This document shows positions 1 to 64,000 of a stretch of DNA of 64,000 nucleotides, in pieces. The translations under genes were made by a program, and so were the position numbers. The DNA is from Planctomycetota bacterium. GTDB taxonomy: Bacteria > Planctomycetota > J058. The notes beneath the pieces were generated by a model. It saw only the letters and a list, made by a program, of their open reading frames with translations. It made no database searches and was not told the DNA's origin. The stretch lies in assembly GCA_019636275.1 (NCBI GenBank), contig JAHBXY010000023.1, positions 1,509 to 65,508 on the forward strand, in the 5' to 3' direction. The first letter of the stretch is position 1; the number at the start of each line of letters is the position of its first letter.

Positions 1-148
1 TCGGGCTCACGCCCAGGAGCTGCGCCAGGCGCACGCGCGAGAGCCCGCGCCGCTGCCGGTAGGCCACGAGCTCCGCGGGCTGCACCCGCTCCCAGGTCCC
101 CTTGGGCCGGCCGCCGCGCCCCCGCTTCTTCTTGATCGTTCGCGCCAT
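1..148 (-). CDS. XRE-like helix-turn-helix DNA-binding protein (5' part only; runs off the window start)
   Basis: Not in the ORF track. My translation from ATG at 148 is MARTIKKKRGRGGRPKGTWERVQPAELVAYRQRRGLSRVRLAQLLGVSP, which has the XRE-type R-x3-GLS-x3-LA-x2-LGVS pattern preceded by a basic GRP segment. Confidence 0.65.
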   Translation of the reverse strand, partial: MARTIKKKRGRGGRPKGTWERVQPAELVAYRQRRGLSRVRLAQLLGVSP

Positions 149-202
149 GCCAACAGCGTACACGGTTCCGGGGGAGCGTGGTCGGGGGGCGATCACAGGG
201 GG

Positions 203-245
203 TCCACGCCGGCCGGGGACGCGAGCGCGTCCCCGGCCTCGTGGA
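203..245 (-). terminator. GC-rich hairpin downstream of the stand-alone pilin gene (putative terminator)
   Basis: GGCCGGGGACGC (211-222) pairs with GCGTCCCCGGCC (227-238), extended by TCCACG/CGTGGA. It lies just after the stop codon at 253 and has no U-tract. Confidence 0.5.
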
Positions 246-252
246 GCGTCCG

Positions 253-1080
253 TCAGTCGCGGTTGAACTCCGCGATCTCCTCGGCCGCGAGGTCACCGTC
301 GGCGCCGAGGACGGCCACCAGGCGGCAGCGGCCGCCGTTGTTGTAGGCCTCGAACACCGCCAGGTAGCGGTTGTAGTACAGCTCGTTCGAGTACGGGTAG
401 ATGGGCGGCTCGGTGAGCACCGCGCTCTGCAGGTTCGACCCGACGATCGTGGTCCACTTGCCCAGGCCGAACACGACCAGGACGCGGTCCGCGGGCACGA
501 CCGCGTTGCCGGCCGGGTTGGCCGCCGACGGCGGGGTGGGATAGATCGTGTTCAGGATCCGCTGGCCGGCCGCGTTGGCGGGGTTGATCGTGGCGAACAC
601 GTCGTCGGTCCCGTCGATCGGGTTCTGGACCGTGAACCCGTCGCTGTAGGGGATCGCCGTCGAGCCCACGTGGTCATAGACCGTCGTGATCCCGAGCCGC
701 GAGAGCGAGCGCGCCTGGTTCGCCGTGAGGCTGTCCGTCGACAGGATCAGCTTGCCGGCGCCGGTGGTGCCGACGAGGCCGGGGTCGAGGCCGCCCTGGC
801 CCGAGCCCGGCGCGCCGGGGACCTGCAGGCTGCGCGTGCCGGTAACGACGAGCGAGTCCCAGCGGTCGGGGTAGAAGTTGGTCGTCGCGCGGAAGGTCTG
901 GATCATGCGCGAGATGTTGCGCATGTCGAGCGCGGCGGAGGCCTTCTCCGCCTTGAGCTGCAGCACGTCGAGCTTGGTCACGGCCAGCCCCGCGATGGCG
1001 ACCAGGATCGCCAGCACGACGATGAGCTCGAGGAGCGTGAAGCCTGCGCGGTCCCCGCGCCGGTGGGTCATGGAACGCAT
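253..1080 (-). CDS. Prepilin-type N-terminal cleavage/methylation protein (large pilin/pseudopilin)
   Basis: Class III signal RRGDRAG|FTLLELIVVLAILVAIAGL. ATG at 1080 follows GGAGAGG. The longer ORF-track start runs through promoter/operator DNA. Confidence 0.9.
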   Translation of the reverse strand: MRSMTHRRGDRAGFTLLELIVVLAILVAIAGLAVTKLDVLQLKAEKASAALDMRNISRMIQTFRATTNFYPDRWDSLVVTGTRSLQVPGAPGSGQGGLDPGLVGTTGAGKLILSTDSLTANQARSLSRLGITTVYDHVGSTAIPYSDGFTVQNPIDGTDDVFATINPANAAGQRILNTIYPTPPSAANPAGNAVVPADRVLVVFGLGKWTTIVGSNLQSAVLTEPPIYPYSNELYYNRYLAVFEAYNNGGRCRLVAVLGADGDLAAEEIAEFNRD

Positions 1081-1158
1081 CGAGTCCTCTCCTGTGCCGC
1101 CGAGCGAGGCCCGCCATGGGCCCGCGCCGCGGCCGTCCAGCATTGCCTTCGAGTTCTT

Positions 1159-1177
1159 GAGACTGCGACTCATTCTC
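1159..1177. promoter_or_regulatory. Fur-box-like operator, degenerate copy (GAGACT GCGACT C ATTCTC)
   Basis: Has the same 6-6-1-6 hexamer layout as the classical Fur box GATAAT GATAAT C ATTATC and is similar to the copies at 1219, 16334 and 20568. Confidence 0.6.
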
Positions 1178-1218
1178 AGGAGGCGAGACGTCACTTCGAA
1201 CGCCCGTCCGCCCACGTC

Positions 1219-1239
1219 GAGATTGAGACTCAGTCTCAA
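1219..1239. promoter_or_regulatory. Fur-box-like operator GAGATTGAGACTCAGTCTCAA
   Basis: Perfect 8-1-8 palindrome TTGAGACT-C-AGTCTCAA. The 19-mer 1219-1237 is identical to 16334-16352 and 20568-20586. Confidence 0.8.
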
Positions 1240-1250
1240 CACGGAGGCGA

Positions 1251-1279
1251 ACTCTATCCGGCTCTGATCGCGGGGTCAA
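1251..1279 (-). promoter_or_regulatory. sigma70-type promoter TTGACC-N17-TAGAGT for the stand-alone pilin
   Basis: On the minus strand, TTGACC is at 1279-1274, followed by a 17-nt spacer and TAGAGT at 1256-1251. Operator copies flank it. Confidence 0.7.
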
Positions 1280-1287
1280 GCCTTTTT

Positions 1288-1306
1288 GCGAATGAGTCGC
1301 AATCTC
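1288..1306. promoter_or_regulatory. Fur-box-like operator, degenerate copy upstream of -35 (minus strand GAGATT GCGACT C ATTCGC)
   Basis: The reverse complement of 1288-1306 matches the 6-6-1-6 motif. Confidence 0.55.
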
Positions 1307-1407
1307 AGTTGAACCCGCGTCGTAGCGCGGCGGCCACGCCGGCTCGCCGCATTCGACGCTCCTGGGCGAACCTCGAGCGCCGCCGGGCGAGCCGACGCGA
1401 TCGCCTC

Positions 1408-2754
1408 TCAGCCGCCGGGGCTCCGCAGCCGGCGGGGCAGGCCCTCGAAGCGCTCGACGGCGTGGTACGCGCCGGCGGCGCGGGCGACCTGCAGGGCCTG
1501 CTCGGCCCGCCGCGCGACCTCGTCGGCGCCGGCGCGCCCAGCCGCGAGCTCGAGGAGGGCGACGGTCACGTCGCGCCGGCAGGCCAGGTCGGCCCCTGCT
1601 TCGCCGGGGAGCGACAGGCCGCGGACCGGCGCCAGGGCCGCCTCGGCGTCGTCGAGGCGCCGCGCGCGCAGGAGGACGCCCGCGCGGTTGACCGCCTGGC
1701 GCAGGCGGCCCGCGGGGTCGCCGGCCTCGAGGAACAGCCGCTCCGCGGCGGCGAACTCCTCGGCGGCGGCGTCGACCCGGCCCAGGTCGACGAGGAGCTC
1801 CGCCACGAGCGCCCGCGCGCTGGCCTCGGTCACGAGGTCGCGCGCGGCCCTGGCGTCCTCGACGGCTCGCTGCCCCTCCGCCAGGGCGGGCTCGGCCTGC
1901 GCGGCGAGGTGGTGCGCCCGGGCCAGCAGCAGGCGGTCGCCCGCCGGCGGGACGGGGGCGCTCCGCTGGAGCGTGGCCGCGTGGCGCAGCGCCACGAGGG
2001 GGAGCCGGCGCTCGAGCGCGGCCCGGCTCAACGCGCGGAGCCAGGCCGGCGGCGCGGCCGCCGAGGCCTCCCGCTCCTGCCGGAGCGCCTCCAGCCGCTC
2101 GAGGGCCGTGGCGTGCCACGTGACCCCGTCGTCGCGGCGCGTCGCGGCGCCCCACTCGGCGACGACGGCCTCCGGGTCGGCCGCCGACGAGAAGAAGAGC
2201 GCCTGCGTCCGCTGCACCGCGGTCCCGACGAAGGCGCCGGGGAGCGGGGCGCCGAGCGCCGCCTCGACCAGGCGCACCTCCGCCGACCACACCGGATCGC
2301 GGACCTCGGCGAACCCGCGCCCGGCCCGGCGCAGGCGGCCGCGGCCCGGCCGGTCGGCCGCGCGCAGGGCCAGGGCGCGACCGACCGCCGCGCGCCCACG
2401 CGCGTGCGCGGCCGGGGCCGACCGCCGCGCCCGGAGGCTGTCCAGGTAGGCCACCTGCGGCGGGCGCTGCCGGGCGAAGGCATCCGCGAGCGCCTCGAGC
2501 GTCGCGTCGGCGTCGGCCTGGAGGAACAGCGCGTGCGCGTGCTCGGGCTCGTCGCGGACCAGGGCCGCCTGGCAGGCGGGGGCGCCCGACTGCGCCTCGA
2601 ACCTGGCCCCGAACGCCGCCACGAGCCCCGCGTCGGGCGCCAGCCACGGGTCGACCGTGACCGCCGGCGCGGCCGGGGCCTCCGGCGCCGCCGGCGGCGC
2701 GCTCGCGCAGCCCGCGAGGGCCACGGCCAGGAGCAGCAGACGTCGGCGCATCAT
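1408..2754 (-). CDS. TPR-like helical lipoprotein (candidate secretin pilotin/accessory protein)
   Basis: MMRRRLLLLAVALAG|C lipobox and Ala/Leu-rich TPR-like helices at the C-terminus. ATGA overlap with the secretin stop codon. Confidence 0.7.
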   Translation of the reverse strand: MMRRRLLLLAVALAGCASAPPAAPEAPAAPAVTVDPWLAPDAGLVAAFGARFEAQSGAPACQAALVRDEPEHAHALFLQADADATLEALADAFARQRPPQVAYLDSLRARRSAPAAHARGRAAVGRALALRAADRPGRGRLRRAGRGFAEVRDPVWSAEVRLVEAALGAPLPGAFVGTAVQRTQALFFSSAADPEAVVAEWGAATRRDDGVTWHATALERLEALRQEREASAAAPPAWLRALSRAALERRLPLVALRHAATLQRSAPVPPAGDRLLLARAHHLAAQAEPALAEGQRAVEDARAARDLVTEASARALVAELLVDLGRVDAAAEEFAAAERLFLEAGDPAGRLRQAVNRAGVLLRARRLDDAEAALAPVRGLSLPGEAGADLACRRDVTVALLELAAGRAGADEVARRAEQALQVARAAGAYHAVERFEGLPRRLRSPGG

Positions 2755-4691
2755 CGGATCGGCTCCGGCGCGGGGCGCAGGTAGTCGTCGAACAGCAGCC
2801 GGTAGCCCTCGGCGCCCGGCACGTCGCCGCGCCGGTAGCGCTGCAGGGCCGCGTCGCCCAGGTCGTGGTAGGGGTGCAGCGACAGCGTCTCCATCGTCCG
2901 GCGCGAGCGCTGCGCCGCCTCGGCCGGCGTCGTGAGCACGTGCGGCGTGATGAGCAGCACGAGCTCCGTCTGCACCTCGGCGCGCTGGGTCGAGCCGAAC
3001 AGCCAGCCGATCACCGGCAGGTTCATGAGGAACGGGATCCCGCTGCGCTGGTCGCGCAGCTCCTTGCGGATCAGGCCGCCCACCGCCAGCGTCAGCCCGT
3101 CCTTGGCGACCACGGTGCCCTGCAGGCTGGCCGTGCTCACCGTGTCGATGTTCACGAGCTGCACGCCGCCCGTGACGCCGCCGGCGGGGACCGGCAGCTG
3201 CGCGCCGCCGGCGTTCACCGTGGACACGTCCTGCACGATCGTCAGCGCCACCGTGCGGTCGGCGTTGATCCGGGGGACGATCCGGAGCGTGTTGCCCACG
3301 TCGCGCAGGTCGACCGTCGGCACGACCTGGCTGGCGACGACGCCGTTGGTGGTGGTCGTCTGCAGCTCGAAGCTGCGCACCAGCGGCCGCTCCTCGCCGA
3401 TGAAGATGCGCGAGACCTCCTGGTTGGCGCACAGGAGCAGCGGCGTGGCCAGCACGGACACGCGCCCCTCGCGCTGCAGCGCCTGGATGCGCACGCGCAC
3501 GTGCTCGTTGAGGTACTGGTAGACGAGCGTGCCCCCGGCCAGCGGGAAGTTGCCCAGCCCGGCCAGGTTCTCGAGGCCCATGGCCTGGCTCAGGTCGAGC
3601 GGGTTCACCGGCTTGCCGGTGGGGAGGTTGCCGCGCGGCGGGTCCGCGACCCAGTCCACGTCGAGCGCCGTCTCGCGCCCGTCGTCGAGGCGCACCTCGA
3701 GGATCTTCATCTCGAGGAGCACCTGCGCCAGCGGCCGGTCGAGGTCCTGCACGAGCGCCTCGACCTCGCGCATGGCCGCCTCGTCGGCCGTGCGCACGAC
3801 GAGCACGTTCTGCCGCCGGTTCACGGCCACCCAGATCGGCGGCCGCTCCTCGGTCAGGCGGTCCAGGTCCTCGCCCGACGCCCGGCCGCCGTCGACCCGC
3901 ACGCGCGAGAGCTGGTCGGCGGTGACGCGGTCGGCGAGGCGCTCGGCGGCCTGCTCCGCGGCGGCGGAGGCGCGGCCGCCCTGGCCGAAGCCGCCCTGGC
4001 CGAACCCGCCCCCGAACCCGCCCCCGAAGTTGTTGTTGATCCCGCCGCCCACGTTCGTCGTGAAGGGCCCGCCGGCGCCGCCGCCGCCCAGCCCGCCGCC
4101 GAAGCCGCCGAAGCCGCCGCCGAAGCCGCCCTGTCCGAAGCCGCCCTGGCCGAAGCCGCCCTGGCCGAAGCCGCCCTGGCCGAAGCCGCCCCCGAACCCG
4201 CCGGCGAAGGCGTCGGCCGAGAGCGAGTCGAAGATCCCGTACGACAGGGCCACGCGGTCGCCGAAGACGTCGCGGAGCGTCTGGGCGATCGACAGGGCGT
4301 TGGGCTGCAGGAGGGTGAAGACCTTGACCGCCGGCTCGCGCCGCACGATCAGGTCCTCGCGCAGCTCCTCGGCCGTCATGATGCGCAGGACGCGGTCCTC
4401 CTCGCGGTACCACAGGCCCGAGGCCTTGCACATGGCCTCGACGGCCGTGCGCACGGGCACGCCCTGGAGGAGCAGGGTCACCGGCCGCCCGCCGGCCTCG
4501 GGCGTGGCGATGATGTTCCACCCGGTCGTCTCGGCGAGGAGCCGCGCCGCGTCGGCGACGGTGGCCTCGCGCAGATCGAGCCGCTCGACGAGCGGGCCGG
4601 CTGCTGGGGCGGCCTCCTGGGCGCGCGCGAGGAGCGCGCCGCCGAGGAGGACGAAGGAGAGGGCCGTGAGGCGCAGCGCGGGGGGCCTCAC
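2751..4691 (-). CDS. Secretin (GspD/PilQ family) with Gly/Phe-rich insertion
   Basis: Signal peptide, N-domains (LDLREATV..; RQNVLVVRT..EVEALVQDLDRP), QVLLEMKILEV, and the C-terminal secretin motif GGLIR..SGIPFLMNLPVIGWLFGS..ELVLLITPHV. GTGA overlap with the upstream gene. Confidence 0.9.
   Translation of the reverse strand: MRPPALRLTALSFVLLGGALLARAQEAAPAAGPLVERLDLREATVADAARLLAETTGWNIIATPEAGGRPVTLLLQGVPVRTAVEAMCKASGLWYREEDRVLRIMTAEELREDLIVRREPAVKVFTLLQPNALSIAQTLRDVFGDRVALSYGIFDSLSADAFAGGFGGGFGQGGFGQGGFGQGGFGQGGFGGGFGGFGGGLGGGGAGGPFTTNVGGGINNNFGGGFGGGFGQGGFGQGGRASAAAEQAAERLADRVTADQLSRVRVDGGRASGEDLDRLTEERPPIWVAVNRRQNVLVVRTADEAAMREVEALVQDLDRPLAQVLLEMKILEVRLDDGRETALDVDWVADPPRGNLPTGKPVNPLDLSQAMGLENLAGLGNFPLAGGTLVYQYLNEHVRVRIQALQREGRVSVLATPLLLCANQEVSRIFIGEERPLVRSFELQTTTTNGVVASQVVPTVDLRDVGNTLRIVPRINADRTVALTIVQDVSTVNAGGAQLPVPAGGVTGGVQLVNIDTVSTASLQGTVVAKDGLTLAVGGLIRKELRDQRSGIPFLMNLPVIGWLFGSTQRAEVQTELVLLITPHVLTTPAEAAQRSRRTMETLSLHPYHDLGDAALQRYRRGDVPGAEGYRLLFDDYLRPAPEPIR
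3975..4208 (-). repeat. GGFGQ/GGFG low-complexity tandem repeat inside the secretin
   Basis: 15-bp units GCCGCCCTGGCCGAA are repeated, encoding 12 FG dipeptides in about 78 aa. Confidence 0.9.
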
Positions 4692-5068
4692 CTGACCGTC
4701 ACCGTGGCGCCCTCGAGGGCGCCGATGCGCAGGACCACGCCGCGGTCGCCGATGGTCACCACGTCCAGGGGGACCTCGACGCCGTCCTTGACGATCGAGA
4801 TGCGGTCGCCCGGCCGGACGACGTGGACGGGCCCGGCGCCCACGGCCAGGAGGGCGGCCGGCGGGCGGCCCTCGAGGCGCAGCGTCCCGCGCACGGCCAG
4901 CGGGGGCAGGGCGCCGAACAGCGACTGCGACCACACCGCGGCCGGGTCGCCGCCGAGGGCCTGCGGGGCGGCGAACGGGTCGTCGGGCGGGGGCCAGTCC
5001 TGGGCGCGCGCGAGCGAGAGCGCGAGCGCGGCGACGAGCGGGGCGAGGACGAGCAGGCGGGGGGTCAT
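4688..5068 (-). CDS. Small secreted protein, PilP/GspC-HR-like
   Basis: Signal peptide, DPF motif, then LAVRGTL..ALL..HVVRPGDRI. It lies directly upstream of the secretin, as pilP does. Confidence 0.55.
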   Translation of the reverse strand: MTPRLLVLAPLVAALALSLARAQDWPPPDDPFAAPQALGGDPAAVWSQSLFGALPPLAVRGTLRLEGRPPAALLAVGAGPVHVVRPGDRISIVKDGVEVPLDVVTIGDRGVVLRIGALEGATVTVR

Positions 5069-5081
5069 GCGGCTCCCGGGG

Positions 5082-6284
5082 TCAACGACGGGCGACCAGG
5101 CTGAAGAGGGCCTGGAAGAAGCTGATGTAGACGAAGCCGACCATGCCGCCGACGACGACGATGATGACCGGCTCGATGAAGGTGGCGAGGGTGCGCACGT
5201 GCGTCTGCAGGCGGCGGTCGTGGAACTCGCCCAGGCGCAGGAGCACGTCGTCGAGGGCGCCCGTCTCCTCGCCCACGCGCACGACCTGCGTGGTCATGGG
5301 CGAGACCACCGGGTGCTCGAGGCTGGGGGCCAGCGCCAACCCCTGGACCACCCGCTCGCGCGCGCGCAGGACCACGCCGGCGTAGGCGCGGTTGGTGAAC
5401 GAGTCGGCGAGGAGGCGCAGCGACTCGACCAGCGGCAGGCCGCTGCGCAGGAGGAGCCCGAGCGTGCGCCCCAGGTGCGCCTGGGCGGCGGCGCGCAGGA
5501 GGCCGCCGACGACGGGGACCGAGAGGGCCGCCCGGTCGGTGAGGCGGCGGCCCGCGTCGATGCGGCGCACGACGACGAACAGCGCCAGCGCGGCGAGCGC
5601 GCCCAGCAGCAGGGCCGCCCCCCACTGCTGCATGAAGGCGGAGACGTCCATGAGGAGCTGCGTGCTCCAGGGGAGCGCCGCGCCGCGTCCGGCGAGGAAG
5701 CTGACGAACTTGGGGAGCACCTTCACGGTCAGGAACCAGAAGGTGGCGCAGGAGACGAGCACGACCAGCGACGGGTAGGCGAGGCTCGTGAGGAGCTGCG
5801 CCTGGATCGCCGCGCGGCGCTCGACGAACTCCGCCGAGCGCTCGAGGGCGTCGGGCAGCTCGCCCGTGGCCTCGGCCGTGCGCACGAGGTGCACGGCGAT
5901 CTCGGGGAACAGCGCCCGCTCCGCCTGGAGCCCGTCCGAGAGCGGCCGGCCGCTGCTGACGGTGCGCGTGAGGCGCCGGGCGGCGCGGCGCAGGCCCACG
6001 CGGTTGGCCGCCGCCTCGAGGGTCTCCAGCGCCTGGAGCAGCGTCAGCCCCGTGCGCAGCATGAGCGCGAGCTGGGTGAGGAACAGGACCACGTCGGCGC
6101 TGCGCACGTATTCCAGGCGCCAGGCCCGGTCGGCGTCGGGCTCGGCGGCCTGGCCGGCGGCGAGCTCGAGCGGGAACAGCCCGCGCGCGCGGAGGGCGGC
6201 GGCGGCGCCGGCGGCGTCCGGAGCGTCCACCCCGCCCCGGACCTCCGCCCCGCGCTCGTCGAGGGCCACGTAGTCGATCCGCAC
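5082..6284 (-). CDS. Type II secretion F / PilC inner-membrane platform protein
   Basis: FLTQLALMLRTGLTLLQAL, AEATGELPDALER, SLAYP, VGEETGALDDVL and IEPVIIVVVG are the two T2SSF domains. Confidence 0.93.
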   Translation of the reverse strand: MRIDYVALDERGAEVRGGVDAPDAAGAAAALRARGLFPLELAAGQAAEPDADRAWRLEYVRSADVVLFLTQLALMLRTGLTLLQALETLEAAANRVGLRRAARRLTRTVSSGRPLSDGLQAERALFPEIAVHLVRTAEATGELPDALERSAEFVERRAAIQAQLLTSLAYPSLVVLVSCATFWFLTVKVLPKFVSFLAGRGAALPWSTQLLMDVSAFMQQWGAALLLGALAALALFVVVRRIDAGRRLTDRAALSVPVVGGLLRAAAQAHLGRTLGLLLRSGLPLVESLRLLADSFTNRAYAGVVLRARERVVQGLALAPSLEHPVVSPMTTQVVRVGEETGALDDVLLRLGEFHDRRLQTHVRTLATFIEPVIIVVVGGMVGFVYISFFQALFSLVARR

Positions 6285-6305
6285 GGCGCTCTCCCCCGCC
6301 CCCCG

Positions 6306-7916
6306 CTACGCCCGCGCCTCGAGCGCCTCGGCCAGGCTGGTGCTCCCGTCGAGCACCTTGCGCAGGGCGTCCTCGGCCAGCGTCGGGGCGCCGCCCGCGC
6401 GCGCCAGCCGGGCGACCTCGTCGGCGCCGGCGCCGCGGGCCACGAGCGCCGCGACCGCCTCGTCGACCCACAGCGCCTCGACCACGGCCAGCCGGCCGCG
6501 GTAGCCCGTGCCCAGGCAGGCCGGGCAGCCCGCCGGCTCGAACACGGGTCTCTCGTTATCGCGGCCGCCTTCGCTGCCGACGAGGCGCGCCAGCGCCGCG
6601 GCGCCCGCCGTGGTCGGGGCGCGGCAGGCGCACAGCCGGCGCACGAGGCGCTGCGCGATCGCCGCGCGCAGGGTGGCGCTGACGAGGAACGGCTCGCAGC
6701 CCAGGTCGACGAGCCGCGCGGGGGCGCCGGCCGCGCGGTTGGCGTGGAGCGAGGCCAGGACCAGGTGCCCGGTCATGGCCGCCTTCACGGCGACGTCGGC
6801 GGTCTCCTCGTCGCGGACCTCGCCGACCATGAGGACGTCGGGGTCGTGGCGCAGGAGCGAGCGCAGGGCGCGCGCGAACGTGACCTTGCCGGCGCGGTCC
6901 ACGCCGATCTGCGTGATCCCGGGGATGAGGAACTCGACCGGGTCCTCGACGGTCATGATGTTCAGCTCGGGCGCGCGCACCTCGCGCAGGGCCGCGTAGA
7001 GGGTCGTGGTCTTGCCCGAGCCGGTGGGGCCCGTGAGCAGGACCATCCCGTGCGGCTCGTCGAGCGCGAGGCGGAAGCGCCGCAGGTCGTCGGGCGAGAA
7101 GCCGAGGACCTCGAGCGTCAGCTCGCGCGTCTCGACGCCGAGGAGGCGCAGCGTGGCCCGCTCGCCGTGGCGGGTGGGGATCGTGGCCAGCCGCACGTCG
7201 AAGGCCTGCTCCTCGTGGCGGTGCTGGAAGCCGCCGTCCTGCGGCTCGCGGCGCTCGGCGATGTCGAGCCCGCCGAGGACCTTCACGCGCGAGAGGAGCT
7301 GCTGCGCCTCCTCCTGGCCCAGCGCGCCGCCGAAGGGCATGAGCCGCCCGTCGACGCGCAGGCGCACGTGCAGCCCGTCCTCCTGCGGGTCGAGGTGCAC
7401 GTCCGAGGCGCGGTGCAGCCAGGCCTGGCGCAGGAGGTCGTCGAGGAAGCTCACCGCGTCCCAGGCCGCGACCGCCTCGCCCTCGGGCGCGCGCACGTGG
7501 CGCCGGACCGCCGCCTGCAACGCACCCGGGTCGGCGATGGCCAGGGCCAGCGGCGCGTCGAGGACGCGGCGCAGGGTCTCGAGGGTGGCCGCGTCGTCCG
7601 GGTCGGCGGTGGCCACGAGCACGGCCTCGCCCTGGCGGCGCAGCGGGAGCACCGCCTTGCGCAGGACGAGGCGGGGCGGGGCGCGGCCGACGAGCGCGGC
7701 GTCGACGACCAGGTCGGCCGCCTCGAGGAACGGCAGGCCGCGCTCGCGCGCCAGGGCCCGGTAGAACGCCTCGCGCGGGACGCGCAGGCGCTCGGTGGCC
7801 ACCTCCAGCGGGTCGCGCCGGGTGCGGCGCGCCTCCTCGAGGATCTCCGCCTCGGCGGGGCGGCGCATCATGCCGGTGCCGGCGGCCGCGCGGAGCAGGG
7901 CGGGCGGGTTGCTCAT
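6306..7916 (-). CDS. GspE/PilB extension ATPase
   Basis: ASDVHLDP, LDIAERREPQDG, Walker A GPTGSGKTTT, EDPVE, LRHDPDVLMVGEVRD, GHLVLASLHAN, and the Cys motif with GYRGR. ATGA-coupled to the upstream gene. Confidence 0.93.
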   Translation of the reverse strand: MSNPPALLRAAAGTGMMRRPAEAEILEEARRTRRDPLEVATERLRVPREAFYRALARERGLPFLEAADLVVDAALVGRAPPRLVLRKAVLPLRRQGEAVLVATADPDDAATLETLRRVLDAPLALAIADPGALQAAVRRHVRAPEGEAVAAWDAVSFLDDLLRQAWLHRASDVHLDPQEDGLHVRLRVDGRLMPFGGALGQEEAQQLLSRVKVLGGLDIAERREPQDGGFQHRHEEQAFDVRLATIPTRHGERATLRLLGVETRELTLEVLGFSPDDLRRFRLALDEPHGMVLLTGPTGSGKTTTLYAALREVRAPELNIMTVEDPVEFLIPGITQIGVDRAGKVTFARALRSLLRHDPDVLMVGEVRDEETADVAVKAAMTGHLVLASLHANRAAGAPARLVDLGCEPFLVSATLRAAIAQRLVRRLCACRAPTTAGAAALARLVGSEGGRDNERPVFEPAGCPACLGTGYRGRLAVVEALWVDEAVAALVARGAGADEVARLARAGGAPTLAEDALRKVLDGSTSLAEALEARA

Positions 7917-9028
7917 CGCGCGCTCAGCCTCGTGAAGGCCCCGCCGCGCGCGTGGCGCAGGCGCTCCGCGAAGGCGCCGGGGTCGCGCGCCGCCGCCTGC
8001 GCGGCGGCCTCCGTCACCCAGCCGCGCTGGACGGCCTCGGCCAGCGACTGCTCGAGCGTGAGCATGCCCTGGGCCGCCTGCCCCTCGACGGCGGCCTGGA
8101 TCTGGGCGGTCTTGCCCGCGCGGATGAGGTTGGCCACGGCCGGCGTGATCCACAGCACCTCGGTGGCCGGGAAGCGCCCGCCGCCCTCGGCCAGCGGCAG
8201 GAGGCGCTGCGCGACCACGCAGCGGAGCACGAGCGAGAGCTGGTAGCGGATCGAGTCGCGCTCGTCGCCGCGGAAGGCGCCGATGAGCCGCTCGGTGGCG
8301 CCGATCGCGCTGCCCGAGTGCAGCGTCGAGAGCACCAGGTGGCCCGTCTCGGCGGCCATGAGGGCCGCGCGCATGGTCGCCACGTCGCGCATCTCGCCCA
8401 CGAGGATGACGTCGGGGTCCTCGCGCAGCGCGGCGCGCAGCGCGCGCGAGAAGCGGTCGAAGTCGGCGTGGAGCTCGCGCTGGTGCACGAGCGCGCGGCG
8501 GCTCTCGTGCACGTACTCGATCGGGTCCTCGAGCGTGACGACGTGGCAGGCCTCCTCGCGGTTGATCTTGTCGATGATCGCCGCGAGGGTCGTGGTCTTG
8601 CCGGAGCCGGTCGGGCCGACGAGGAGCACCAGCCCGTCCTCGAGGTCGGCCAGGCGCGCGAGCTGCGGCGGGAGGCGCAGCTCGTCGAAGCCGCGGAGCC
8701 GGTCGTCGAGCCGGCGGACGGCCGCCGCCACCTGCCCGGAGGAGGCGAACAGGTTCACGCGGAAGCGCTGCCCGTCGCCGCCGCGGGCGCGGTCGAGGAC
8801 CAGCGCCAGGTCGACCGAGCGCTCGACCTCGAGGGCCGCGCGCTGGCGCGGCGTGAGCACCTCGCCGAACAGGGCCTCGACGCCGCCCGGCGCGGGGGGC
8901 GGAGCCTCGTCGAGGAGCGGGGCCAGCCGGCCGTGGACGCGGACCTGCGGGGGGAGGCCGCAGGTGAGGTGCAGGTCGGAGGCGCCCAGGGCCACGGCGC
9001 GCGCCAGGAGGCGCCACAGGTCGGTCAT
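7913..9028 (-). CDS. pilT: PilT-family retraction ATPase
   Basis: GASDLHL at the N-terminus, GPTGSGKTTT, TLEDPIEY, LRAALREDPDVILVGEMRD, AAETGHLVLSTLH, VANLIRAGK (AIRNLIRE-like) and GMLTLEQSL; 371 aa. Confidence 0.88.
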   Translation of the reverse strand: MTDLWRLLARAVALGASDLHLTCGLPPQVRVHGRLAPLLDEAPPPAPGGVEALFGEVLTPRQRAALEVERSVDLALVLDRARGGDGQRFRVNLFASSGQVAAAVRRLDDRLRGFDELRLPPQLARLADLEDGLVLLVGPTGSGKTTTLAAIIDKINREEACHVVTLEDPIEYVHESRRALVHQRELHADFDRFSRALRAALREDPDVILVGEMRDVATMRAALMAAETGHLVLSTLHSGSAIGATERLIGAFRGDERDSIRYQLSLVLRCVVAQRLLPLAEGGGRFPATEVLWITPAVANLIRAGKTAQIQAAVEGQAAQGMLTLEQSLAEAVQRGWVTEAAAQAAARDPGAFAERLRHARGGAFTRLSAR

Positions 9029-9609
9029 GGGACCACCGTCACCTGGATCACGAGCGGCGGGTCGACCGCGCGCCGCCCGAGGGCGGGCGACTGCGCCGGC
9101 GGCCGCGTCGTGATCCGCAGGTCGCGCAGGACCACGCGGTGGGGCAGGCCCTCGAGCGCGACGACGAACCGCCACAGCCCGTGGAAGGTGCCGCCGAAGG
9201 TCCAGCGCCGGGCGCGCGGCGACGCGGCCCCTGCCGCCGGCCCCGCCGCCCGCGCGAGCGCGGCGTCCTGCGACTCGAGGCGCAGGCCGGCGTCGCGGGC
9301 CAGGGCGGCGACGCGGTGCTCGAGGTCGGGGACGAGGGCGTCGGGCGCCACGCGCGCCGCGAGGGCGTCGACGCGGGCCTGGAGGTCGTCGCGCGCGGCG
9401 CGCGCCCGGTCGACCTCGTCGGCGAGCGGCGTGAGGTTCGTGGGCGGCGGCGAGGCGGCGATCGCCTGGGTGAGGTCCTGGACGCGGCCCCGCTCGTACA
9501 GGAGGGCGCGGGCGCCGGGCTGGACGCGCAGGACGCCCACGGCGACGCCGAGGACGACGCCGGCGGTGAGGCCCACGAGGAGCGGGCTGGGGTGCGCGGG
9601 GCGGGCCAC
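9025..9609 (-). CDS. PilO/GspM-like alignment-complex protein
   Basis: N-terminal TM helix, coiled coil, then GTFHGLWRFVVALEGLPHRVVLRDLRI, which matches the PilO-type G-x-Y/F-x2-L-x2-F-x3-LE-x-LP pattern. Confidence 0.7.
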   Translation of the reverse strand: MARPAHPSPLLVGLTAGVVLGVAVGVLRVQPGARALLYERGRVQDLTQAIAASPPPTNLTPLADEVDRARAARDDLQARVDALAARVAPDALVPDLEHRVAALARDAGLRLESQDAALARAAGPAAGAASPRARRWTFGGTFHGLWRFVVALEGLPHRVVLRDLRITTRPPAQSPALGRRAVDPPLVIQVTVVP

Positions 9610-9610
9610 G

Positions 9611-11068
9611 TCAGTCTCCTCCCCGGAGGTCCGAGGCGGCGCGGGACGGCGCGGCGGCGTCGCCGAAGCGCACCTCGAAGCGGTAGGAGACGCCGCCGAG
9701 GCGGCCCTCCTGGCGCTGGATCGTGGCGCCGCGCGGCGGGCGGCCGGCGAGGGCCGGGGTGGCCGCCACGTCGCGGACGAACGCCTGCACGTCGGTCTCC
9801 GCGCGGGCCACGCCCTCGACCCGCACGGCGCCGCCCGGCTCCTCCTCGACGGCGCGCACGACCACGTCGGCCGAGGCGGCCCGGGCCACGCCGCGCAGGA
9901 GGCCCAGCAGCCACTCGCGGCGCCCCTCGGCCTCGGCGTGCTCGGCGGCGGCGGCCTTCAGGGGGTCCATGGACCTGACGATGGCGTCGCGCTCGCGCTC
10001 GAGCGCCTTGCGCGCGGCGGCCGCGCGCTGGCGCACGTCGACCTCCGCCTGCAGCTCGACCGCGGCCGCGCGCGCCGTGTCGAGGCGTCCGCGCACCACG
10101 ACGTCCACGCCCACGGCGAGGAGCAGCGGGAGGGCGGCGACGACCAGCGCCTGGACGGCCGGCTGGCGGTGGAGCGGCGGCCGCTGCGGCTGCGCGGCGA
10201 CGGCCGCGACGCGCGCCGCCGGGCAGGCCCAGCGCGTGGCGGGCGGCGCCGAGGCGCGCTGGCCAGGCCCAGGGCGGGGGCGCCTCGTCGTCGCGCGGGG
10301 GCGGCGGCGCGGCCACGTGGCGGGGGCGAGGTCGGCGGAGTCGGCCAGCAGGTCGGGGTCGGCCGGCCCGGCGACGACCACCGGCGCGTCGTCGCACAGG
10401 CCGCGGCAGGCGCGCGCCAGGTCGCCCGGGTCGCCGGGCGCGCGCTGCAGGACCAGGCGCGACACCTGCCCGCCCACGACGCGCGAGGCCGCCAGCCGCC
10501 CGGCGGCGTGCTCGAGGACCACCGCGTCCTGCGCCGCGTCCTGGGGCAGGAGGGCGGCGGCGCAGCCGAGCTGCGGGTAGATCCCGGCGAGCTGCAGGCC
10601 GGCGCGGCGGAACGCCTCGCGCGCCTCGTCGCGCGCGGCGGCGGTGAGGCCGCAGGCGAGGAGCGGCCCCGGGCGGTCGCCGTCCGCGCCGCGGTCGCCC
10701 CAGCCGCAGGCCAGGTCGCCGCCGTCGCGCGCCGCCCCCGACAGGTACGGCTCGAGCTCGTAGCGCACGAGCCCCTGGACGCGCTCCGCGGCCAGGCTCT
10801 GGATCGGGGGCACCTGGAGGACCACCGCCGTGGCCCGCGGCGTGATCAGGATCGCCCGCCGCGGCCGCGACCTGCCGCCGAGCGCCGCCAGCGCCGCCGG
10901 CAGGTCGAGCGCCAGGTCGCCCGTCGCCGCGCCCCGCGCCGCCTGGCGCACGACCGTGTCTTCACCCTCGCGGGCCACGACGGCCACGTGGATCGTCCCC
11001 TCGTCGGCCTCGACGGCCAGGACCTCGGTGAAGGCGAGGGCGAAGGGGGTGGTCAGGCGGGCGATCAT
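9611..11068 (-). CDS. Fused PilM-like + PilN-like (GspL-like) protein
   Basis: N-terminal actin-like PilM features (VLAVE..IHVAVV; VRYELEPYL; AFRRAGLQL), a TM helix, a coiled coil, and a PilN-like C-terminus (VRVEGVA..VQAFV..YRFEV). A possible compensating frameshift pair lies near 10215-10325. Confidence 0.7.
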   Translation of the reverse strand: MIARLTTPFALAFTEVLAVEADEGTIHVAVVAREGEDTVVRQAARGAATGDLALDLPAALAALGGRSRPRRAILITPRATAVVLQVPPIQSLAAERVQGLVRYELEPYLSGAARDGGDLACGWGDRGADGDRPGPLLACGLTAAARDEAREAFRRAGLQLAGIYPQLGCAAALLPQDAAQDAVVLEHAAGRLAASRVVGGQVSRLVLQRAPGDPGDLARACRGLCDDAPVVVAGPADPDLLADSADLAPATWPRRRPRATTRRPRPGPGQRASAPPATRWACPAARVAAVAAQPQRPPLHRQPAVQALVVAALPLLLAVGVDVVVRGRLDTARAAAVELQAEVDVRQRAAAARKALERERDAIVRSMDPLKAAAAEHAEAEGRREWLLGLLRGVARAASADVVVRAVEEEPGGAVRVEGVARAETDVQAFVRDVAATPALAGRPPRGATIQRQEGRLGGVSYRFEVRFGDAAAPSRAASDLRGGD

Positions 11069-12000
11069 GGGAGGTCGAACCGCCTCGAAATCGTGATCGA
11101 GGCAGGCGCCGCGCGCGGCCTGAGCTCGATGAGGGCCACCTGACGAGGCTCCACCGGCTCGTACGGGCTCAAGGGTCCGGTGCGCCGGCACAGCACCACG
11201 AGGCGGGGTCCCGCGGGCACCCACGTGGCGCTCGGGACCGCGAAGGTCAAGACCTTCGTCTCGTTCGGCGCGACGTCGTCGTCCGGCAGCGCGGGCGCGT
11301 CCACGTCCGCGAGGGTGCTTTCACCTCGCGGCCAGAGGACGCGCAGGGCGAGGTCCGCGGGGGGAACGGCGCCCGACGAGAGGACGTGGACGCGGGCCTC
11401 GAGCCGCCTCCCGGCGAGATCGACCAGGTAGTCGTTGTCCTGGATCACCTCGACTTGGTCGTCGATCGGGTTGCCGGGATCGTCGAAGATCTGGTTCTCT
11501 CCCCGGCTGGTGATCGTGAGCGTGGGTGGAGGACCGGGCGAGAGCAGCCAGTCCCAGCCGAAGTTCGGGTCGACGGAGCCCTCCACGGCGTAGTCCCGCC
11601 GATCCGGGCTGCCCCAGCCGTCGGCGAACTCCACCGCTCCGCCCGGGCGGCGCGTCCCCCTCAGGTAGGGTCCGCGCCAGCCGAAGCGCAGCTCCGGATG
11701 GGTCGGGTCGTTCGGGCCGTAGGGCGGCACGCCCGCCGGCTGCGCGAGGAGGTCGCTCACCGAGCCAGGGAGGGCGCCGACGTCCGCCACGTAGCCCGCG
11801 ATCGCGACGCTCGGGTCCTCCGCGCCGACGATGGCGCGACGGAGCAGGCCGAGGCGCGCGCTCGTGTCCTCGAAGCGCGCCTGCTCGTGCGCTCGGTCCA
11901 CCAGGGAGCTGGTCGTGGCCGCCAGCGCCGCCAGGATGAACACCACGAGCAGGAGCTCGAGCAGCGTGAAGCCGCCATGTCGGGGGCGCATGACGATCAT
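11065..12000 (-). CDS. Prepilin-type protein, GspG-like
   Basis: RPRHGG|FTLLELLLVVFILAALA, GWRGPYL, DGWG and ITSRGEN motifs. ATGA-coupled. Confidence 0.88.
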   Translation of the reverse strand: MIVMRPRHGGFTLLELLLVVFILAALAATTSSLVDRAHEQARFEDTSARLGLLRRAIVGAEDPSVAIAGYVADVGALPGSVSDLLAQPAGVPPYGPNDPTHPELRFGWRGPYLRGTRRPGGAVEFADGWGSPDRRDYAVEGSVDPNFGWDWLLSPGPPPTLTITSRGENQIFDDPGNPIDDQVEVIQDNDYLVDLAGRRLEARVHVLSSGAVPPADLALRVLWPRGESTLADVDAPALPDDDVAPNETKVLTFAVPSATWVPAGPRLVVLCRRTGPLSPYEPVEPRQVALIELRPRAAPASITISRRFDLP

Positions 12001-12782
12001 CTCAGCAGGTAGTAGATGACGTCGTCGTCGGATGGGCCGACGTCGCCGTCGAACAGCCCATCGGGTCCGGCAGAGACGACGCGCGCGTCGGGCCCGTCGA
12101 GTCCGACGAGACGCACGGGTCGGTGAGCGTCGAGGCCCCGCGCGTGGCCGCTTCCCTCGGTGGAAGACCACTCCAACGGGACGCTCTCGCAGGTGAACCA
12201 GCCGTACAGCCTTCCAGGCTCCCCGAGCAACTTGACGTAGAACTCGCGGTAAGAACTGGAACGAAACGGGTCGGCGACGGCCGGTACGGGAGGAACGCTC
12301 GTCAGGAGCTCACCCGAGCGAAAGCGCCCTTCACCGCTCCGGCTCAAGTAGGGTCCGCGCCAACCACGGCAGCGAACGGGGTCCCAAGTAGAGAGCGGCT
12401 GGAAGTCGGGTTGAGAAGTGATCGACGGCAGCGGGCGCTCGAAGAGCTGCCAGAGATTCTCCGGTCGGTCGAACCACGACGCGGCATCACTGGCATCGAC
12501 GTAAGCTGGGACCTTCGATCTGCCGAGATTGCGTCCGTCGAGGTCGAAGATTCCTCGCTTTGGCAAGAACCCCGTGTCCGCCTTGAACTGCAGGACGGCG
12601 CGCCGGACCTCGTTGAGCTCCTGACGCGCGAGGTCGAGCGTGGCCTGATCCTGCAGCCCCTGCATGGACGCCGCGACCATGCCCGCGAGCGCGGCCAGCA
12701 TGGCCACGACCATGACGATCTCGATCAGCGTGAACCCGCCGGTCGCGCGCGGGGCGCGCGACCGGCAGCGGGGGGGCGACAT
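11997..12782 (-). CDS. Prepilin-type protein, GspG-like
   Basis: RATGG|FTLIEIVMVVAMLAALAGMV, AVLQFKADTGFLP, GWRGPYL, DPF and VSAGPDG motifs. Confidence 0.88.
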   Translation of the reverse strand: MSPPRCRSRAPRATGGFTLIEIVMVVAMLAALAGMVAASMQGLQDQATLDLARQELNEVRRAVLQFKADTGFLPKRGIFDLDGRNLGRSKVPAYVDASDAASWFDRPENLWQLFERPLPSITSQPDFQPLSTWDPVRCRGWRGPYLSRSGEGRFRSGELLTSVPPVPAVADPFRSSSYREFYVKLLGEPGRLYGWFTCESVPLEWSSTEGSGHARGLDAHRPVRLVGLDGPDARVVSAGPDGLFDGDVGPSDDDVIYYLLR

Positions 12783-12808
12783 GTCGGCTCCGTCGGCCGC
12801 GGTCAGGG

Positions 12809-13696
12809 TCAGCCCTGACGGCTGTTGTTCGGCAGCGACTCGTTGAACTGCTGGATGGAGTAGTTGGGGAAGCGGCCGTAGCTGTCGGACACCCCGACGA
12901 GCTGCGCGCGCTCCCCGCTGGCGAAGACGGCGAAGTAGGCGATGTAGCGGCCGTAGTAGGACCCGTCGCAGCCGGGGTAGATCGGCGCGCTGAGCATCGT
13001 GTCGGGGATGAGGCTGGACCGCGGCCCCACCCCCGTGGCCACCAGGGCGACGACGCCGTCGGGCAGCGCGCCGTTGAGGTGCGGGTAGATCGTCCGCGTG
13101 ATCCCGTTGACCGGGACGGCCGCGTCGCCGTTGGTCGTCGAGACGACGCGGGCGACGAAGCAGCCGCCGACGCCGTTGCTCAGCTCCCGCAGGTTCAGCC
13201 CGCTGTTGTTGCAGTTCGCGCCGGCGGTCCAGGGGATGTGGTCGCTGAGCTGGGCGAAGCCCGAGCGGGTGAACGAGCGCGAGAAGTTGCCCGCGGGCGC
13301 GCTCAGAGCCGCCAGGTCGTCCATGACGAGCTGCGCGAACACGTTCGTGCCCTGCGCGCCGCTCAGCGGCAGGCCCCAGCCCTGGTTCTCGGAGGTCACG
13401 CCGGTCGTCGCGCCGACGCGGGTCGTGTTGACCATGACCGACGTGGGCGCCCCGAGCCCCGGCCCCTCGAGCAGCGAGTCCAGGCGCATGGGCATGCGCT
13501 TCTGCAGCACGAAGTAGAGGCTGATCTGGTTGGCGATGTCCTGCTGGTTCTTGGCCGTGGCGCTCATGTCCGCCGAGCGACCGAGCATGGCGATCTGGCT
13601 GATCACCAGGCCCGCGAGCGTCGCCAGGATGATCAGCACGAGGACCATCTCGATGAGCGTGAAGCCGCGGCGGCGGCGCGAGAGGCTGAGCGTCAT
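12809..13696 (-). CDS. Prepilin-type protein (paralogue of 253..1080)
   Basis: RRRRG|FTLIEMVLVLIILATLAGLV. It shares P..DSL and the C-terminal PIYP..YY.RY.A.F..G.R..LV.V with the pilin at 253..1080. AGGAG precedes the start. Confidence 0.9.
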   Translation of the reverse strand: MTLSLSRRRRGFTLIEMVLVLIILATLAGLVISQIAMLGRSADMSATAKNQQDIANQISLYFVLQKRMPMRLDSLLEGPGLGAPTSVMVNTTRVGATTGVTSENQGWGLPLSGAQGTNVFAQLVMDDLAALSAPAGNFSRSFTRSGFAQLSDHIPWTAGANCNNSGLNLRELSNGVGGCFVARVVSTTNGDAAVPVNGITRTIYPHLNGALPDGVVALVATGVGPRSSLIPDTMLSAPIYPGCDGSYYGRYIAYFAVFASGERAQLVGVSDSYGRFPNYSIQQFNESLPNNSRQG

Positions 13697-13865
13697 GGGG
13701 AGCACTTCTCCTGGGTCTCGGATCCCGGACCGGTCTGTCCGGGGCCGTCCCCAAGCGAACGGGGCGCCACGGTAGCGAACCCGCCTAACGGCGGCAACAT
13801 CCGCCGCCGACGCGCGCCCCGACCACCACGCGATGCGCCAGGCCTGATGCAGAACCATCCACCCC

Positions 13866-15833
13866 TCAACGCACCGTCAGGACGTGGACCTCGAAGGCCC
13901 GCGCCCCCTCCACGTTCGCCGTGTAGAGGAGGACCCGCTCGCCCCAGGGCAGCGCCGTCATGTGCCGGGTCGAGACGGGGAGCGTGCACAGCGTCGACCA
14001 GGCGCCGGTCGCCGGGTCGAACACCTCGACGGTCGCGTTCGCCTCGAACTCGCCGGGCGCGTCGGCCCGGGGCGACGTCCCGCCGAGGAGGTAGAGCTTG
14101 CCGCCCAGGGCCACCATCTCCGGCGAGATCCGCGGGCGCGCGGGCGCCGGCGCCTTGGACCACGAGCGCGTCTTCAGGTCCAGGACGTCCACGTCGGGGA
14201 CGAGCGTGAAGCCCTCGCGCATGCCGCCGACCAGGTAGTACCGGCCGTCGACGACGGCGCCGCCGAAGGCGCGGCGCGGCGTGGGGACCGTGAGGCCGGC
14301 CGGGGCGAAGGTCTCGCCGGCCTTCAGGTCCCACTCCAGGACCTCCGCCGGGAACTGGAACTGCTGCTCGCGCGGGCGCGAGCCGTCGAAGTCGACCCCG
14401 CCCACGACCAGCAGCTTGCCCTCGTGCTGCACGAGGCCGAACTGCGTGCGCGCGACGGGCAGGGCGGCCTTCGTGGGGATCCACTCCCGCTTGCCCAGGT
14501 GGAGCTGGAACACCGTCGGCCAGGCCCTCGCGCCCTGCCCTTCGTTGTTGAAGCCGCCCACGAACAGCGCCCGGTCGTCCTGACCGAGGGACCCGCCGCC
14601 GGCGACGAGCGTCGAGGACATCGTCTGCCGGCGCTCGGGGAGGGCGGGCAGGCGCTCGACGCGCAGCGAGCCCAGGTGGATCCGCCAGGACTCCGCGAGG
14701 AAGTTCTCCGGCTTGAAGTCGTGCTGACCGAGGCTGTTGTTGCCGCCGACCACGTGCAGGGCGTTGCGGTGCAGCGCCACGCCCTGGCGGTTCTTGGCCA
14801 GGCCCGGCGAGGGGACGACGAACGACACGAGCGACGGGCCCTGCGGGCGCAGGTCGACGGCCTCGCACACGCGCAGGTGCCCGCCGTCGGACGAGCCGCC
14901 GACCGCCAGCAGCGCCTCCGGGCCCGTGGCCACGAGGCGGTGGAAGTAGCGCGGGAAGGCCAGCGTGGCCACCTCCTCCCACTCGGGGGCGTCGCCCTGG
15001 AGGCCGAGGCGGTGCACGGCGCTGCGGACCCCGGAGGCGAGCAGGTCGTCGCCGATCACGGCCGCGGCCACGCCGAAGCCGTTGAACGGCAGGTCGGGGC
15101 CGTCCGACCACGCCCCGGTCGCCGGGTCGAACACCGACACGGCGCGCGTCCCGGTCTCGCTGTCCGAGGGCATGCCGCCCAGGGCCCAGAGCTTGCCGTC
15201 GACGACGGCCAGGGCCAGCGCCCGGCGCTCGAACGGCGTCCCGGGGAAGGGCTCCCAGGCGAGCGGCTGCTGCGTCAGGTCGAGCGACCAGGCCGTGCGG
15301 TGCCAGGTGACGAGGTCGCCCTGCAGGCTCCAGCCGCCGACGACGACCAGCCGCTCGCCGAGCACCGCCACGTCGTGCGACGAGCGCGGCTCGGGCAGCG
15401 GCGGCAGCGCCTCCCAGGTGCGGGCCAGCGGGTCGTAGCGCGAGGCGCTGGCCACCGACCACAGGTCGTCGGGCTGGTCGGCGCGGTTGCGGGCCGAGAG
15501 GCCGCCGATGCGGTAGACCTTGCCGCCGTGCGCCACGACGGCGGGGCTCTGCAGGGGCTGCTGCATGGGCAGCGCCTCCCAGGAGCGGCCGTCGAGCAGG
15601 TTCAGCCGGTAGAAGCCCTTCGACAGCGTGTCGGCCGAGTGGTGGTGCACGGCGCCGGCGTGGCCGCCGTAGACGTAGATCCAGTCGCCGTCACGCGCCG
15701 CGCCGAAGCTGGCCAGCGGCTCGGGCAGGAGCGGCCACTCGACGCGCCGGAGCGCGTCGGCGGCCGCCGTGGGCGCGAGGCCCGCGAGGGCAGCGGCCAG
15801 GGCGAGGCCGAGCTGGAAGCGTGAGGCGTTCAT
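13866..15833 (-). CDS. Secreted double kelch beta-propeller protein
   Basis: Signal peptide (..AAALAGLAPTAAA) and about 12 kelch-like repeats (IYVYGG, VYRIGG, LVVVGG, LWALGG, LHVVGG, YYLVGG, LYLLGG; YDP..TW). Confidence 0.88.
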   Translation of the reverse strand: MNASRFQLGLALAAALAGLAPTAAADALRRVEWPLLPEPLASFGAARDGDWIYVYGGHAGAVHHHSADTLSKGFYRLNLLDGRSWEALPMQQPLQSPAVVAHGGKVYRIGGLSARNRADQPDDLWSVASASRYDPLARTWEALPPLPEPRSSHDVAVLGERLVVVGGWSLQGDLVTWHRTAWSLDLTQQPLAWEPFPGTPFERRALALAVVDGKLWALGGMPSDSETGTRAVSVFDPATGAWSDGPDLPFNGFGVAAAVIGDDLLASGVRSAVHRLGLQGDAPEWEEVATLAFPRYFHRLVATGPEALLAVGGSSDGGHLRVCEAVDLRPQGPSLVSFVVPSPGLAKNRQGVALHRNALHVVGGNNSLGQHDFKPENFLAESWRIHLGSLRVERLPALPERRQTMSSTLVAGGGSLGQDDRALFVGGFNNEGQGARAWPTVFQLHLGKREWIPTKAALPVARTQFGLVQHEGKLLVVGGVDFDGSRPREQQFQFPAEVLEWDLKAGETFAPAGLTVPTPRRAFGGAVVDGRYYLVGGMREGFTLVPDVDVLDLKTRSWSKAPAPARPRISPEMVALGGKLYLLGGTSPRADAPGEFEANATVEVFDPATGAWSTLCTLPVSTRHMTALPWGERVLLYTANVEGARAFEVHVLTVR

Positions 15834-16312
15834 GCCGTGAGCTCCTCATGGGCGGCGGGCGGGGTCTGGATCCGCCCGGCGAGGGAGCGGACGCCGTCGA
15901 AGGCCAGGGCGCCGCGCAGGTAGATGCGCAGGCCGTCGGCGGCGGGGTCGGGGCTGGTGAGGACGGCCCAGAGGCGGGCGGCCAGGTGGGGCACGGTCCA
16001 CAGGTCGCGGCCGACGAGGTCGCCGCCGAACGCCTCGAGCCCGTAGGCCTGCAGCGCGTCGATCGCGCCGCGGTGCATCAGGTCGAGCAGCCGCTCGAGC
16101 TGGAGCGCCAGCGGGGTCTCGGCGTGGCAGGCGCGGTGCACCGCCGCGACCAGGGCGCGCTCGTCGGGGCAGCGGCAGGCGGGCAGCTCGACCCCGGCCG
16201 CGCGGGCCAGGTTCGACAGCTCGCGCCCGTCGAAGGTGAGCAGGAGCACCGCGTCGAGGAGCGTGCACTCCACCTGCCAGATCCGTAGCCGGGTCGCCTC
16301 GCGCTCGGTCAT
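15830..16312 (-). CDS. Hypothetical cytoplasmic protein, first gene of the pilus operon (resembles N-terminal region of long DUF2325 proteins)
   Basis: GGAGG RBS and ATGA overlap with the kelch gene. The RIW..C, L.R.LD..H and LWA..T.P pattern recalls DUF2325-associated N-termini (from memory, unverified). Confidence 0.6.
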   Translation of the reverse strand: MTEREATRLRIWQVECTLLDAVLLLTFDGRELSNLARAAGVELPACRCPDERALVAAVHRACHAETPLALQLERLLDLMHRGAIDALQAYGLEAFGGDLVGRDLWTVPHLAARLWAVLTSPDPAADGLRIYLRGALAFDGVRSLAGRIQTPPAAHEELTA

Positions 16313-16333
16313 CACGTCCTCCGGGTCACGCAT

Positions 16334-16352
16334 GAGATTGAGACTCAGTCTC
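16334..16352. promoter_or_regulatory. Fur-box-like operator GAGATTGAGACTCAGTCTC
   Basis: Identical to 1219-1237 and 20568-20586, and lies about 20 bp upstream of the first start codon. Confidence 0.8.
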
Positions 16353-16413
16353 AGCGAGCGTCCGAAGAAAACGGTGAGGAACCCGCCCTCACCGGCTCGA
16401 ATCGGACCCGCTG

Positions 16414-16434
16414 AGTTGAGAATCATTCTCAACT
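16414..16434. promoter_or_regulatory. Fur-box-like perfect palindrome AGTTGAGAAT-C-ATTCTCAACT
   Basis: 10-1-10 inverted repeat whose core TGAGAAT-n-ATTCTCA is the 7-1-7 Fur-type site. A TTGACA -35 lies at 16472-16467 on the minus strand. Confidence 0.82.
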
Positions 16435-16524
16435 ACGCCGAGGTTGTGCCATGCGTGGGGGTGCCCTGTCAAGACCCCCGCCGCGGCCGCCGGTGCAGGG
16501 TGTGAGTTCACCGGGGTGGCAGCG

Positions 16525-17016
16525 ATGACCGACGCACGACGACGGGCGGCCCTGATCGGCGGGCTCGCCCTCCTGCTGCTCCTCTACCTTCACGCGACGG
16601 ATCCTGCGCCTCCGGTCGCCCGGCTGGGAAACGACGGGGGCGCCTGGCCGATCGGCGCGCTGAAGACGATCAGCACCTCGCAGACGGTCTTCCGCGAGTG
16701 GGACCACGACCGCAACGGCGTCCTCGACTACGGGACGCTGCGCCAGCTCTCGGACGCCAACCTCATCGACCCCCTCCTGGGCAGCGGCGAGAAGGACGGC
16801 TACCGCTTCGAGACCCGGCCGTCGCCCACGACGCCCGAGTTCCTCTGGTTCGCCGTGGCCAACCCGATCCGGCCGGGCACGACCGGCGACCGCTACTTCT
16901 GCACGAACCACTCGGGCGTCATCTACTACACCGGCGTCCAGGGCCGGGCGATCGCCCTCGACGACGGCGGGCCGGAGTGCGCGGTCCCGACGACCATGCT
17001 CCCGGTCGGGAAGTAG
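16525..17016 (+). CDS. Small membrane-anchored pilin-like/DUF2950-like protein
   Basis: N-terminal TM helix followed by IGALKTISTSQTVFRE.D.D.NGVLDYG.L..L..LID..LGSG.KDGYRF..A.P..PG.TGDRYF. It has no G|F cleavage site. Confidence 0.6.
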   Translation: MTDARRRAALIGGLALLLLLYLHATDPAPPVARLGNDGGAWPIGALKTISTSQTVFREWDHDRNGVLDYGTLRQLSDANLIDPLLGSGEKDGYRFETRPSPTTPEFLWFAVANPIRPGTTGDRYFCTNHSGVIYYTGVQGRAIALDDGGPECAVPTTMLPVGK

Positions 17017-17020
17017 CGCG

Positions 17021-18028
17021 TCAGCCGGGCAGCGCCCAGCACGGCCCGACGACGACCACCCGCCCGGCGTCGCCCGCGCGCGCGCCGAGCGGCGCCTCGG
17101 CCAGCACCTCGCGCTCGCCCGCCCGGACGCGCACCCGCGCGCCACGGCCGACGAAGGCCCGGGCCACCACGCGCGCGTCGCCCGCGCCCGCCTCGAAGCG
17201 CGCCTGCTCGGGGCGCACGAGGAGCGTCACGGGCCCGGTCCGCGCCGCGACGAGCGCCACCTCGCCGAAGGGCGTGCTCGCCGACTCGCCCCGCGCCTCG
17301 GCCGGCACGAAGGCGCACGGGCCGAGGCGCGCCGCGATCGCCGCGTCGACCGGCCGGGCGTAGACGACCTCGGGCGCGTCGCACTGCACGATCCGCCCGG
17401 GTGGCCCCTCGAGCACGGCCACGCGGTCGGCGAGGGTCATGGCGTCCTGCGCGTCGTGCGTGACCAGGAGCGCGCTGGCGCCCTGCCCGGCGAGGAGCGC
17501 GCGCACCTCCTGGCCCAGGTCGAGGCGGCGCGGCGCGTCGACGTTGGCGAACGGCTCGTCGAGGAGCAGCACGTGCGGCTGCGCCGCCAGCGCGCGGGCG
17601 AGCGCCACGCGCTGTTGCTGGCCTCCGGAGAGCTGCGCCGGCCGGCGCGCCGCCAGGTCCGCCAGGCCGGTCGCCGCGAGGAGCGCGTCGACGCGCGCCG
17701 GGTCGGGGCAGCCGAAGGCGACGTTGTCGCGCACGGTCATCGCCGGGAAGAGCGCGTACTCCTGGAACACGAGGCCCACCCCGCGCCGCTCGGCCGGCAC
17801 GCGCTCGCGCCCGCCCTCGGCGACGACCGCGCCGCCGACGACCACGCGACCCCGGGCCGGCGTCGTCAGCCCGGCCAGGCAGCGCAGGAGCGTCGTCTTG
17901 CCCGAGCCCGAGGCGCCGACGAGCGCCACGAGCTCGCCCTGCGCGAGCGTCAGGTCGACGCCCTCGAGCACCGGCGCGCCGGGCGCGTAGGCGTGCCCCA
18001 GCCCCTCGACGACCAGCGGCAGCGTCAC
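17021..18028 (-). CDS. fbpC: Fe3+ ABC transporter ATP-binding subunit (FbpC/FutC-like)
   Basis: GASGSGKT, VPAERRGVGLVFQEYALFP, LSGGQQQRVALARALA, LLLDEPF and VTHD, with a TOBE-like tail. Confidence 0.88.
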   Translation of the reverse strand: MTLPLVVEGLGHAYAPGAPVLEGVDLTLAQGELVALVGASGSGKTTLLRCLAGLTTPARGRVVVGGAVVAEGGRERVPAERRGVGLVFQEYALFPAMTVRDNVAFGCPDPARVDALLAATGLADLAARRPAQLSGGQQQRVALARALAAQPHVLLLDEPFANVDAPRRLDLGQEVRALLAGQGASALLVTHDAQDAMTLADRVAVLEGPPGRIVQCDAPEVVYARPVDAAIAARLGPCAFVPAEARGESASTPFGEVALVAARTGPVTLLVRPEQARFEAGAGDARVVARAFVGRGARVRVRAGEREVLAEAPLGARAGDAGRVVVVGPCWALPG

Positions 18029-19545
18029 CGCTCACCTCCCCAGCGCGCCGAGAGCGCGAACGCCGCCAGGCACACGCCGACGAGCACGAGGCCGGCGGCG
18101 CCCGCGTCGTGCAGGAGCGCCTCCTCGAGCCGGTCGTAGACGCGAAACGACAGCGTCCGCGCCCCGGCCGCCGGGCCGAGGAGCAGCGTGATCGGCAGCT
18201 CCTTGGCCACCTGCGCCACGACGAGGCCCGCGGCGGCCGCGACCCCCGGCGCGACGGCCGGCAGCACGACGCGCACGAGCCGCCGCGCGCGCCCCGCGCC
18301 GAGGACGCGCGCCGACTCGTCCTGCCGCGGGTCGAACGCGGCCGCCGCCGTGCGCAGGGCGGCGTGCGCCTCGGGCAGGAAGCGGGCCACGTAGCCGGCG
18401 AGGAGGAGCGCCCCGGCCTCGCCCAGCGCGCGGTAGGCGCCGCCGCCGGTCAGGGCCAGGGCCAGGCGCAGGACGCCGAACGCCACGAGCACGCCGGGCA
18501 GGGCGTGGCCGAGGAGCACCGCCAGGTCGACGCCACGCCGCCCGTGCCGCCCGGCCGCCCAGCCGGGCGCCCAGGCCAGGAGCACCGTGACGAGGGCCGC
18601 GACGGCGCCGACGCGCAGGGTGATCGCCACCGGCTCGCCGAGCGGGGCGAACGGCAGCCCGCGCGACCAGCCGTCGACGACCCACAGCGCCAGCGTCGCC
18701 ACCGGCAGGAGGCAGCCCAGGCCGGCCGTGAGCCCGTGGGCGACGAGCGCCGCGGCGAACCCCGCCCGGCCGAGCGGGCGGCGCTCGACCGGCCGCGGGT
18801 TGGCGACGCCGGCCTCGGCCACGCGCCCGTGGGCCAGGCGCCCGAGGACGAGCAGCAGCAACGTGGCCGCGAGCAGGAGCCCGCCCAGCACGGCGGCGTC
18901 GCCCAGGCGCTGCTGCGCGACCGCCTGGTAGATCCGCCAGGTGAGCACCGGCGCGTCGAGGACCGCCACGGCGCCGAAGTCGGAGAGCACGTAGAGCTGC
19001 ACGAGGAGCGCCGAGGCCACGAGCGCCGGCCGCAGCCGCGGCAGGACGACCGCCCGGAAGGCCGCCGCGCGCGAGGCGCCGAGCGTGCGCGCCGCCTCCT
19101 CCTCGGCCGCCGGGACGCGCGCCAGGGCGGCGCCGACGATCACCTGCGCCAGCGGCGCCGTCGCCAGCGTGAGCACGACCGCCGCCGCGCCCAGGCCGAC
19201 GAAGGCCGGCAGGCCGAGCGCGCCGCCGGGTCCGAGCGCGTGGCGCAGCGCGCCCGCGAGGAGGAAGCTGGGGAGCGCCAGCGGCAGGAGCGAGAGGACG
19301 ACGAGGACCCGCCGCCCGGGGTAGTCGGCGCGCCGGTCGAGCCAGGCGAGCGCCGCGCCGAGGGGCACCGCGAGCGCCGAGACGACGACGGCCAGGCCGA
19401 CGCTCCTGAGGACGAGCGGCCCGAGCCCCGCCGGCGGCGCGCGCCACGGGTCGCCGCCGGCGAGCCCGACCGCCAGCCCGACGACGGGCAGGAGCGGCGC
19501 CGCCGCGCCCGCGGCCACGAGGGCCCACCCGCCGGCGCGGGTCAC
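18025..19545 (-). CDS. fbpB: Fe3+ ABC transporter permease (FbpB/FutB-like)
   Basis: Two permease domains with EEEAARTLGAS and DESARVLGA loops, SDFGAV and KELPITLLL. GTGA-coupled. Confidence 0.88.
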   Translation of the reverse strand: MTRAGGWALVAAGAAAPLLPVVGLAVGLAGGDPWRAPPAGLGPLVLRSVGLAVVVSALAVPLGAALAWLDRRADYPGRRVLVVLSLLPLALPSFLLAGALRHALGPGGALGLPAFVGLGAAAVVLTLATAPLAQVIVGAALARVPAAEEEAARTLGASRAAAFRAVVLPRLRPALVASALLVQLYVLSDFGAVAVLDAPVLTWRIYQAVAQQRLGDAAVLGGLLLAATLLLLVLGRLAHGRVAEAGVANPRPVERRPLGRAGFAAALVAHGLTAGLGCLLPVATLALWVVDGWSRGLPFAPLGEPVAITLRVGAVAALVTVLLAWAPGWAAGRHGRRGVDLAVLLGHALPGVLVAFGVLRLALALTGGGAYRALGEAGALLLAGYVARFLPEAHAALRTAAAAFDPRQDESARVLGAGRARRLVRVVLPAVAPGVAAAAGLVVAQVAKELPITLLLGPAAGARTLSFRVYDRLEEALLHDAGAAGLVLVGVCLAAFALSARWGGER

Positions 19546-20540
19546 TGCAGCCCGAGCGCCCGCAGGAGCTCGAGCGTCGGCTCGAGGTCGGTCAGGTGCA
19601 CCGGGTCGACCGTGGCCAGGCCCAGGCGCTCGAGCGGCGCCACGTCGGGGTGCGTCGGCACGCCGGGGACGACGGGGTACTCGAACGTCTCGCGGGCGAA
19701 GTACTCCTGCGCCTCGTCGGAGAGGAGGAAGGCCACGAGGCGCCGCGCCTCCGCCTCGACCGGGCTGCCGGCGCGCACGGCGGCGCCCGAGAGCATGAGC
19801 AGGTTCCCGGCGTCGCCCGCCTCGGCGAAGCTCGAGTTGACGAGCGTCGAGTCCGGCCGCTTCAGGCGGTGCAGGTAGTAGTGGTTCACCCAGCCCAGCT
19901 CGACCTCGCCCCGGGCGACGGCCTCGACGATCGGGCCGTTCTTGGCGTAGGCGCGCGGCTCGTTGGCGGTCATCGCCTGGAGCCAGGCCCGCGCGCGCTC
20001 CTCGCCCCACAGGTGGCGCAAGGCGCTCACGTGCGCGTGCAGGCTGGCGTTGCCCGGCGCCCAGCCCACGCGCCCCTTCCAGCGCGGGTCCGCGAGGTCC
20101 TCGAGGCGGCGCGGCAGGTCCTCGGGCTTCACGCGCGCGGCGTCGTGCACGAGGACGCGCGCGCGCCCGCTCGTGCCCACCCAGCGGCCGCCCGGGTCGC
20201 GGAAGCGCGCGTCGGCGCGCGCGAGGACGTCGTCGGGCAGCGGCGCGAGGAGGTCGGCGATCGCGCCCAGCGCGCCGCACTCCTGCGCGATCACCACGTC
20301 GGCCGGGCTGCGGTCGCCCTCGACCCGGAGCTGCGCGGCCAGCGTCGGCGTGCCGGAGTAGCGCACGTCGAGCGCCACGCCCGTGCGCTCCTGGTAGCGG
20401 GCGAGCAGCGGCGCGAGCAGCGCCTCGCCCCGGCCGCAGTAGACGACGACCCGGCCCGAGGTCGACGGCGTCGACGGCTCGGCCGGGCAGCCGGCGAGGA
20501 GGACGGCGAGGGCGAGCAGGCTCGACGAAGGACGGATCAC
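19542..20540 (-). CDS. fbpA: Fe3+ ABC transporter substrate-binding lipoprotein (FbpA/FutA-like)
   Basis: Lipobox LLAG|C, EGDRSPADV, WVGTSGRARV, WAPGNAS, and the Fe-ligand VNHYY motif followed by TFEYP. Confidence 0.88.
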   Translation of the reverse strand: MIRPSSSLLALAVLLAGCPAEPSTPSTSGRVVVYCGRGEALLAPLLARYQERTGVALDVRYSGTPTLAAQLRVEGDRSPADVVIAQECGALGAIADLLAPLPDDVLARADARFRDPGGRWVGTSGRARVLVHDAARVKPEDLPRRLEDLADPRWKGRVGWAPGNASLHAHVSALRHLWGEERARAWLQAMTANEPRAYAKNGPIVEAVARGEVELGWVNHYYLHRLKRPDSTLVNSSFAEAGDAGNLLMLSGAAVRAGSPVEAEARRLVAFLLSDEAQEYFARETFEYPVVPGVPTHPDVAPLERLGLATVDPVHLTDLEPTLELLRALGLQ

Positions 20541-20567
20541 GGCGGTCCTCGGGGAGGAGGGAAAGGT

Positions 20568-20628
20568 GAGATTGAGACTCAGTCTCAACGAGCCCTGCCT
20601 TGGACCATGGCGGGGCTTCCGTCGTCAA
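20568..20628 (-). promoter_or_regulatory. Promoter of the iron ABC operon: -35 TTGACG (20628-20623) plus operator GAGATTGAGACTCAGTCTCAA (20568-20588)
   Basis: The operator is identical to 1219-1239, with the same 40-bp -35-to-operator offset as the other two promoters. Confidence 0.8.
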
Positions 20629-20746
20629 GCCTAACGCCCGTCCGTCGTGGAACCACGCACGTGGCTGGTTCCTCGACGCGCCGCCGACGGACGCGACGGC
20701 GCTTCGTCGGGCGCGGGGCGTGCTTGCCCCTCCGGCAGGAGGGGGC

Positions 20747-22147
<1,401 letters not shown>

Positions 22148-22150
22148 CGA

Positions 22151-23509
22151 TCACACCGGAGGGGGCGGCGTCGCCAGTGAAGGCGGCGGCACCAGTGGCG
22201 GCGGCGTCGCCAGGGGCGTGGGCGGGGTGACCGTCGGCGGCGGCACGGGGACATCGAGGATCACCCGCGGGGGCTCCTGGATGTGCTCGGCCTCGCCCAT
22301 GATCACGTGGCGCCACACGTAGGTCGCCAGCGGCACGCCGATGATCAGGCCCCACAGGCCGACCAGGTGCTGCCCGAGGTACAGGACCACGAGCACCGCC
22401 AGCGGGTGCAGCTTCATGTGGTGGCCGTAGATCCTCGGGTTGAGGATGTAGGCCTCGATGATGTGGACGATCGTCACCATGACGACCACCCCGACCACGA
22501 GGAGGATCCCGCCGTCGTCCTGCGTGAGGGCCACGAGGCAGATCGGGACGGTCGAGATGAACACCCCGGCGATGGGGATGAACGAGCAGATGAACACGAT
22601 CGTCGACAGGAGGCCGATCCCCTTGACCCCCAGGGCGAGCATGCCCGCCGCGGTGAGGAACGTGTTCACGAGCGCGATCAGCGTCTGCGCCTCGAAGGCG
22701 CGCCCGAGGAGGCGGGCGAAGGTGGCGATCGACGGCGCGACCTGGACGTAGGCGTCGCCCAGGCGCGAATCGCGCAGGCGGCTGATCGCGGCGGCGATCT
22801 TCGGCGCGTCCCACACGATCATGAAGGAGAACAGCAGCGCGAGCAGGGTGAAGATCACCCCGGTCATCGTCCCCTCGAGGATGAGCTTCAGGCCGGGGAT
22901 CAGCTTCTGGTCGCGCACCCAGCGGAGCAGGATCGAGATCTGCTCGCTCACGGCCGGCTCGGCCAGGCGGTCGCCGATGTCGCTCAGGAAGCCGGGCGTC
23001 TCGCCGCGCCGCCGCTTGTCGCCGAACACGGCCCCGAACATGGAGCCCTTGACCATGGCGGCGCCCTCGATGATCGGCTGGCCGCCGAGGGCGCGGGACA
23101 TCTGCACGTCGATGAACCGCTTCGGGTCGTCGAGGTCGCGCGCGCTCAGGCGCTTGAGCTGAACGTGCGACTCGCGGATCGCGCGCGGCACGGTGGCGAC
23201 GCCGAGGCCCACGACGGCGCCGACGATGCCGGCGAAGACGAGGATCACCGGCACGCGGCGGCTGGTGAAGTGCGGCGAGATCCGCTCGACGATGCTCGAT
23301 GAGATGTAGGCCAGGACGAAGGTCAGGAACACCAGGCCGAAGAACGGGCGCAGCACCCAGAGCAGGAGCAGGAAGGCCGCCCAGATGGCGATCTTCTTCA
23401 TCGGCAGGCGCAGGAGCGGCCGCAGGAGCGGCGCCCGCGTCACCGAGGTCGTCGTCGCGTCGTCGTCGTCCGCCGGCGGGGGGGGCGGGGTGACGCGGGC
23501 GTCGCTCAC
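22151..23509 (-). CDS. AI-2E family (PerM-like) transporter
   Basis: Multi-TM protein with FIPIAG, EAYILNPRIYG..MKLHPL and GLWGLIIGVP. Confidence 0.85.
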   Translation of the reverse strand: MSDARVTPPPPPADDDDATTTSVTRAPLLRPLLRLPMKKIAIWAAFLLLLWVLRPFFGLVFLTFVLAYISSSIVERISPHFTSRRVPVILVFAGIVGAVVGLGVATVPRAIRESHVQLKRLSARDLDDPKRFIDVQMSRALGGQPIIEGAAMVKGSMFGAVFGDKRRRGETPGFLSDIGDRLAEPAVSEQISILLRWVRDQKLIPGLKLILEGTMTGVIFTLLALLFSFMIVWDAPKIAAAISRLRDSRLGDAYVQVAPSIATFARLLGRAFEAQTLIALVNTFLTAAGMLALGVKGIGLLSTIVFICSFIPIAGVFISTVPICLVALTQDDGGILLVVGVVVMVTIVHIIEAYILNPRIYGHHMKLHPLAVLVVLYLGQHLVGLWGLIIGVPLATYVWRHVIMGEAEHIQEPPRVILDVPVPPPTVTPPTPLATPPPLVPPPSLATPPPPV

Positions 23510-25230
23510 TAGAAGCCTCCCGAGCGGACGAAGCCGACGAACAGGACGAGGCCGTAGAGGACGCCGAGGACGAGGGCCACGAGGCCCAGCAGGGCCTCGA
23601 GCGGCGCGCCGCCGATCGTCACGCCGGTGCGCGCCAGGAGGAGGGCGGCGGCGCCGATCAACGTGCACGTGACCAGCGCCAGGGCCAGGCGGTTCAAGGC
23701 CTGCGCCTGGTCGCGCGCCGCGTCCTCGTAGCCGCGCACGTCGTGGCGCAGGGTCAGCTCGCCGTCGCGCAGCCGGCGCAGGACGAGCCGCAGGTCGGCC
23801 GGACCCGTCTCGAGCAGGTGGCCGAGGTCGTCGGCGATGCGGCGCGGCACGCGCGTGTGGTAGGCCGGGTCGGCCAGCCGGCGCAGGTAGATCTTGAGGA
23901 TGACCGGCCGGATCTCCTCGAGCGTGTTGAGCTGCGGGTGGATGTCGCGGCCGACGCCCTCGATCGTCGCCAGCGCCTTGCCGACCAGCAGCAGGTCGGC
24001 CGGGAGCTGCACCTCGTGGCGGACGATGACCTCGAACACCGACTGCAGGTACTTGCCGATGTCCAGCTTCGCCAGCTCGACCGACTCGAAGCGGGCGATC
24101 AGGTCGTCGATGTCCTGCTTGAGCGCGCGGACGTTGACGTGCTCGTCGATCAGCGCCTGGCGGTGGAACAGCCGGATGAGCTTGTCGGTGTCGCGCGTGA
24201 GCACGCCCACGAGGAAGGTCAGGAGCTCGTCGATCCGCTCCTGGTCGAGCGAGCCCATCATGCCGTAGTCGATCGGGCAGATGCGGTTCCCGTCGAGGAC
24301 GAACAGGTTGCCCGGGTGCGGATCGGCGTGGAAGAAGCCGTGCACCAGCGCCTGCTCGAGGATGAAGCGCACGCCGTTCTTCGCCAGCGCCGGCAGGTCG
24401 ATGTCGGTCCGCTGGTGGATCGCCGGGTCGTTGAGCTTCGTGCCGCGGATGAACTCCTCGCACAGGACCTTCGGCGTGGTCAGGTCCTCGACGACGGCCG
24501 GCACGTAGACGGTCGGGTCGCCCTGGAAGTTCTTCGCGAAGCGCTTGATGTGGTACGCCTCGATCGTGAAGTCGATCTCCTTGACGATCGACTTCTGGAA
24601 CTCGGCCACGATCGCGCGCGGGCGGTAGCGGCGGATCTCGGGGATCCGCTCCTCGGCCGTCTCGGCCAGCCAGGAGAGGATCGACAGGTCGGTCTCGATG
24701 ATCCGCTCGAGGTTAGGGCGCTGGACCTTGAGCACGACCTCGCGGCCGTCGAGGAGCACGGCCCGGTGCACCTGCGCGATCGACGCCGCCGCCAGCGGCT
24801 GGGCGTCGAACTCCTTGAAGATCGTGTCGAGCGGCCGCCCGTAGAGCGCCTCGACGTGGGCGCGGATCCCGGCCGTGTCGAACGGCTTGACCTTGTCCTG
24901 CAGCTTGCGCAGCTCGAGGACGAGCGGCATGGGGATCAGGTCGGGGCGCGTGGCCAGGACCTGCCCGAGCTTGATGAACGTCGGCCCCAGCTCCTCGAGC
25001 ATGAGGCGCACGCGCTCCTCGCTCGTGAGCTGCTCGAAGCGCGGGTCGCTCGTGGGGAAGAGGCGTCGCTTCAGGTCGTGGAGGACCGAGTCGAGCCCGA
25101 TGCGGGCCACGACGTCGCCGAAGCCGTACTTGAACAGGACCCCGAGGATCTGCGGGAACCGCTGGAGGCTGCGGATCCGCTGCGGGATCGAGGCGATGCC
25201 CACGTGGGTGCTCCCCTGAAGGGGGGTCAT
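23509..25230 (-). CDS. ubiB: ABC1/UbiB (AarF) atypical kinase
   Basis: LEELGPTFIKLGQVLATRPDL, PLAAASIAQVH, VLKVQRP, GFFHADPHPGN and IDYGMMG, with C-terminal TM helices. Confidence 0.92.
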   Translation of the reverse strand: MTPLQGSTHVGIASIPQRIRSLQRFPQILGVLFKYGFGDVVARIGLDSVLHDLKRRLFPTSDPRFEQLTSEERVRLMLEELGPTFIKLGQVLATRPDLIPMPLVLELRKLQDKVKPFDTAGIRAHVEALYGRPLDTIFKEFDAQPLAAASIAQVHRAVLLDGREVVLKVQRPNLERIIETDLSILSWLAETAEERIPEIRRYRPRAIVAEFQKSIVKEIDFTIEAYHIKRFAKNFQGDPTVYVPAVVEDLTTPKVLCEEFIRGTKLNDPAIHQRTDIDLPALAKNGVRFILEQALVHGFFHADPHPGNLFVLDGNRICPIDYGMMGSLDQERIDELLTFLVGVLTRDTDKLIRLFHRQALIDEHVNVRALKQDIDDLIARFESVELAKLDIGKYLQSVFEVIVRHEVQLPADLLLVGKALATIEGVGRDIHPQLNTLEEIRPVILKIYLRRLADPAYHTRVPRRIADDLGHLLETGPADLRLVLRRLRDGELTLRHDVRGYEDAARDQAQALNRLALALVTCTLIGAAALLLARTGVTIGGAPLEALLGLVALVLGVLYGLVLFVGFVRSGGF

Positions 25231-25264
25231 GATAGCGGTAGCCGGCGGCGGGAGGGGGACGACG

Positions 25265-26098
25265 TCAGCGCGGCAGGGCCGCCCGGAGCGCCGCCAGCGA
25301 CGCCGCCGGGAGCTCGTGCCCGCGGTGCGAGTGGCGCGAGAGCTCGACGGCGCAGAGGCCCTGGAAGCCGCTCGCCGCGAGCGCGGCGAGGGTCGCCGGC
25401 AGGTCGAGGTCGCCCTCGCCGAAGGGGACGTGCTCGTGGCGCCCGCGGGGGGCGTCCTCGAGGTGCACGACGGTCAGGTGGGCCGCGTGCGCGGCGATCG
25501 CCTCGGCGGGCGTCCCCTCGGGCTCGACCAGCGACACGTGCGAGACGTCGAGCGTCAGCCCGAGGCCGGGGACGTCCTCGTGGAGGGCCCGCCAGCCGGC
25601 GAGCGTGTCGACGCCGTGGCCGGGCTCGGGCTCGAGCGACACGGCGACGCCGAGCTCCTGCCCGCGGGCGCAGAGCTCGCGCAGGGCCTCGACGCGCAGA
25701 GCGTGCACGACGTCGGGGTCGCCGCCCGCCGGCGCCGGGCCGGTGGCCAGGGTCAGGGCCTCCGCCTGCAGCTCGGCCGCGACCTCCAGGCAGCGGCGCA
25801 GGTGGTCGAGGCGGCGCAGGCGCGCGACCGGGTCGGGGTCGTCGAGGGCCGGGTGGTGCTTCCTCCGCGGGTCGAGCACGTAGCGCGCGCCGGTCTCGAC
25901 GACGCAGGCAAGGCGCAGGCGCCGCAGGAGCCGCTGGGCGGCGGCCACGTCGCCTGGCCCCGCGCGCAAGGGGTCGAGGTGCATGACGTCGAGCGTCAGC
26001 GCGACCCCGTCGTAGCCGTCGTCCGCCAGGAGCGCGAGCGCGTCCTCGAGGCGGTGCGACTGCAGCCCGTTGGTGTTGTAGGCGAAGCGCAGGCTCAC
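25265..26098 (-). CDS. Sugar-phosphate isomerase/epimerase (AP-endonuclease-2 TIM barrel)
   Basis: LEPEPG, LTLDVSH, VHLED, HEHVPFGEG and VELSRH metal motifs. Confidence 0.85.
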   Translation of the reverse strand: MSLRFAYNTNGLQSHRLEDALALLADDGYDGVALTLDVMHLDPLRAGPGDVAAAQRLLRRLRLACVVETGARYVLDPRRKHHPALDDPDPVARLRRLDHLRRCLEVAAELQAEALTLATGPAPAGGDPDVVHALRVEALRELCARGQELGVAVSLEPEPGHGVDTLAGWRALHEDVPGLGLTLDVSHVSLVEPEGTPAEAIAAHAAHLTVVHLEDAPRGRHEHVPFGEGDLDLPATLAALAASGFQGLCAVELSRHSHRGHELPAASLAALRAALPR

Positions 26099-26436
26099 CG
26101 GCCGAGCCCGGCCCGCACCCGCGCTGCCTGCTCGGGCAGCCAGCGCCAGAAGAAGGCGTAGCCGATCCCGAAGACCGCGCCCGTGTTCGCCAGGCCGAGG
26201 AGGGCCACGAGGACCTTCGCGCCGGGCGAGAAGGCGCGGCTGCGCAGGAGGCGCGGGATCGCCGCCGCGCCGAGCGACAGGACGACGAGCGACAGGACGT
26301 ACTGCCGCTCGTGGCGGTCGACCTCGTCGGGGTCGTAGGGCCGCTCCTCGGCGGCCGCCCGGCAGCGCGGGCAGTAGGAGAACCCGGCCGGGACGGCCAG
26401 CGCGCAGGTGGGGCAGGCGTGGAGGGTCGCGCCCAT
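26095..26436 (-). CDS. Small zinc-ribbon membrane protein
   Basis: CPTC..YCPRC followed by two TM helices. Overlaps the downstream start codon. Confidence 0.65.
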   Translation of the reverse strand: MGATLHACPTCALAVPAGFSYCPRCRAAAEERPYDPDEVDRHERQYVLSLVVLSLGAAAIPRLLRSRAFSPGAKVLVALLGLANTGAVFGIGYAFFWRWLPEQAARVRAGLGR

Positions 26437-26482
26437 GGCGCCCGAGGATAACCGGCCAGGCCCCCGGGAGGCCCGGCCGGCG

Positions 26483-27001
26483 TCAGCGGCGAAGCGCGCG
26501 GGCCTCCACGCGATCGAGCGCCCCGAGCACGGTCTCGATCGTCATGCCGTAGGCCACGTGCGCCACCACGCCGCGCGCGTGCGTCTGCCAGGGGTAGGCC
26601 GTCGGCCGCGCGGCGAGGCCCAGCGCCGTGACGAGGACCTGGTCGGCCAGCACCTCGAAGCCGAGGCCGAAGGCGGCGCCGTGCAGGCGGCGCGCCGCCG
26701 GCCAGCGGCGCCGCAGCCAGGCGTAGGTCACGCCGGCGCCCAGCGTGATCCCCCAGTGGAGCGCCCAGCCGAAGCGGCGCCGCGCCTCGGCGGAGAGGCC
26801 GAGCCCGAGCGCGCCGTCGATCCGCCGCGCCGCCACGTCGTAGACGTGCTCGCCCGCGCGCGCCTCGTCCTCGCGGCGCCGCGCGGCCGGGTCCTCGTGC
26901 TCGTACATGAACACCGTGATCGGGTCCATGACCTTGGTCGCGATCGCCCCGCCGACCAGGCCCTCGGCGATCGTCGTCAACATGCCATCGCGCGCGTTCA
27001 C
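26483..27001 (-). CDS. Membrane protein (DUF1440-like)
   Basis: GLVGGAIAT.VM, ALHW..G, and H...AHVAYG motifs; GGAG/GAGG upstream. Confidence 0.6.
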   Translation of the reverse strand: MNARDGMLTTIAEGLVGGAIATKVMDPITVFMYEHEDPAARRREDEARAGEHVYDVAARRIDGALGLGLSAEARRRFGWALHWGITLGAGVTYAWLRRRWPAARRLHGAAFGLGFEVLADQVLVTALGLAARPTAYPWQTHARGVVAHVAYGMTIETVLGALDRVEARALRR

Positions 27002-27058
27002 GCGACCTCCTCGCGTCCCCCTCCCCTCCAGGAGACCCCCGATCGACGCCGCCGCCAG

Positions 27059-27805
27059 TCACCGCGCGACCACCGCCGCCGTCACGGCGCCCGCCCCCGC
27101 CGCCGCCAGCGCCGCGGCTGCCGCCCGGAGCGTCGCGCCGCTGGTGCGGATGTCGTCGACGAGCAGCACCGGCCGCCCGCCGAGGGCGCGCCGGGCGCGG
27201 AAGGCGCCGGCGACCACGGCGTCGCGCGCCTCGCGGCGCACGCCGAACAGCGGGCGGGTCCGCCGCCGCCGCGCCAGCGCCGGCACGAGCGGGCGGTCGA
27301 GGACCTCGGCCGCCGCCTCGGCGACGCGCTCCGCCTGGTTGAAGCCGCGCGCCCACCTGCGCAGCAGGTGGAGCGGCACGGGCACGACGACGAGCGCCGG
27401 GTCGAGCGGGCCGAGCGCCTCGACGACGCGCCGGCCGAGCGCGCGGCCGAGCGGCGCGCAGGCGTCGTCGCGCCCGCCGTACTTCACCCGATGGAGGAGG
27501 CGCCGCGCCGGCCCGCGGTAGCGCAGGAGCGCCACCGTCCCCGCGACCTCGCCCAGGGGGCGCCCGCGGCAGGACCGGCAGCGCGGCGCCGGGTCCGAGA
27601 ACGGCGGGCGCGGCGCGCCGCACGCCGGGCAGGCCGCCCCGATCGGCTCGACCCCGCGTCGGCAGGGCGGGCAGAGGACGAGGGCCCACTCGCGCCCGAA
27701 CGTGGCGCGGGGCGGGAGCGCCGCCAGGCAGGCGGCGCACGTCCGGGGGGCCAGGAGGGAGAGGAGGCCGGTGGCGAGGTCGCGGGCCAGGTCGAGCGCG
27801 GACAT
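27059..27805 (-). CDS. comF: ComF family double-zinc-ribbon phosphoribosyltransferase
   Basis: CAAC, CPPC, CPAC and CRSC, then KY, VPVPLH..RGFNQA and VLLVDDIRTSGATL. Confidence 0.9.
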   Translation of the reverse strand: MSALDLARDLATGLLSLLAPRTCAACLAALPPRATFGREWALVLCPPCRRGVEPIGAACPACGAPRPPFSDPAPRCRSCRGRPLGEVAGTVALLRYRGPARRLLHRVKYGGRDDACAPLGRALGRRVVEALGPLDPALVVVPVPLHLLRRWARGFNQAERVAEAAAEVLDRPLVPALARRRRTRPLFGVRREARDAVVAGAFRARRALGGRPVLLVDDIRTSGATLRAAAAALAAAGAGAVTAAVVAR

Positions 27806-27971
27806 GGGCGCCTCCCGAGCGCCCCGAGGACCCGCCTTCCTAACATGACCCGAACCATGGGATCAAGGGACCGTCCATGGGCAGTTACTGGTGGGTAACG
27901 GGTCGCCTGACCCACCTACCCCGACGTAGAGTGGCGTCTCCCGGGGGGGAGCCGAGGACCAGGAGGTCCCC

Positions 27972-28607
27972 ATGGCCGACGTCTCCCTGGTAGGTCGTCC
28001 GCTCGCCCCCTACTACCACGTGTGCGCGCTGTTCAGCGACCCGGAGGAGGAGTACTCCGTCCTCACCCCCTTCTTCCGGGAGGGGCTCGAGCGCGGGGAG
28101 CGCGTGTTCAACATCGTCGACCCCGCGCTCCGCGACGCGCACCTGCAGCGCTTCGCCTGCGCCGGCATCGACGTCGAGCGCTGCGAGCGGGAGCGGCGCC
28201 TCGACGTCCGCACGTGGCCCGAGGTGTACCTGCGCGACGGCCACTTCGACCAGGACCGGATGGTGAGCGCGGTGGACGCCGTCATCGAGGAGGGCCGCGC
28301 GCTGGGCTTCGAGCGGCATCGGCTGAGCGGGAACATGGGCTGGGCCCTGCTCGACCGCCCGGGGACCGAGCAGCTCATCGAGTACGAGGTGCGCATCAAC
28401 GAGGTCCTCGCGCGCACCCGCCAGCCGGCGGTCTGCATCTACGACATCACCCGCCTCAGCGGCGCGCTCGTCATGGACATCCTGCGCTCGCACCCGCTGA
28501 CGCTCGTCGGGGGCGTCGTGCACGAGAACCCGCTGTACGAGCCGCCGGCCCGGTTCATGGCCGAGCTCCGCGCCCGCCGCGCGGCGCGGAGCGCCGTCCC
28601 GGCGTGA
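27972..28607 (+). CDS. MEDS domain sensory protein
   Basis: HVCALF..EEY..L.PFFREGL..GE, GHFDQDRM, GNMGWAL, EYEVRIN, CIYD..DILRSHP and ENP.Y; AGGAGG RBS. Confidence 0.88.
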   Translation: MADVSLVGRPLAPYYHVCALFSDPEEEYSVLTPFFREGLERGERVFNIVDPALRDAHLQRFACAGIDVERCERERRLDVRTWPEVYLRDGHFDQDRMVSAVDAVIEEGRALGFERHRLSGNMGWALLDRPGTEQLIEYEVRINEVLARTRQPAVCIYDITRLSGALVMDILRSHPLTLVGGVVHENPLYEPPARFMAELRARRAARSAVPA

Positions 28608-30289
28608 GGGCCTCGGGCGAGGACGACGAGGGCGGGGGCGAGCCCGCGAGGTTCGCGACCGGCGCCACGGGCATCGAGACCGTGGACGCGCCGGCGCAGC
28701 TCCGCCTCCTCCTGCGCGACCTGCTGGCGCTGCTGGCGCTGCCGGCCATGTGCAACGGCCGCGGGCCGAGGGAGACCCTGACGCTCGCGCTCGACGCGCT
28801 CGAGGCGGTGTTCCCCGAGGCCTTCGTCTACGCCCGGGTGAACTGGAGCGACGAGGCGATCGAGCTCCTGCGCCGAGACGGGCACGACGAGCCCGCGGCG
28901 CTGGCCGAGGTCCGGGAGGCGCTCGCGGGCTGCCTCGACCACGGGGCGCCGACCGTCGTGTCGCTGCCGGGAGGGCCCCTGGGGGCGGTGCGCGCGGCGG
29001 TGGTGCCGCTGGCGCTGCTCGCCGAGCGGGGGGCGATCGTCGTCGGGTCGCGGCGCCTGGACTTCCCGGACCCGAACGCGATGATCCTCCTGCGCGCCGC
29101 GGCCAGCCTCGCGGCGAGCAGCCTCGGCACGGCGCGCGCGCTGGCCGAGCGAGAGCGGGCCAGCCGCGCCAAGGACGAGTTCCTGGCCATGCTCGGGCAC
29201 GAGCTGCGCAACCCGCTCGCGCCGATCGTGACCGCCATGGAGCTCCTGCGCGAGCGGGGCGACCTGGGGCAGCGCCGCGAGCTGCGGATCATCGAGCGGC
29301 AGGTGGGCCACCTGCTCCGGCTCGTCGACGACCTCCTCGACATCTCGCGCATCACCCGGGGGAAGGTCGACCTCGCGCGCCGCCCGCTCGAGGTCGCGGC
29401 GTTCGTGGCGCGCGGCATCGAGATGGCGAGCCCGCTGGTCGAGCAGCGCCGCCACCACCTGCGGGTGGAGGCGCCCGCCGGCCTGGTCGTCGACGGCGAC
29501 GAGACCCGCCTCGCGCAGGTCGTGTCGAACCTGCTGAGCAACGCGGCGAAGTACACGCCGCCGGGCGGCCACCTCGAGGTGCTCGCCGGGGCCGAGGACG
29601 GCGCGGCCGTGGTGTGCGTGAGGGACGACGGCGACGGCGTCGCGCCCGACCTGCTGCCCTGCATGTTCGACATCTTCGTCCGGGGGCGCGCCGAGCTCAG
29701 CCAGCGCGAGGGCGGGCTCGGGCTGGGGCTGACGATCGTCAAGAACCTCGTGCACCTGCACGGCGGCGAGGTGTCGGCGCGCAGCGACGGCCCCGGGGCG
29801 GGCTGCGAGGTCTCGGTGCGCCTCCCGCTGCACCGCGCGCGCGTCGCGGCCGAGCGCCGGCCCCCCGCGGCCGACGACCTGGCCCGCGCGCGCGAGGGGA
29901 GGGCGCTGCGCCTGGTGGTCGTGGACGACAACGAGGACGCCGCGCAGCTCCTCGCGGAGCTGCTGCGGCTGGCGGGGCACGACGTCACGGTCGCCCACGA
30001 CTGCGCGCGCGCGCTCGCGGCGGTGGAGGAGCGGCGCCCGGACGTCGCGATCCTCGACCTCGGGCTCCCCGTCATGGACGGGTGGGAGCTCGCGGCGCTC
30101 ATTCGCGCGCGCCTCGGCGACGCGGCGCCCGGGCTCATCGCGCTCACGGGTTACGGGCAGGAGGGCGACCGCGCGCGCAGCGCGGCGGCCGGCTTCGGCA
30201 GCCACCTCGTGAAGCCCGTGGGCGTGGCCGAGCTGTTCGAGGCGGTCGCGGCCGCAGCCCGCGCCCGTGGGGCGAAGCGCGACCCGTGA
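28604..30289 (+). CDS. Hybrid sensor histidine kinase/response regulator
   Basis: KDEFLAMLGHELRNPLAP, NLLSNAAKYT, GGLGLGL, and REC motifs VVDDNED..DLGLP..KP. GTGA-coupled to the MEDS gene. Confidence 0.92.
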   Translation: MRASGEDDEGGGEPARFATGATGIETVDAPAQLRLLLRDLLALLALPAMCNGRGPRETLTLALDALEAVFPEAFVYARVNWSDEAIELLRRDGHDEPAALAEVREALAGCLDHGAPTVVSLPGGPLGAVRAAVVPLALLAERGAIVVGSRRLDFPDPNAMILLRAAASLAASSLGTARALAERERASRAKDEFLAMLGHELRNPLAPIVTAMELLRERGDLGQRRELRIIERQVGHLLRLVDDLLDISRITRGKVDLARRPLEVAAFVARGIEMASPLVEQRRHHLRVEAPAGLVVDGDETRLAQVVSNLLSNAAKYTPPGGHLEVLAGAEDGAAVVCVRDDGDGVAPDLLPCMFDIFVRGRAELSQREGGLGLGLTIVKNLVHLHGGEVSARSDGPGAGCEVSVRLPLHRARVAAERRPPAADDLARAREGRALRLVVVDDNEDAAQLLAELLRLAGHDVTVAHDCARALAAVEERRPDVAILDLGLPVMDGWELAALIRARLGDAAPGLIALTGYGQEGDRARSAAAGFGSHLVKPVGVAELFEAVAAAARARGAKRDP

Positions 30290-30357
30290 GGCGTCGTGCC
30301 ACATGGTCTGATCGTCACCATCCGCGAGGGCGGCGGCGCGGGTAGACTCTGCGGCCC

Positions 30358-32082
30358 ATGACCGGGGCCGCCCTGGACTCGCCAGCGCACGCTTCGGCCG
30401 CGCCGCACCCCGCGGCGCACGGCCACGGGCACGGTCCGGCCGCGCGCCTCTGGGCGCTGCTGCAGCTCGAGCGGCGGATCATCGTCACGCTGCTCGGCTT
30501 CTCCATGGCCGTGGGCGTCCTCGTCCTCGCCACGCCGATCGCCGTGCAGGCGCTCGTCGACGCCGTGGCGTTCGGCGGCCTGCTGCAGCCGGTGCTCGTC
30601 CTGGCCGCGGTGCTCTTCGGCTGCCTGGCGCTCGCCGCGGCGTTCCGGGCCCTCCAGACCTACGTGGTCGAGATCCTCCAGCGCCGCCTCTTCGTCCGCG
30701 TCCTCACGACCCTGGCGCGGCGGCTGCCGCGCGTCCGCCTCGAGGTCGGCGACGACGAGTACCCCCCGGAGTTCGTGAACCGGTTCTTCGACGTGGTGAC
30801 GCTGCAGAAGGCCGGCACGCAGCTGCTCATCGACGGCTTCACGATCGTGCTCGTGACGACGATGGGCCTCCTGCTCCTGGCCTTCTACCACCCGCTCATG
30901 CTCGCGCTCGACCTCGTCCTCGTGGTCGGGATCTTCGTCGTGACCTTCGGCCTGTCGCGCGGCGGCGTGCGGACCGCGATCGACGAGTCGAAGAAGAAGT
31001 ACGAGGCCGCGGCCTGGCTCCAGGAGCTCGCCCTGCACCCGATCGCGTTCCGCGGCCCCGGCGGGCCGGCGTTCGCCGCCTCGCGGGCGGACGAGATCGC
31101 GGCCGAGTGGCTCGCGTGCCGTCGCGCGCACTTCCGCGTCCAGCTCCGGCACATCCTGGGCGCGCTGGCCCTGCAGGTCGGCGCGAGCACGCTCGTGCTG
31201 GTCCTGGGCGGCTGGCTGGTGATCGACGGCACGCTCTCGCTCGGCCAGCTCGTGGCCTCCGAGGTCGTGGTCACGATCGTCGTCGGCAAGGTGGCCAAGC
31301 TGGGCAAGTGGCTCGAGGACCTCTACGACCTGTGCGCGGCCGTGGACAAGCTCGGCCACCTGTGGGAACTCCCGCTCGAGCCCGAGGGCGACGAGGCGCC
31401 CCTGCATCACGGGCCGGCCCGGGTCGAGGTCGAGGAGGCCACCCTCGTCACGGGCGCCCGCTGCCCGCTCGACGGGGTCGACGTCACGATCGAGCCGGGC
31501 GAGCGCGTGGCCCTGATCGGCCCGCCCGGCGCGGGCAAGAGCGCGCTGCTCGAGGTGATCTACGGCGGGCACGTGCTCACCTCGGGCGTCGTGCGCGTGG
31601 ACGGCGTCGACGTGCGCGACATCGTCCCCGACGCGCACCGGGCCCGCGTGGCGCTGGTGCGCGGAGCCGAGGTCATCGCGGGCTCGATCCTCGACAACAT
31701 CCGCTTCGGCCGCGAGCACGTCGGCCGCGACGCGGCGCGCGCGGCCCTGCGCGCGGTGGGCCTGTTCGACGCCGTGAGCCGGCTCCCCGAGGGGCTCGAC
31801 CAGCGGGTCATCACCGGCGGCGCGCCGCTCTCGCCCGTGCAGGCGCGGCTGCTGACGCTGGCCCGCGCCATCGCCGGGGCGCCCTCGCTCCTGCTCCTCG
31901 ACCAGAGCTTCGACGACGTGGCCGCCCAGAACGTGTGGCCGTTCCTCGGCTGGCTCGCGGAGCAGGCGGAGGGCCCCACCCTGCTCGTCGCCACCAGCCG
32001 CCCGGAGGTCGCGGCCCTGTTCGCCCGACGGCTCGAGCTCGAGGGCGGGCGCGTCCGGCCGGCCCAGGAGGCGGCCCCGTGA
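30358..32082 (+). CDS. Type I secretion-like ABC transporter (TMD + degenerate NBD)
   Basis: TMD with TLSLGQLVASE and Walker A GPPGAGKS. The signature is altered (LSPVQ) and Walker B reads LLLLDQ. Confidence 0.85.
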   Translation: MTGAALDSPAHASAAPHPAAHGHGHGPAARLWALLQLERRIIVTLLGFSMAVGVLVLATPIAVQALVDAVAFGGLLQPVLVLAAVLFGCLALAAAFRALQTYVVEILQRRLFVRVLTTLARRLPRVRLEVGDDEYPPEFVNRFFDVVTLQKAGTQLLIDGFTIVLVTTMGLLLLAFYHPLMLALDLVLVVGIFVVTFGLSRGGVRTAIDESKKKYEAAAWLQELALHPIAFRGPGGPAFAASRADEIAAEWLACRRAHFRVQLRHILGALALQVGASTLVLVLGGWLVIDGTLSLGQLVASEVVVTIVVGKVAKLGKWLEDLYDLCAAVDKLGHLWELPLEPEGDEAPLHHGPARVEVEEATLVTGARCPLDGVDVTIEPGERVALIGPPGAGKSALLEVIYGGHVLTSGVVRVDGVDVRDIVPDAHRARVALVRGAEVIAGSILDNIRFGREHVGRDAARAALRAVGLFDAVSRLPEGLDQRVITGGAPLSPVQARLLTLARAIAGAPSLLLLDQSFDDVAAQNVWPFLGWLAEQAEGPTLLVATSRPEVAALFARRLELEGGRVRPAQEAAP

Positions 32083-33419
32083 GCGAGGCCTGGCCGAGCG
32101 ACGGCTGCGACGTGCAGGCGCTGAAGGGGCTCGAGGTCCATCGGCGCATCCGCGCCCTGGCGCGCGTCGTGTACCTCTTGCTCGCCGTCTCGCCGGCGCT
32201 GCTCCTGCTCGTGCCCTGGCAGCAGAACATCCTCGGCGAGGGGCAGGTCGTGGCGCTCTCCCCCACCGAGCGGCAGCAGCTCATCGAGGCGCCGCTCGAC
32301 GGGCGCGTCGTGCGCTGGGCGGTGCGCGAGGCGCAGCGCGTCAAGCAGGGCGACCCGCTCATCGAGCTCAACGACAACGACCCCGAGCTCATCGCCCGGC
32401 TGCGCGACCAGCGCGACGCGGTCCGCGCGCGCGCGGACGCGATCGCGCGCGAGGCCGCCGCCCACGACGCCAACGCGGCCGGCCTGGAGGCCGCGCGCGT
32501 CCTCGCCGTGCAGGCGGCCGAGGAGCGGGTGTCCATGGCGAGGAACCGGACGCTGGCGGCCGAGCAGGCGCTCGAGGCGGCCGAGGGCGCGGCGCTCACG
32601 GCCGGGCTCCACCGCGACCGGCAGGCGGCCCTCGCCGAGAAGGGGCTGGCCTCGCGGCGCACGGTGGAGCTCGCCGACCTCGACGTGGTCCGCGCGCGCA
32701 CCGAGGTGGAGCGCGCCCGCGCGGCGCTGGAGGCGGCCCGCCGCGAGGAGGCCTCGCTCGTGGCCGAGCGCGACCGGGCCGGGCTCGAGCTGGAGGCGCG
32801 CGCGGTCTCCGCCCGGGCCTCGGCCGAGAAGGCCCGCGCCGACCTCGAGGCCGCGCGGGGCGAGCTCGCCCGGGTCGCGGTCTCGCTGGCCCGGCAGGGG
32901 ACGCAGGAGGTCCTCGCCCCGCGCGACGGCACGGTCGTGCGCTTCTTCGTGGCCGGCGGCGGCGAGCTGGTCAAGGCGGGCGACCCGCTGCTCCTGTTCG
33001 TGCCCGACGCGGCCGAGCGGGCCGTCGAGCTCGTCGTCAAGGGCAACGACGCGCCGCTCATCAGCGAAGGCCGCCACGTGCGCATCCAGTTCGAGGGCTG
33101 GCCGGCCGTGCAGTTCGTGGGCTGGCCCTCCGTGGCGATCGGCACGTTCGGGGGCACGGTGGCCTTCGTCGACGCGACCGACGACGGCTCGGGCAAGTTC
33201 AGGATCCTCGTCGTGCCCGACGAGGACGAGCCCTGGCCCGAGAAGCGCTTCCTGCGCCAGGGGGTGCGCACCAAGGGCTGGGTGCTCCTCGATCAGGTGA
33301 CGCTGGGCTACGAGCTGTGGCGGCGGATCAACGGCTTCCCGCAGGCCCTGCAGAGCAGCGCGCCGAAGACCGAGGACGCGCCGAGGACGCGCAAGCGGCC
33401 GGAGGGAGAGAAGCGGTGA
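32079..33419 (+). CDS. HlyD-family membrane fusion protein
   Basis: TM then PWQQ, IEAPLDGRV..VREAQRVKQGDPL, a long coiled coil, APRDG and VRIQFEGWPAVQF.GWP. Confidence 0.9.
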   Translation: MSEAWPSDGCDVQALKGLEVHRRIRALARVVYLLLAVSPALLLLVPWQQNILGEGQVVALSPTERQQLIEAPLDGRVVRWAVREAQRVKQGDPLIELNDNDPELIARLRDQRDAVRARADAIAREAAAHDANAAGLEAARVLAVQAAEERVSMARNRTLAAEQALEAAEGAALTAGLHRDRQAALAEKGLASRRTVELADLDVVRARTEVERARAALEAARREEASLVAERDRAGLELEARAVSARASAEKARADLEAARGELARVAVSLARQGTQEVLAPRDGTVVRFFVAGGGELVKAGDPLLLFVPDAAERAVELVVKGNDAPLISEGRHVRIQFEGWPAVQFVGWPSVAIGTFGGTVAFVDATDDGSGKFRILVVPDEDEPWPEKRFLRQGVRTKGWVLLDQVTLGYELWRRINGFPQALQSSAPKTEDAPRTRKRPEGEKR

Positions 33420-34888
33420 GCCATCGGGCCCCGCCCGTCCTCCTGGCCGCCGCCCTGCTCGGCGCCTGCGCCCCGGCGCGCGACGTCGAGCCGTGGACGC
33501 CGCCGCCCGCGCCGCCCGTGACGGTCGAGGTCGCCGCGGTCTCGACGCGCAGCGGGCCCTTGCGCCTGGAGGAGGTCCTGGCGTCGGCCGACCTGCACCA
33601 CCCGATCGTGCTCGCGGCGCTCGCCGACCAGGAGGGCGCCGCGGGGCGGCTGCTCGCGGCCGAGGGCGCGTTCGACCTCGGCCTGCGCGGGGCGGCGCAG
33701 TGGGACGGGCGCGGCTTCTACGACTACCACTGGGCCAGCGCGGTGGCCGAGCAGCGCACGACGCTCTGGGGCGCGTCGGTCTTCGGCGGCTACCAGATCG
33801 GGCGCGGCCGCTTCTACCCCTCGGACACGAAGCGCGCCACCGGCGCCGCGGGCGAGCTCGTGGGCGGCGTGCGCCTGCCGCTGCTCCAGGGCGGCGCGAT
33901 CGACCCCTTCCGCGCCGGCATCGCGCAGGCGGAGCACGACCTCGACGCCGTCGGGGCCGGCGCGCAGGCCCAGCGGCTCGAGGTGTCGCGGCGCGCGGCG
34001 CACGCCTACTGGTCGTGCGTGGCGGCGACGCGGCGCCTCGACGTCGCCCGGGCGCTCCTGCGCGTGGCCGAGGCGCGCGCCGAGGCGGTGAGCGAGGCGG
34101 TCGAGCGCGGCGACGTGGCCGCGATCGAGCGCGACGAGAACGAGCGGCAAGTGGCCGTGCGGCGGGCCTTCGTGGCCCTGGCCGTGCGCGGCGTCGAGCA
34201 GGCGGCGCTGGTCCTGTCGCTCTTCGTGCGCGACGCGCGCGGGCGGCCGGTGCGGCTCGACCCGGCCTGGCTGCCGGCGGACCTGCCCGAGCCCGAGGCG
34301 GCGCCGGGCGACGACGAGCTGCCCCTGGCGATCGACCGGGCGCTCGCCCGGCGCCCCGAGCCGGCGCGGCTCGACGCCCTCGCGCGCCGGGCCGAGGTCG
34401 AGCGCGACCTCGCCAGCAACCAGGGCCTGCCGGCCCTCGACCTCACGGCGCGCGTCGAGCAGGGCCTCGGCGACGACACCCCCTTCGGCGAGCGCCGGCT
34501 CGAGGTCACCGGCGGGCTCGAGTTCTGGTTCCCGGTCCAGCGGCGCGCCGCGCGCGGCCGCGAGGCGGCGGCCCGCGCCCAGCGCGACGCGCTCGAGCGG
34601 CAGGCGCAGCTCGCGCGCGAGCAGATCGCCGTCGAGGTGCGCGACGCGGCCTCGGCCATGCACGCCGCGCGCGCCCGGCACACCGAGGCGCGCCGCGCCG
34701 AGGCCCTCGCCCGGCGCCTCGAGCAGGCCGAGCGCGACGCCTTCGCGCTCGGACAGAGCACGCTCCTCCTGGTCAACGTCCGCGAGCAGGCCACCGCCGA
34801 GTCGCAGGTGCTGGTCGTCGACGCCGCCGCCGACTACCAGCGCGCCCTGGCCGACTGGCGGGCGGCGCTGGGCCAGGTCGAGCCGTAG
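33416..34888 (+). CDS. TolC-family outer membrane efflux protein
   Basis: Lipobox LLGA|C, L.LEEVLAS...HHP, AEGAFD, LPLLQG, RRPE and F.LG.STLLLVN.RE. Confidence 0.88.
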   Translation: MSHRAPPVLLAAALLGACAPARDVEPWTPPPAPPVTVEVAAVSTRSGPLRLEEVLASADLHHPIVLAALADQEGAAGRLLAAEGAFDLGLRGAAQWDGRGFYDYHWASAVAEQRTTLWGASVFGGYQIGRGRFYPSDTKRATGAAGELVGGVRLPLLQGGAIDPFRAGIAQAEHDLDAVGAGAQAQRLEVSRRAAHAYWSCVAATRRLDVARALLRVAEARAEAVSEAVERGDVAAIERDENERQVAVRRAFVALAVRGVEQAALVLSLFVRDARGRPVRLDPAWLPADLPEPEAAPGDDELPLAIDRALARRPEPARLDALARRAEVERDLASNQGLPALDLTARVEQGLGDDTPFGERRLEVTGGLEFWFPVQRRAARGREAAARAQRDALERQAQLAREQIAVEVRDAASAMHAARARHTEARRAEALARRLEQAERDAFALGQSTLLLVNVREQATAESQVLVVDAAADYQRALADWRAALGQVEP

Positions 34889-35001
34889 CCTGGAACATGC
34901 ATGAGCGAGGCCATGCAACCGCCAAGAACGACCGACAACAGGCCTGGATCGTCGACAAGCCTTCACTCTCACGAACGTCCGCGCCGCGACACCGCCAAGC
35001 C

Positions 35002-35211
35002 GAAGAATTGAACCGCCAAGACGCCACTCGGTCGCTGGCCCGGGACCCGCTTCGCGGGTCCCGGGCCAGCGACCGAGCGCCAAGGGGGTGAGAGATGCTC
35101 CGCCATGAGCTCTTCGTTCTTACCTACTTCCTCCCGTGGCGCGCGCGCACGCGGGGACCCGCGGAGCGGGTCCCCGCGTGCGCGCGTGGCGTCTTGGCGG
35201 TTCAATTCTTC
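35002..35211. mobile_element. MITE/REP-like element copy 1 (26-bp terminal inverted repeats, two internal hairpins)
   Basis: GAAGAATTGAACCGCCAAGACGCCAC (35002-35027) is perfectly inverted at 35186-35211. Each arm carries a GGGACCCGC-TYC-GCGGGTCCC hairpin. Homologous to 42203-42394. Confidence 0.75.
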
Positions 35212-35267
35212 CTCTTCTGCCAGAGCTTTGCGGTGCTCGTGAATGATCTCGGCTAGCCAGGCCGCGC

Positions 35268-35315
35268 CGTCAAAATCAGCGACGCGCTTGACGCGACGGT
35301 GGTGATCGCTACCCT
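35268..35315 (+). promoter_or_regulatory. Operator CGTCAA-N14-TTGACG overlapping promoter TTGACG-N16-TACCCT
   Basis: CGTCAA at 35268-35273, TTGACG at 35288-35293 and TACCCT at 35310-35315. The ATG follows at 35324, so the mRNA may be leaderless. Confidence 0.6.
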
Positions 35316-35323
35316 GTTCCCCC

Positions 35324-36043
35324 ATGCCCATTCGCCGCCGCATGGCCCTCGGCTACGTGCGCGAGGCCCGAGACGCGCCGCCGCCCGACGAGCAGGAGGC
35401 GGCGCTGGCCGCCTACGCCGGCTTCAAGGGCCTCGTGCTCGTCGACACGTTCGTCGACGAGGACGTGCCCGGCGGCGTCCCGCTGGCCGCGCGGCCGGCG
35501 GGCGGCCGGCTCGTCGAGCGGCTCGAGCGCCCCGAGGGGCTGGGGGCGGCGGTGCTCTGCGTCCGCCTCGAGCACCTGTTCTCGTCGGCCACCGAGTGCG
35601 TGGCCTACACGGCCGCCTGGCACCAGGGCGGCGGCGAGCTGCACATCCTCGACCTCGACGGCAACCCGGTCTGCACGTCGACCCACGAGGGGCAGTTCAT
35701 GGTCGCGGTCCTGCAGGCGGTGCACGCCATGGAGGCCGAGCCCGGCCGCCCGCGCCACGCCCACCACGACCGCCCGCTGCTCGGCGAGCGCGTGCTTCGC
35801 GGCCACCTCGTCCCCGACCCCGACGAGATGCTCGCCGTGCGGCGCATCCAGGAGCTCTCGTCGCAGGGCAAGTCGCTCCGGCTCATCGCGCAGGCCCTCG
35901 ACGAGGAGGGCGTGCCGACGAAGCGGCGCGCCAAGGCCTGGTCGAAGGAGGCCATCCGCCTGATCATGCGGCGGATCGAGAAGGGCGAGGTGAAGTCGCT
36001 CCTCCGCCCCGACGGCGCCCAGCCCGACGGGACGCCGGTTTGA
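35324..36043 (+). CDS. Serine recombinase (resolvase)-fold protein lacking catalytic residues, with C-terminal DNA-binding domain
   Basis: Resolvase scaffold (GYVR, EQ..L, FVDEDV.G, RP.G, LHILDL.G..TST..G.FM). The nucleophile motif RVS is replaced by REA and DRLxR by EHLFS. The C-terminus reads SLR.IA..L..EGVPTKR..WS...I..I. Confidence 0.75.
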   Translation: MPIRRRMALGYVREARDAPPPDEQEAALAAYAGFKGLVLVDTFVDEDVPGGVPLAARPAGGRLVERLERPEGLGAAVLCVRLEHLFSSATECVAYTAAWHQGGGELHILDLDGNPVCTSTHEGQFMVAVLQAVHAMEAEPGRPRHAHHDRPLLGERVLRGHLVPDPDEMLAVRRIQELSSQGKSLRLIAQALDEEGVPTKRRAKAWSKEAIRLIMRRIEKGEVKSLLRPDGAQPDGTPV

Positions 36044-36073
36044 CGGCGCAACTCGTTCCGCCCCAGCACGCGT

Positions 36074-36149
36074 CGTCAAGCACGCGAATCTGCTTGACGG
36101 CCTTCGGCCGCCCGACTACCCTTCGTCAACAATGAGTGAGGTGTTGACG
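36074..36149 (+). promoter_or_regulatory. Promoter TTGACG-N17-TACCCT with two CGTCAA-N14-TTGACG operators
   Basis: Operators at 36074-36099 (CGTCAAGCA-N8-TGCTTGACG) and 36124-36149 (CGTCAACA-N10-TGTTGACG). The -35 is at 36094-36099 and the -10 at 36117-36122. Confidence 0.68.
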
Positions 36150-36250
36150 TTCGACGGGTCCGGCGGCGTTGAAGTTCCAACCTGCCCGTGGGACCCTGCT
36201 CGGCCGCGGAAGGGCGCCTGTCCGGCGGCGCGCGCGGGGGTGAGGGGTCC

Positions 36251-36883
36251 ATGCTGCTCCTAGGCCTCTACCTGGGCGGGCTCGTCCTCGGCGGCGGGCT
36301 CCTCGCGGCGTCCGTCGTCATGGGCGACAGCGACCACGACGTCGACCACGACCTCGACCACGACCTCGACCACGACGTAAGCCACGGCGGGCACGTCGGC
36401 GCCGCCGACGCGGTGTGGCTGCCGATCCTGTCGATCCGCTTCTGGACCTTCTTCCTGGCCTTCTTCGGCCTCACCGGCCTCACGCTCGAGGGCCTGCGCG
36501 CCGTCGGCCTGATCGGCGCCCCCTGGCCCGTCGTGCTCGGCCTCGCGGCCGCCACGGGCGTCGGCGCCGGCGCGCTCGTGTCGCGCCTCCTGCGCGGGCT
36601 GAAGCAGGAGCGGGTCTCGTCGGAGGTCGTGCCGGAGCTGGACTACGTGGGCAAGGCGGCCGAGGTGCTGCTGGACGTCGCCCCCGGCGACCCCGGCCTC
36701 GTGCGCCTCGACGTCAAGGGCGTGTCGATCGACGTCTCGGCGGTGCTCGCCGACGACGGCGAGGCGCTGCGCCGCGGCAGCAAGGTCATCGTGCTCGCCT
36801 ACGAGCAGGGCAAGGTCAAGGTCGCGAAGTTCGAGACGGGCGAGCACGAGGCCGCGCGCGAGCGCCGGCGGGAGCCGGCGTGA
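36251..36883 (+). CDS. NfeD-like/YqiJ-like membrane protein with C-terminal OB fold
   Basis: TM helix, His/Asp-rich loop, LS.RFWTFFLAFFGLTG, then VGK.AEV..G.V. It precedes the flotillin genes. Confidence 0.8.
   Translation: MLLLGLYLGGLVLGGGLLAASVVMGDSDHDVDHDLDHDLDHDVSHGGHVGAADAVWLPILSIRFWTFFLAFFGLTGLTLEGLRAVGLIGAPWPVVLGLAAATGVGAGALVSRLLRGLKQERVSSEVVPELDYVGKAAEVLLDVAPGDPGLVRLDVKGVSIDVSAVLADDGEALRRGSKVIVLAYEQGKVKVAKFETGEHEAARERRREPA
36332..36379 (+). repeat. 12-bp tandem repeat GACCACGAC(C/G)TN x4 encoding DHD(V/L)
   Basis: Four consecutive units are directly visible. Confidence 0.85.
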
Positions 36884-36944
36884 GCGCGCGCGGCGCACCA
36901 GGGAAGCAAGGGGAGGCGCCCGCGGGCGCAGGGAGGAGGACGCC

Positions 36945-38264
36945 TTGAGTCAAGACATGCAGGCCTTCTTCACGGTCGTGGTGGGCAGCTTCGGCATGCT
37001 CATGGCCGTGCTGATGATCATCGGGCTCGTACGGCAGTTCATGTTCATCTGCCAGCCCAACGAGATCCTGGTCTTCTCGGGCCGGGAGCGGACGATGCCC
37101 AACGGGCAGACGGTCGGCTACCGGGTGATCTTCGGCGGCCGCGCCTACCGCTGGCCGTTCCTCGAGGAGGTCAAGCGCATGGACCTCCAGACCATGGAGG
37201 TCGAGGTCCAGACGCGCAACGCCTTCTGCAAGGGCGGCATCCGGCTCAACGTCGACGCGATCGCCAACGTGAAGATCTCGGACGACCCGCGCTTCGTGGG
37301 CAACGCGATCGAGCGCTTCCTCGGCCAGGACAAGGGCGAGATCCGCGCCGTGGCCAAGAACACGCTCGAGGGCCTCCTGCGCAGCGTCCTCGCCGGCCTG
37401 ACCCCCGAGGAGGTCAACGAGGACCGGCTGAAGTTCGCCGAGAGCCTGGCCAACGAGGCCGAGAAGGACCTCAACAAGCTGGGCCTGCACCTCGACACGT
37501 TCAACATCCACTCGGTCAGCGACGTGAAGGACTTCTCCTACCTGACGGAGATCGGCCGCAAGGCGATCGCCGAGGTGAAGAAGAACGCCGAGGTGAGCGA
37601 GGCGAACTGCAACCGCGAGGCGACCGAGGCCGAGGCCGGGGCGAAGGCCCGCGCCGACGTCGCGGGCGAGCAAGCGGAGACGGAGATCCGCACCCGGAGC
37701 AACGAGCTGCGCAAGATCAAGGCCGACCTCGAGGCCGAGGCCCGCTCGGCCGAGGCCGAGGCCGAGGCGGCGCGCGAGACCGCGCGCGCCCGCGCCGAGC
37801 AGGAGCTGCAGCGCGTGCGCGCCGAGCTCGAGGGCATGCGCCTGCAGGCCGAGGTCGTCGTCAAGGCCGAGGCCGACGCGGCGGCCCGCGAGTTCCAGGC
37901 GCGCGCCGAGGCGGCGCCGATCGCGGCCCGCGGCAAGGCCATGGCGGACGCGCTGGAGCTCGTGCGCCAGGCCTGGCTCGAGGCGGGCGACGGCGCCAAG
38001 CCGATCTTCATGATCCAGCAGCTCGACACGATCCTGCGCAGCGTCGTGGACCGCGTCGAGCAGATCCGCGTCGACAAGGTCTCGCTGCTCGACCGCGGCG
38101 ACGGCTCCAGCCTCCCGTCGTTCATCGCCAGCTACCCGGCCACCGTGAACGCGGTGCTGCGCGAGCTCAACCAGATCACCGGGATCGACGTCGTGGGGAC
38201 CCTCGGCAGCGGCGACGCGGCGAACGGCAACGGCGCCCGCGCCTTCAGCGGGAAGGAGGCCTGA
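36945..38264 (+). CDS. Flotillin (SPFH/band-7) protein 1
   Basis: ICQPNEILVFSGR, GGRAYRWPFLE..MDL, KGGIRLNVDAIANVKI, TLEG.LR.VLA.LTPEEVNEDR and AEA-rich coils. TTG start after GGAGGAGG. Confidence 0.92.
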   Translation: MSQDMQAFFTVVVGSFGMLMAVLMIIGLVRQFMFICQPNEILVFSGRERTMPNGQTVGYRVIFGGRAYRWPFLEEVKRMDLQTMEVEVQTRNAFCKGGIRLNVDAIANVKISDDPRFVGNAIERFLGQDKGEIRAVAKNTLEGLLRSVLAGLTPEEVNEDRLKFAESLANEAEKDLNKLGLHLDTFNIHSVSDVKDFSYLTEIGRKAIAEVKKNAEVSEANCNREATEAEAGAKARADVAGEQAETEIRTRSNELRKIKADLEAEARSAEAEAEAARETARARAEQELQRVRAELEGMRLQAEVVVKAEADAAAREFQARAEAAPIAARGKAMADALELVRQAWLEAGDGAKPIFMIQQLDTILRSVVDRVEQIRVDKVSLLDRGDGSSLPSFIASYPATVNAVLRELNQITGIDVVGTLGSGDAANGNGARAFSGKEA

Positions 38265-38265
38265 G

Positions 38266-39723
38266 ATGGGCTACGTACTGGCGTTCCTGTTCGTCGGCGG
38301 CGCCCTGGCCGTCGCGATCTATCAGGTCCTGACGAACCTGATCTACATCTGCAGCCCCAACGAGGTGCTGGTCTTCTCGGGCGGCACGCACTCGCTCCGC
38401 GGCGGGAAGACGGTCGGCTACCGGGTGGTCAAGGGCGGGCGCGCCACGCGCATCCCGTTCTTCGAGACGGTCGACCGCATGGACCTCACCAACATGAACA
38501 TCGACGTGTCGGTGAAGGGCGCCTTCTCCAAGGGCGGCATCGCGCTCAACGTCGAGGGCATCGCCAACGTCAAGATCGCCGGCGAGTCGCCGGCGCTCGA
38601 CAACGCGCTGCAGCGGCTCATGGGCAAGCCCAAGCCGGTGATCATGCGGATCGCCAAGGACACGCTCGAGGGCTACCTGCGTGGCGTGCTGGCCAGCCTC
38701 ACGCCCTCGGACGTGAACGAGAACACGCAGGCCTTCGAGAAGGCGCTGCGCGAGCAGGCGGGCGAGGGCTTCGAGCGGCTGGGGCTGACGCTGGACAACC
38801 TCAAGATCCAGTCGATCAGCGACGACGTGGGCTACCTGGCCGCCGTCGGCCGCATCAGCGCGGCGCAGCTCCAGCGCGACAACCGCGTCGCCGAGGCGCA
38901 GCGCCGGTCGGAGTCGATGGTCGAGCAGGCCGACGCGCGCAAGCGCGGCGAGCTGGCGAAGATCAACGCCCAGCTGAGCATCACCCGCGCCGAGGCCGCG
39001 CGCCGCGTGGCCAACGCCAAGACGGCCGGGCTGGCCTACGTGGCCGAGCAGCAGGGCGAGGTCGCCGCGCTGCTCACCCGCGCCAAGGCCGACCTGGCCC
39101 TGCAGGAGGCGCGCATCGAGCAGGCGCGCCACCAGCTCGAGGCCGAGGTGATCACGCCCGCCCGCAAGGACATGGAAGCGCGGATCTCGCAGGCGCGCGG
39201 CGACGCCGCGCCGATCCTCGAGACCGGCCGGGCGCGCGCCACGGCGCTGCGCGACCTGGCGACCCAGTGGCACCAGGCCGGCGGGTCGGCCAAGGACGTG
39301 TTCCTGCTCCAGCGGCTCGAGACGATCCTGCCCACGTTCCTGGACAGCATCCGCCGCGTGCGCGTGAGCGAGTTCACCATGCTCCAGGGCGGCGGCCAGG
39401 CGGGCGGCCTGCCGTCGCAGGCCGTGGCCACGGTCAAGGCGCTGGAAGCGGGCGGGATCGACGTGGCCGGGATCCTGAACCGGCTCGGCGGCGCCGCCCC
39501 CGCGGCGGCGGCCCCGGCCCCGGCGTCGCTCTCGGCCCCGCCGCCCCGGCCGCAGAGCCCGCCGCCGGCCCCGCCGCCCCCGCCGCGGCAGCCCCGGGCC
39601 GAGGCCATGCAGCTCGAGATCCCGTCCGACGCCTTCGCCCCGGTGACGAACCCGGGCGAGGCGCCGCCCAAGGCGCGGCTGATCCAGAAGCCGCAGCAGC
39701 CGCGCGACTCGCGCCGCTACTGA
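38266..39723 (+). CDS. Flotillin (SPFH/band-7) protein 2 with Pro-rich tail
   Basis: ICSPNEVLVFSG, RIPFFETVDRMDL, SKGGIALNVEGIANVKI and TLEGYLRGVLASLTP. Confidence 0.92.
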   Translation: MGYVLAFLFVGGALAVAIYQVLTNLIYICSPNEVLVFSGGTHSLRGGKTVGYRVVKGGRATRIPFFETVDRMDLTNMNIDVSVKGAFSKGGIALNVEGIANVKIAGESPALDNALQRLMGKPKPVIMRIAKDTLEGYLRGVLASLTPSDVNENTQAFEKALREQAGEGFERLGLTLDNLKIQSISDDVGYLAAVGRISAAQLQRDNRVAEAQRRSESMVEQADARKRGELAKINAQLSITRAEAARRVANAKTAGLAYVAEQQGEVAALLTRAKADLALQEARIEQARHQLEAEVITPARKDMEARISQARGDAAPILETGRARATALRDLATQWHQAGGSAKDVFLLQRLETILPTFLDSIRRVRVSEFTMLQGGGQAGGLPSQAVATVKALEAGGIDVAGILNRLGGAAPAAAAPAPASLSAPPPRPQSPPPAPPPPPRQPRAEAMQLEIPSDAFAPVTNPGEAPPKARLIQKPQQPRDSRRY

Positions 39724-39931
39724 TCGGGGGCGCTCCCGCGCCGCGAACGGGCCGCCGGTCGTCTCGACCGGCGGCCCTGCCGCGTACGGACGTCCTCGCC
39801 GCGAGGTCCTGACCGCGTCAGGCGACGCTCGAGCACTCCGGCGCGTCGAGGCGCACCCCGTGCTCGAGGAGCGCGTGGAGCGACAGGAGCACCTGACGCC
39901 ACCCGTCGCACTCGGCGTCGGGCCAGGTCTA

Positions 39932-41518
39932 ATGACGCGCGCCGTGTCCGAGCCGCCGCGCCACGACGTGCCGCTCCTCGCCGCGCGCGCCGTCTCGGCC
40001 GCGCTGGTGCTCCTGGCGCTCCTGCGCGCGCTGACGCTCGGCGGCGAGTACTACGACGCCTACGAGACGCGCCTGGCCGCGCGCACGCTCCTCGGCTGGG
40101 ACACGGGCCAGCCGTTCCCGGTCTACCGCTCGCCGCTCCTGGTCCTCGCCTCGGTCGCCTGCGAGGGGCTCGGCCGCGCCGCCGCCTGGGTCGGCCCGGC
40201 CCTGCTCGCGGCCGCCGCCTACGGCGGGCTCGTCGCGGCGGTCGAGGTCCTCGCGCGGCGCCTGGGCGCGCGCCCCTGGGTGGCCGCCGCCGCGGGGACG
40301 CTCTGCGCGCTGGACCTCGCCGCCTGGGACCACGCCGCGCACGGGCTCCCGGACGTGCCGGCGGCGGCCGCGTGCGCGCTCGCGCTGATGGTCGCGGTGC
40401 GCCCCGGCCCGTGGGCGGCGCGGCCGGTGACGCTCGGCCTGCTCGTGGGCCTGGCCGCGCTCGCCCGTCACAACGCGGGCCTCGTCGGGCTGGCGCTCCT
40501 GGCCGGCGTGCCGCGCGCGGACGACGGCTGGCGGCCCGCCCTTGGCCGGGTGGCCCTGGCCGGGGTGGTGTCGGCCGGGCTGTACCTGGCCGTGAGCACG
40601 CTCGTGTTCGCCTGGGGCCGCGGCTCGCTCGGCGAGGGGCTCGCCGGCCACTCGGCGCTGGCCGAGTTCCAGCGCCTGCAGCTGGCCGAGAACCGGGTGC
40701 GCTACGGCGCGCAGCAGCCCCCGCTCGCGGCCCTCCTCTACGCGGCCCTGTCCATGCCCTGGTTCGCGCTCCTCGCGCCGCTCGGCGCGGCGCACGCGGC
40801 CCGCCGCGGCGCCTCGCCTGCCGCGCGCGCCTGCCTCGTGTGGGCGGCCACGCACCTGCTCGTGCTCTCCGTCTTCGCCGGCCACGTCGAAGGCCGCTAC
40901 CTGCTCCCGGCGCTCCCGGCCCTGGCCGCGCTGTCGGCGCTGGCGCTCGACCGGCTCGTCGGGGCGCGGTCCGGCGCGCTCGTGGTCGCGGGCCTCGTGG
41001 CCCTGCCGCTCGTCCTGCGCGGGCCCTTCGCCCTGGCCCACGCGCGCGACCCCGTGACCCGCGCGTCGGTGCCGGCCCGCCTCGCGGCCGAGGTCGAGGC
41101 CGCCCGGGGGCCCCAGGGGCGGGTGTTCTGGACGACGACCCACCCCTACCCGGTCGCGCCACGCGTCGTCTTCGAGCAGGGGACGCCGCTGCCGCGCGAC
41201 CCGGTCCACGCGATCTTCCACGTGGGCCCCGTGGTCCTCGCCTACCACCTCGAGCGGCCGGTCGTGCTCCTGGGGCCGGTGCCCGGGCGCGAGGGAGGCC
41301 TGCGCGAGGCCGACGACCTGCGCGACCTGGTGCGCCGGGCGCGGCTGGGCGACGGCACGCCGTTCCGGCCGGGCGACGTGCTGGTCGCCGGCACGCCGTT
41401 CCCCAGCCGCACCTGGGAGGTGAAGGGCCGCGCGTGGCCGCCGCTCCTGATCGCCCCCGTCGTGGCGGGCGAGGGCGGCGTCCTGGACGTCGCGCCGCGC
41501 CCGTTCAGGAGCGACTAG
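39932..41518 (+). CDS. GT-C type (PMT/ArnT-like) membrane glycosyltransferase, putative
   Basis: Multi-TM protein with YYDAYE loop, YRSPL, LPDVP, GLAALARH and EGRYLLPALP. Confidence 0.6.
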   Translation: MTRAVSEPPRHDVPLLAARAVSAALVLLALLRALTLGGEYYDAYETRLAARTLLGWDTGQPFPVYRSPLLVLASVACEGLGRAAAWVGPALLAAAAYGGLVAAVEVLARRLGARPWVAAAAGTLCALDLAAWDHAAHGLPDVPAAAACALALMVAVRPGPWAARPVTLGLLVGLAALARHNAGLVGLALLAGVPRADDGWRPALGRVALAGVVSAGLYLAVSTLVFAWGRGSLGEGLAGHSALAEFQRLQLAENRVRYGAQQPPLAALLYAALSMPWFALLAPLGAAHAARRGASPAARACLVWAATHLLVLSVFAGHVEGRYLLPALPALAALSALALDRLVGARSGALVVAGLVALPLVLRGPFALAHARDPVTRASVPARLAAEVEAARGPQGRVFWTTTHPYPVAPRVVFEQGTPLPRDPVHAIFHVGPVVLAYHLERPVVLLGPVPGREGGLREADDLRDLVRRARLGDGTPFRPGDVLVAGTPFPSRTWEVKGRAWPPLLIAPVVAGEGGVLDVAPRPFRSD

Positions 41519-42066
41519 TCCTCGCCGATGCGCCGCCGCACGTGGCCCTGCGCGTCGAAGAACACGAGCTGCGCCTTGCCGTCGGCGCCCACGGCCCAGG
41601 CGCCGCGCGTCACGCCGCGCGGGTCGTTGATGCCGATGAACGGCACGCCCTGGTCGTTGACGCCGATCGCCAGGACGCTCCGGCCCTGCGCGTCGTGGAG
41701 GCCGATCGCGGGCGACCCGTCGCTCGTGAGCACGAGCCCGGCGCGCGCGCCGCCGTCGGCCGCCAGCAGGGTGAACCCGGCCGTGCCGCCTCGGTCGAGC
41801 GACACGCCGACGCGCTCGTGGCCCGCCTCGTCGCGCAGGGCCAGCGTGGCCGTGCCTTCGCCGTCCACCGACATCACCAGCCGCTCGCGCCCGCCCTCGT
41901 CCTTGAGCACGAACCGCTCGGCGGCCACCGTCGTCGGCCCGCCGCCCTGCCCCGAGAGGACCAGCGCCAGCGCCAGCGCCGCCGCCCCCGCCGCCGCCCG
42001 CCGCCAGCGCGCCAGCGCCCGCTCCACGCCCGCGAGCCGCTCCTCGAGCGCCGTCGTCCGCTCCAC
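41515..42066 (-). CDS. Hypothetical protein with repeated beta-strand unit (L.L.D..G..R)
   Basis: Coiled coil and TM, TVAAERFVLKDEGGRER, then about 5 repeats of a ~22-aa unit; GGAGG RBS. Confidence 0.7.
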   Translation of the reverse strand: MERTTALEERLAGVERALARWRRAAAGAAALALALVLSGQGGGPTTVAAERFVLKDEGGRERLVMSVDGEGTATLALRDEAGHERVGVSLDRGGTAGFTLLAADGGARAGLVLTSDGSPAIGLHDAQGRSVLAIGVNDQGVPFIGINDPRGVTRGAWAVGADGKAQLVFFDAQGHVRRRIGED

Positions 42067-42202
42067 CCGTCACCTCCCGGCCAGACGTCGCCCCCTGCTG
42101 CGACTCTAGCGCTCGCCCTGCGCGGCGTCCGGACGCGCCGTCACCCGGCGGGGACGCGCTGCCCCGTTGGAGAGCTCCGCGACACCGCCAAGAAGGAGGA
42201 CT

Positions 42203-42394
42203 GAACCGCCAAGACGCCACTCGGGCGCTGGTCGGACCCGCTTCGCGGGTCCCGAACCAGCGCCCGAGCGCCAAGGGGATGATCGTGCTCCGCCACGAGT
42301 CCCTCGTTCTCCCTTGCCTCACTCCCTTGGCGCGCGCGCGCGCGGGGACCCGCGGAGCGGGTCCCCGCGTGCGCGCGTGGCGTCTTGGCGGTTC
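42203..42394. mobile_element. MITE/REP-like element copy 2
   Basis: 18-bp TIR GAACCGCCAAGACGCCAC (42203-42220 / 42377-42394), with the same two hairpins and a homologous spacer as copy 1. Confidence 0.75.
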
Positions 42395-42402
42395 TCGTGA
42401 GG

Positions 42403-42735
42403 CTAACGGCTCGAGACGGGCGCCACGTCCAGCGGCGTCAGCGCCAGGTGCTCCTCGACGCGCGCGAAGAGCGCGTCGCCGAGGACGGCGCGCACCTCGT
42501 CGAGCGAGCGGTAGGGGCGGCCGGCGACGATCCGCTCGGCCGTGGCCGGGCCGACGCCCGGCAGGACGGTGAGCGCGTGGCGCGAGGCCAGGTTCACGTC
42601 GACGCGCGCCGGCGCCACCTCGAGGGTCACGGGCGTCACGGGGCGCAGCCAGGCGTGGACGCCCAGGGCCACGAGGCCCACCGTCACGAGCGCCGCGCCC
42701 GCGAGGACCTCCCCGCGGAAGTAGGCCGGACGCAC
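42403..42735 (-). CDS. ComEA-like helix-hairpin-helix DNA-binding membrane protein
   Basis: TM then VDVNLAS..L..LPGVGPATAERIVAGRPY.SLDEV. Confidence 0.8.
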   Translation of the reverse strand: MRPAYFRGEVLAGAALVTVGLVALGVHAWLRPVTPVTLEVAPARVDVNLASRHALTVLPGVGPATAERIVAGRPYRSLDEVRAVLGDALFARVEEHLALTPLDVAPVSSR

Positions 42736-42737
42736 GG

Positions 42738-43382
42738 TCAGCGCTCCGGCCGGCGGTCGCGCCCGCCGGCGCGGTCGAGCCGGCCGGCCGGGCCCTCGAG
42801 CGAGAGGTCGACGCGGCCCACGTAGACCAGCGAGCCGACGGCGGCCACGGCGCGGTCGGCCAGGGCGGCGGCGTCGGGGCGCTGCGTGCGCGCGGTCACG
42901 CGCACGGCGGCCCCGGTCTGCGCCAGCCCCGTGACCTGCACGCTCGGGCTGCTCAGCCCCGCGCGCTGCACCGTGACCTCGATCTCGCGCACGGCCGCGC
43001 GCGCGTGGGCCAGCCGCCCGACGAGCTCGATGTTGACCCGCGCCTGGCGCAGCGGGTCCTCCTTGACCCGCGCCACGCACACCTCGACGCGGGTCGTCGG
43101 GCCGGCGATCCGGCGGTAGGCCTCGAGCGAGAACACGGCCAGGTCGGTGAGCGCCGCCTCGTCGGGCACGACGCGCGCCGGCGCCTGGACCTCGATCCAG
43201 GGCGCCGTGCCCGGGTTGAAGCGGGTCACGAAGCCGGTGGCCTCGTAGCGCTGCTCCAGCTCGGGCACGACCTGCAGGATCGGCGTCTTGCCGGAGTAGT
43301 AGATGATCCCGCCGCCGAAGACGACGACCGTGAAGATCCCCATGACGACGATCGCCAGGGGGGAGTCGGAGCGGCGGCGCAC
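42738..43382 (-). CDS. Hypothetical membrane-anchored protein
   Basis: N-terminal TM helix, typical codon usage, and tightly packed in the operon. Confidence 0.65.
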   Translation of the reverse strand: MRRRSDSPLAIVVMGIFTVVVFGGGIIYYSGKTPILQVVPELEQRYEATGFVTRFNPGTAPWIEVQAPARVVPDEAALTDLAVFSLEAYRRIAGPTTRVEVCVARVKEDPLRQARVNIELVGRLAHARAAVREIEVTVQRAGLSSPSVQVTGLAQTGAAVRVTARTQRPDAAALADRAVAAVGSLVYVGRVDLSLEGPAGRLDRAGGRDRRPER

Positions 43383-43383
43383 G

Positions 43384-44016
43384 TCAGTCGTACCCGGGCA
43401 GCGAGGTGATCCCCTCGACGCGCGCGCCGGCGGCGACGCCGTTGCGCCGGAACCAGCCCTGGTCCATCTCGAGGCCGAAGCGCACGGGCGCGTTCGACGG
43501 GTGCCCGCGCTCGTCGTGCGGCTGCATGTCGACGATCGTGGCGATCCGCCCGCGCTCGTCGATGTAGGCGATCGACAGGGGAATGAACGTGTTCTTCATC
43601 CAGAACGAGCGCTCGCGCACGTCCGGGTAGACGAAGAGCATGCCGTGGTCGCGCGGCAGCTCGCGCACGTGCATGAGCCCCAGGCGGCGGCGGTCCTCGG
43701 TGTCGGCGATCCACGCCGTCACCGGGACGCCGCCGACGCGGAGCTGCCGCGTGGGCAGCAGGTCGAGCTGGTGCCGCCCCTCCCACGGGGCCGGCGTGGC
43801 CATCGGCCGCGGGCCCACGGGGCCCGGTGTCGGCGAGGCGGGCGGCGTCTCGGGCGGCGGCGGGTCGGGCGGGCGCTCGTCGGCCGGGCGCGGGTCCTGG
43901 TCGAGCGCGGCCGCCGGCGCCGGCGCGGGCGCGCCCTCGCTTGGCGGGGTCGGGCAGCCCGTCGCCAGGAGGACCAGCGCGAGCGTGGCAGCGGTCGACG
44001 TGCGCGCCGGCGTCAT
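43384..44016 (-). CDS. DUF192 family lipoprotein
   Basis: Lipobox LATG|C, Pro-rich linker, IADT..R..GLM, GMLFVY, FWMKNTFIPLSIAYID and LEM..GWF. Confidence 0.9.
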   Translation of the reverse strand: MTPARTSTAATLALVLLATGCPTPPSEGAPAPAPAAALDQDPRPADERPPDPPPPETPPASPTPGPVGPRPMATPAPWEGRHQLDLLPTRQLRVGGVPVTAWIADTEDRRRLGLMHVRELPRDHGMLFVYPDVRERSFWMKNTFIPLSIAYIDERGRIATIVDMQPHDERGHPSNAPVRFGLEMDQGWFRRNGVAAGARVEGITSLPGYD

Positions 44017-44602
44017 CGTGCACCCAGCATGGCAGAAACGCGCTCCAGCGGAAGCCCCACCACGTTACTCCAGCTCCCCGAGACGCCGGCGACGAGCGCG
44101 GCGGCCGCCTCGTCCTGCACGCCGTAGGCGCCGGCCTTCCCGCGCCACCCGCCCGAGTCGAGGTAGGCCTGGAGGGCGGCCTGGCCGAAGTCCGCGAAGC
44201 GCACCTCGCTCCGCTCGACCTCGACGCGCAGCCCGCCGCCGTCGCCGACCAGCGCCACGGCCGTGAGCACCTCGTGCCCGCGGCCGCGCAGGCGGCCGAG
44301 CATGCCGGCGGCGGCCGCGCGGTCGGGCGCCTTGCCCAGGAGGGCGCCGTCGAGGACCACCGTCGTGTCCGCCGCCAGGACCCGCTGCCCGGCGCGCGCG
44401 CGCGGCAGGGCGGCCAGGAGCTTCAGCAGCGCCACGCGCGTCACGGCGGCGGCCGGGTCGAGGCCGCGCGCCCGGGCGTCGTCGGCGACGAGCGCCTCGG
44501 CCGCGTCGTCGACGCCCGGGTCGAGCGCCTCGAAGGCCACGCCGGCCGAGCGCAGGAGCTCCGACCGGCGCGGCGACGTCGAGGCCAGGAGCAGCGGCCC
44601 GC

Positions 44603-44606
<4 letters not shown>
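44013..44606 (-). CDS. maf: Maf family nucleoside triphosphate pyrophosphatase
   Basis: LLLASTSPRRSELL, LAADTTV..LLGK, GKAGAYGVQ and SNVVGLP. Confidence 0.92.
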
Positions 44607-47482
<2,876 letters not shown>

Positions 47483-47542
47483 GGGAGGCGCCTCCGGGCT
47501 GAACCCGGCATTCTACTCCATGTCGCGGCGGCGCCCGGTCGA

Positions 47543-49495
47543 CTACTCCAGCGGCAGGAGGCGCACGCAGGCCCCGTCGCCGCGCGTGCCGACCGCCAGC
47601 CAGCGCCCGTCGGGCGACACGGACAGCCCCTCGAGCTCGCCCTCGACCTCGACGAGGCCGCGCTGGGCGCGCCGCTCGAGGTCCCAGGTGCGCAGCTCGA
47701 TGCGCGGGGGGCTCGTGGGGGTGGCGCCGGCGAGGCCGGCGGCCGAGAAGACCGCGCGTCCGTCGGGCGAGGTCGCGACGGCCCGCACGGGCGCGCGGTG
47801 CGCCCCGAGCATGGGGGTGCCCTCGCGCGCGTCGGCCAGGAAGGCCCCGACGAGCACGCCCGCGGCCACGTCGATCGCCACGAGCTGCGAGGCGCTCGTG
47901 GCCAGGAGCAGCCAGCGCCCGTCGGGCGAGAAGGCCGCTGACCGCGCCGAGCCCGGGACCCCGCCCACGCGCCAGCGCCGCACGGGCGCCGCGCCGGCGA
48001 CGTCCCACAGCGTGGCCCAGCCGACCTCCCCGGTCCCGGCGCCCGTGGCCAGGAGGGCCCCGTCGGCCGAGATCGCCAGGCACTGCAGCAGCTCGGCCTC
48101 GACCTCGGCGGCCGCGGCGAAGGTCGCCGGGTCGAGCAGCAGGGCCTTGCCCGGGCCGACGGCCGCCACCCGCCCGGTCGGCGCGGCGACGAGCGCGCCG
48201 CCGGGCGCGCGCCCCACCGGCACCGGGTCGCCGTCCGGCGCCAGGCGCAGGAGCCGCCCGTCCGTCGTCACCACGAGCGCCGCGCCGCCGAGCTGGGCCG
48301 CCGCGGCCCTGGCCCGCAGGGGCCACGCCCTCAGCTCCGCCCCGGTCGCCGTCGACCACAGGCGCACGTCGTCGTCGGCGGCGCCCGTGAGCACGCGCTC
48401 GCCGTCGACCCACACGGCCCAGCGCCCCTGCCCGCGGCGCGTCGCCGCGACCCGCCGCGGCCGCCGCGGGCCCTCGGTCGTCGGCGTCATCGGCATCGCC
48501 GGGGGCGTCGTCGGGGGTGTGGGCGCCGCGGCCGCCGGGTGGGGGGCATCCGGCGTCGTCGCCGGCAGCGGCGGCGCCGGCCACGCGCCGAGCGTGAGGA
48601 GGCCGACCAGCGGCAGGAGTCCGACGACGACGCCGGCCGCGAGGGCGCGCAGGCCGGGGCGCCGGCCGGCCACCGGGCGACCGGCGAGGGCGGCGTCGAG
48701 GTCACGGGCGAGGGCGCCCGCATCGGGGTAGCGGCGCGCGGGGTCGCGCTCGAGGGCGCGCAGGCACACCGCCTCGAGGCCGCGGTCGATCGACGGGTCG
48801 ATCGACCGCGGGCGCGGGATCGGCGCCTCCTCGATCCGCGCCGCCAGCTCGACCAGCGAGCCGGCCTGGAAGGGGAAGCGCCCGGTGAGCGCCTCGTAGA
48901 GCACGAGCCCCAGCGCCCACACGTCGATCGCCGGCCCGGGCGCGCGCCGCTCGGTCGCGAACTGCTCGGGCGCCATGTGCGTGGGCGTGCCGACCATGGC
49001 GCCGGTGGCCGTGAGGCGGTCGTCGCCCTCGAGGTGCGCCAGGCCGAAGTCGGTGACGCGCACGCGCCCGTCGTCGCCGACGAGGAGGTTGTCGGGCTTG
49101 AGGTCGCGGTGCAGGACGCCGCGCTCGTGCGCGTGCCCGACCGCCCGGGCCGCGTCGCGCACGAGCGCCGCGCGCCCGCGCGGGTCGAGCGCGCGCACCG
49201 CCTCGGCGAACGGGCGGCCTTCGACCAGCTCGTAGACGATGCACGGCCGCCCGGCGAACAGCCCGACGGCGTGGACCTTCACCAGCCCCGGGTGGTCGAG
49301 CGCGGCCGTGACCGCGCCCTCGCGCTGGAAGCGCGCCACCGCCGACGCGTGCAGCCTGTGCAGGAGCTTGAGGGCGACCTCGCGCCCGGTGCGCGTGTCG
49401 CGCGCCCGGTGGACCGCCCCGAAGCCGCCCTGGCCGAGCAGGCCGACGGGCTCGAAGAGCGGCGTCAGGTCGTGGAGGTCGTCCGACGACGCCAT
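47543..49495 (-). CDS. Ser/Thr protein kinase with TM helix and WD40-like propeller
   Basis: LGQGGFGAV, VALK, HRDLKPDN, TDFGLA, GTPTHMAPE and DVWALG, then TM, Pro-rich linker and SPDG WD40 repeats. Confidence 0.92.
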   Translation of the reverse strand: MASSDDLHDLTPLFEPVGLLGQGGFGAVHRARDTRTGREVALKLLHRLHASAVARFQREGAVTAALDHPGLVKVHAVGLFAGRPCIVYELVEGRPFAEAVRALDPRGRAALVRDAARAVGHAHERGVLHRDLKPDNLLVGDDGRVRVTDFGLAHLEGDDRLTATGAMVGTPTHMAPEQFATERRAPGPAIDVWALGLVLYEALTGRFPFQAGSLVELAARIEEAPIPRPRSIDPSIDRGLEAVCLRALERDPARRYPDAGALARDLDAALAGRPVAGRRPGLRALAAGVVVGLLPLVGLLTLGAWPAPPLPATTPDAPHPAAAAPTPPTTPPAMPMTPTTEGPRRPRRVAATRRGQGRWAVWVDGERVLTGAADDDVRLWSTATGAELRAWPLRARAAAAQLGGAALVVTTDGRLLRLAPDGDPVPVGRAPGGALVAAPTGRVAAVGPGKALLLDPATFAAAAEVEAELLQCLAISADGALLATGAGTGEVGWATLWDVAGAAPVRRWRVGGVPGSARSAAFSPDGRWLLLATSASQLVAIDVAAGVLVGAFLADAREGTPMLGAHRAPVRAVATSPDGRAVFSAAGLAGATPTSPPRIELRTWDLERRAQRGLVEVEGELEGLSVSPDGRWLAVGTRGDGACVRLLPLE

Positions 49496-49531
49496 CGGGT
49501 CGAGCGTGGCTCGCCGGGCGGCCCCGCGCCA

Positions 49532-51405
49532 TCAGCCCGGGGGCGCCAGGCTCACGCCGACGGCGAGGAAGTCGCCGTCGACGGCCGGCCGCGCGGCGAG
49601 CGGCGTCTGGCCCACGACGACGCCCTCGTCGAGCGGCGCCCACGTCCCCCGCGGCACCTCGCGCCCGCCCGCGCGCAAGGGCCCCGCGTGCGGCGTGACC
49701 TGGAAGCCGCCCCGGACCATGTCGAGCCCCAGCCGCGCGTGGCCGGGCACCACGCCGCTGGCGGCGGGGAGGCGCAGGGCGTCGTCGGGGCCGCTGCCCA
49801 GCGTGGCCTCGGCGCCCGGCCACACGACGACGTACTCGTGCCCGACGCCGTCGGCGCGCGCGAGGCGCAGGGCCAGCGACCCCGGCGCGACGCGGCCGAC
49901 GAGGCGCACGGAGGTCAGGGCCAGGACGAGCTCGAAGTCGCGGCCGACCGGCAGCGGCGTGGGCGCGCCGACCGACTCGGCCCCGCGCCGCTCCACGGGC
50001 AGGCGCGCGCCGTCGAGCGTCGTCCCGTAGGTGCTCGCCCGGGCGGGCGCGTCGCGCTGCCCGCAGGCCACGAGCAGCGCGTCGCCGCGCCGCTGCACGT
50101 AGAGGTGCTTGCGGCTGATGCGGTTCGAGTCGACGTTCTCGATCGCGGGCCCGCGGAAGGCGCGCAGGATGATGTCGTTGCCGCGCTCGCGCCCGAGGTC
50201 GAGCGCGCCGTCGCGCGGCGTGAGCAGGAACAGGGCCGTCGGGGCGTCGCCGGCGCGCAGGACGAGCGGCCCCGGCAGGCGCGCCGGCGCCTCGAGCGGC
50301 TGGGTCACCTCGCCGCCCGGCGGCGGGACCGTCAGGGCCGCGTCGCCGGCGAAGAGCGACGTCTCCGTCGGCGGGCGGGGGGCCACGCGCACGACGAGCG
50401 GCGGCGGCGGCGCGGTCGGCGCGAGCGCGACCGGCGCAGGCGCCGGAGCCGGCTCCGGTGAGACCGGCCGCGGCGCGACGCTGATCGTCTGGAAGCGGAC
50501 CGGCGCGGGCTCCGCCGCCGGGACGGCGGCCGCGCCGCGGATCTCGGCCGGCATGCGGTCGCGGAACTCGGGGCGCAGGCCGAGCTGCAGGAGCCGGGCG
50601 GTGCCGGGGCCGATGTCGCCGTCCCACGCCTCGCGCACGGCGAAGCGGGCGCGGCGCGTGCGCCGCCGCCGGGCCGGGAGGAGGCCGAGCAGGGCCCCGG
50701 CGTCGGCGCGCGCGCCGCCGTCGGCGCGCGCCAGGGCCTGCACGGCGCGCAGGAACTCGGCCCGACCGCCTGCGCGGCGTGGCGGCCGGCGGCTCGGGCG
50801 CGGGCCGACCGATCAATGGGGCGCGCGCTGCGGTGTGGAGCTCGAGCGCCAGGACGGTTACCAGGCGCGTCATAGCGCGCGCCGCGCGCCCGCGCGCGCG
50901 GTAGGCGGTCGGCGGGGTCGCGCGCGGCCAGCGGCATGACGCCCAGGTCGAGCAAAACGACGCGGTCGTCCGCGGCGGGGTCGACGAGGACGCGCCGGGG
51001 CGAGAGCCCGCCGTGGTGCAGGCCGAGGCGCCGGGCGACGGCCAGCGCGTGCAGGACGCCGCGCAGGACCTCGCGCGCGCGCTCGGGCGCGAGCGGCGCC
51101 GCGGCCAGCAGGTCGGTCAGGCTGCGGCCCTCGTGATACTCCTGCGCCAGGACCAGCTCGCCGTCGGGGCCCCAGGCGAGGTCCAGCGGGCGCGCCAGCG
51201 GGCCCGGCGGGGCGGCGCGCAGGGCCTCGATCGCCTGGCGCACGGCGGGGAAGGCCGCCTCGGCCTCGGGGGTCCCGGGCAGGACGTGGACCTCGACCAG
51301 GCGGTCGCCCTCGGCCGTGTCCTCGGCCAGCGACGCGGCCCCACCCAGGCGGGCGGGCGCGGCCTCGACCCTGCGGTAGCGCTCGAGGATCAGCCCCTCG
51401 CTCAC
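49532..51405 (-). pseudogene. Pseudokinase + FHA-like domain protein, frameshifted (true pseudogene or assembly error)
   Basis: GTG at 51405 after GGAGG starts a kinase-like fold (LHHGGLSPRRVLV..LLDLG). The reading frame breaks around 50740-50920. The C-terminal part (49532..50743) has FHA motifs LGR..ISRKH..STYGT.LDG. Confidence 0.6.
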
Positions 51406-51483
51406 GGCTCCCCTCCGTCCGGCCGGAGGGTAGCACGGCGGGCGGGCGCCAGATGACATACCCGCCGGATACGATGCCCGCCG

Positions 51484-52377
51484 ATGACGGCCCGGGTCGA
51501 CCTGCACAGCCACACGACGCTCTCGGACGGCAGCCTCACGCCGCGCGAGCTGGTGCGGCTGGCGGCGCGAGTGGGGCTCGACGTGCTCGCCGTCACCGAC
51601 CACGACACGACCGAGGCGCTGGGCGAGGCGCTCGACGAGGCCGCCGGCCTGCCGCCAGACCGGGGGCTGCGCGTGATCCCCGGCATGGAGGTCAGCGCGG
51701 TCATCCCGGGCGCCGACGGGGACAAGAACGTCCACGTCCTGGGCTTCTTCCCGGCCGACCGGCTGGGCGCGCTGGCGGCCTGGCAGGACGAACGGCGCGC
51801 CGCGCGCCGCGCGCGCATGGCGTCGATGGTCGCGCGTCTGGGCGCGCTGGGGCTGCCGCTCGACCTCGAGGCGCTCGGCCGCGGCGCCGACCCGCGCCGC
51901 TCGCCCGGGCGGCTGCACGTCGCGCGCGCGCTGGTCGAGGCCGGCCACGTGCCGTCGGTGCGCGAGGCCTTCGACCTGTACCTCGGCCAGGGCAAGCCCG
52001 CCTACGTGCAGGACCGCGCGCCGACGGCCGGCGAGGCGATCGCCATGATCCGCGGCCTCGGCGGCGTGTCGGTCGTGGCGCACCCCGCGATCGATGGGCT
52101 CGACGCGCACCTCGAGGCGCTGGTCGCCATGGGCCTCGAGGGCGTCGAGGCCTACCACTTCGGCCACTCGCCCGAGGTGGCCGCCCACTTCCACGCGCGC
52201 GCCCGCGCCCTGGGGCTCCTCGTCACCGGCGGCTCCGACTACCACGGCGAGCCCACGCGCGCGCCGGGCGAGCCGCCGCCGGCCGACGACGAGCCGCCGC
52301 GCCTCGGGCGCGTGGCCCTCCCGCCCGACGCCTGGGAGCGCTTCGACGAGGTCCTGCGCGCGCGCGCCGGCGCCTGA
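51484..52377 (+). CDS. PHP-domain phosphoesterase (YciV/TrpH-like)
   Basis: DLHSHTTLSDG, AVTDHDT, GMEVS, VHVLG, GRLHVARAL, AHP and TGGSDYHG. Confidence 0.92.
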   Translation: MTARVDLHSHTTLSDGSLTPRELVRLAARVGLDVLAVTDHDTTEALGEALDEAAGLPPDRGLRVIPGMEVSAVIPGADGDKNVHVLGFFPADRLGALAAWQDERRAARRARMASMVARLGALGLPLDLEALGRGADPRRSPGRLHVARALVEAGHVPSVREAFDLYLGQGKPAYVQDRAPTAGEAIAMIRGLGGVSVVAHPAIDGLDAHLEALVAMGLEGVEAYHFGHSPEVAAHFHARARALGLLVTGGSDYHGEPTRAPGEPPPADDEPPRLGRVALPPDAWERFDEVLRARAGA

Positions 52378-52412
52378 TCCCACCCACGATCCACCCGGAA
52401 GGCGACTGACCC

Positions 52413-53921
52413 GTGACCCGAGTCCAGCTCAAGGCCAACGACCCCGCCCAGGAGAAGCTCGACCTCCTCGCCGTCCTCGCGTTCGAAGGCGACAAGCCGG
52501 AGGCGGCGATCGACGAGCTCACCGGCGGCAAGGCGGCGCGCGCCGTGCGCCTGGGCGACTTCAAGGGCAAGGCGCGCCAGACGGCGCTGTTCTACGGCGA
52601 GGACGGCAAGGTGGCGCGCGTGCTCCTCGTGGGGCTCGGCCCGCGCAAGGGCGCCACGGTCGAGCGCGTGCGGCGCGCGGCGGGCGCGGCGGCCGGCGAG
52701 GCGCGGCGCCTCGAGGTGCGCCGGCTGGGCCTCGCCCTGCCGGCGACCTTGCCGGCCGGCCTGCACCAGGCCGAGGTCGCCGCGGCGGCGGCCGAGGCGG
52801 CGGTGCTCGCCGACTACGCCTACGACCGCTTCAAGGGCCAGGCCGGCGGCGAGCCGAAGAAGCCCCGGCCCGAGCTGGCGGTCGAGGTCTTCGCGGGCAA
52901 GGACGCGCAGGCGGCCGTCGACCGCGCCGTCGCCGTGGCGCAGGGGGCCAACCTGGCGCGGGACCTCGCCAACGGCCCGGCGAACCACATGACGCCCACG
53001 CTCCTGGCGAGCGCCGCGCGCGAGGCGGGCCGGACGCACGGCTTCAAGGTGAAGGTCCTCGACCCCGACGAGATGAAGCGCCTCGGCATGGGCGCGCTCC
53101 TGGCCGTGGCGCAGGGGTCGCACGAGCCGGCGCGGTTCATCCACATGGAGCACGCGCCGAAGGGCAAGGCGAAGCCGAAGGGCGGGACGGTGGTCGTCGT
53201 CGGCAAGGGGATCACGTTCGACACGGGCGGGATCTCGATCAAGCCGGCCGACAAGATGTGGGAGATGAAGTTCGACAAGGCCGGCGGCTGCGCGGTCGTC
53301 GGCCTCATGGCGGCGCTGGCGAGCGCGGGGCTGCCGGCGCGCGTGATCGGCCTCGTGCCGGCGACGGAGAACATGCCCGGCGGCGCGGCGGTCAAGCCGG
53401 GCGACGTCGTGCGCGCGCTCAACGGCAAGTCGATCGAGATCCTCAACACCGACGCCGAGGGGCGCCTGATCCTGGCCGACGCCCTGGCCTACGCGGCGCG
53501 CTTCAAGCCCGACGTCGTGATCGACATGGCCACGCTCACCGGCGCCGTGCTCGTGGCCCTGGGCGACGTGCGCGCGGCCGTGCTCAGCACGGACGACGCC
53601 CTGGCCGACGCCCTGCGCGCGGCCGGCGACGCCACGGGCGAGCTCCTCTGGCCGCTGCCCATGGACGACGCGTATGGCGAGCACGTCAAGGGCGAGGTGG
53701 CCGACGTGAAGAACCTGGGCAAGGGGCGCGAGGCGGGCACGATCGCCGGCGCCTGGTTCCTGCGCCACTTCGTGCCCGAGGGCGCCGCCTGGGCGCACCT
53801 CGACATCGCCGGCACCGCCTGGGCCAGCGGCGACCCCGGCAAGGGCTACCTGGGCAAGGGGGCCTCGGGCTTCGGCGTGCGCCTGCTGTTCGAGTACTTG
53901 CGCGCCCGCTGCGAAGGTTGA
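52413..53921 (+). CDS. pepA: Leucyl aminopeptidase (M17)
   Basis: VGKGITFDTGGISIK, MKFDKAG, NTDAEGRLILAD, DMATLTGA and WAHLDIAGT. Confidence 0.95.
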   Translation: MTRVQLKANDPAQEKLDLLAVLAFEGDKPEAAIDELTGGKAARAVRLGDFKGKARQTALFYGEDGKVARVLLVGLGPRKGATVERVRRAAGAAAGEARRLEVRRLGLALPATLPAGLHQAEVAAAAAEAAVLADYAYDRFKGQAGGEPKKPRPELAVEVFAGKDAQAAVDRAVAVAQGANLARDLANGPANHMTPTLLASAAREAGRTHGFKVKVLDPDEMKRLGMGALLAVAQGSHEPARFIHMEHAPKGKAKPKGGTVVVVGKGITFDTGGISIKPADKMWEMKFDKAGGCAVVGLMAALASAGLPARVIGLVPATENMPGGAAVKPGDVVRALNGKSIEILNTDAEGRLILADALAYAARFKPDVVIDMATLTGAVLVALGDVRAAVLSTDDALADALRAAGDATGELLWPLPMDDAYGEHVKGEVADVKNLGKGREAGTIAGAWFLRHFVPEGAAWAHLDIAGTAWASGDPGKGYLGKGASGFGVRLLFEYLRARCEG

Positions 53922-53961
53922 CCGCGACGCGGAATGGTTAGCGCGTCAACTGCTGCGTCGA

Positions 53962-54092
53962 CCCGTTCCCGTTCCCGTTCCCGTTCCCGTTCCCGCTCCC
54001 GGTTGTAGGGGCCACTACTCCTCCTCCGTGTGGTCTCCATGCTCACTCGCATGATCAACACTTTCGGAGGTGCGGGAACGGGAACGGGAGCG
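53962..54092. repeat. Inverted hexamer tandem arrays (CCCGTT)n ... (CGGGAA)n between convergent genes
   Basis: Five perfect and two degenerate CCCGTT units at 53962-54003, and three CGGGA(A/G) units at 54073-54092. Confidence 0.8.
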
Positions 54093-54116
54093 AAGACTCG
54101 ACTGTGAGTTGCCCGC

Positions 54117-55748
54117 TCAGCCCGCCTCGAACACGACGCGCCCGCCGGTGACCGTCAGGTCGACGCGCGCGCCGGGCCACTCGGCGGGCGGCATGGCGAG
54201 GAGGTCGTACGAGAAGACGACCAGGTCGGCCGCCTGGCCGGGCGCCAGGCGGCCGAGCCAGGCCTCGCGGTGGGCCGAGCGGGCGGCGCCGAGCGTGTAG
54301 GCCTCGAGCGCCTCGAGCGGCGTGAGCGCCTGGTCGGGGAAGAAGGCCGGCAGGTCGGGCTCGCGCGGCGAGCGGCGCGTGACGGCGCAGGAGAGGTTCG
54401 GCAGCGGGTCGAGCGGCTCGACCGGGTAGTCGGTGCCGGCGGCGACGAGGGCGCCCTGGTCGACGAGGTCGCGCCAGGGGTAGGCGTGGGCGCAGCGCGC
54501 GTGGCCCAGGCGGGCCTCGGCGATCCTGAGGTCGCTCGCCAGGTGGATCGGCTGCACCGAGGCCACGACGCCCAGACGCGCCAGGCGCTCGAGGTCGCCC
54601 GGGCGGAAGACCTGCGCGTGCTCGATCCGGTGGCGGGCCGCGCGCAACGACGCCGGGCCGGCGGCGCGGGCGATCGCCTCGTAGACGTCGAGGGCCCGCG
54701 CCAGCGCCAGGTCGCCGATCGCGTGCAGGCCGACCTGCCGCCCCGAGAGGTGCGCCACGAGCGCGCGCGCGGCGGCCGTCTCGGGGTCGAGGAGCGGCAC
54801 GCCCGTGTGGCAGGGGTCGTCGTGGTAGGGCTCCTCGAGCAGCGCCGTGCGCGAGCCGAGGCTGCCGTCGAGGTAGCCCTTGAGCAGCCCGAACCACAGG
54901 AGGTCGCGCGGGACGCCGCGCGCGCGCAGGGCGCGCTCGTCGTGCTCGAGCGCCTCGAGCGGCCGCTCGAGGCGCCGCCAGAGGAGGACGCGCGCCGTGA
55001 GGCGCCCGGCGTCGAAGACGCGCGCGTAGGCCTCGGCCGGGGCGAGCGCCTCGTCGAAGCTCGGGTCATCCTGGATCGACGTGATCCCCAGCGCCGCCAG
55101 GCGCGGCATGACGCGCTCGAGCGCGCGCACCTGCTCGTCGAGCGTGGGCGAGGGGACGCGCTTGCTCACGAGCTCGAGCGCCGGGTCCTCGAGGAGGATC
55201 CCGCTCGGCTCGCCGTCCGGCAGGCGCAGGAGCCGCCCGCCGGGCGGGTCGGGGGTCTCGCGCGTGACGCCCGCCAGGCGCAGGGCGGCCGCGTTGACCA
55301 GGGCGGCGTGGCCGTCGCGGCGGCGCAGGAGCACCGGCGTGCGCGGGGCCACGGCGTCGAGCGCGGCGCGCGCGGGCCAGGCGCCGCCGGGGAACAGGTC
55401 CGCGTCCCACCCGCGCCCGAGGACCCAGGCGTCCTCGCCGCGGGCCGCGATCCGCCCGGCCACGGCGCGCGCCAGGTCGTCGTCGCGCCGCGCGTCGCGC
55501 AGGTCGAGCGCGTCCTCGGCGAGCGCACCGCCGAGCAGGTGGGTGTGCGCGTCGTGGAGGCCGGGCGCGGCCATCCCCCCGCGGAGCGGCACGACGCGGG
55601 TGCCGGGGCCGGTCCAGGCGCGCGCGACCTCGTCGCCGCCCGTGGCCACGACCACGCCGCCCCGGACGGCGACGGCCCGGGCCAGGCCGTCGCCCGTGAA
55701 GACCGTCCCGCCGCTGAAGACCAGGTCGGCCGGGCCGTCGGCGGTCAC
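54117..55748 (-). CDS. Amidohydrolase family 3 (YtcJ-like)
   Basis: PGLHDAHTH, GRGWD, DGHAALVN, K.YLDGSLGSRTA, HAIGD, HRIEHAQ, GTDYPV and G.LAPGQAADLVV. Confidence 0.92.
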   Translation of the reverse strand: MTADGPADLVFSGGTVFTGDGLARAVAVRGGVVVATGGDEVARAWTGPGTRVVPLRGGMAAPGLHDAHTHLLGGALAEDALDLRDARRDDDLARAVAGRIAARGEDAWVLGRGWDADLFPGGAWPARAALDAVAPRTPVLLRRRDGHAALVNAAALRLAGVTRETPDPPGGRLLRLPDGEPSGILLEDPALELVSKRVPSPTLDEQVRALERVMPRLAALGITSIQDDPSFDEALAPAEAYARVFDAGRLTARVLLWRRLERPLEALEHDERALRARGVPRDLLWFGLLKGYLDGSLGSRTALLEEPYHDDPCHTGVPLLDPETAAARALVAHLSGRQVGLHAIGDLALARALDVYEAIARAAGPASLRAARHRIEHAQVFRPGDLERLARLGVVASVQPIHLASDLRIAEARLGHARCAHAYPWRDLVDQGALVAAGTDYPVEPLDPLPNLSCAVTRRSPREPDLPAFFPDQALTPLEALEAYTLGAARSAHREAWLGRLAPGQAADLVVFSYDLLAMPPAEWPGARVDLTVTGGRVVFEAG

Positions 55749-56791
55749 CCGACCACCGGCGACGGCGGCGGCGGCGGGGCGTCGGGCTCGAACAGCTCGA
55801 GGTCGACGTGGACCGCCTCGGGGACCGCCTGGTCGACGACGCGGTTCAGCCGGGCGACCTCGCGCGCGGCGGCGCGGGCGGCCAGCGCCGCGACCTCCTC
55901 GAGCACGGCCAGCGGCGGGGCGCCGGCCTGGAGGCGGGCGACCTCGCGCTCGAGGTCGGGGCGCAGGCGCTCGGCCAGGAAGCGCTCGCGCAGGTCGATC
56001 TCCGCCTTCACGCGCGCGCGCCCGGCGCCGACGACCTCCGTCTTGAGGTCCTCGACGCGCTCGACCACACCGTCGGCGAGGAGCGCCGCGCGGATCCGCG
56101 CCTCGCCGCGCGGGCCGATCGACGCGCCCAGGAGCAGGCGGCCGTTCGAGCGGGCGAGGAAGATCGCCACCACGCCGAGGAGCGCGGCGATGCACAGCGT
56201 CGCCACGGCGTCGGGGATCGGGCTGTGCAGCCACTGCGACAGGCCGACGCCGATCAGGGCCAGCACGACGCCCAGGATCGCCGCCGCGTCCTCGAGGAGG
56301 ACGCCGACGCCCGTCGGGTCGTCGCCCTCGCGCAGGAACTCGAGGAAGGGCGTGTCGCCGCGGTCGGCGTTGATCCCCTGCAGGGCGACGAAGAACGAGT
56401 AGCCCTCGAGCACCAACGACACGCCCAGGATCGAGAGGCCCACGAGCGACGGCTGCACCTCGTGCGGGTCGAGGAGCGAGTGGACGCCGTGGTAGGCGGT
56501 CACGCCGCAGCCGAGGAAGAAGAGGCCCATCGCGCTCTTGAGGTTCCACAGCCAGCGGGCGGCGCCCCAGCCGTAGGGGTGCTCCGGCGTGGCGGCCTTC
56601 TGGCTCCTGCGGATCCCGATCCACAGGAGGACCTGGTTGCCGACGTCCGCCGTGGTGTGGATCGCCTCGGCCAGGAGCGCCGGGCTGCGCGTGAGCACGG
56701 CCCCGACGTACTTCAGGACCATGATGAACGTGTTGACCGCGACGGCGACGATCACCGCGCGGAGCGAGTTGTCTTCCCCGTGTCCGCCCAT
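55745..56791 (-). CDS. Cation diffusion facilitator (CDF) transporter
   Basis: SPALLAEAIHTTADVGNQ, HPYGWG, LLEDAAA and PDAVAT; six TM helices plus a C-terminal domain. Confidence 0.9.
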   Translation of the reverse strand: MGGHGEDNSLRAVIVAVAVNTFIMVLKYVGAVLTRSPALLAEAIHTTADVGNQVLLWIGIRRSQKAATPEHPYGWGAARWLWNLKSAMGLFFLGCGVTAYHGVHSLLDPHEVQPSLVGLSILGVSLVLEGYSFFVALQGINADRGDTPFLEFLREGDDPTGVGVLLEDAAAILGVVLALIGVGLSQWLHSPIPDAVATLCIAALLGVVAIFLARSNGRLLLGASIGPRGEARIRAALLADGVVERVEDLKTEVVGAGRARVKAEIDLRERFLAERLRPDLEREVARLQAGAPPLAVLEEVAALAARAAAREVARLNRVVDQAVPEAVHVDLELFEPDAPPPPPSPVVG

Positions 56792-58329
56792 GCGCCGGAG
56801 TCTATGGCCGCCCTGGCGCGGCGGCAATCTCGCCAGGCGCTGACGAGGGAGACGACGGCGACCCCGACGAGCGCGGCGCCGGCCGCGCCGAGGGCCAGGA
56901 GCGGCAGGTAGCGCGCGCGCGGGTCGAGCGGCCAGGGGCCCAGGGCCAGGCCGGCCCAGGCGCTCGTCAGGAGCGCGCAGGCGGTCGCGCTCCAGGCGAC
57001 GAGCGTCGCCGCGCGCCGCGCGGGGGTCCACCGCGCGGCCGCCGCGCCGGTCGCCAGGGCGGCCAGGAGGCCCAGCGCCGCGACGCGGGTCGAGTGGAGC
57101 GCGGTCGTGTCGAGGGCCGAGTGCGTGAGCGGCCGCCCGAGGAGGAGGTGCAGGCCCACGACGAGCGCCGGCCAGAGGAGCGCGAAGGGCAGGAGGGCGG
57201 CGGGCAGGCGGGCCGCCCGCCAGGCGACCGCCAGGGCGGCGGCCGCGAGGGGCACGAGCCAGGCGCGCCGCCGCGCGAGGTCGTCGCCGTCGGCGCGGCG
57301 GCCCGCGTCGACGGCGTCCGCCAGGCGGCGGTGGTGGGCGAGGTCGGGCGTCGTCCCCGGCGGCGCGAGGGCGGTGACCGGGGCGCCCACGGCGGTCCGC
57401 GGCGGCGGCACGCCGAGCCAGGCGGCGAGCGTGGCGGCCAGGCGCTCGGCGTCGACGTCGTCGGCGAGGCGGCCGGGCGCGAGCCCGGGCCCTCGCACGA
57501 GGAGCGGCGCGCGCGCGACCTCGGGTTCGGGGCCGCCGTGGCCGCCGGGGGCGATGTGCCCGTGGTCGGAGAGGACGACGAGCGCCGCGCCCTGCGCGGC
57601 GCGGGCCGCCCGGGCGACGACCTCGTCGGCGCGCTCGAGCGCCGCCCGGTGGGCGGCCGAGCCGACGCCGTGGCCGTGCGAGGCGGCGTCGACGGCCAGG
57701 ACGTGCACGACGAGCAGCGCGGGCGGCGGCGCCGCCCGCCAGCGGACGAGCGCGTCGTCGAGCGGGGCGCCGAGGGCGTCGTCGCCGTCGGCGCCGCCGT
57801 CGCCGGGTCGCCCGTGCAGGCGGCGCAGCCAGTCGAGGCCCTCCGCGACGAAGGCCACGTGGCCGCCGGCGGCGCGCACGCCGGCGGGGACCGCCTCGTG
57901 GCGGGCGGGGGCGTCGAAGCGGTTCGAGCGCACACCCGAGGCGTCGGGCGGGACCCCCGTGAGCAGCAGGTGGTAGAAGGGCCGCGAGAAGGTGGGCGTC
58001 GGCAGGGCGATCACGGCCCGCCCCGACGCGGGCGCGAGCGCCTGCCAGGCGGTCAGGCGCCCGGCGTCGTCGACGCGCAGGCCGTCGACGAGCACCACGA
58101 GCAGGTGGCCGGGCGGCGGCGGGGCGGCCGGCGCGGGCGGGTCGGCGGCGGCCGCCGCCTCGAGCAGGTCAGCCGCGGCGGGCCGCCGGTCGGCGGTGGC
58201 CAGGAGGCGTTCGAGGAGGCCCAGGCAGCCCAGGGCCAGGGCCAGGGCGAGGGCGGCCTGCGTGCCTGCGACTCGGCGGTCTGCGCCTCGGCGGCCTGCG
58301 ACTCGGGGCTGGGGGACTCGCCCGTCCAC
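56752..58329 (-). CDS. Alkaline-phosphatase-superfamily membrane protein
   Basis: [25 protein letters not shown] and SDHGH..GGHGG, with C-terminal TM helices. The start codon is uncertain. Confidence 0.75.
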
Positions 58330-58353
58330 ACCGCACCTCGCCCGACCGCGATG

Positions 58354-61011
<2,658 letters not shown>

Positions 61012-61119
61012 GGGCGGGCCCCCTCCCGGGAGTGGAGGGGGATGCAAGGCGTGCCAGAGCCCTGGCGAGGCCTCCTGCGTCGCGTCTCTCGACGGTGTGT
61101 GTCGCGAGGCGCAACGCGG

Positions 61120-62004
61120 TCAGCGGGCGGGGCGGAGCGTGACCGGCTGGCCGGGCTGCACGTCGTGGGTGCGGGCGAAGTCGCCCATGTTGATCGCCAG
61201 GGCGGCGTGGCCGCGGCTGTTGACGTAGACGAGCGGCTGACCGACGGGGACGTCGCCGAAGGTGCGCACGAAGGTGGCCACGAGGCGGCGCTCGCCCACG
61301 GTCACGGCGACGCTCGCGCCGGGCTCGAGGCCCTCGAGGTGGTCGGCCGGGACGTTCGTCCACACGTTGCCGAACGGCTCGTCGATCGAGGTCACGACGC
61401 CCGTGGCCCCGCCGTCGGCCAGGCGCGCCGCCCGCGGCAGGGTGAGCCGGGTCCAGTCCGTGACCTCGGGGCCCACGTCCTCGAAGCGCGCGCCGCCGGC
61501 GAGGTGGCCCGCCGCCGGCGCGAACACGTCGCGTCCGTGGAAGGTGTCGCTCGGCCGGTCGCGCATGAACCTCGTGTTCTCCAGGGCGCGCACCTCGGCC
61601 GGGCCGTGACGGTCGATCGCCAGCGACAGGACGCCGTTGTCGGGGCCCACGAGCAGGGTTCCGCTGGCGAGGCGCGCCACGAGCGCGCGGCGCCGCGTGC
61701 CCACGCCCGGGTCGACGACGACCACGAACACGCTCCCCGGCGGGTAGACCTCCGGCGCCTCGGCGAGCAGGCGCGCGCCGGCGGCGACGTCGAACGCCGG
61801 CACGGCGTGCGTCAGGTCCACGACGGGCGACCACGGCGAGCGCGCGAGCACGACGCCGCGCAGGAGGCCCACCGCGTCGTCCTGCAGGCCGAAGTCGGTC
61901 ATCAGCACGACCGGCACCGGCGCGCCCTCGGGCGGCGACGGCGCGCCGGCGCAGGCGGCGACGAGGGGAAGGACGGGGAGGAGGGCCAGGGCGAGCCTCG
62001 GCAT
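61120..62004 (-). CDS. SAM hydroxide adenosyltransferase / halogenase-like (DUF62) protein with lipoprotein signal
   Basis: [49 protein letters not shown] and RTFGDV..YVNSRG. The N-terminus reads [17 protein letters not shown]|C. Confidence 0.88.
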
Positions 62005-62215
62005 GCGACACCTGCTCGTCAGTGGACAGGGCGGGCGGGCGCGCGACAAGGGCGGCCCGCGGGCAAAGGGGCAAGCGGGGAGGTGCACATGAACTGATGG
62101 CGCCCGTCCCTTCCTGCCAGCGCCGCGTCATCCGGGGACCGTTGAACCCCACGACCGAATGGCAATGGTGCTCCGCCCACAATAGGATGATGGAGAAGGA
62201 GAATGAGGAACAGGA

Positions 62216-63340
62216 GTGAGCCGCAGGGTCCCAGTTGGATTTCCGCTCCTCTTCTTCGTCGGCGCATGCGCCGTCCTGGAGTCTGCCGGGTGCACGACTC
62301 GCTCCGGGTTACAGAGCGACGACCATGACGTTCCGGCGGACGACATCGCTCAGGAACCCGAGTCAGCGGTCTCACCGATCTCCTCAGGGTCAGCACTATC
62401 GTGTCTGACCGCGTTCCAGGAGGCGTTCGAGGCCGAACTGAACGATGGAGCAGAAACTGAAGGGCCCAGATCGGACGATCTCGTCGAAGTGATGGCCTGG
62501 GCGCTGGCAAAGAGCCAACGGGCCGACCTCAGCGCCGACGACGCGAAAGACAGGATTCGTCGTCACGCACCGTCGAGCGTGCTGCTCGTCGAGAGCGCCA
62601 AGGGCTCTCTGGAGGGTGGAGCGGCATTGTGGGTGGAGGCGGACGGAGAGCAGAGAGTCTGGCTGCCTCTCCTCCTCTTGGCCTGTCCCGATGAAGTACG
62701 CATCGCATGTCGGACGGCCGCGCCGTCGAGGGTGACCAGAGATCTGATCGCATCCGTCGTGCGCGCGGCGGTCTCCGACGGCGTCATGCCGGTCGACTGG
62801 ACGCCGACGGGGATCGCGAATCGTCCTGAAGCAGTGGTTTTCTTCATGCACGGCACCGCGGTCACAGGACTCCTGCTGCCGTCCCTCCCGGTCGAGGTCT
62901 CGGCTGACCTTGCGATCGGTCACAGCAAGGTTCCGGAGCTCGATCGTCAGGATGCGGTGCTTGCATTGGCGTCTGAAGAATGCGTGACGATCCAGCTGCA
63001 AGCCGTCCACCCGTACTCAGGGGCTCGGTTCGCGCTCGTCATGCAAGGCGGAGAGATCCGTAGCGGGCGACGGTCGCCGGACGCGGAAACACATGCGAGC
63101 AGCACCGTCGATCATGACCACTGGATCTTGATGAGAGCGGCGCTTGCCGACGCGATTCGCGCTGACCAGCAAGTGGTGTTCGTTCCAGACGAACCTGTCG
63201 TTCAGCTGTCGATCATGCTTCGCCGTTCGACCGGCGACGTCGCAGAGTTCAGGACGATCTGGTCGCTCGGTTCAGAGTCGGGTCCTGGCAGTCGGTTCAA
63301 TCGCCTCCTTCGTGACGCTCATCCCGTACGTCCGCGGTGA
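62216..63340 (+). CDS. Hypothetical exported protein in lower-GC segment
   Basis: 374-aa ORF with a hydrophobic N-terminus and possible lipobox (SAG|C), purine-rich RBS and atypical codon usage. No family recognised. Confidence 0.5.
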
Positions 63341-63547
63341 TGTCAGTGCTTCGCCATGCCTTTGGCTCGTAGCCGGTCGTAACGCTCCAGTCCGCCACTG
63401 AAAACCTGTCCCAGAGGATTTCTCGACAGGTCAGGCCGCTCGTCCCGCCGGCGCGCAGCGATAGCCTGGTCACGACCCAGCCTCCCACTCATAGGCCGAC
63501 GGTGGAGTGTTTCCTGGGGACGCCGATACCAAGCGGAGAAGTGCCAC

Positions 63548-64000
63548 ATGAGTAGGATTCCTCCTCGCCTGCTGAGCACCGTTGGCGCCGCACTCATCTC
63601 AGGGTGCGTCATCTCGCCTGGAGTACTTGAAGCGGAAGCGATCGTCCTCCGCGATGATTCTGGCGCTGTCCGCGTCGAGATCCGCCCTGGCGTCGTGGTG
63701 CTGAGGGATCATCAGGGCGAAACCCGCGTCGTCCTCCAGGAGGCGAACCGTGGTGCCGAGCTCTGGCTGTATGGGGAAGACCGAGACGGAACCCGCAGTG
63801 TAGTTGCCAACGTCAAGACCGTCGCTGAGCGTGCGGAGCTCCTTATAGAGGCTGGCGCCCACGCCGTCGTGATCCAGGCAGGATCGTCAGTCGATCGCGC
63901 GGACCTCACTCTTCTGAGCCGCGACCAGCATGGGCGATCAGGAGGCAACGTCACGACTCTTTCCAGTCCTCGAGCCGAACCGCATGTAATCTCGATTCAT
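63548..64000 (+). CDS. Putative lipoprotein (partial) related to the 41515..42066 repeat protein
   Basis: Not in the ORF track because it has no stop in the window. My translation is MSRIPPRLLSTVGAALISG|CVISPGVLEAEAIVLRDDSGAVRVEI..VVLRDHQGETRVVL, open to the window end. GGAG lies upstream. Confidence 0.55.
   Translation, partial: MSRIPPRLLSTVGAALISGCVISPGVLEAEAIVLRDDSGAVRVEIRPGVVVLRDHQGETRVVLQEANRGAELWLYGEDRDGTRSVVANVKTVAERAELLIEAGAHAVVIQAGSSVDRADLTLLSRDQHGRSGGNVTTLSSPRAEPHVISIH

What the first reader, a model, noticed from the sequence alone, without database searches (positions are those of the whole stretch)
253..20628. Candidate iron-repressed retractile pilus/secretion system co-regulated with an Fe3+ ABC transporter
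Seen in sequence: a type IV filament cluster (4 pilins, PilM/N, PilO, PilT, PilB, PilC, PilP-like, secretin, TPR lipoprotein, led by a hypothetical and a secreted kelch gene) lies beside an FbpABC/FutABC-type transporter. The promoters of the pilus cluster, the extra pilin and the iron transporter all carry the same palindromic operator. Established: FbpA/FutA bind Fe3+ through a YY motif, and Fur binds 7-1-7 sites of the TGA(T/G)AAT-n-ATT(A/C)TCA type. Inference: this is a dedicated low-iron filament system that may capture or import iron sources (minerals, ferric complexes, proteins) through the secretin and hand Fe to FbpABC. That would be a TonB-independent route, and no TonB-dependent receptor is present in this window. 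I know of no described system with this organisation.
Basis: partly seen in the sequence, partly recalled or inferred. Interest (0 to 1): 0.9.

Follow-up and report, generated by a model that had tools for sequence, protein, structure and literature searches.

The report
Iron-regulated pilus system in a planctomycete
A planctomycete genome places a complete pilus-type machine, a secreted kelch protein and ferric and ferrous iron transporters behind one shared Fur-type DNA switch, which suggests a pilus-based way of getting iron that has not been described.

Summary
Window 253-20628 encodes four prepilins, a PilM-PilN fusion, a PilT-family ATPase, a PilB/GspE-type ATPase, PilC/GspF, a secretin, a lipoprotein, a secreted double-propeller kelch protein and a small orphan protein (g14). 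These lie beside a genuine FbpABC transporter. A 7-1-7 palindrome, TGAGA(A/C)TnA(G/T)TCTCA, occurs six times in the window, against 0.01 expected, and only in the three promoter regions.

In the rest of the 9.3 Mb genome its good matches lie before feoAB and before a PepSY_TM gene with a g14 paralogue. In all 11 genomes of this Planctomycetota family the motif is rare, 1-8 sites each. It lies before feoAB, fbpA, g14/kelch and pilin or pilus clusters.

Across the phylum, related boxes precede bfd, ferritin-like and PepSY_TM genes. They also precede operons of a DUF1559 pilin followed by a DUF4198-kelch fusion. In Myxococcota the kelch homologue follows a TonB-dependent receptor and an HmuY-domain gene.

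Membership in a Fur-type iron regulon is therefore well supported in silico. The function is inferred: iron capture or import by the filament, with the kelch protein and FbpABC or Feo downstream. Adjacency to FbpABC is not conserved. In 3 of the 9 genomes whose cluster start is assembled, the machine cluster lacks the box. No expression data exist.

The parts
253..1080 (-). g1, extra prepilin (275 aa), 29% identical paralogue of g12
   Evidence: N_methyl 26.4 bits; paralogy to g12
1157..1302 (.). three operator copies (1157-1173, 1223-1239, 1286-1302) bracketing a TTGACC-17-TAGAGT promoter-like site (1279-1251, minus strand) upstream of g1
1408..2724 (-). g2 lipoprotein (LAGC lipobox); Ala-rich helical, possibly TPR; true start probably upstream of 2724 and not fixed
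   Evidence: TPR hits in at most 2 of the 5 sequences scanned (window protein plus 4 homologues), none in the window protein
2751..4691 (-). secretin with a Gly-rich linker; best NCBIfam GspD 172 bits (cut-off 351), PilQ 132 (cut-off 284)
4688..5068 (-). g4 small exported protein in the position of PilP/GspC; identity unverified
   Evidence: no significant match
5082..6284 (-). platform protein PilC/GspF
   Evidence: T2SSF 173.8 bits; GspF 283 bits, below cut-off 424
6306..7871 (-). assembly ATPase with MshEN N-domain; GspE 452 and PilB 429 bits, both below the equivalog cut-offs
7913..9028 (-). PilT-family retraction ATPase; start codon overlaps the g8 stop
   Evidence: TIGR01420 384.8 bits, above cut-off 319.1; start located
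9025..9609 (-). g8 bitopic protein in the position of PilO/GspM
   Evidence: only weak PilO matches, E 0.26-0.9
9611..11068 (-). g9 PilM-PilN fusion (GspL-like architecture)
   Evidence: PilN 3jc8 E 3.7e-7; Foldseek PilM 5eoy E 3.2e-10 and EpsL 1yf5 E 1.3e-7
11065..12782 (-). g10 (11065-11991) and g11 (11997-12782), prepilins, probably minor
12809..13696 (-). g12 prepilin, probable major subunit
   Evidence: N_methyl 28.7 bits; orthologues 54-80% identical
13866..15833 (-). secreted kelch protein with kelch repeats along its whole length, read as two propellers; conserved His-rich motifs
15830..16312 (-). g14, cytoplasmic all-helical orphan protein; invariant C16, H59, H63, H80
16338..16432 (.). 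two operators (16338-16354, 16416-16432) with a hairpin and T-run (16394-16363, minus strand) between them, in the g14/g15 divergent region
16525..17016 (+). g15, small exported or membrane protein of a family with at least 10 copies in the genome; role unknown
17021..20540 (-). fbpC (17021-18028), fbpB (18025-19518) and fbpA (19542-20540), a ferric-ion ABC transporter
20572..20588 (.). operator 32 nt upstream of the fbpA start, shared with divergent g19
20747..22147 (+). g19, NtrC-type sigma-54 response regulator, divergent from fbpA; same arrangement in G001

Best explanation
The cluster is an iron-starvation-induced type IV filament system belonging to the Fur-type regulon of a Planctomycetota lineage. 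Fur loaded with Fe2+ would bind the 7-1-7 boxes. These sit 8-11 nt downstream of the -10-like hexamer, over the transcription start of the g14-kelch-pilus unit, the extra pilin g1, fbpABC, feoAB and a PepSY_TM gene. When iron runs out, all are derepressed together.

The machine comprises a GspE/PilB-type ATPase, PilC, a PilM-N fusion, PilO- and PilP-position proteins, a secretin and a lipoprotein. It assembles filaments of g12 with g10, g11 and g1, and PilT retracts them.

I infer that the filament is the outer-membrane step of iron acquisition in an organism with almost no TonB-dependent receptors. It would capture an iron source, such as particulate or colloidal Fe(III) or iron or haem bound to macromolecules, and bring it to the surface or periplasm. 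There the secreted kelch protein would handle it, and FbpABC (Fe3+) or PepSY_TM plus FeoAB (Fe2+) would import it.

Shown: the gene identities, the operator, and its conserved association with iron genes and with pilin and kelch genes.
Inferred: Fur binding, iron response, transcription of the whole 16 kb unit from the g14 promoter, and every functional step.
For: (1) The operator is non-random and confined to promoters. The window has 6 sites against 0.01 expected. The whole 9.33 Mb genome has 12 matches at up to 3 mismatches: 7 in this locus, 1 before feoAB, 2 overlapping before PepSY_TM plus a g14 paralogue, and 2 three-mismatch hits that look like chance (16S rRNA; a gene end).

(2) Five promoters in this genome share one layout: TTGAC(C/T)-like hexamer, 17-19 nt, a second hexamer, 8-11 nt, then the operator.

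(3) Family conservation. The 15-mer at up to 1 mismatch occurs in 11 of 11 genomes, 42 sites in all, against 2 for the reversed pattern. Of the 34 sites outside G000:
- 19 precede pilin, g14 or kelch units;
- 7 precede feoAB;
- 2 precede fbpA;
- 1 precedes a PepSY-like gene;
- 5 are other or at contig ends.

(4) In G003, G004, G006 and G008 the box sits directly before the first gene of the unit (a pilin; g14 in G004), which is followed tightly by further pilins and the machine genes as far as each contig reaches.

(5) In G005, box, g14, kelch and fbpA-B-C lie contiguously on one strand.

(6) Phylum level. 26 of 79 kelch loci carry the box within 6 kb upstream, against 0 of 79 in the reversed control. 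14 of them have a prepilin gene starting about 170-230 bp after the box. Gimesia has box, DUF1559 pilin, lipoprotein, DUF3386, then a DUF4198-kelch fusion.

(7) The box marks iron genes elsewhere in the phylum: Fer2_BFD in Gimesia; ferritin-like and PepSY_TM (26.7 bits, just below the 28.8 cut-off) in Singulisphaera. Exact sites number 11 and 4, against 0 in the controls.

(8) In Myxococcota the kelch homologue follows an HmuY-domain gene in 5 of 5 loci tested, with a TonB-dependent receptor upstream of that in 3 and imelysin nearby in 2. The kelch protein therefore partners outer-membrane iron or haem uptake devices.

(9) The genome has a canonical Fur (128.5 bits, HHDH and CxxC motifs). It has only 2 TonB-dependent-receptor hits and 1 TonB. 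It has 13 PilT-family genes and several other pilus-type clusters, none with the box, so this one is a dedicated extra system.

(10) FbpA is a close relative of solved Fe3+-binding proteins.
Against: - No expression or binding data exist. No run on record as RNA holds the locus.
- A 170 bp gap separates kelch from g12, with no box, so g12 and the machine may have their own promoter.
- In G001 (only 320 bp seen), G007 and G010 the machine cluster has no box at its 5' end, even at 4 mismatches. There only separate pilin or g14-kelch units carry it.
- PilT is absent from the cluster in G003 and G008, so retraction is not a constant feature.
- FbpABC adjacency is seen only in G000 and G001.
- The kelch protein occurs with TonB-dependent receptors or with fbpABC and without any pilus machine in other genomes. 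It therefore does not need the filament.
- A second Fur-family gene exists, so which regulator and which metal are involved is not proven.
- Nothing shows that a secretin can pass iron sources inward.
Confidence: 0.55

Rival explanations
1. Iron-regulated secretion system. The machine works as a type II secretion-like pseudopilus that exports the kelch protein, or another iron-scavenging exoprotein, under iron starvation. Uptake then runs by other routes.
For: - The best family scores are to T2SS parts: GspE 452, GspF 283 and GspD 172 bits.
- The PilM-N fusion has GspL architecture.
- The kelch protein has a signal peptide, is not a lipoprotein here, and is encoded directly upstream of the pilins.
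- Nutrient-starvation-controlled T2SS are known (Hxc of P. aeruginosa, recalled, not from a call).
Against: - All T2SS scores are below the equivalog cut-offs.
- A PilT-family ATPase above cut-off sits in the cluster in 6 of the 8 clusters that cover that region, which T2SS lack.
- There are four large pilins of 260-310 aa, not the five GspG-K pseudopilins.
- Kelch homologues in Myxococcota and G005 lie in uptake operons without such a machine.
Confidence: 0.2
2. Iron-starvation behaviour, not transport. The filament mediates twitching, attachment to iron-bearing particles or surfaces, or electron transfer to Fe(III) minerals. It does not carry iron inward.
For: - A PilT-bearing type IV pilus-like gene set is present.
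- PilA1 of Synechocystis aids growth on iron oxides (PMC4144903, search listing and start of abstract).
- In G004 the box also precedes a multihaem-cytochrome-like protein.
- Iron limitation induces twitching in P. aeruginosa (recalled, not from a call).
Against: - The genome already has 13 PilT-family genes and other pilus clusters for motility.
- The tight, phylum-wide pairing of a pilin gene with a periplasmic-type kelch or DUF4198-kelch protein points to a substrate-handling role.
- No aromatic-rich short pilin or cytochrome gene lies in the window cluster.
Confidence: 0.15
3. The regulatory link is weaker than it looks. Either the box controls only g14-kelch, g1, fbpABC and feoAB while the machine genes are transcribed independently, or the box belongs to another Fur-family regulator (Zur, PerR or Mur type) and another signal.
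For: - There is a 170 bp box-free gap before g12.
- Machine clusters lack the box in G001, G007 and G010.
- A second Fur-family gene lies on a contig (C302) rich in zinc-type genes: COG0523-like, CDF and P-type ATPase (recognised by eye). The PepSY_TM box is about 18 kb away on the same contig.
Against: - In G003, G006 and G008 the box directly precedes the first pilin of a tightly packed cluster; in G004 it precedes g14, which leads into the pilins.
- The targets are iron-specific: feoAB, fbpABC, bfd and ferritin-like genes.
- No znuABC or ribosomal-paralogue targets were seen among the sites annotated.
Confidence: 0.1

Closest known systems
Type IVa pilus machines (PilA, PilBTC, PilMNOPQ; e.g. 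Myxococcus, Pseudomonas, Thermus)
   Same: Prepilins with the GFTLIE signal, a PilB-type ATPase, a PilT-family ATPase above the family cut-off, PilC, PilM- and PilN-like parts and a secretin.
   Different: - PilM and PilN are fused.
- PilB and PilQ score below the equivalog cut-offs (429 against 676; 132 against 284).
- The pilins are 260-310 aa with no known C-terminal domain.
- No PilD lies in the cluster.
- The cluster is led by a kelch protein and an orphan protein and sits behind a Fur-type box.
Type II secretion systems (GspC-M), including the starvation-induced Hxc system (recalled)
   Same: - The best NCBIfam hits of the ATPase, platform and secretin are GspE, GspF and GspD.
- The actin-like domain fused to a PilN-like part has GspL architecture.
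- A secreted protein is encoded in the cluster.
   Different: - All scores are below the equivalog cut-offs.
- PilT is present.
- Only four pilins are present, and none reaches GspG or GspH (31.5 against 88.85; 24 against 80).
Fur regulons and 7-1-7 Fur boxes
   Same: - A 15 bp 7-1-7 palindrome that differs from the quoted consensus at one symmetrical position.
- It lies over promoters of feoAB, fbpABC, bfd, ferritin-like and PepSY_TM genes.
- A Fur gene is present.
   Different: Its targets include a whole type IV filament machine, pilin-like DUF1559 genes and kelch proteins. Binding and iron response are untested.
Pilin-dependent iron acquisition in Synechocystis (PilA1, PMC4144903) and Legionella (major pilin, PMC13170364)
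   Same: A type IV pilin is linked to iron acquisition. Synechocystis also uses the FutABC/FbpABC type of Fe3+ transporter (search listing and start of abstracts only).
   Different: Those are the organisms' general pilins with a side role. No dedicated machine, kelch partner or shared Fur box is named in those titles and abstract starts.
TonB-dependent receptor-HmuY type uptake operons, and DUF4198 periplasmic metal-capture proteins (Zcp, PMC12663993, start of abstract)
   Same: The kelch family of this locus sits behind a TonB-dependent receptor and an HmuY-domain gene in Myxococcota, and is fused to DUF4198 in Planctomycetia.
   Different: In this family the outer-membrane partner encoded beside the kelch gene is a pilus machine and not a TonB-dependent receptor.
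Pili-like fibres of planctomycetal crateriform structures that bind dextran (PMC5394234, passages read)
   Same: The same phylum, with fibre-bound capture of a substrate that is then internalised. The authors speculate on an uptake role.
   Different: The genes for those fibres are not named in the passages read, and the substrate is a polysaccharide, not iron.

Membership tests
Type IV filament superfamily | Prepilin subunits with a class III signal (N-terminal methylation motif) | tested here: met
   N_methyl in g1, g10 and g12 above cut-off; g11 at 18.5 bits against 21.2 but with the motif
Type IV filament superfamily | PilB/GspE-family assembly ATPase and PilC/GspF platform | tested here: met
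   T2SSE 376.2 bits; T2SSF 173.8 bits
Type IV filament superfamily | Prepilin peptidase | tested here: met
   Not in the cluster; 2 Peptidase_A24 hits elsewhere in the genome
Type IVa pilus (T4aP) | PilT-family retraction ATPase | tested here: met
   TIGR01420 384.8 bits, above cut-off 319.1; conserved in 5 relatives' clusters, absent from 2
Type IVa pilus (T4aP) | PilB and PilQ at equivalog level | tested here: not met
   TIGR02538 429 bits against 675.65; TIGR02515 132 bits against 284.35
Type IVa pilus (T4aP) | PilM, PilN, PilO and PilP alignment subcomplex | tested here: inconclusive
   PilM fold and PilN profile are met as one fused protein. PilO has only E 0.26-0.9. PilP has no match.
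Type II secretion system | GspD, GspE, GspF and GspG at equivalog level | tested here: not met
   172 against 351, 452 against 630, 283 against 424, and 31.5 against 88.85 bits
Type II secretion system | GspL-type fusion of an actin-like domain with a bitopic periplasmic domain | tested here: met
   Foldseek hits to EpsL/GspL cytoplasmic domains at E 1e-7, plus the PilN-like C-terminal part
Type II secretion system | No retraction ATPase | tested here: not met
   A PilT-family gene lies inside the cluster
Fur regulon | Inverted-repeat box over promoters of iron-uptake and iron-storage genes | tested here: met
   Box before feoAB in 8 of the 11 family genomes and before fbpA in 3 of the 11 (counting the window's own genome G000), and before bfd, ferritin-like and PepSY_TM genes in other Planctomycetota. 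Position relative to promoter hexamers.
Fur regulon | Fur protein encoded | tested here: met
   PF01475 at 128.5 bits on C133; a second copy at 74.8 bits on C302
Fur regulon | Metal-dependent binding and iron-responsive transcription | not testable with these tools
   No run on record as RNA holds the locus
FbpABC/FutABC ferric ABC transporter | Periplasmic Fe3+-binding protein with tyrosine ligands, a double-domain permease and an ATPase | tested here: met
   FbpA matches 7w3w at 3.9e-64 with HYY aligned. BPD_transp_1 is matched in 2 stretches and ABC_tran at 132 bits.

The most novel reading that the evidence does not exclude
Planctomycetota, which largely lack TonB-dependent receptors, use Fur-controlled pilin-based devices as their outer-membrane iron gate. 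Most lineages use single DUF1559 pilins with DUF4198-kelch partners. This family uses a complete retractile machine. Filaments bind ferric particles, haem or iron-loaded macromolecules and retract them through the secretin into the enlarged periplasm. There the kelch protein, with its cytoplasmic Cys/His partner g14 and PepSY_TM reductases, releases iron to FbpABC and FeoAB. This would be a TonB-independent, ATP-driven import route and a function for part of the very large DUF1559 family.
Probability: 0.2. Interest if true: 0.92.

Novelty: new variant of a known kind. Interest (0 to 1): 0.75.

Why it matters
How Planctomycetota obtain iron is essentially undescribed. A 2025 review of the phylum contains none of the words TonB, siderophore or DUF1559. 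The function of their hundreds of pilin-like DUF1559 genes is also unknown.

This locus, with its conserved operator, gives a concrete and testable hypothesis: a subset of pilin-type genes, a new kelch family and an orphan Cys/His protein belong to the iron-starvation response. In one lineage a whole retractile filament machine does too.

The same box-pilin-kelch operon occurs in Gimesia MAGs and in the complete genome of Singulisphaera sp. PoT, genera that have cultured members (recalled). The prediction could therefore be tested by iron-limitation RNA-seq, Fur footprinting and knock-outs. If the filament proves to be an uptake device, it would be a new outer-membrane import principle beside TonB-dependent transport.

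Tried and rejected
Complex prediction of kelch (residues 28-655) with the g12 pilin (36-295) gave no verdict (score 0.00). It is not evidence either way.

g14:
- Foldseek against the PDB gave no hit at E<=0.001.
- VIA wide gave a best Z of 4.3.
- The Atlas gave only unnamed clusters at 0.90 or lower.
- Pfam and NCBIfam gave nothing.
- A search of 5.8 billion proteins gave 25 relatives, all unnamed.

g4 as PilP: the profile search against the PDB gave nothing.

Sigma-54 promoters: the consensus at up to 2 mismatches gave 6 hits against 21 expected, so there is no signal. A 3-mismatch TGGCAC-N8-GC site before the g14 operator was seen by eye only.

Rfam gave no family in the window.

Sequencing runs: no RNA holder is listed. 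The four runs of one activated-sludge sample carry a 'metatranscriptomic' library label, are flagged as probably DNA, and are kept as contigs. A separate contig limited to the g12 pilin has depth 88-175, against 4-14 for neighbouring contigs. Contig depth cannot rank genes, so I do not use it as evidence.

Literature: searches for DUF1559 with iron (1 paper, on Rhodopirellula stress; listing only), for kelch with Fur box (1 paper; it notes an EfeU-linked kelch gene in Leptospirillum; passage read) and for Fur regulon with type II secretion and pseudopilin (nothing relevant) found no description of such a system. Supplementary files were not consulted.

Errors of mine:
- The g7 protein used as a tblastn query was translated out of frame. 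Those g7 rows are void and were redone.
- One search contained a stray one-residue row and was redone.

Not done: MacSyFinder TFFscan, an ATPase phylogeny, and annotation of all 11 Singulisphaera sites (9 flanks were scanned with Pfam).

Full report
WHAT IS THERE

The window is G000:C146:1509-65508, from a 9.33 Mb draft genome of 315 contigs and 75.6% G+C, 90% complete. Because of the G+C content I called genes by third-position G+C and frame.

From 20540 down to 253, nearly everything is on the minus strand:
- fbpA, fbpB, fbpC (20540-17021);
- a small plus-strand gene, g15 (16525-17016);
- g14 (16312-15830);
- a kelch protein (15833-13866);
- three prepilins, g12, g11 and g10 (13696-11065);
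- g9, g8, a PilT-family ATPase, a PilB/GspE-type ATPase, PilC/GspF, g4, a secretin and the lipoprotein g2 (11068-1408);
- after a 330 bp gap, a fourth prepilin, g1 (1080-253).

From g12 to g2 the genes are separated by 41 bp or less, or overlap; the start of g2 is not fixed. Kelch and g12 are 170 bp apart.

Pfam and NCBIfam confirm the identities. PilT is above its family cut-off (384.8 against 319.1 bits). The ATPase, platform and secretin score best against GspE, GspF and GspD, but all are below the equivalog cut-offs.

g9 has no Pfam hit. A profile of nine orthologues hits M. xanthus PilN with its C-terminal part (E 3.7e-7). An AlphaFold model (pLDDT 68) matches PilM and the cytoplasmic domain of GspL/EpsL with its N-terminal part (E 3e-10 to 1e-7). 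It is therefore a PilM-PilN fusion, which is the GspL architecture.

'PilO' (g8), 'PilP-like' (g4) and 'TPR' (g2) remain labels by position only.

FbpA is a clear relative of solved ferric-binding proteins, with the HYY kept.

THE OPERATOR

TTGAGACTNAGTCTCAA at up to 3 mismatches occurs six times in 64 kb, against 0.01 expected:
- three sites upstream of g1;
- two between g14 and g15;
- one upstream of fbpA.

The core is a 7-1-7 palindrome, TGAGA(A/C)TnA(G/T)TCTCA. One copy reads TGAGAATCATTCTCA.

In the whole genome only 12 matches exist. Seven are in this locus. One is 19 nt before feoA-feoB. Two overlapping ones precede a PepSY_TM gene followed by a 36% identical paralogue of g14. Two three-mismatch hits lie inside 16S rRNA and at a gene end, and I take them as chance.

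In all five promoters the layout is the same: a TTGAC(C/T)-like hexamer, 17-19 nt, a second hexamer, 8-11 nt, then the box. The consensus scanner finds the g1 promoter on its own (TTGACC-17-TAGAGT). A repressor on the box would therefore cover the transcription start.

The genome encodes a canonical Fur (128.5 bits) and a second, shorter Fur-family protein on contig C302, which is rich in zinc-type genes (those gene names by eye).

CONSERVATION IN THE FAMILY

g9 homologues were found in 10 of 10 other genomes of the same family. None was found in 30 genomes outside it, although that search used a strict first look, so weak matches may be missing.

The 15-mer at up to 1 mismatch is present in 11 of 11 family genomes, with 1-8 sites each and 42 in all. 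The reversed pattern gives 2 in all.

I fetched the flanks of every site and annotated them by tblastn with the window's proteins plus FeoAB and the PepSY protein and by eye or Pfam. Of the 34 sites outside G000:
- 19 lie before pilin, g14 or kelch units;
- 7 lie before feoAB;
- 2 lie before fbpA;
- 1 lies before a PepSY-like gene;
- 5 are before other genes or at contig ends.

feoAB carries the box in 8 of the 11 genomes.

The machine cluster itself has the box at or near its 5' end in G000 (through g14-kelch), G002, G003, G004, G006 and G008. It does not in G001 (only 320 bp visible), G007 and G010, even at 4 mismatches. In G005 and G009 the contig starts inside the cluster.

In G005, box, g14, kelch and fbpABC lie on one strand without gaps of note.

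FbpABC lies next to the g14 unit only in G000 and in the same-genus genome G001.

PilT is in the cluster in G000, G001, G005, G007, G009 and G010. It is missing between the PilO-position gene and PilB in G003 and G008 (which replaces my earlier out-of-frame query).

BEYOND THE FAMILY

A search of one genome per species with the kelch alignment returned 79 loci. The nearest are Planctomycetota MAGs, which places the window's organism in that phylum.

Full-length double-propeller homologues (33-45% identical) occur in Phycisphaerae, Isosphaeraceae and many Myxococcota. Single-propeller versions occur in Gimesia, Pirellulales, Singulisphaera and Acidobacteriota.

26 of the 79 loci have TGAGANTNANTCTCA (up to 1 mismatch) within 6 kb upstream of the kelch gene, against 0 of 79 for the reversed sequence. 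17 have a same-strand prepilin motif upstream, and 14 have both. In those 14 the pilin motif usually lies about 170-230 bp after the box.

In Gimesia the operon is box, DUF1559 pilin-like protein, small lipoprotein, DUF3386 protein, then a DUF4198-kelch fusion. Pirellulales, Bythopirellula and Singulisphaera show the same plan. In two Phycisphaerae-type loci the order is box, PEP-CTERM protein, unknown, prepilin, double kelch.

Singulisphaera sp. PoT has 11 exact boxes, against 0 in the control. Among their neighbours are two further DUF1559 pilins, a ferritin-like protein, a PepSY_TM-like protein (just below cut-off) and an ECF sigma factor. A Gimesia MAG has 4 boxes against 0, and their neighbours include a Fer2_BFD protein and a DUF1559 pilin. 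The box therefore marks iron genes across the phylum, and pilin-like genes and kelch proteins are regular members.

In Myxococcota, which do not show this box, the gene directly upstream of the kelch homologue is an HmuY-domain protein in 5 of 5 loci tested. A TonB-dependent receptor lies upstream of that in 3, and imelysin genes lie nearby in 2. In one of these loci (L085) the box-like site precedes the receptor.

The kelch family is thus tied to outer-membrane iron or haem uptake devices in two phyla, and the partner differs. It is a TonB-dependent receptor in Myxococcota, a pilin-like protein in Planctomycetia, and a full pilus machine in the window's family.

THE TWO UNKNOWN PROTEINS

The kelch protein (655 aa, Sec signal, no lipobox here) has kelch repeats along its whole length, which I read as two propellers, and invariant His-rich motifs near the start of each half.

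g14 (160 aa, no signal peptide) is predicted with pLDDT 88 as a seven-helix protein. It has invariant C16, H59, H63 and H80. It has no fold or family match and only 25 relatives among 5.8 billion proteins. It travels with the kelch protein and with PepSY_TM genes. I read it as a cytoplasmic metal- or cofactor-binding partner, but this is a guess from conserved residues.

CONTEXT IN THE GENOME

There are only two TonB-dependent-receptor barrel hits and one TonB, which lie together on C261 and have no box. In contrast there are 13 PilT-family genes above cut-off, about ten PilB/GspE-type ATPases, at least seven other secretin-like hits and two prepilin peptidases. The window's cluster is the only pilus-type cluster with the box.

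HOW IT MOST LIKELY WORKS

Shown by sequence and comparison: a small regulon defined by a Fur-type box joins Fe2+ and Fe3+ transporters, a PepSY_TM protein, the kelch-g14 pair, pilins and, in most family members, the filament machine.

Inferred: Fur-Fe2+ represses, iron starvation derepresses, filaments are built and (where PilT is present) retracted, and they serve iron acquisition.

I favour a capture-and-delivery role (0.55 for the whole statement; about 0.85 for iron regulation alone). My reasons are these. The kelch partner sits where TonB-dependent systems sit in other phyla. The organism has almost no such receptors. The pilin-kelch pairing is phylum-wide. Fibres that bind and internalise a substrate have been seen in Planctomycetes for dextran (PMC5394234, passages read).

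Passage of iron sources inward through the secretin is the boldest step, and nothing here supports it directly.

Rivals are secretion of the kelch protein by a T2SS-like machine (0.2), starvation-induced motility, adhesion or mineral contact (0.15), and a looser regulatory link or another metal (0.1).

COMPARISON AND NOVELTY

The machine is a member of the type IV filament superfamily. It fails the equivalog tests for both T4aP and T2SS, and it mixes features of the two: PilT on one side, and a GspL-type fusion with GspE/F/D-like scores on the other.

Pilin-iron links are in print for Synechocystis and Legionella (search listing and start of abstracts). A kelch gene next to EfeU was noted in Leptospirillum (passage). 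A DUF4198 protein is a periplasmic zinc-capture protein in Neisseria (start of abstract).

My searches found no description of a Fur-box-controlled filament machine with a kelch partner, nor of iron-regulated DUF1559 genes.

I rate it a new variant of a known kind, with interest 0.75. The finding is solid at the level of comparative genomics and directly testable in cultured relatives, but the function is not shown.

Noticed in passing
window 16312-16480 (minus strand): The g14 leader contains, between its two operators, a 9 bp G+C-rich hairpin followed by a T-run (16394-16363). The 86 nt stretch folds with z -3.96, and the whole leader is 87% identical in G001. It could be an attenuator or a short Fur-controlled RNA. 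There is no Rfam match.
   Followed up: partly
window 16440-16455 (minus strand), and g19 at 20747-22147: A TGGCAC-N8-GC element (3 mismatches to the recalled sigma-54 consensus) lies 5 nt upstream of the first g14 operator and is invariant in G001. An NtrC-type sigma-54 activator is encoded divergently from fbpA. A link between the two was not tested, and such matches are common at this G+C content.
   Followed up: no
window 16525-17016 (plus strand): g15, a 163 aa exported or membrane protein divergent from g14, belongs to a family with at least 10 copies in this genome (42-66% identical) and has no Pfam family.
   Followed up: partly
L084, L085, L110, L111, L142, L093 (Myxococcota loci): A conserved operon of TonB-dependent receptor, multi-HmuY-domain protein, then double-propeller kelch protein, with imelysin genes nearby. 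This is a candidate haem or iron uptake module in Myxococcota.
   Followed up: partly
L048 (G004:C515), site at locus position 4048: In a family member the operator overlaps the start of a 602 aa protein with weak multihaem cytochrome c matches, including MtrC/MtrF-like domains.
   Followed up: no
G000:C302:24000-37290 (L069) and L002: C302 is a metal-homeostasis contig. By eye, the region around the PepSY_TM-g14-paralogue unit (L069) holds COG0523-type GTPases, a His-rich CDF transporter and a P-type ATPase. About 18 kb away on the same contig (L002), the second Fur-family gene is followed in frame by an Flp-type pilin-like sequence.
   Followed up: no
window 12762-13735: In three runs of one activated-sludge sample, a separate contig covering only the g12 pilin gene has depth 88-175, while neighbouring contigs have 4-14. 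The library is labelled metatranscriptomic but flagged as probably DNA. This is at most a hint that g12 is a separate, abundant transcript.
   Followed up: partly
window 23509-64000: The rest of the window holds a UbiB/ABC1 kinase, an AI-2E transporter, two SPFH/Band 7 proteins, a radical SAM protein with DUF2344, a Ser/Thr kinase with WD40 repeats and a MASE1-CHASE histidine kinase. There are no operator copies and no evident iron genes.
   Followed up: partly

Follow-up and report, generated by a model that had tools for sequence, protein, structure and literature searches.

The classical Fur box is a 19-bp element, given for E. coli as GATAATGATAATCATTATC and quoted with the consensuses of B. 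subtilis and Shewanella in PMC1790865, in which Blanvillain et al. (2007) report AATGAgAATcATTctCATT as the Fur box consensus of Xanthomonas campestris pv. campestris. Type IV filaments have been connected with iron as well. PMC13170364 cites pilin and type IV pilus genes repressed by Fur, as well as iron acquisition that depends on pilins, with the Synechocystis major pilin and Legionella PilA2 as examples; by its account some pilin genes are Fur-repressed, while a Fur box is lacking at Legionella pilA2 itself. PMC2754498 presents the planctomycete N-methyl proteins with a DUF1559 domain (PF07596) as specific to the group and without a known function, and counts 74 such genes in Rhodopirellula baltica. 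No description of Fur regulons of Planctomycetota was found in the literature searched, and these regulons appear undescribed.

We analysed a 64,000-nucleotide stretch of a planctomycete genome (the window), in which the initial annotation had pointed out a recurring 19-mer. Indeed, the exact 19-mer was recovered on the plus strand at 1219, 16334 and 20568, together with the annotated degenerate copies at 1159 and 1288 (three mismatches each) and the palindrome at 16414, which spans 21 bp (16414-16434, AGTTGAGAAT-C-ATTCTCAACT). A search at up to three mismatches on both strands gave nine matches against 0.00 expected from 100 shuffles. The DNA flanking the three 19-mers does not align, so the repeats did not arise as parts of one longer duplication. 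Every 19-mer consists of two overlapping 15-bp dyads of the 7-1-7 type, offset by 6 bp, and three such compound sites lie in 1158-1307. The unit is the inverted repeat TGAGA(A/C)T-N-A(T/G)TCTCA; in the strong sites two of these dyads overlap by 9 bp, resulting in the hexamer array GAGAtT-GAGAcT-c-AgTCTC, and 48 distinct sites give the consensus GAGATTGAGA[C/A]T[C/G]A[G/T]TCTCAATCTC.

An array of this kind, 6-6-1-6 hexamers forming overlapping 7-1-7 dyads over ~19-21 bp, is shared with the classical Fur box as quoted in PMC1790865, as are the position over the core promoter and the iron-uptake targets. The hexamer is GAGAnT here and GATAAT in the classical box, and no site within one mismatch of the canonical GATAATNATTATC was found in the genome. 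The proposal of a lineage-specific motif had to be abandoned, because the 15-bp core TGAGAATCATTCTCA is identical to that of the published X. campestris consensus (PMC1790865). As far as that source describes the Xanthomonas box, both systems have G, not T, as the fourth base of the half-site, belong to high-GC genomes and place the box upstream of iron-uptake genes. They differ in the flanks (T...A here, as in TTGAGA...TCTCAA, versus AA...TT in Xanthomonas), in half-site position 6, where C is about as frequent as A here, and in their targets, which are TonB-dependent receptors in Xanthomonas, whereas a single match to the TonB-receptor Plug domain was found in this genome. The operator itself is thus ordinary, a Fur-box variant already described in Xanthomonas, and the palindrome is very probably a Fur (iron) operator of GAGAnT hexamers in overlapping 7-1-7 dyads, with binding and iron response predicted from the sequence.

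On the minus strand, the -35 hexamers TTGACC, TTGACA and TTGACG start at 1279, 16472 and 20628 and the TTGAGA of the operator at 1239, 16432 and 20588, and the annotated 40-bp distance between them was reproduced by computation at all three window promoters. It is not a fixed rule, given the distances of 39 and 37 bp at the genome's two other promoters and of 21 bp before the fbpA orthologue of a same-genus genome (G001). Likewise, TTGACN-N14-ATGG-NN-CAA is common to the promoters at 16472 and 20628, as annotated, but the ATGG-NN-CAA part is deleted from that G001 promoter and is therefore not an essential element. Predicted promoter A (1251..1279, minus strand; TTGACC, 17 nt, TAGAGT) was the sole sigma-70-like promoter called in 1001-21000 (one found, 0.1 expected). 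It is accompanied by three putative compound boxes: A1 (1158..1178; dyads 1158-1172 and 1164-1178, with two and one mismatches to TGAGANTNANTCTCA) lies ~78 nt before the start codon (ATG, 1080) of a pseudopilin-like gene, A2 (1217..1239; dyads 1218-1232 and 1224-1238, enclosing the exact 19-mer 1219-1237) begins 11 nt past the -10 hexamer, and A3 (1287..1307; dyads 1287-1301 and 1293-1307) is located upstream of the -35. Promoter B has its -35 hexamer TTGACA at 16467..16472 (minus strand, conserved in G001) and a poor -10, for which TG-G-CACAAC may act as an extended -10. Its putative boxes are B1 (16414..16434), a perfect 10-1-10 palindrome with the 15-bp core at 16417-16431, and the compound B2 (16333..16353, with the exact 19-mer 16334-16352), ~20 nt ahead of the start codon (ATG, 16312) and directly before the GGAGG ribosome-binding site. 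Promoter C (TTGACG, 20623..20628, minus strand; the same hexamer stands 21 bp from the box in G001) also has a poor -10, and the putative compound box C (20567..20588, with the exact 19-mer 20568-20586) lies ~27 nt upstream of the fbpA GTG at 20540.

A layout of -35, 16-18 nt, -10 and a box 8-13 nt later was observed at promoter A and at the feoA and PepSY promoters of the same genome, as well as in relatives (feoA of G001, G002 and G035, bfd of G020, and G008 and G005), i.e. in at least nine oriented promoters with predicted start sites. At most promoters the site would therefore cover the predicted transcription start, in agreement with the earlier placement of the operator just downstream of it. 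As the box would be transcribed at several promoters, the element could instead act mainly as RNA, either as a 5' leader hairpin or, at promoter B, as a small RNA of ~75 nt, Fur-independent or Fur-repressed, or it could be a short mobile or dispersed repeat. The small RNA would end at a terminator-like hairpin between boxes B1 and B2 (16372..16394, minus strand), followed by TTTTCTT, and the segment 16360-16438, which takes in the palindromic box, has a folding z of -3.99 and terminates in this hairpin plus U-tract. However, box A3 lies upstream of its own -35, the box overlaps the -35 or -10 in G038, G004 and G001 (Kelch, fbpA), the inter-box segment and its hairpin are conserved only within the genus, Rfam gave no match, and terminator-like calls were at chance level (three found, 2.2 expected). 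Moreover, the random or repeat-like scatter that would have spoken against an operator is excluded, as only five loci in 9.3 Mb carry strong sites, all in promoter regions. An RNA element or repeat is accordingly most improbable, while the promoter B leader (~16437-16362) may, with the Fur operator retained, be a Fur-repressed small RNA.

The gene behind promoter A (253..1080, minus strand) encodes a pseudopilin-like protein with a prepilin N-methylation motif and a C-terminal domain of ~240 aa, matching N_methyl in Pfam and, partially, the GspG N-terminus in NCBIfam. Its Atlas neighbours are N_methyl clusters mostly from Planctomycetota and Verrucomicrobiota, and homologues stand behind the box in relatives. 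The motif followed by a large C-terminal domain resembles the DUF1559 proteins as described in PMC2754498; PF07596 is not reached by sequence (searched as 253-1119, N_methyl being the only Pfam match at E ≤ 0.01), and the DUF1559 likeness comes only via the Atlas neighbours. In relative G020, PF07596 does follow the N-methyl motif (L099, E 2.7e-51), and this bona fide N_methyl+DUF1559 gene lies 53 bp behind a box.

Behind promoter B, a long string of same-strand genes (1408..16312, minus strand) was delineated by Pfam, NCBIfam, a coding-type GC3 pattern and translations, and its strand and small gaps suggest a single operon. It starts with a Cys/His small protein (15830-16312) and a double-Kelch protein with a signal peptide (13866-15833), followed by N-methyl pseudopilins (within 12809-13858 and 11065-12171), the ORFs of 9025-11224, a GspE-type ATPase with an MshEN domain (6306-9017), GspF (5082-6284), a secretin (2751-4934) and a 446-aa lipoprotein-like ORF (1408-2748). 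Pfam thus supplies GspD, GspE, GspF and GspG-type components (Secretin, T2SSE plus MshEN, T2SSF and N_methyl), and the NCBIfam Gsp equivalogs all score below their own cut-offs. GspC/L/M and GspH-K were looked for in the ORFs of 9025-11224, which matched no family except for a weak PilN hit (E 0.0095), and the cluster is therefore filed only as T2SS/type IV filament-like. As in the pilin systems cited in PMC13170364, type IV filament components would here be tied to low-iron growth; unlike in those, the link comes from the operator sequence only, and it takes in an entire T2SS-like cluster along with large N-methyl pseudopilins, a small Cys/His protein and a double-Kelch exoprotein. Promoter C precedes a predicted ferric-iron ABC importer (17021..20540, minus strand), consisting of an fbpA-like lipoprotein of the FbpA/HitA type (19542-20540; ferric-binding protein PDB 7w3w, E 4.4e-64), a permease with two BPD_transp_1 domains (18025 to ~19540) and an ATPase (17021-18028), with Pfam matches as further evidence.

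Scanning the genome (9.3 Mb, 75.6% GC) with the 15-mer gave five sites at zero mismatches and five at one, against none and none in the reversed-genome control; the 17-mer at up to two substitutions gave seven sites, namely five in the window, C7:25035 and C302:30870. Only five transcription units have strong sites, and the expectation that a scan would hit feo or other iron genes was borne out: outside the window such sites precede only feoA-feoB (C7; FeoA E 2e-18) and a PepSY_TM gene (C302). The five units comprise feoAB; the PepSY_TM protein with a Cys/His small protein; fbpABC; the ~15-kb string, led by a paralogous Cys/His small protein and the secreted double-Kelch protein and continuing into pseudopilins and the T2SS/type IV filament-like machine; and the separate pseudopilin-like gene behind three compound boxes. 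As the assembly is a draft of 315 contigs with 90% completeness, the regulon list is incomplete.

Across 41 genomes (40 relatives plus the genome itself), the 17-mer at up to one mismatch was found in 23, its own included, and the backwards control in four. In 14 of the 22 relatives' loci fetched, the box stands beside iron-transport or storage genes or genes of the module: feoAB (L014, L015 and L026), FbpA (L018), P19 Iron_transport (L020), FTR1 plus Kelch (L024), Bfd (L027), or the pseudopilin-like, Kelch or Cys-His proteins (L008, L011, L012, L016, L017, L019 and L022). The remaining eight adjoin unrelated or unknown genes, mostly as one-mismatch sites in lower-GC genomes. A further set added boxes with feoAB (L090), FeoA (L101), the pseudopilin locus L099 and an encapsulin with three box matches (L093). 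No box was found within 700 bp upstream of 17 of 26 pseudopilin-like homologues in relatives, nor at L030, the sole homologous locus from a named Planctomycetota MAG. The Fur-operator reading follows from the genes that the box precedes in relatives (feoAB, FbpA, P19/FTR1, Bfd and encapsulin), and with iron genes behind it in the genome itself and in relatives, the annotated assignment to the Fur family is supported.

The genome encodes two Fur-family proteins (PF01475), on contigs C133 (128.5 bits) and C302 (74.8 bits); as annotated, none is in the window, nor on its whole contig. The C133 protein has the better score of the two against Fur equivalogs and solved Fur proteins (6d57, E 1e-28; also 4raz, identical in sequence to entries 4rb1 and 4rb3) and retains the ATVYRT DNA-binding helix and the metal-site motifs HHDH and two CxxC, so that judged by sequence it is the most likely regulator. 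No box was found before this fur gene. The C302 gene has a distinct perfect palindrome ~25 bp before its own ATG, unique in the genome, which suggests a separate specificity. Neither paralogue reaches the NCBIfam cut-offs, the metal of a Fur-family protein is not assignable from sequence alone, and the PepSY_TM site shares its contig with the C302 paralogue and has cation-efflux, CobW and DUF1826 genes close by. Binding by the C302 paralogue, or a response to another metal or peroxide (a Zur-, Mur- or PerR-like regulon), is nonetheless unlikely given that palindrome and the iron genes among the targets. A regulator from outside the Fur family, with a convergent likeness to the Fur box, is a highly unlikely further candidate: no fur gene adjoins any box in the genome and the box-Fur link follows sequence logic, but the core is identical to a consensus derived experimentally from the Xanthomonas Fur regulon, overlapping dyads with a 6-bp offset are a hallmark of Fur, and genomes with closer C133-type orthologues mostly carry the motif, a correlation confounded by phylogeny.

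With Fur as the regulator, the overlapping dyads would, following the classical Fur model, accommodate a pair of Fur dimers bound on opposite faces; under iron sufficiency RNA polymerase would be blocked by Fe2+-Fur, and iron starvation would derepress the genes. The novelty seems to lie in the regulon, where predicted Fur boxes recurrently precede N-methyl pseudopilin genes, a secreted double-Kelch protein, the small Cys/His protein family and a T2SS/type IV filament-like cluster. The lineage has almost no TonB-dependent receptors. We tentatively raise the possibility, still doubtful, that Fur directly switches on a dedicated type IV filament/T2SS-like machine together with large N-methyl (DUF1559-type) pseudopilins, the secreted double-Kelch propeller and a small cytoplasmic Cys/His protein as an unrecognised outer-membrane iron-capture route. 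If true, this would give a first clue to the function of the large and unexplained planctomycete pseudopilin-like family. The box is a clean, low-noise marker in GC-rich genomes, flagging the pseudopilins, the Kelch exoprotein, the Cys/His protein and the T2SS-like cluster as candidate iron-starvation genes, and it makes the route of iron uptake, and the role of some of the many N-methyl proteins, a question testable in cultured planctomycetes.

A search of the window recovered the 19-mer GAGATTGAGACTCAGTCTC in exact form at 1219, 16334 and 20568, where no copy was expected by chance, together with degenerate copies at 1159 and 1288 (three mismatches each) and a perfect palindrome of 21 bp at 16414-16434, as the initial annotation had described. 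Every 19-mer consists of two 15-bp dyads, TGAGAnT-N-AnTCTCA, with an offset of 6 bp, and three such compound sites (boxes A1-A3) lie within the interval 1158-1307. A duplicated promoter segment was considered and rejected because the regions around the three 19-mers cannot be aligned beyond a block of ~21 nt, indicating independent sites rather than copies of one segment.

The draft assembly of the genome (G000; 9.33 Mb, 315 contigs, 75.6% GC, reported 90% complete) was then scanned as had been proposed. The 15-mer pattern gave five sites without a mismatch and five with one mismatch, versus none of either kind in a reversed-genome control; the counts were 16 versus 4 at two mismatches and 192 versus 102 at three, and no further convincing box was found among this last class. 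A 17-mer search allowing up to two substitutions gave seven sites, namely five in the window, C7:25035 and C302:30870. Two matches with two mismatches (C112:247 and C245:56431), which by eye we take to be tRNA-gene-like, were set aside, and the intergenic filter applied to the weaker sites was crude, wrongly removing the feoA site. The hits were neither random nor dispersed, and feoA-feoB was among the targets outside the window; a dispersed repeat was dismissed on the grounds that the box occurs at only five loci genome-wide, every one in a promoter region. An unrelated dispersed repeat of ~110 nt, which contains tandem (GGGAAC)4-5 hexamers with CTGAGAGTCAGCCGCT after them, surfaced among the three-mismatch matches and is found on at least 16 contigs (e.g. 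C24:73502, C28:3627 and C32:22919).

Alignment of 48 distinct sites gave the consensus GAGATTGAGA[C/A]T[C/G]A[G/T]TCTCAATCTC, an array of GAGAnT hexamers in a 6-6-1-6 layout. Its 15-bp core agrees in every letter with the Fur-box consensus of Xanthomonas campestris, AATGAgAATcATTctCATT, as given in PMC1790865, where the authors set this consensus against the boxes of E. coli, Shewanella and B. subtilis. The GC-shifted box is therefore a known variant rather than a peculiarity of the lineage, so that the initial reading of a Fur-family box stands while its designation as a lineage-specific motif does not. No site matching the canonical GATAATNATTATC with up to one mismatch was detected in G000. 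Judged from the sequence, the operator is best described as a putative Fur box of a known variant, and the original interpretation appears essentially right.

Measured on the minus strand from first T to first T, the -35 hexamers TTGACC, TTGACA and TTGACG (promoters A, B and C at 1279, 16472 and 20628) and their TTGAGA elements (1239, 16432 and 20588) are separated by 40 bp in each of the three promoters. In 20 kb, promoter A (TTGACC-17-TAGAGT) was the sole sigma-70-type call, with 0.1 expected, and box A2 starts 11 nt past its -10. The order of a -35, 16-18 nt, a TAnnnT-like -10, 8-13 nt and the box recurs in G000 at the promoters of feoA and PepSY (39 and 37 bp, respectively). Among the other genomes, this order applies to feoA of G001 (from the same genus), of G002 and of G035, to the pseudopilin promoters in G008 and G005, and to the bfd promoter in G020. 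In G038, in G004 and at the Kelch gene of G001, the box overlaps the -35 or -10, and a 19-bp deletion in the orthologous fbpA promoter of G001 puts TTGACG 21 bp from the box. The spacing of exactly 40 bp thus holds for the three window promoters but fails as a rule, and the differing distances mark it as a common solution. Whichever arrangement applies, a protein bound at the box would block RNA polymerase or its start site, and we infer repression by Fe2+-Fur, with derepression at low iron. Among the additional boxes, A3 lies upstream of the -35, and A1 and B2 lie 60-85 bp downstream, directly before ribosome-binding sites; it may be speculated that the three could tighten repression.

Promoters B and C also share TTGACN-N14-ATGG-NN-CAA, of which the ATGG-NN-CAA segment may represent an extended -10 (TG-n-hexamer); this segment is deleted in the fbpA promoter of G001. 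For ATGGCACAA in promoter B, a sigma-54 reading with TGGCAC as the -24 and a sigma-54 activator gene nearby (20747-22147) was rejected since GG-N10-GC, which fits here in G000, does not fit the same-genus orthologue or promoter C. The activator gene itself (plus strand) encodes a receiver domain and is divergent from the fbpA promoter, a position kept in G001. Between B1 and B2, a minus-strand hairpin followed by TTTTCTT at 16372-16394 resembles a terminator; the segment 16360-16438 folds with z = -3.99, and G001, of the same genus, keeps the hairpin with a single change, a U-G wobble. That a small RNA repressed by Fur, or an attenuator, is encoded here is improbable, given that the segment is kept only within the genus; other double-box leaders lack this hairpin, no Rfam match was found in window positions 1-22000, and terminator-like structures are called about as often as chance predicts.

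The genes behind the boxes of G000 include recognised iron-uptake functions. The box on contig C7 stands ahead of a ribosome-binding site and feoA-feoB (Pfam FeoA, 2e-18; FeoB_N, 3e-48), and the one on C302 stands ahead of a gene for a PepSY_TM membrane protein, with a 157-aa ORF next. Box C (20567-20588) precedes a lipoprotein matching solved ferric-binding proteins (7w3w, E 4.4e-64), with HitA, SfuA and FbpA lower among the matches to solved structures; a permease with two domains and then an ABC ATPase lie downstream, so by homology the genes behind box C are an FbpABC-type Fe3+ importer. Boxes B1 and B2 stand before a long string of minus-strand genes, encoding a 160-aa protein of no recognised family, a protein of 655 aa that has two Kelch propellers and a signal peptide, N-methyl pseudopilins, an MshEN-containing GspE-type ATPase, GspF, a secretin and a 446-aa ORF, while a further N-methyl pseudopilin-like gene (253-1080) lies behind boxes A1-A3.

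Among 41 genomes (G000 and 40 relatives, from 29 families of the phylum), the 17-mer with up to one mismatch was present in 23, compared with four in a backwards control. In 14 of the 22 relatives' loci returned, the box adjoins iron genes or homologues of the window module, including feoAB (L014, L015 and L026), FbpA (L018), a P19/Iron_transport protein (L020), an FTR1 permease whose gene diverges from that of a Kelch protein (L024), a Bfd-like ferredoxin (L027) and pseudopilin-like, Kelch or small-protein homologues (L008, L011, L012, L016, L017, L019 and L022). The other eight are mostly one-mismatch sites from lower-GC genomes, with neighbours that are unrelated or without assignment. Sixteen further regions, examined as a second sample, contributed feoAB (L090), FeoA (L101) and, in a sister family, three box matches, including one overlapping pair, between encapsulin (Linocin_M18) and divergent AhpC genes (L093; G012:C638:7800-10800), suggesting that an iron-storage nanocompartment would fall under the same operator there. 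In the same sample, an N_methyl and DUF1559 gene of G020 (family f9) lies 53 bp behind a box (L099) and, by coordinates, upstream of the Kelch orthologue.

The module genes differ in how regularly they carry the box. A box with up to one mismatch lies within 700 bp upstream of nine of the 26 relatives' pseudopilin-like matches and was found for none of the remaining 17. For the small Cys/His protein (nine matches), the box is directly upstream in six; one match follows a boxed Kelch gene, one is at a contig edge and one has none. In the window's own family, each of the five Kelch orthologues follows a box, either directly or via the small-protein gene; among four from other families, one has a box at 1345 bp and one a two-mismatch match at 862 bp, and no box was found in the available locus of the other two, one being the G020 case. 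A genome_contigs search for related loci returned a single Planctomycetota MAG locus (43% identity), without a box there. In three genera (G003, G008 and G005; L011, L016 and L017), an NAD-dependent epimerase/dehydratase gene is divergent beside the boxed pseudopilin-like gene. Gene order also differs between G000 and G001 exactly at the boxes (253-16333 versus L031 and L032): G000 has box, small protein, Kelch and, further on, T2SS-like genes, the 446-aa ORF, boxes and pseudopilin, whereas G001 has box, small protein, pseudopilin and, elsewhere, T2SS-like genes, the 446-aa ORF, box and Kelch, so that Kelch and pseudopilin have exchanged places. The compound boxes are identical within each genome and one base apart between the two.

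Two Fur-family genes were identified in G000, on C133 and C302. The C133 gene has the best score against Fur equivalogs and aligns over its length with solved Fur proteins from Campylobacter and Magnetospirillum, retaining the recognition helix, the HHDH site and two CxxC pairs; no box indicating autoregulation was found upstream of it. The C302 gene has a perfect 20-bp palindrome with GATAAT half-sites (C302:12495-12514), unique in G000 and ~25 bp before the ATG (L002, ORF 1036-1839, minus strand), which probably serves as this paralogue's own operator. By elimination, the GAGA box would therefore belong to the C133 protein. Genomes with close C133-type orthologues mostly carry the motif, a correlation confounded by kinship. 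The reading frame of the L002 ORF continues, uninterrupted by a stop codon, into a segment resembling an Flp-type pilin (hydrophobic ...EYGLLIAG...), and the ORF may comprise two genes or one fusion.

The small protein (15830-16312, minus strand) has a paralogue on C302 after PepSY_TM (31916-32389; L004 7916-8389), and both paralogues are behind putative Fur boxes. The family has 23 members in a collection of 5.8 billion proteins, all unnamed or 'hypothetical', two being from NCBI-labelled Planctomycetes/Planctomycetota MAGs, with an invariant Cys and four near-invariant Cys/His positions (C23, C55, H66, H70 and H87). Its members are small cytoplasmic proteins in which C, CxC, HxxxH and H are conserved. 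No Pfam, NCBIfam or, by family profile, PDB match was obtained, and the Atlas model is poor (pLDDT 0.46). PSD1-domain proteins, 37 N-methyl motif hits and a single TonB-dependent-receptor Plug domain in 9.3 Mb fit a planctomycete. DUF1559 N-methyl proteins are described in PMC2754498 as a large planctomycete-specific family of unexplained function, and PMC13170364 reports links between pilins and iron in other bacteria; our literature search found no paper linking 'pseudopilin' and 'Fur box' on this point. The operator itself is of modest interest, but the box may serve as a marker, one that would include pseudopilins, a T2SS/type IV filament-like system, a Kelch exoprotein and a Cys/His protein in the response that this lineage mounts to iron starvation.
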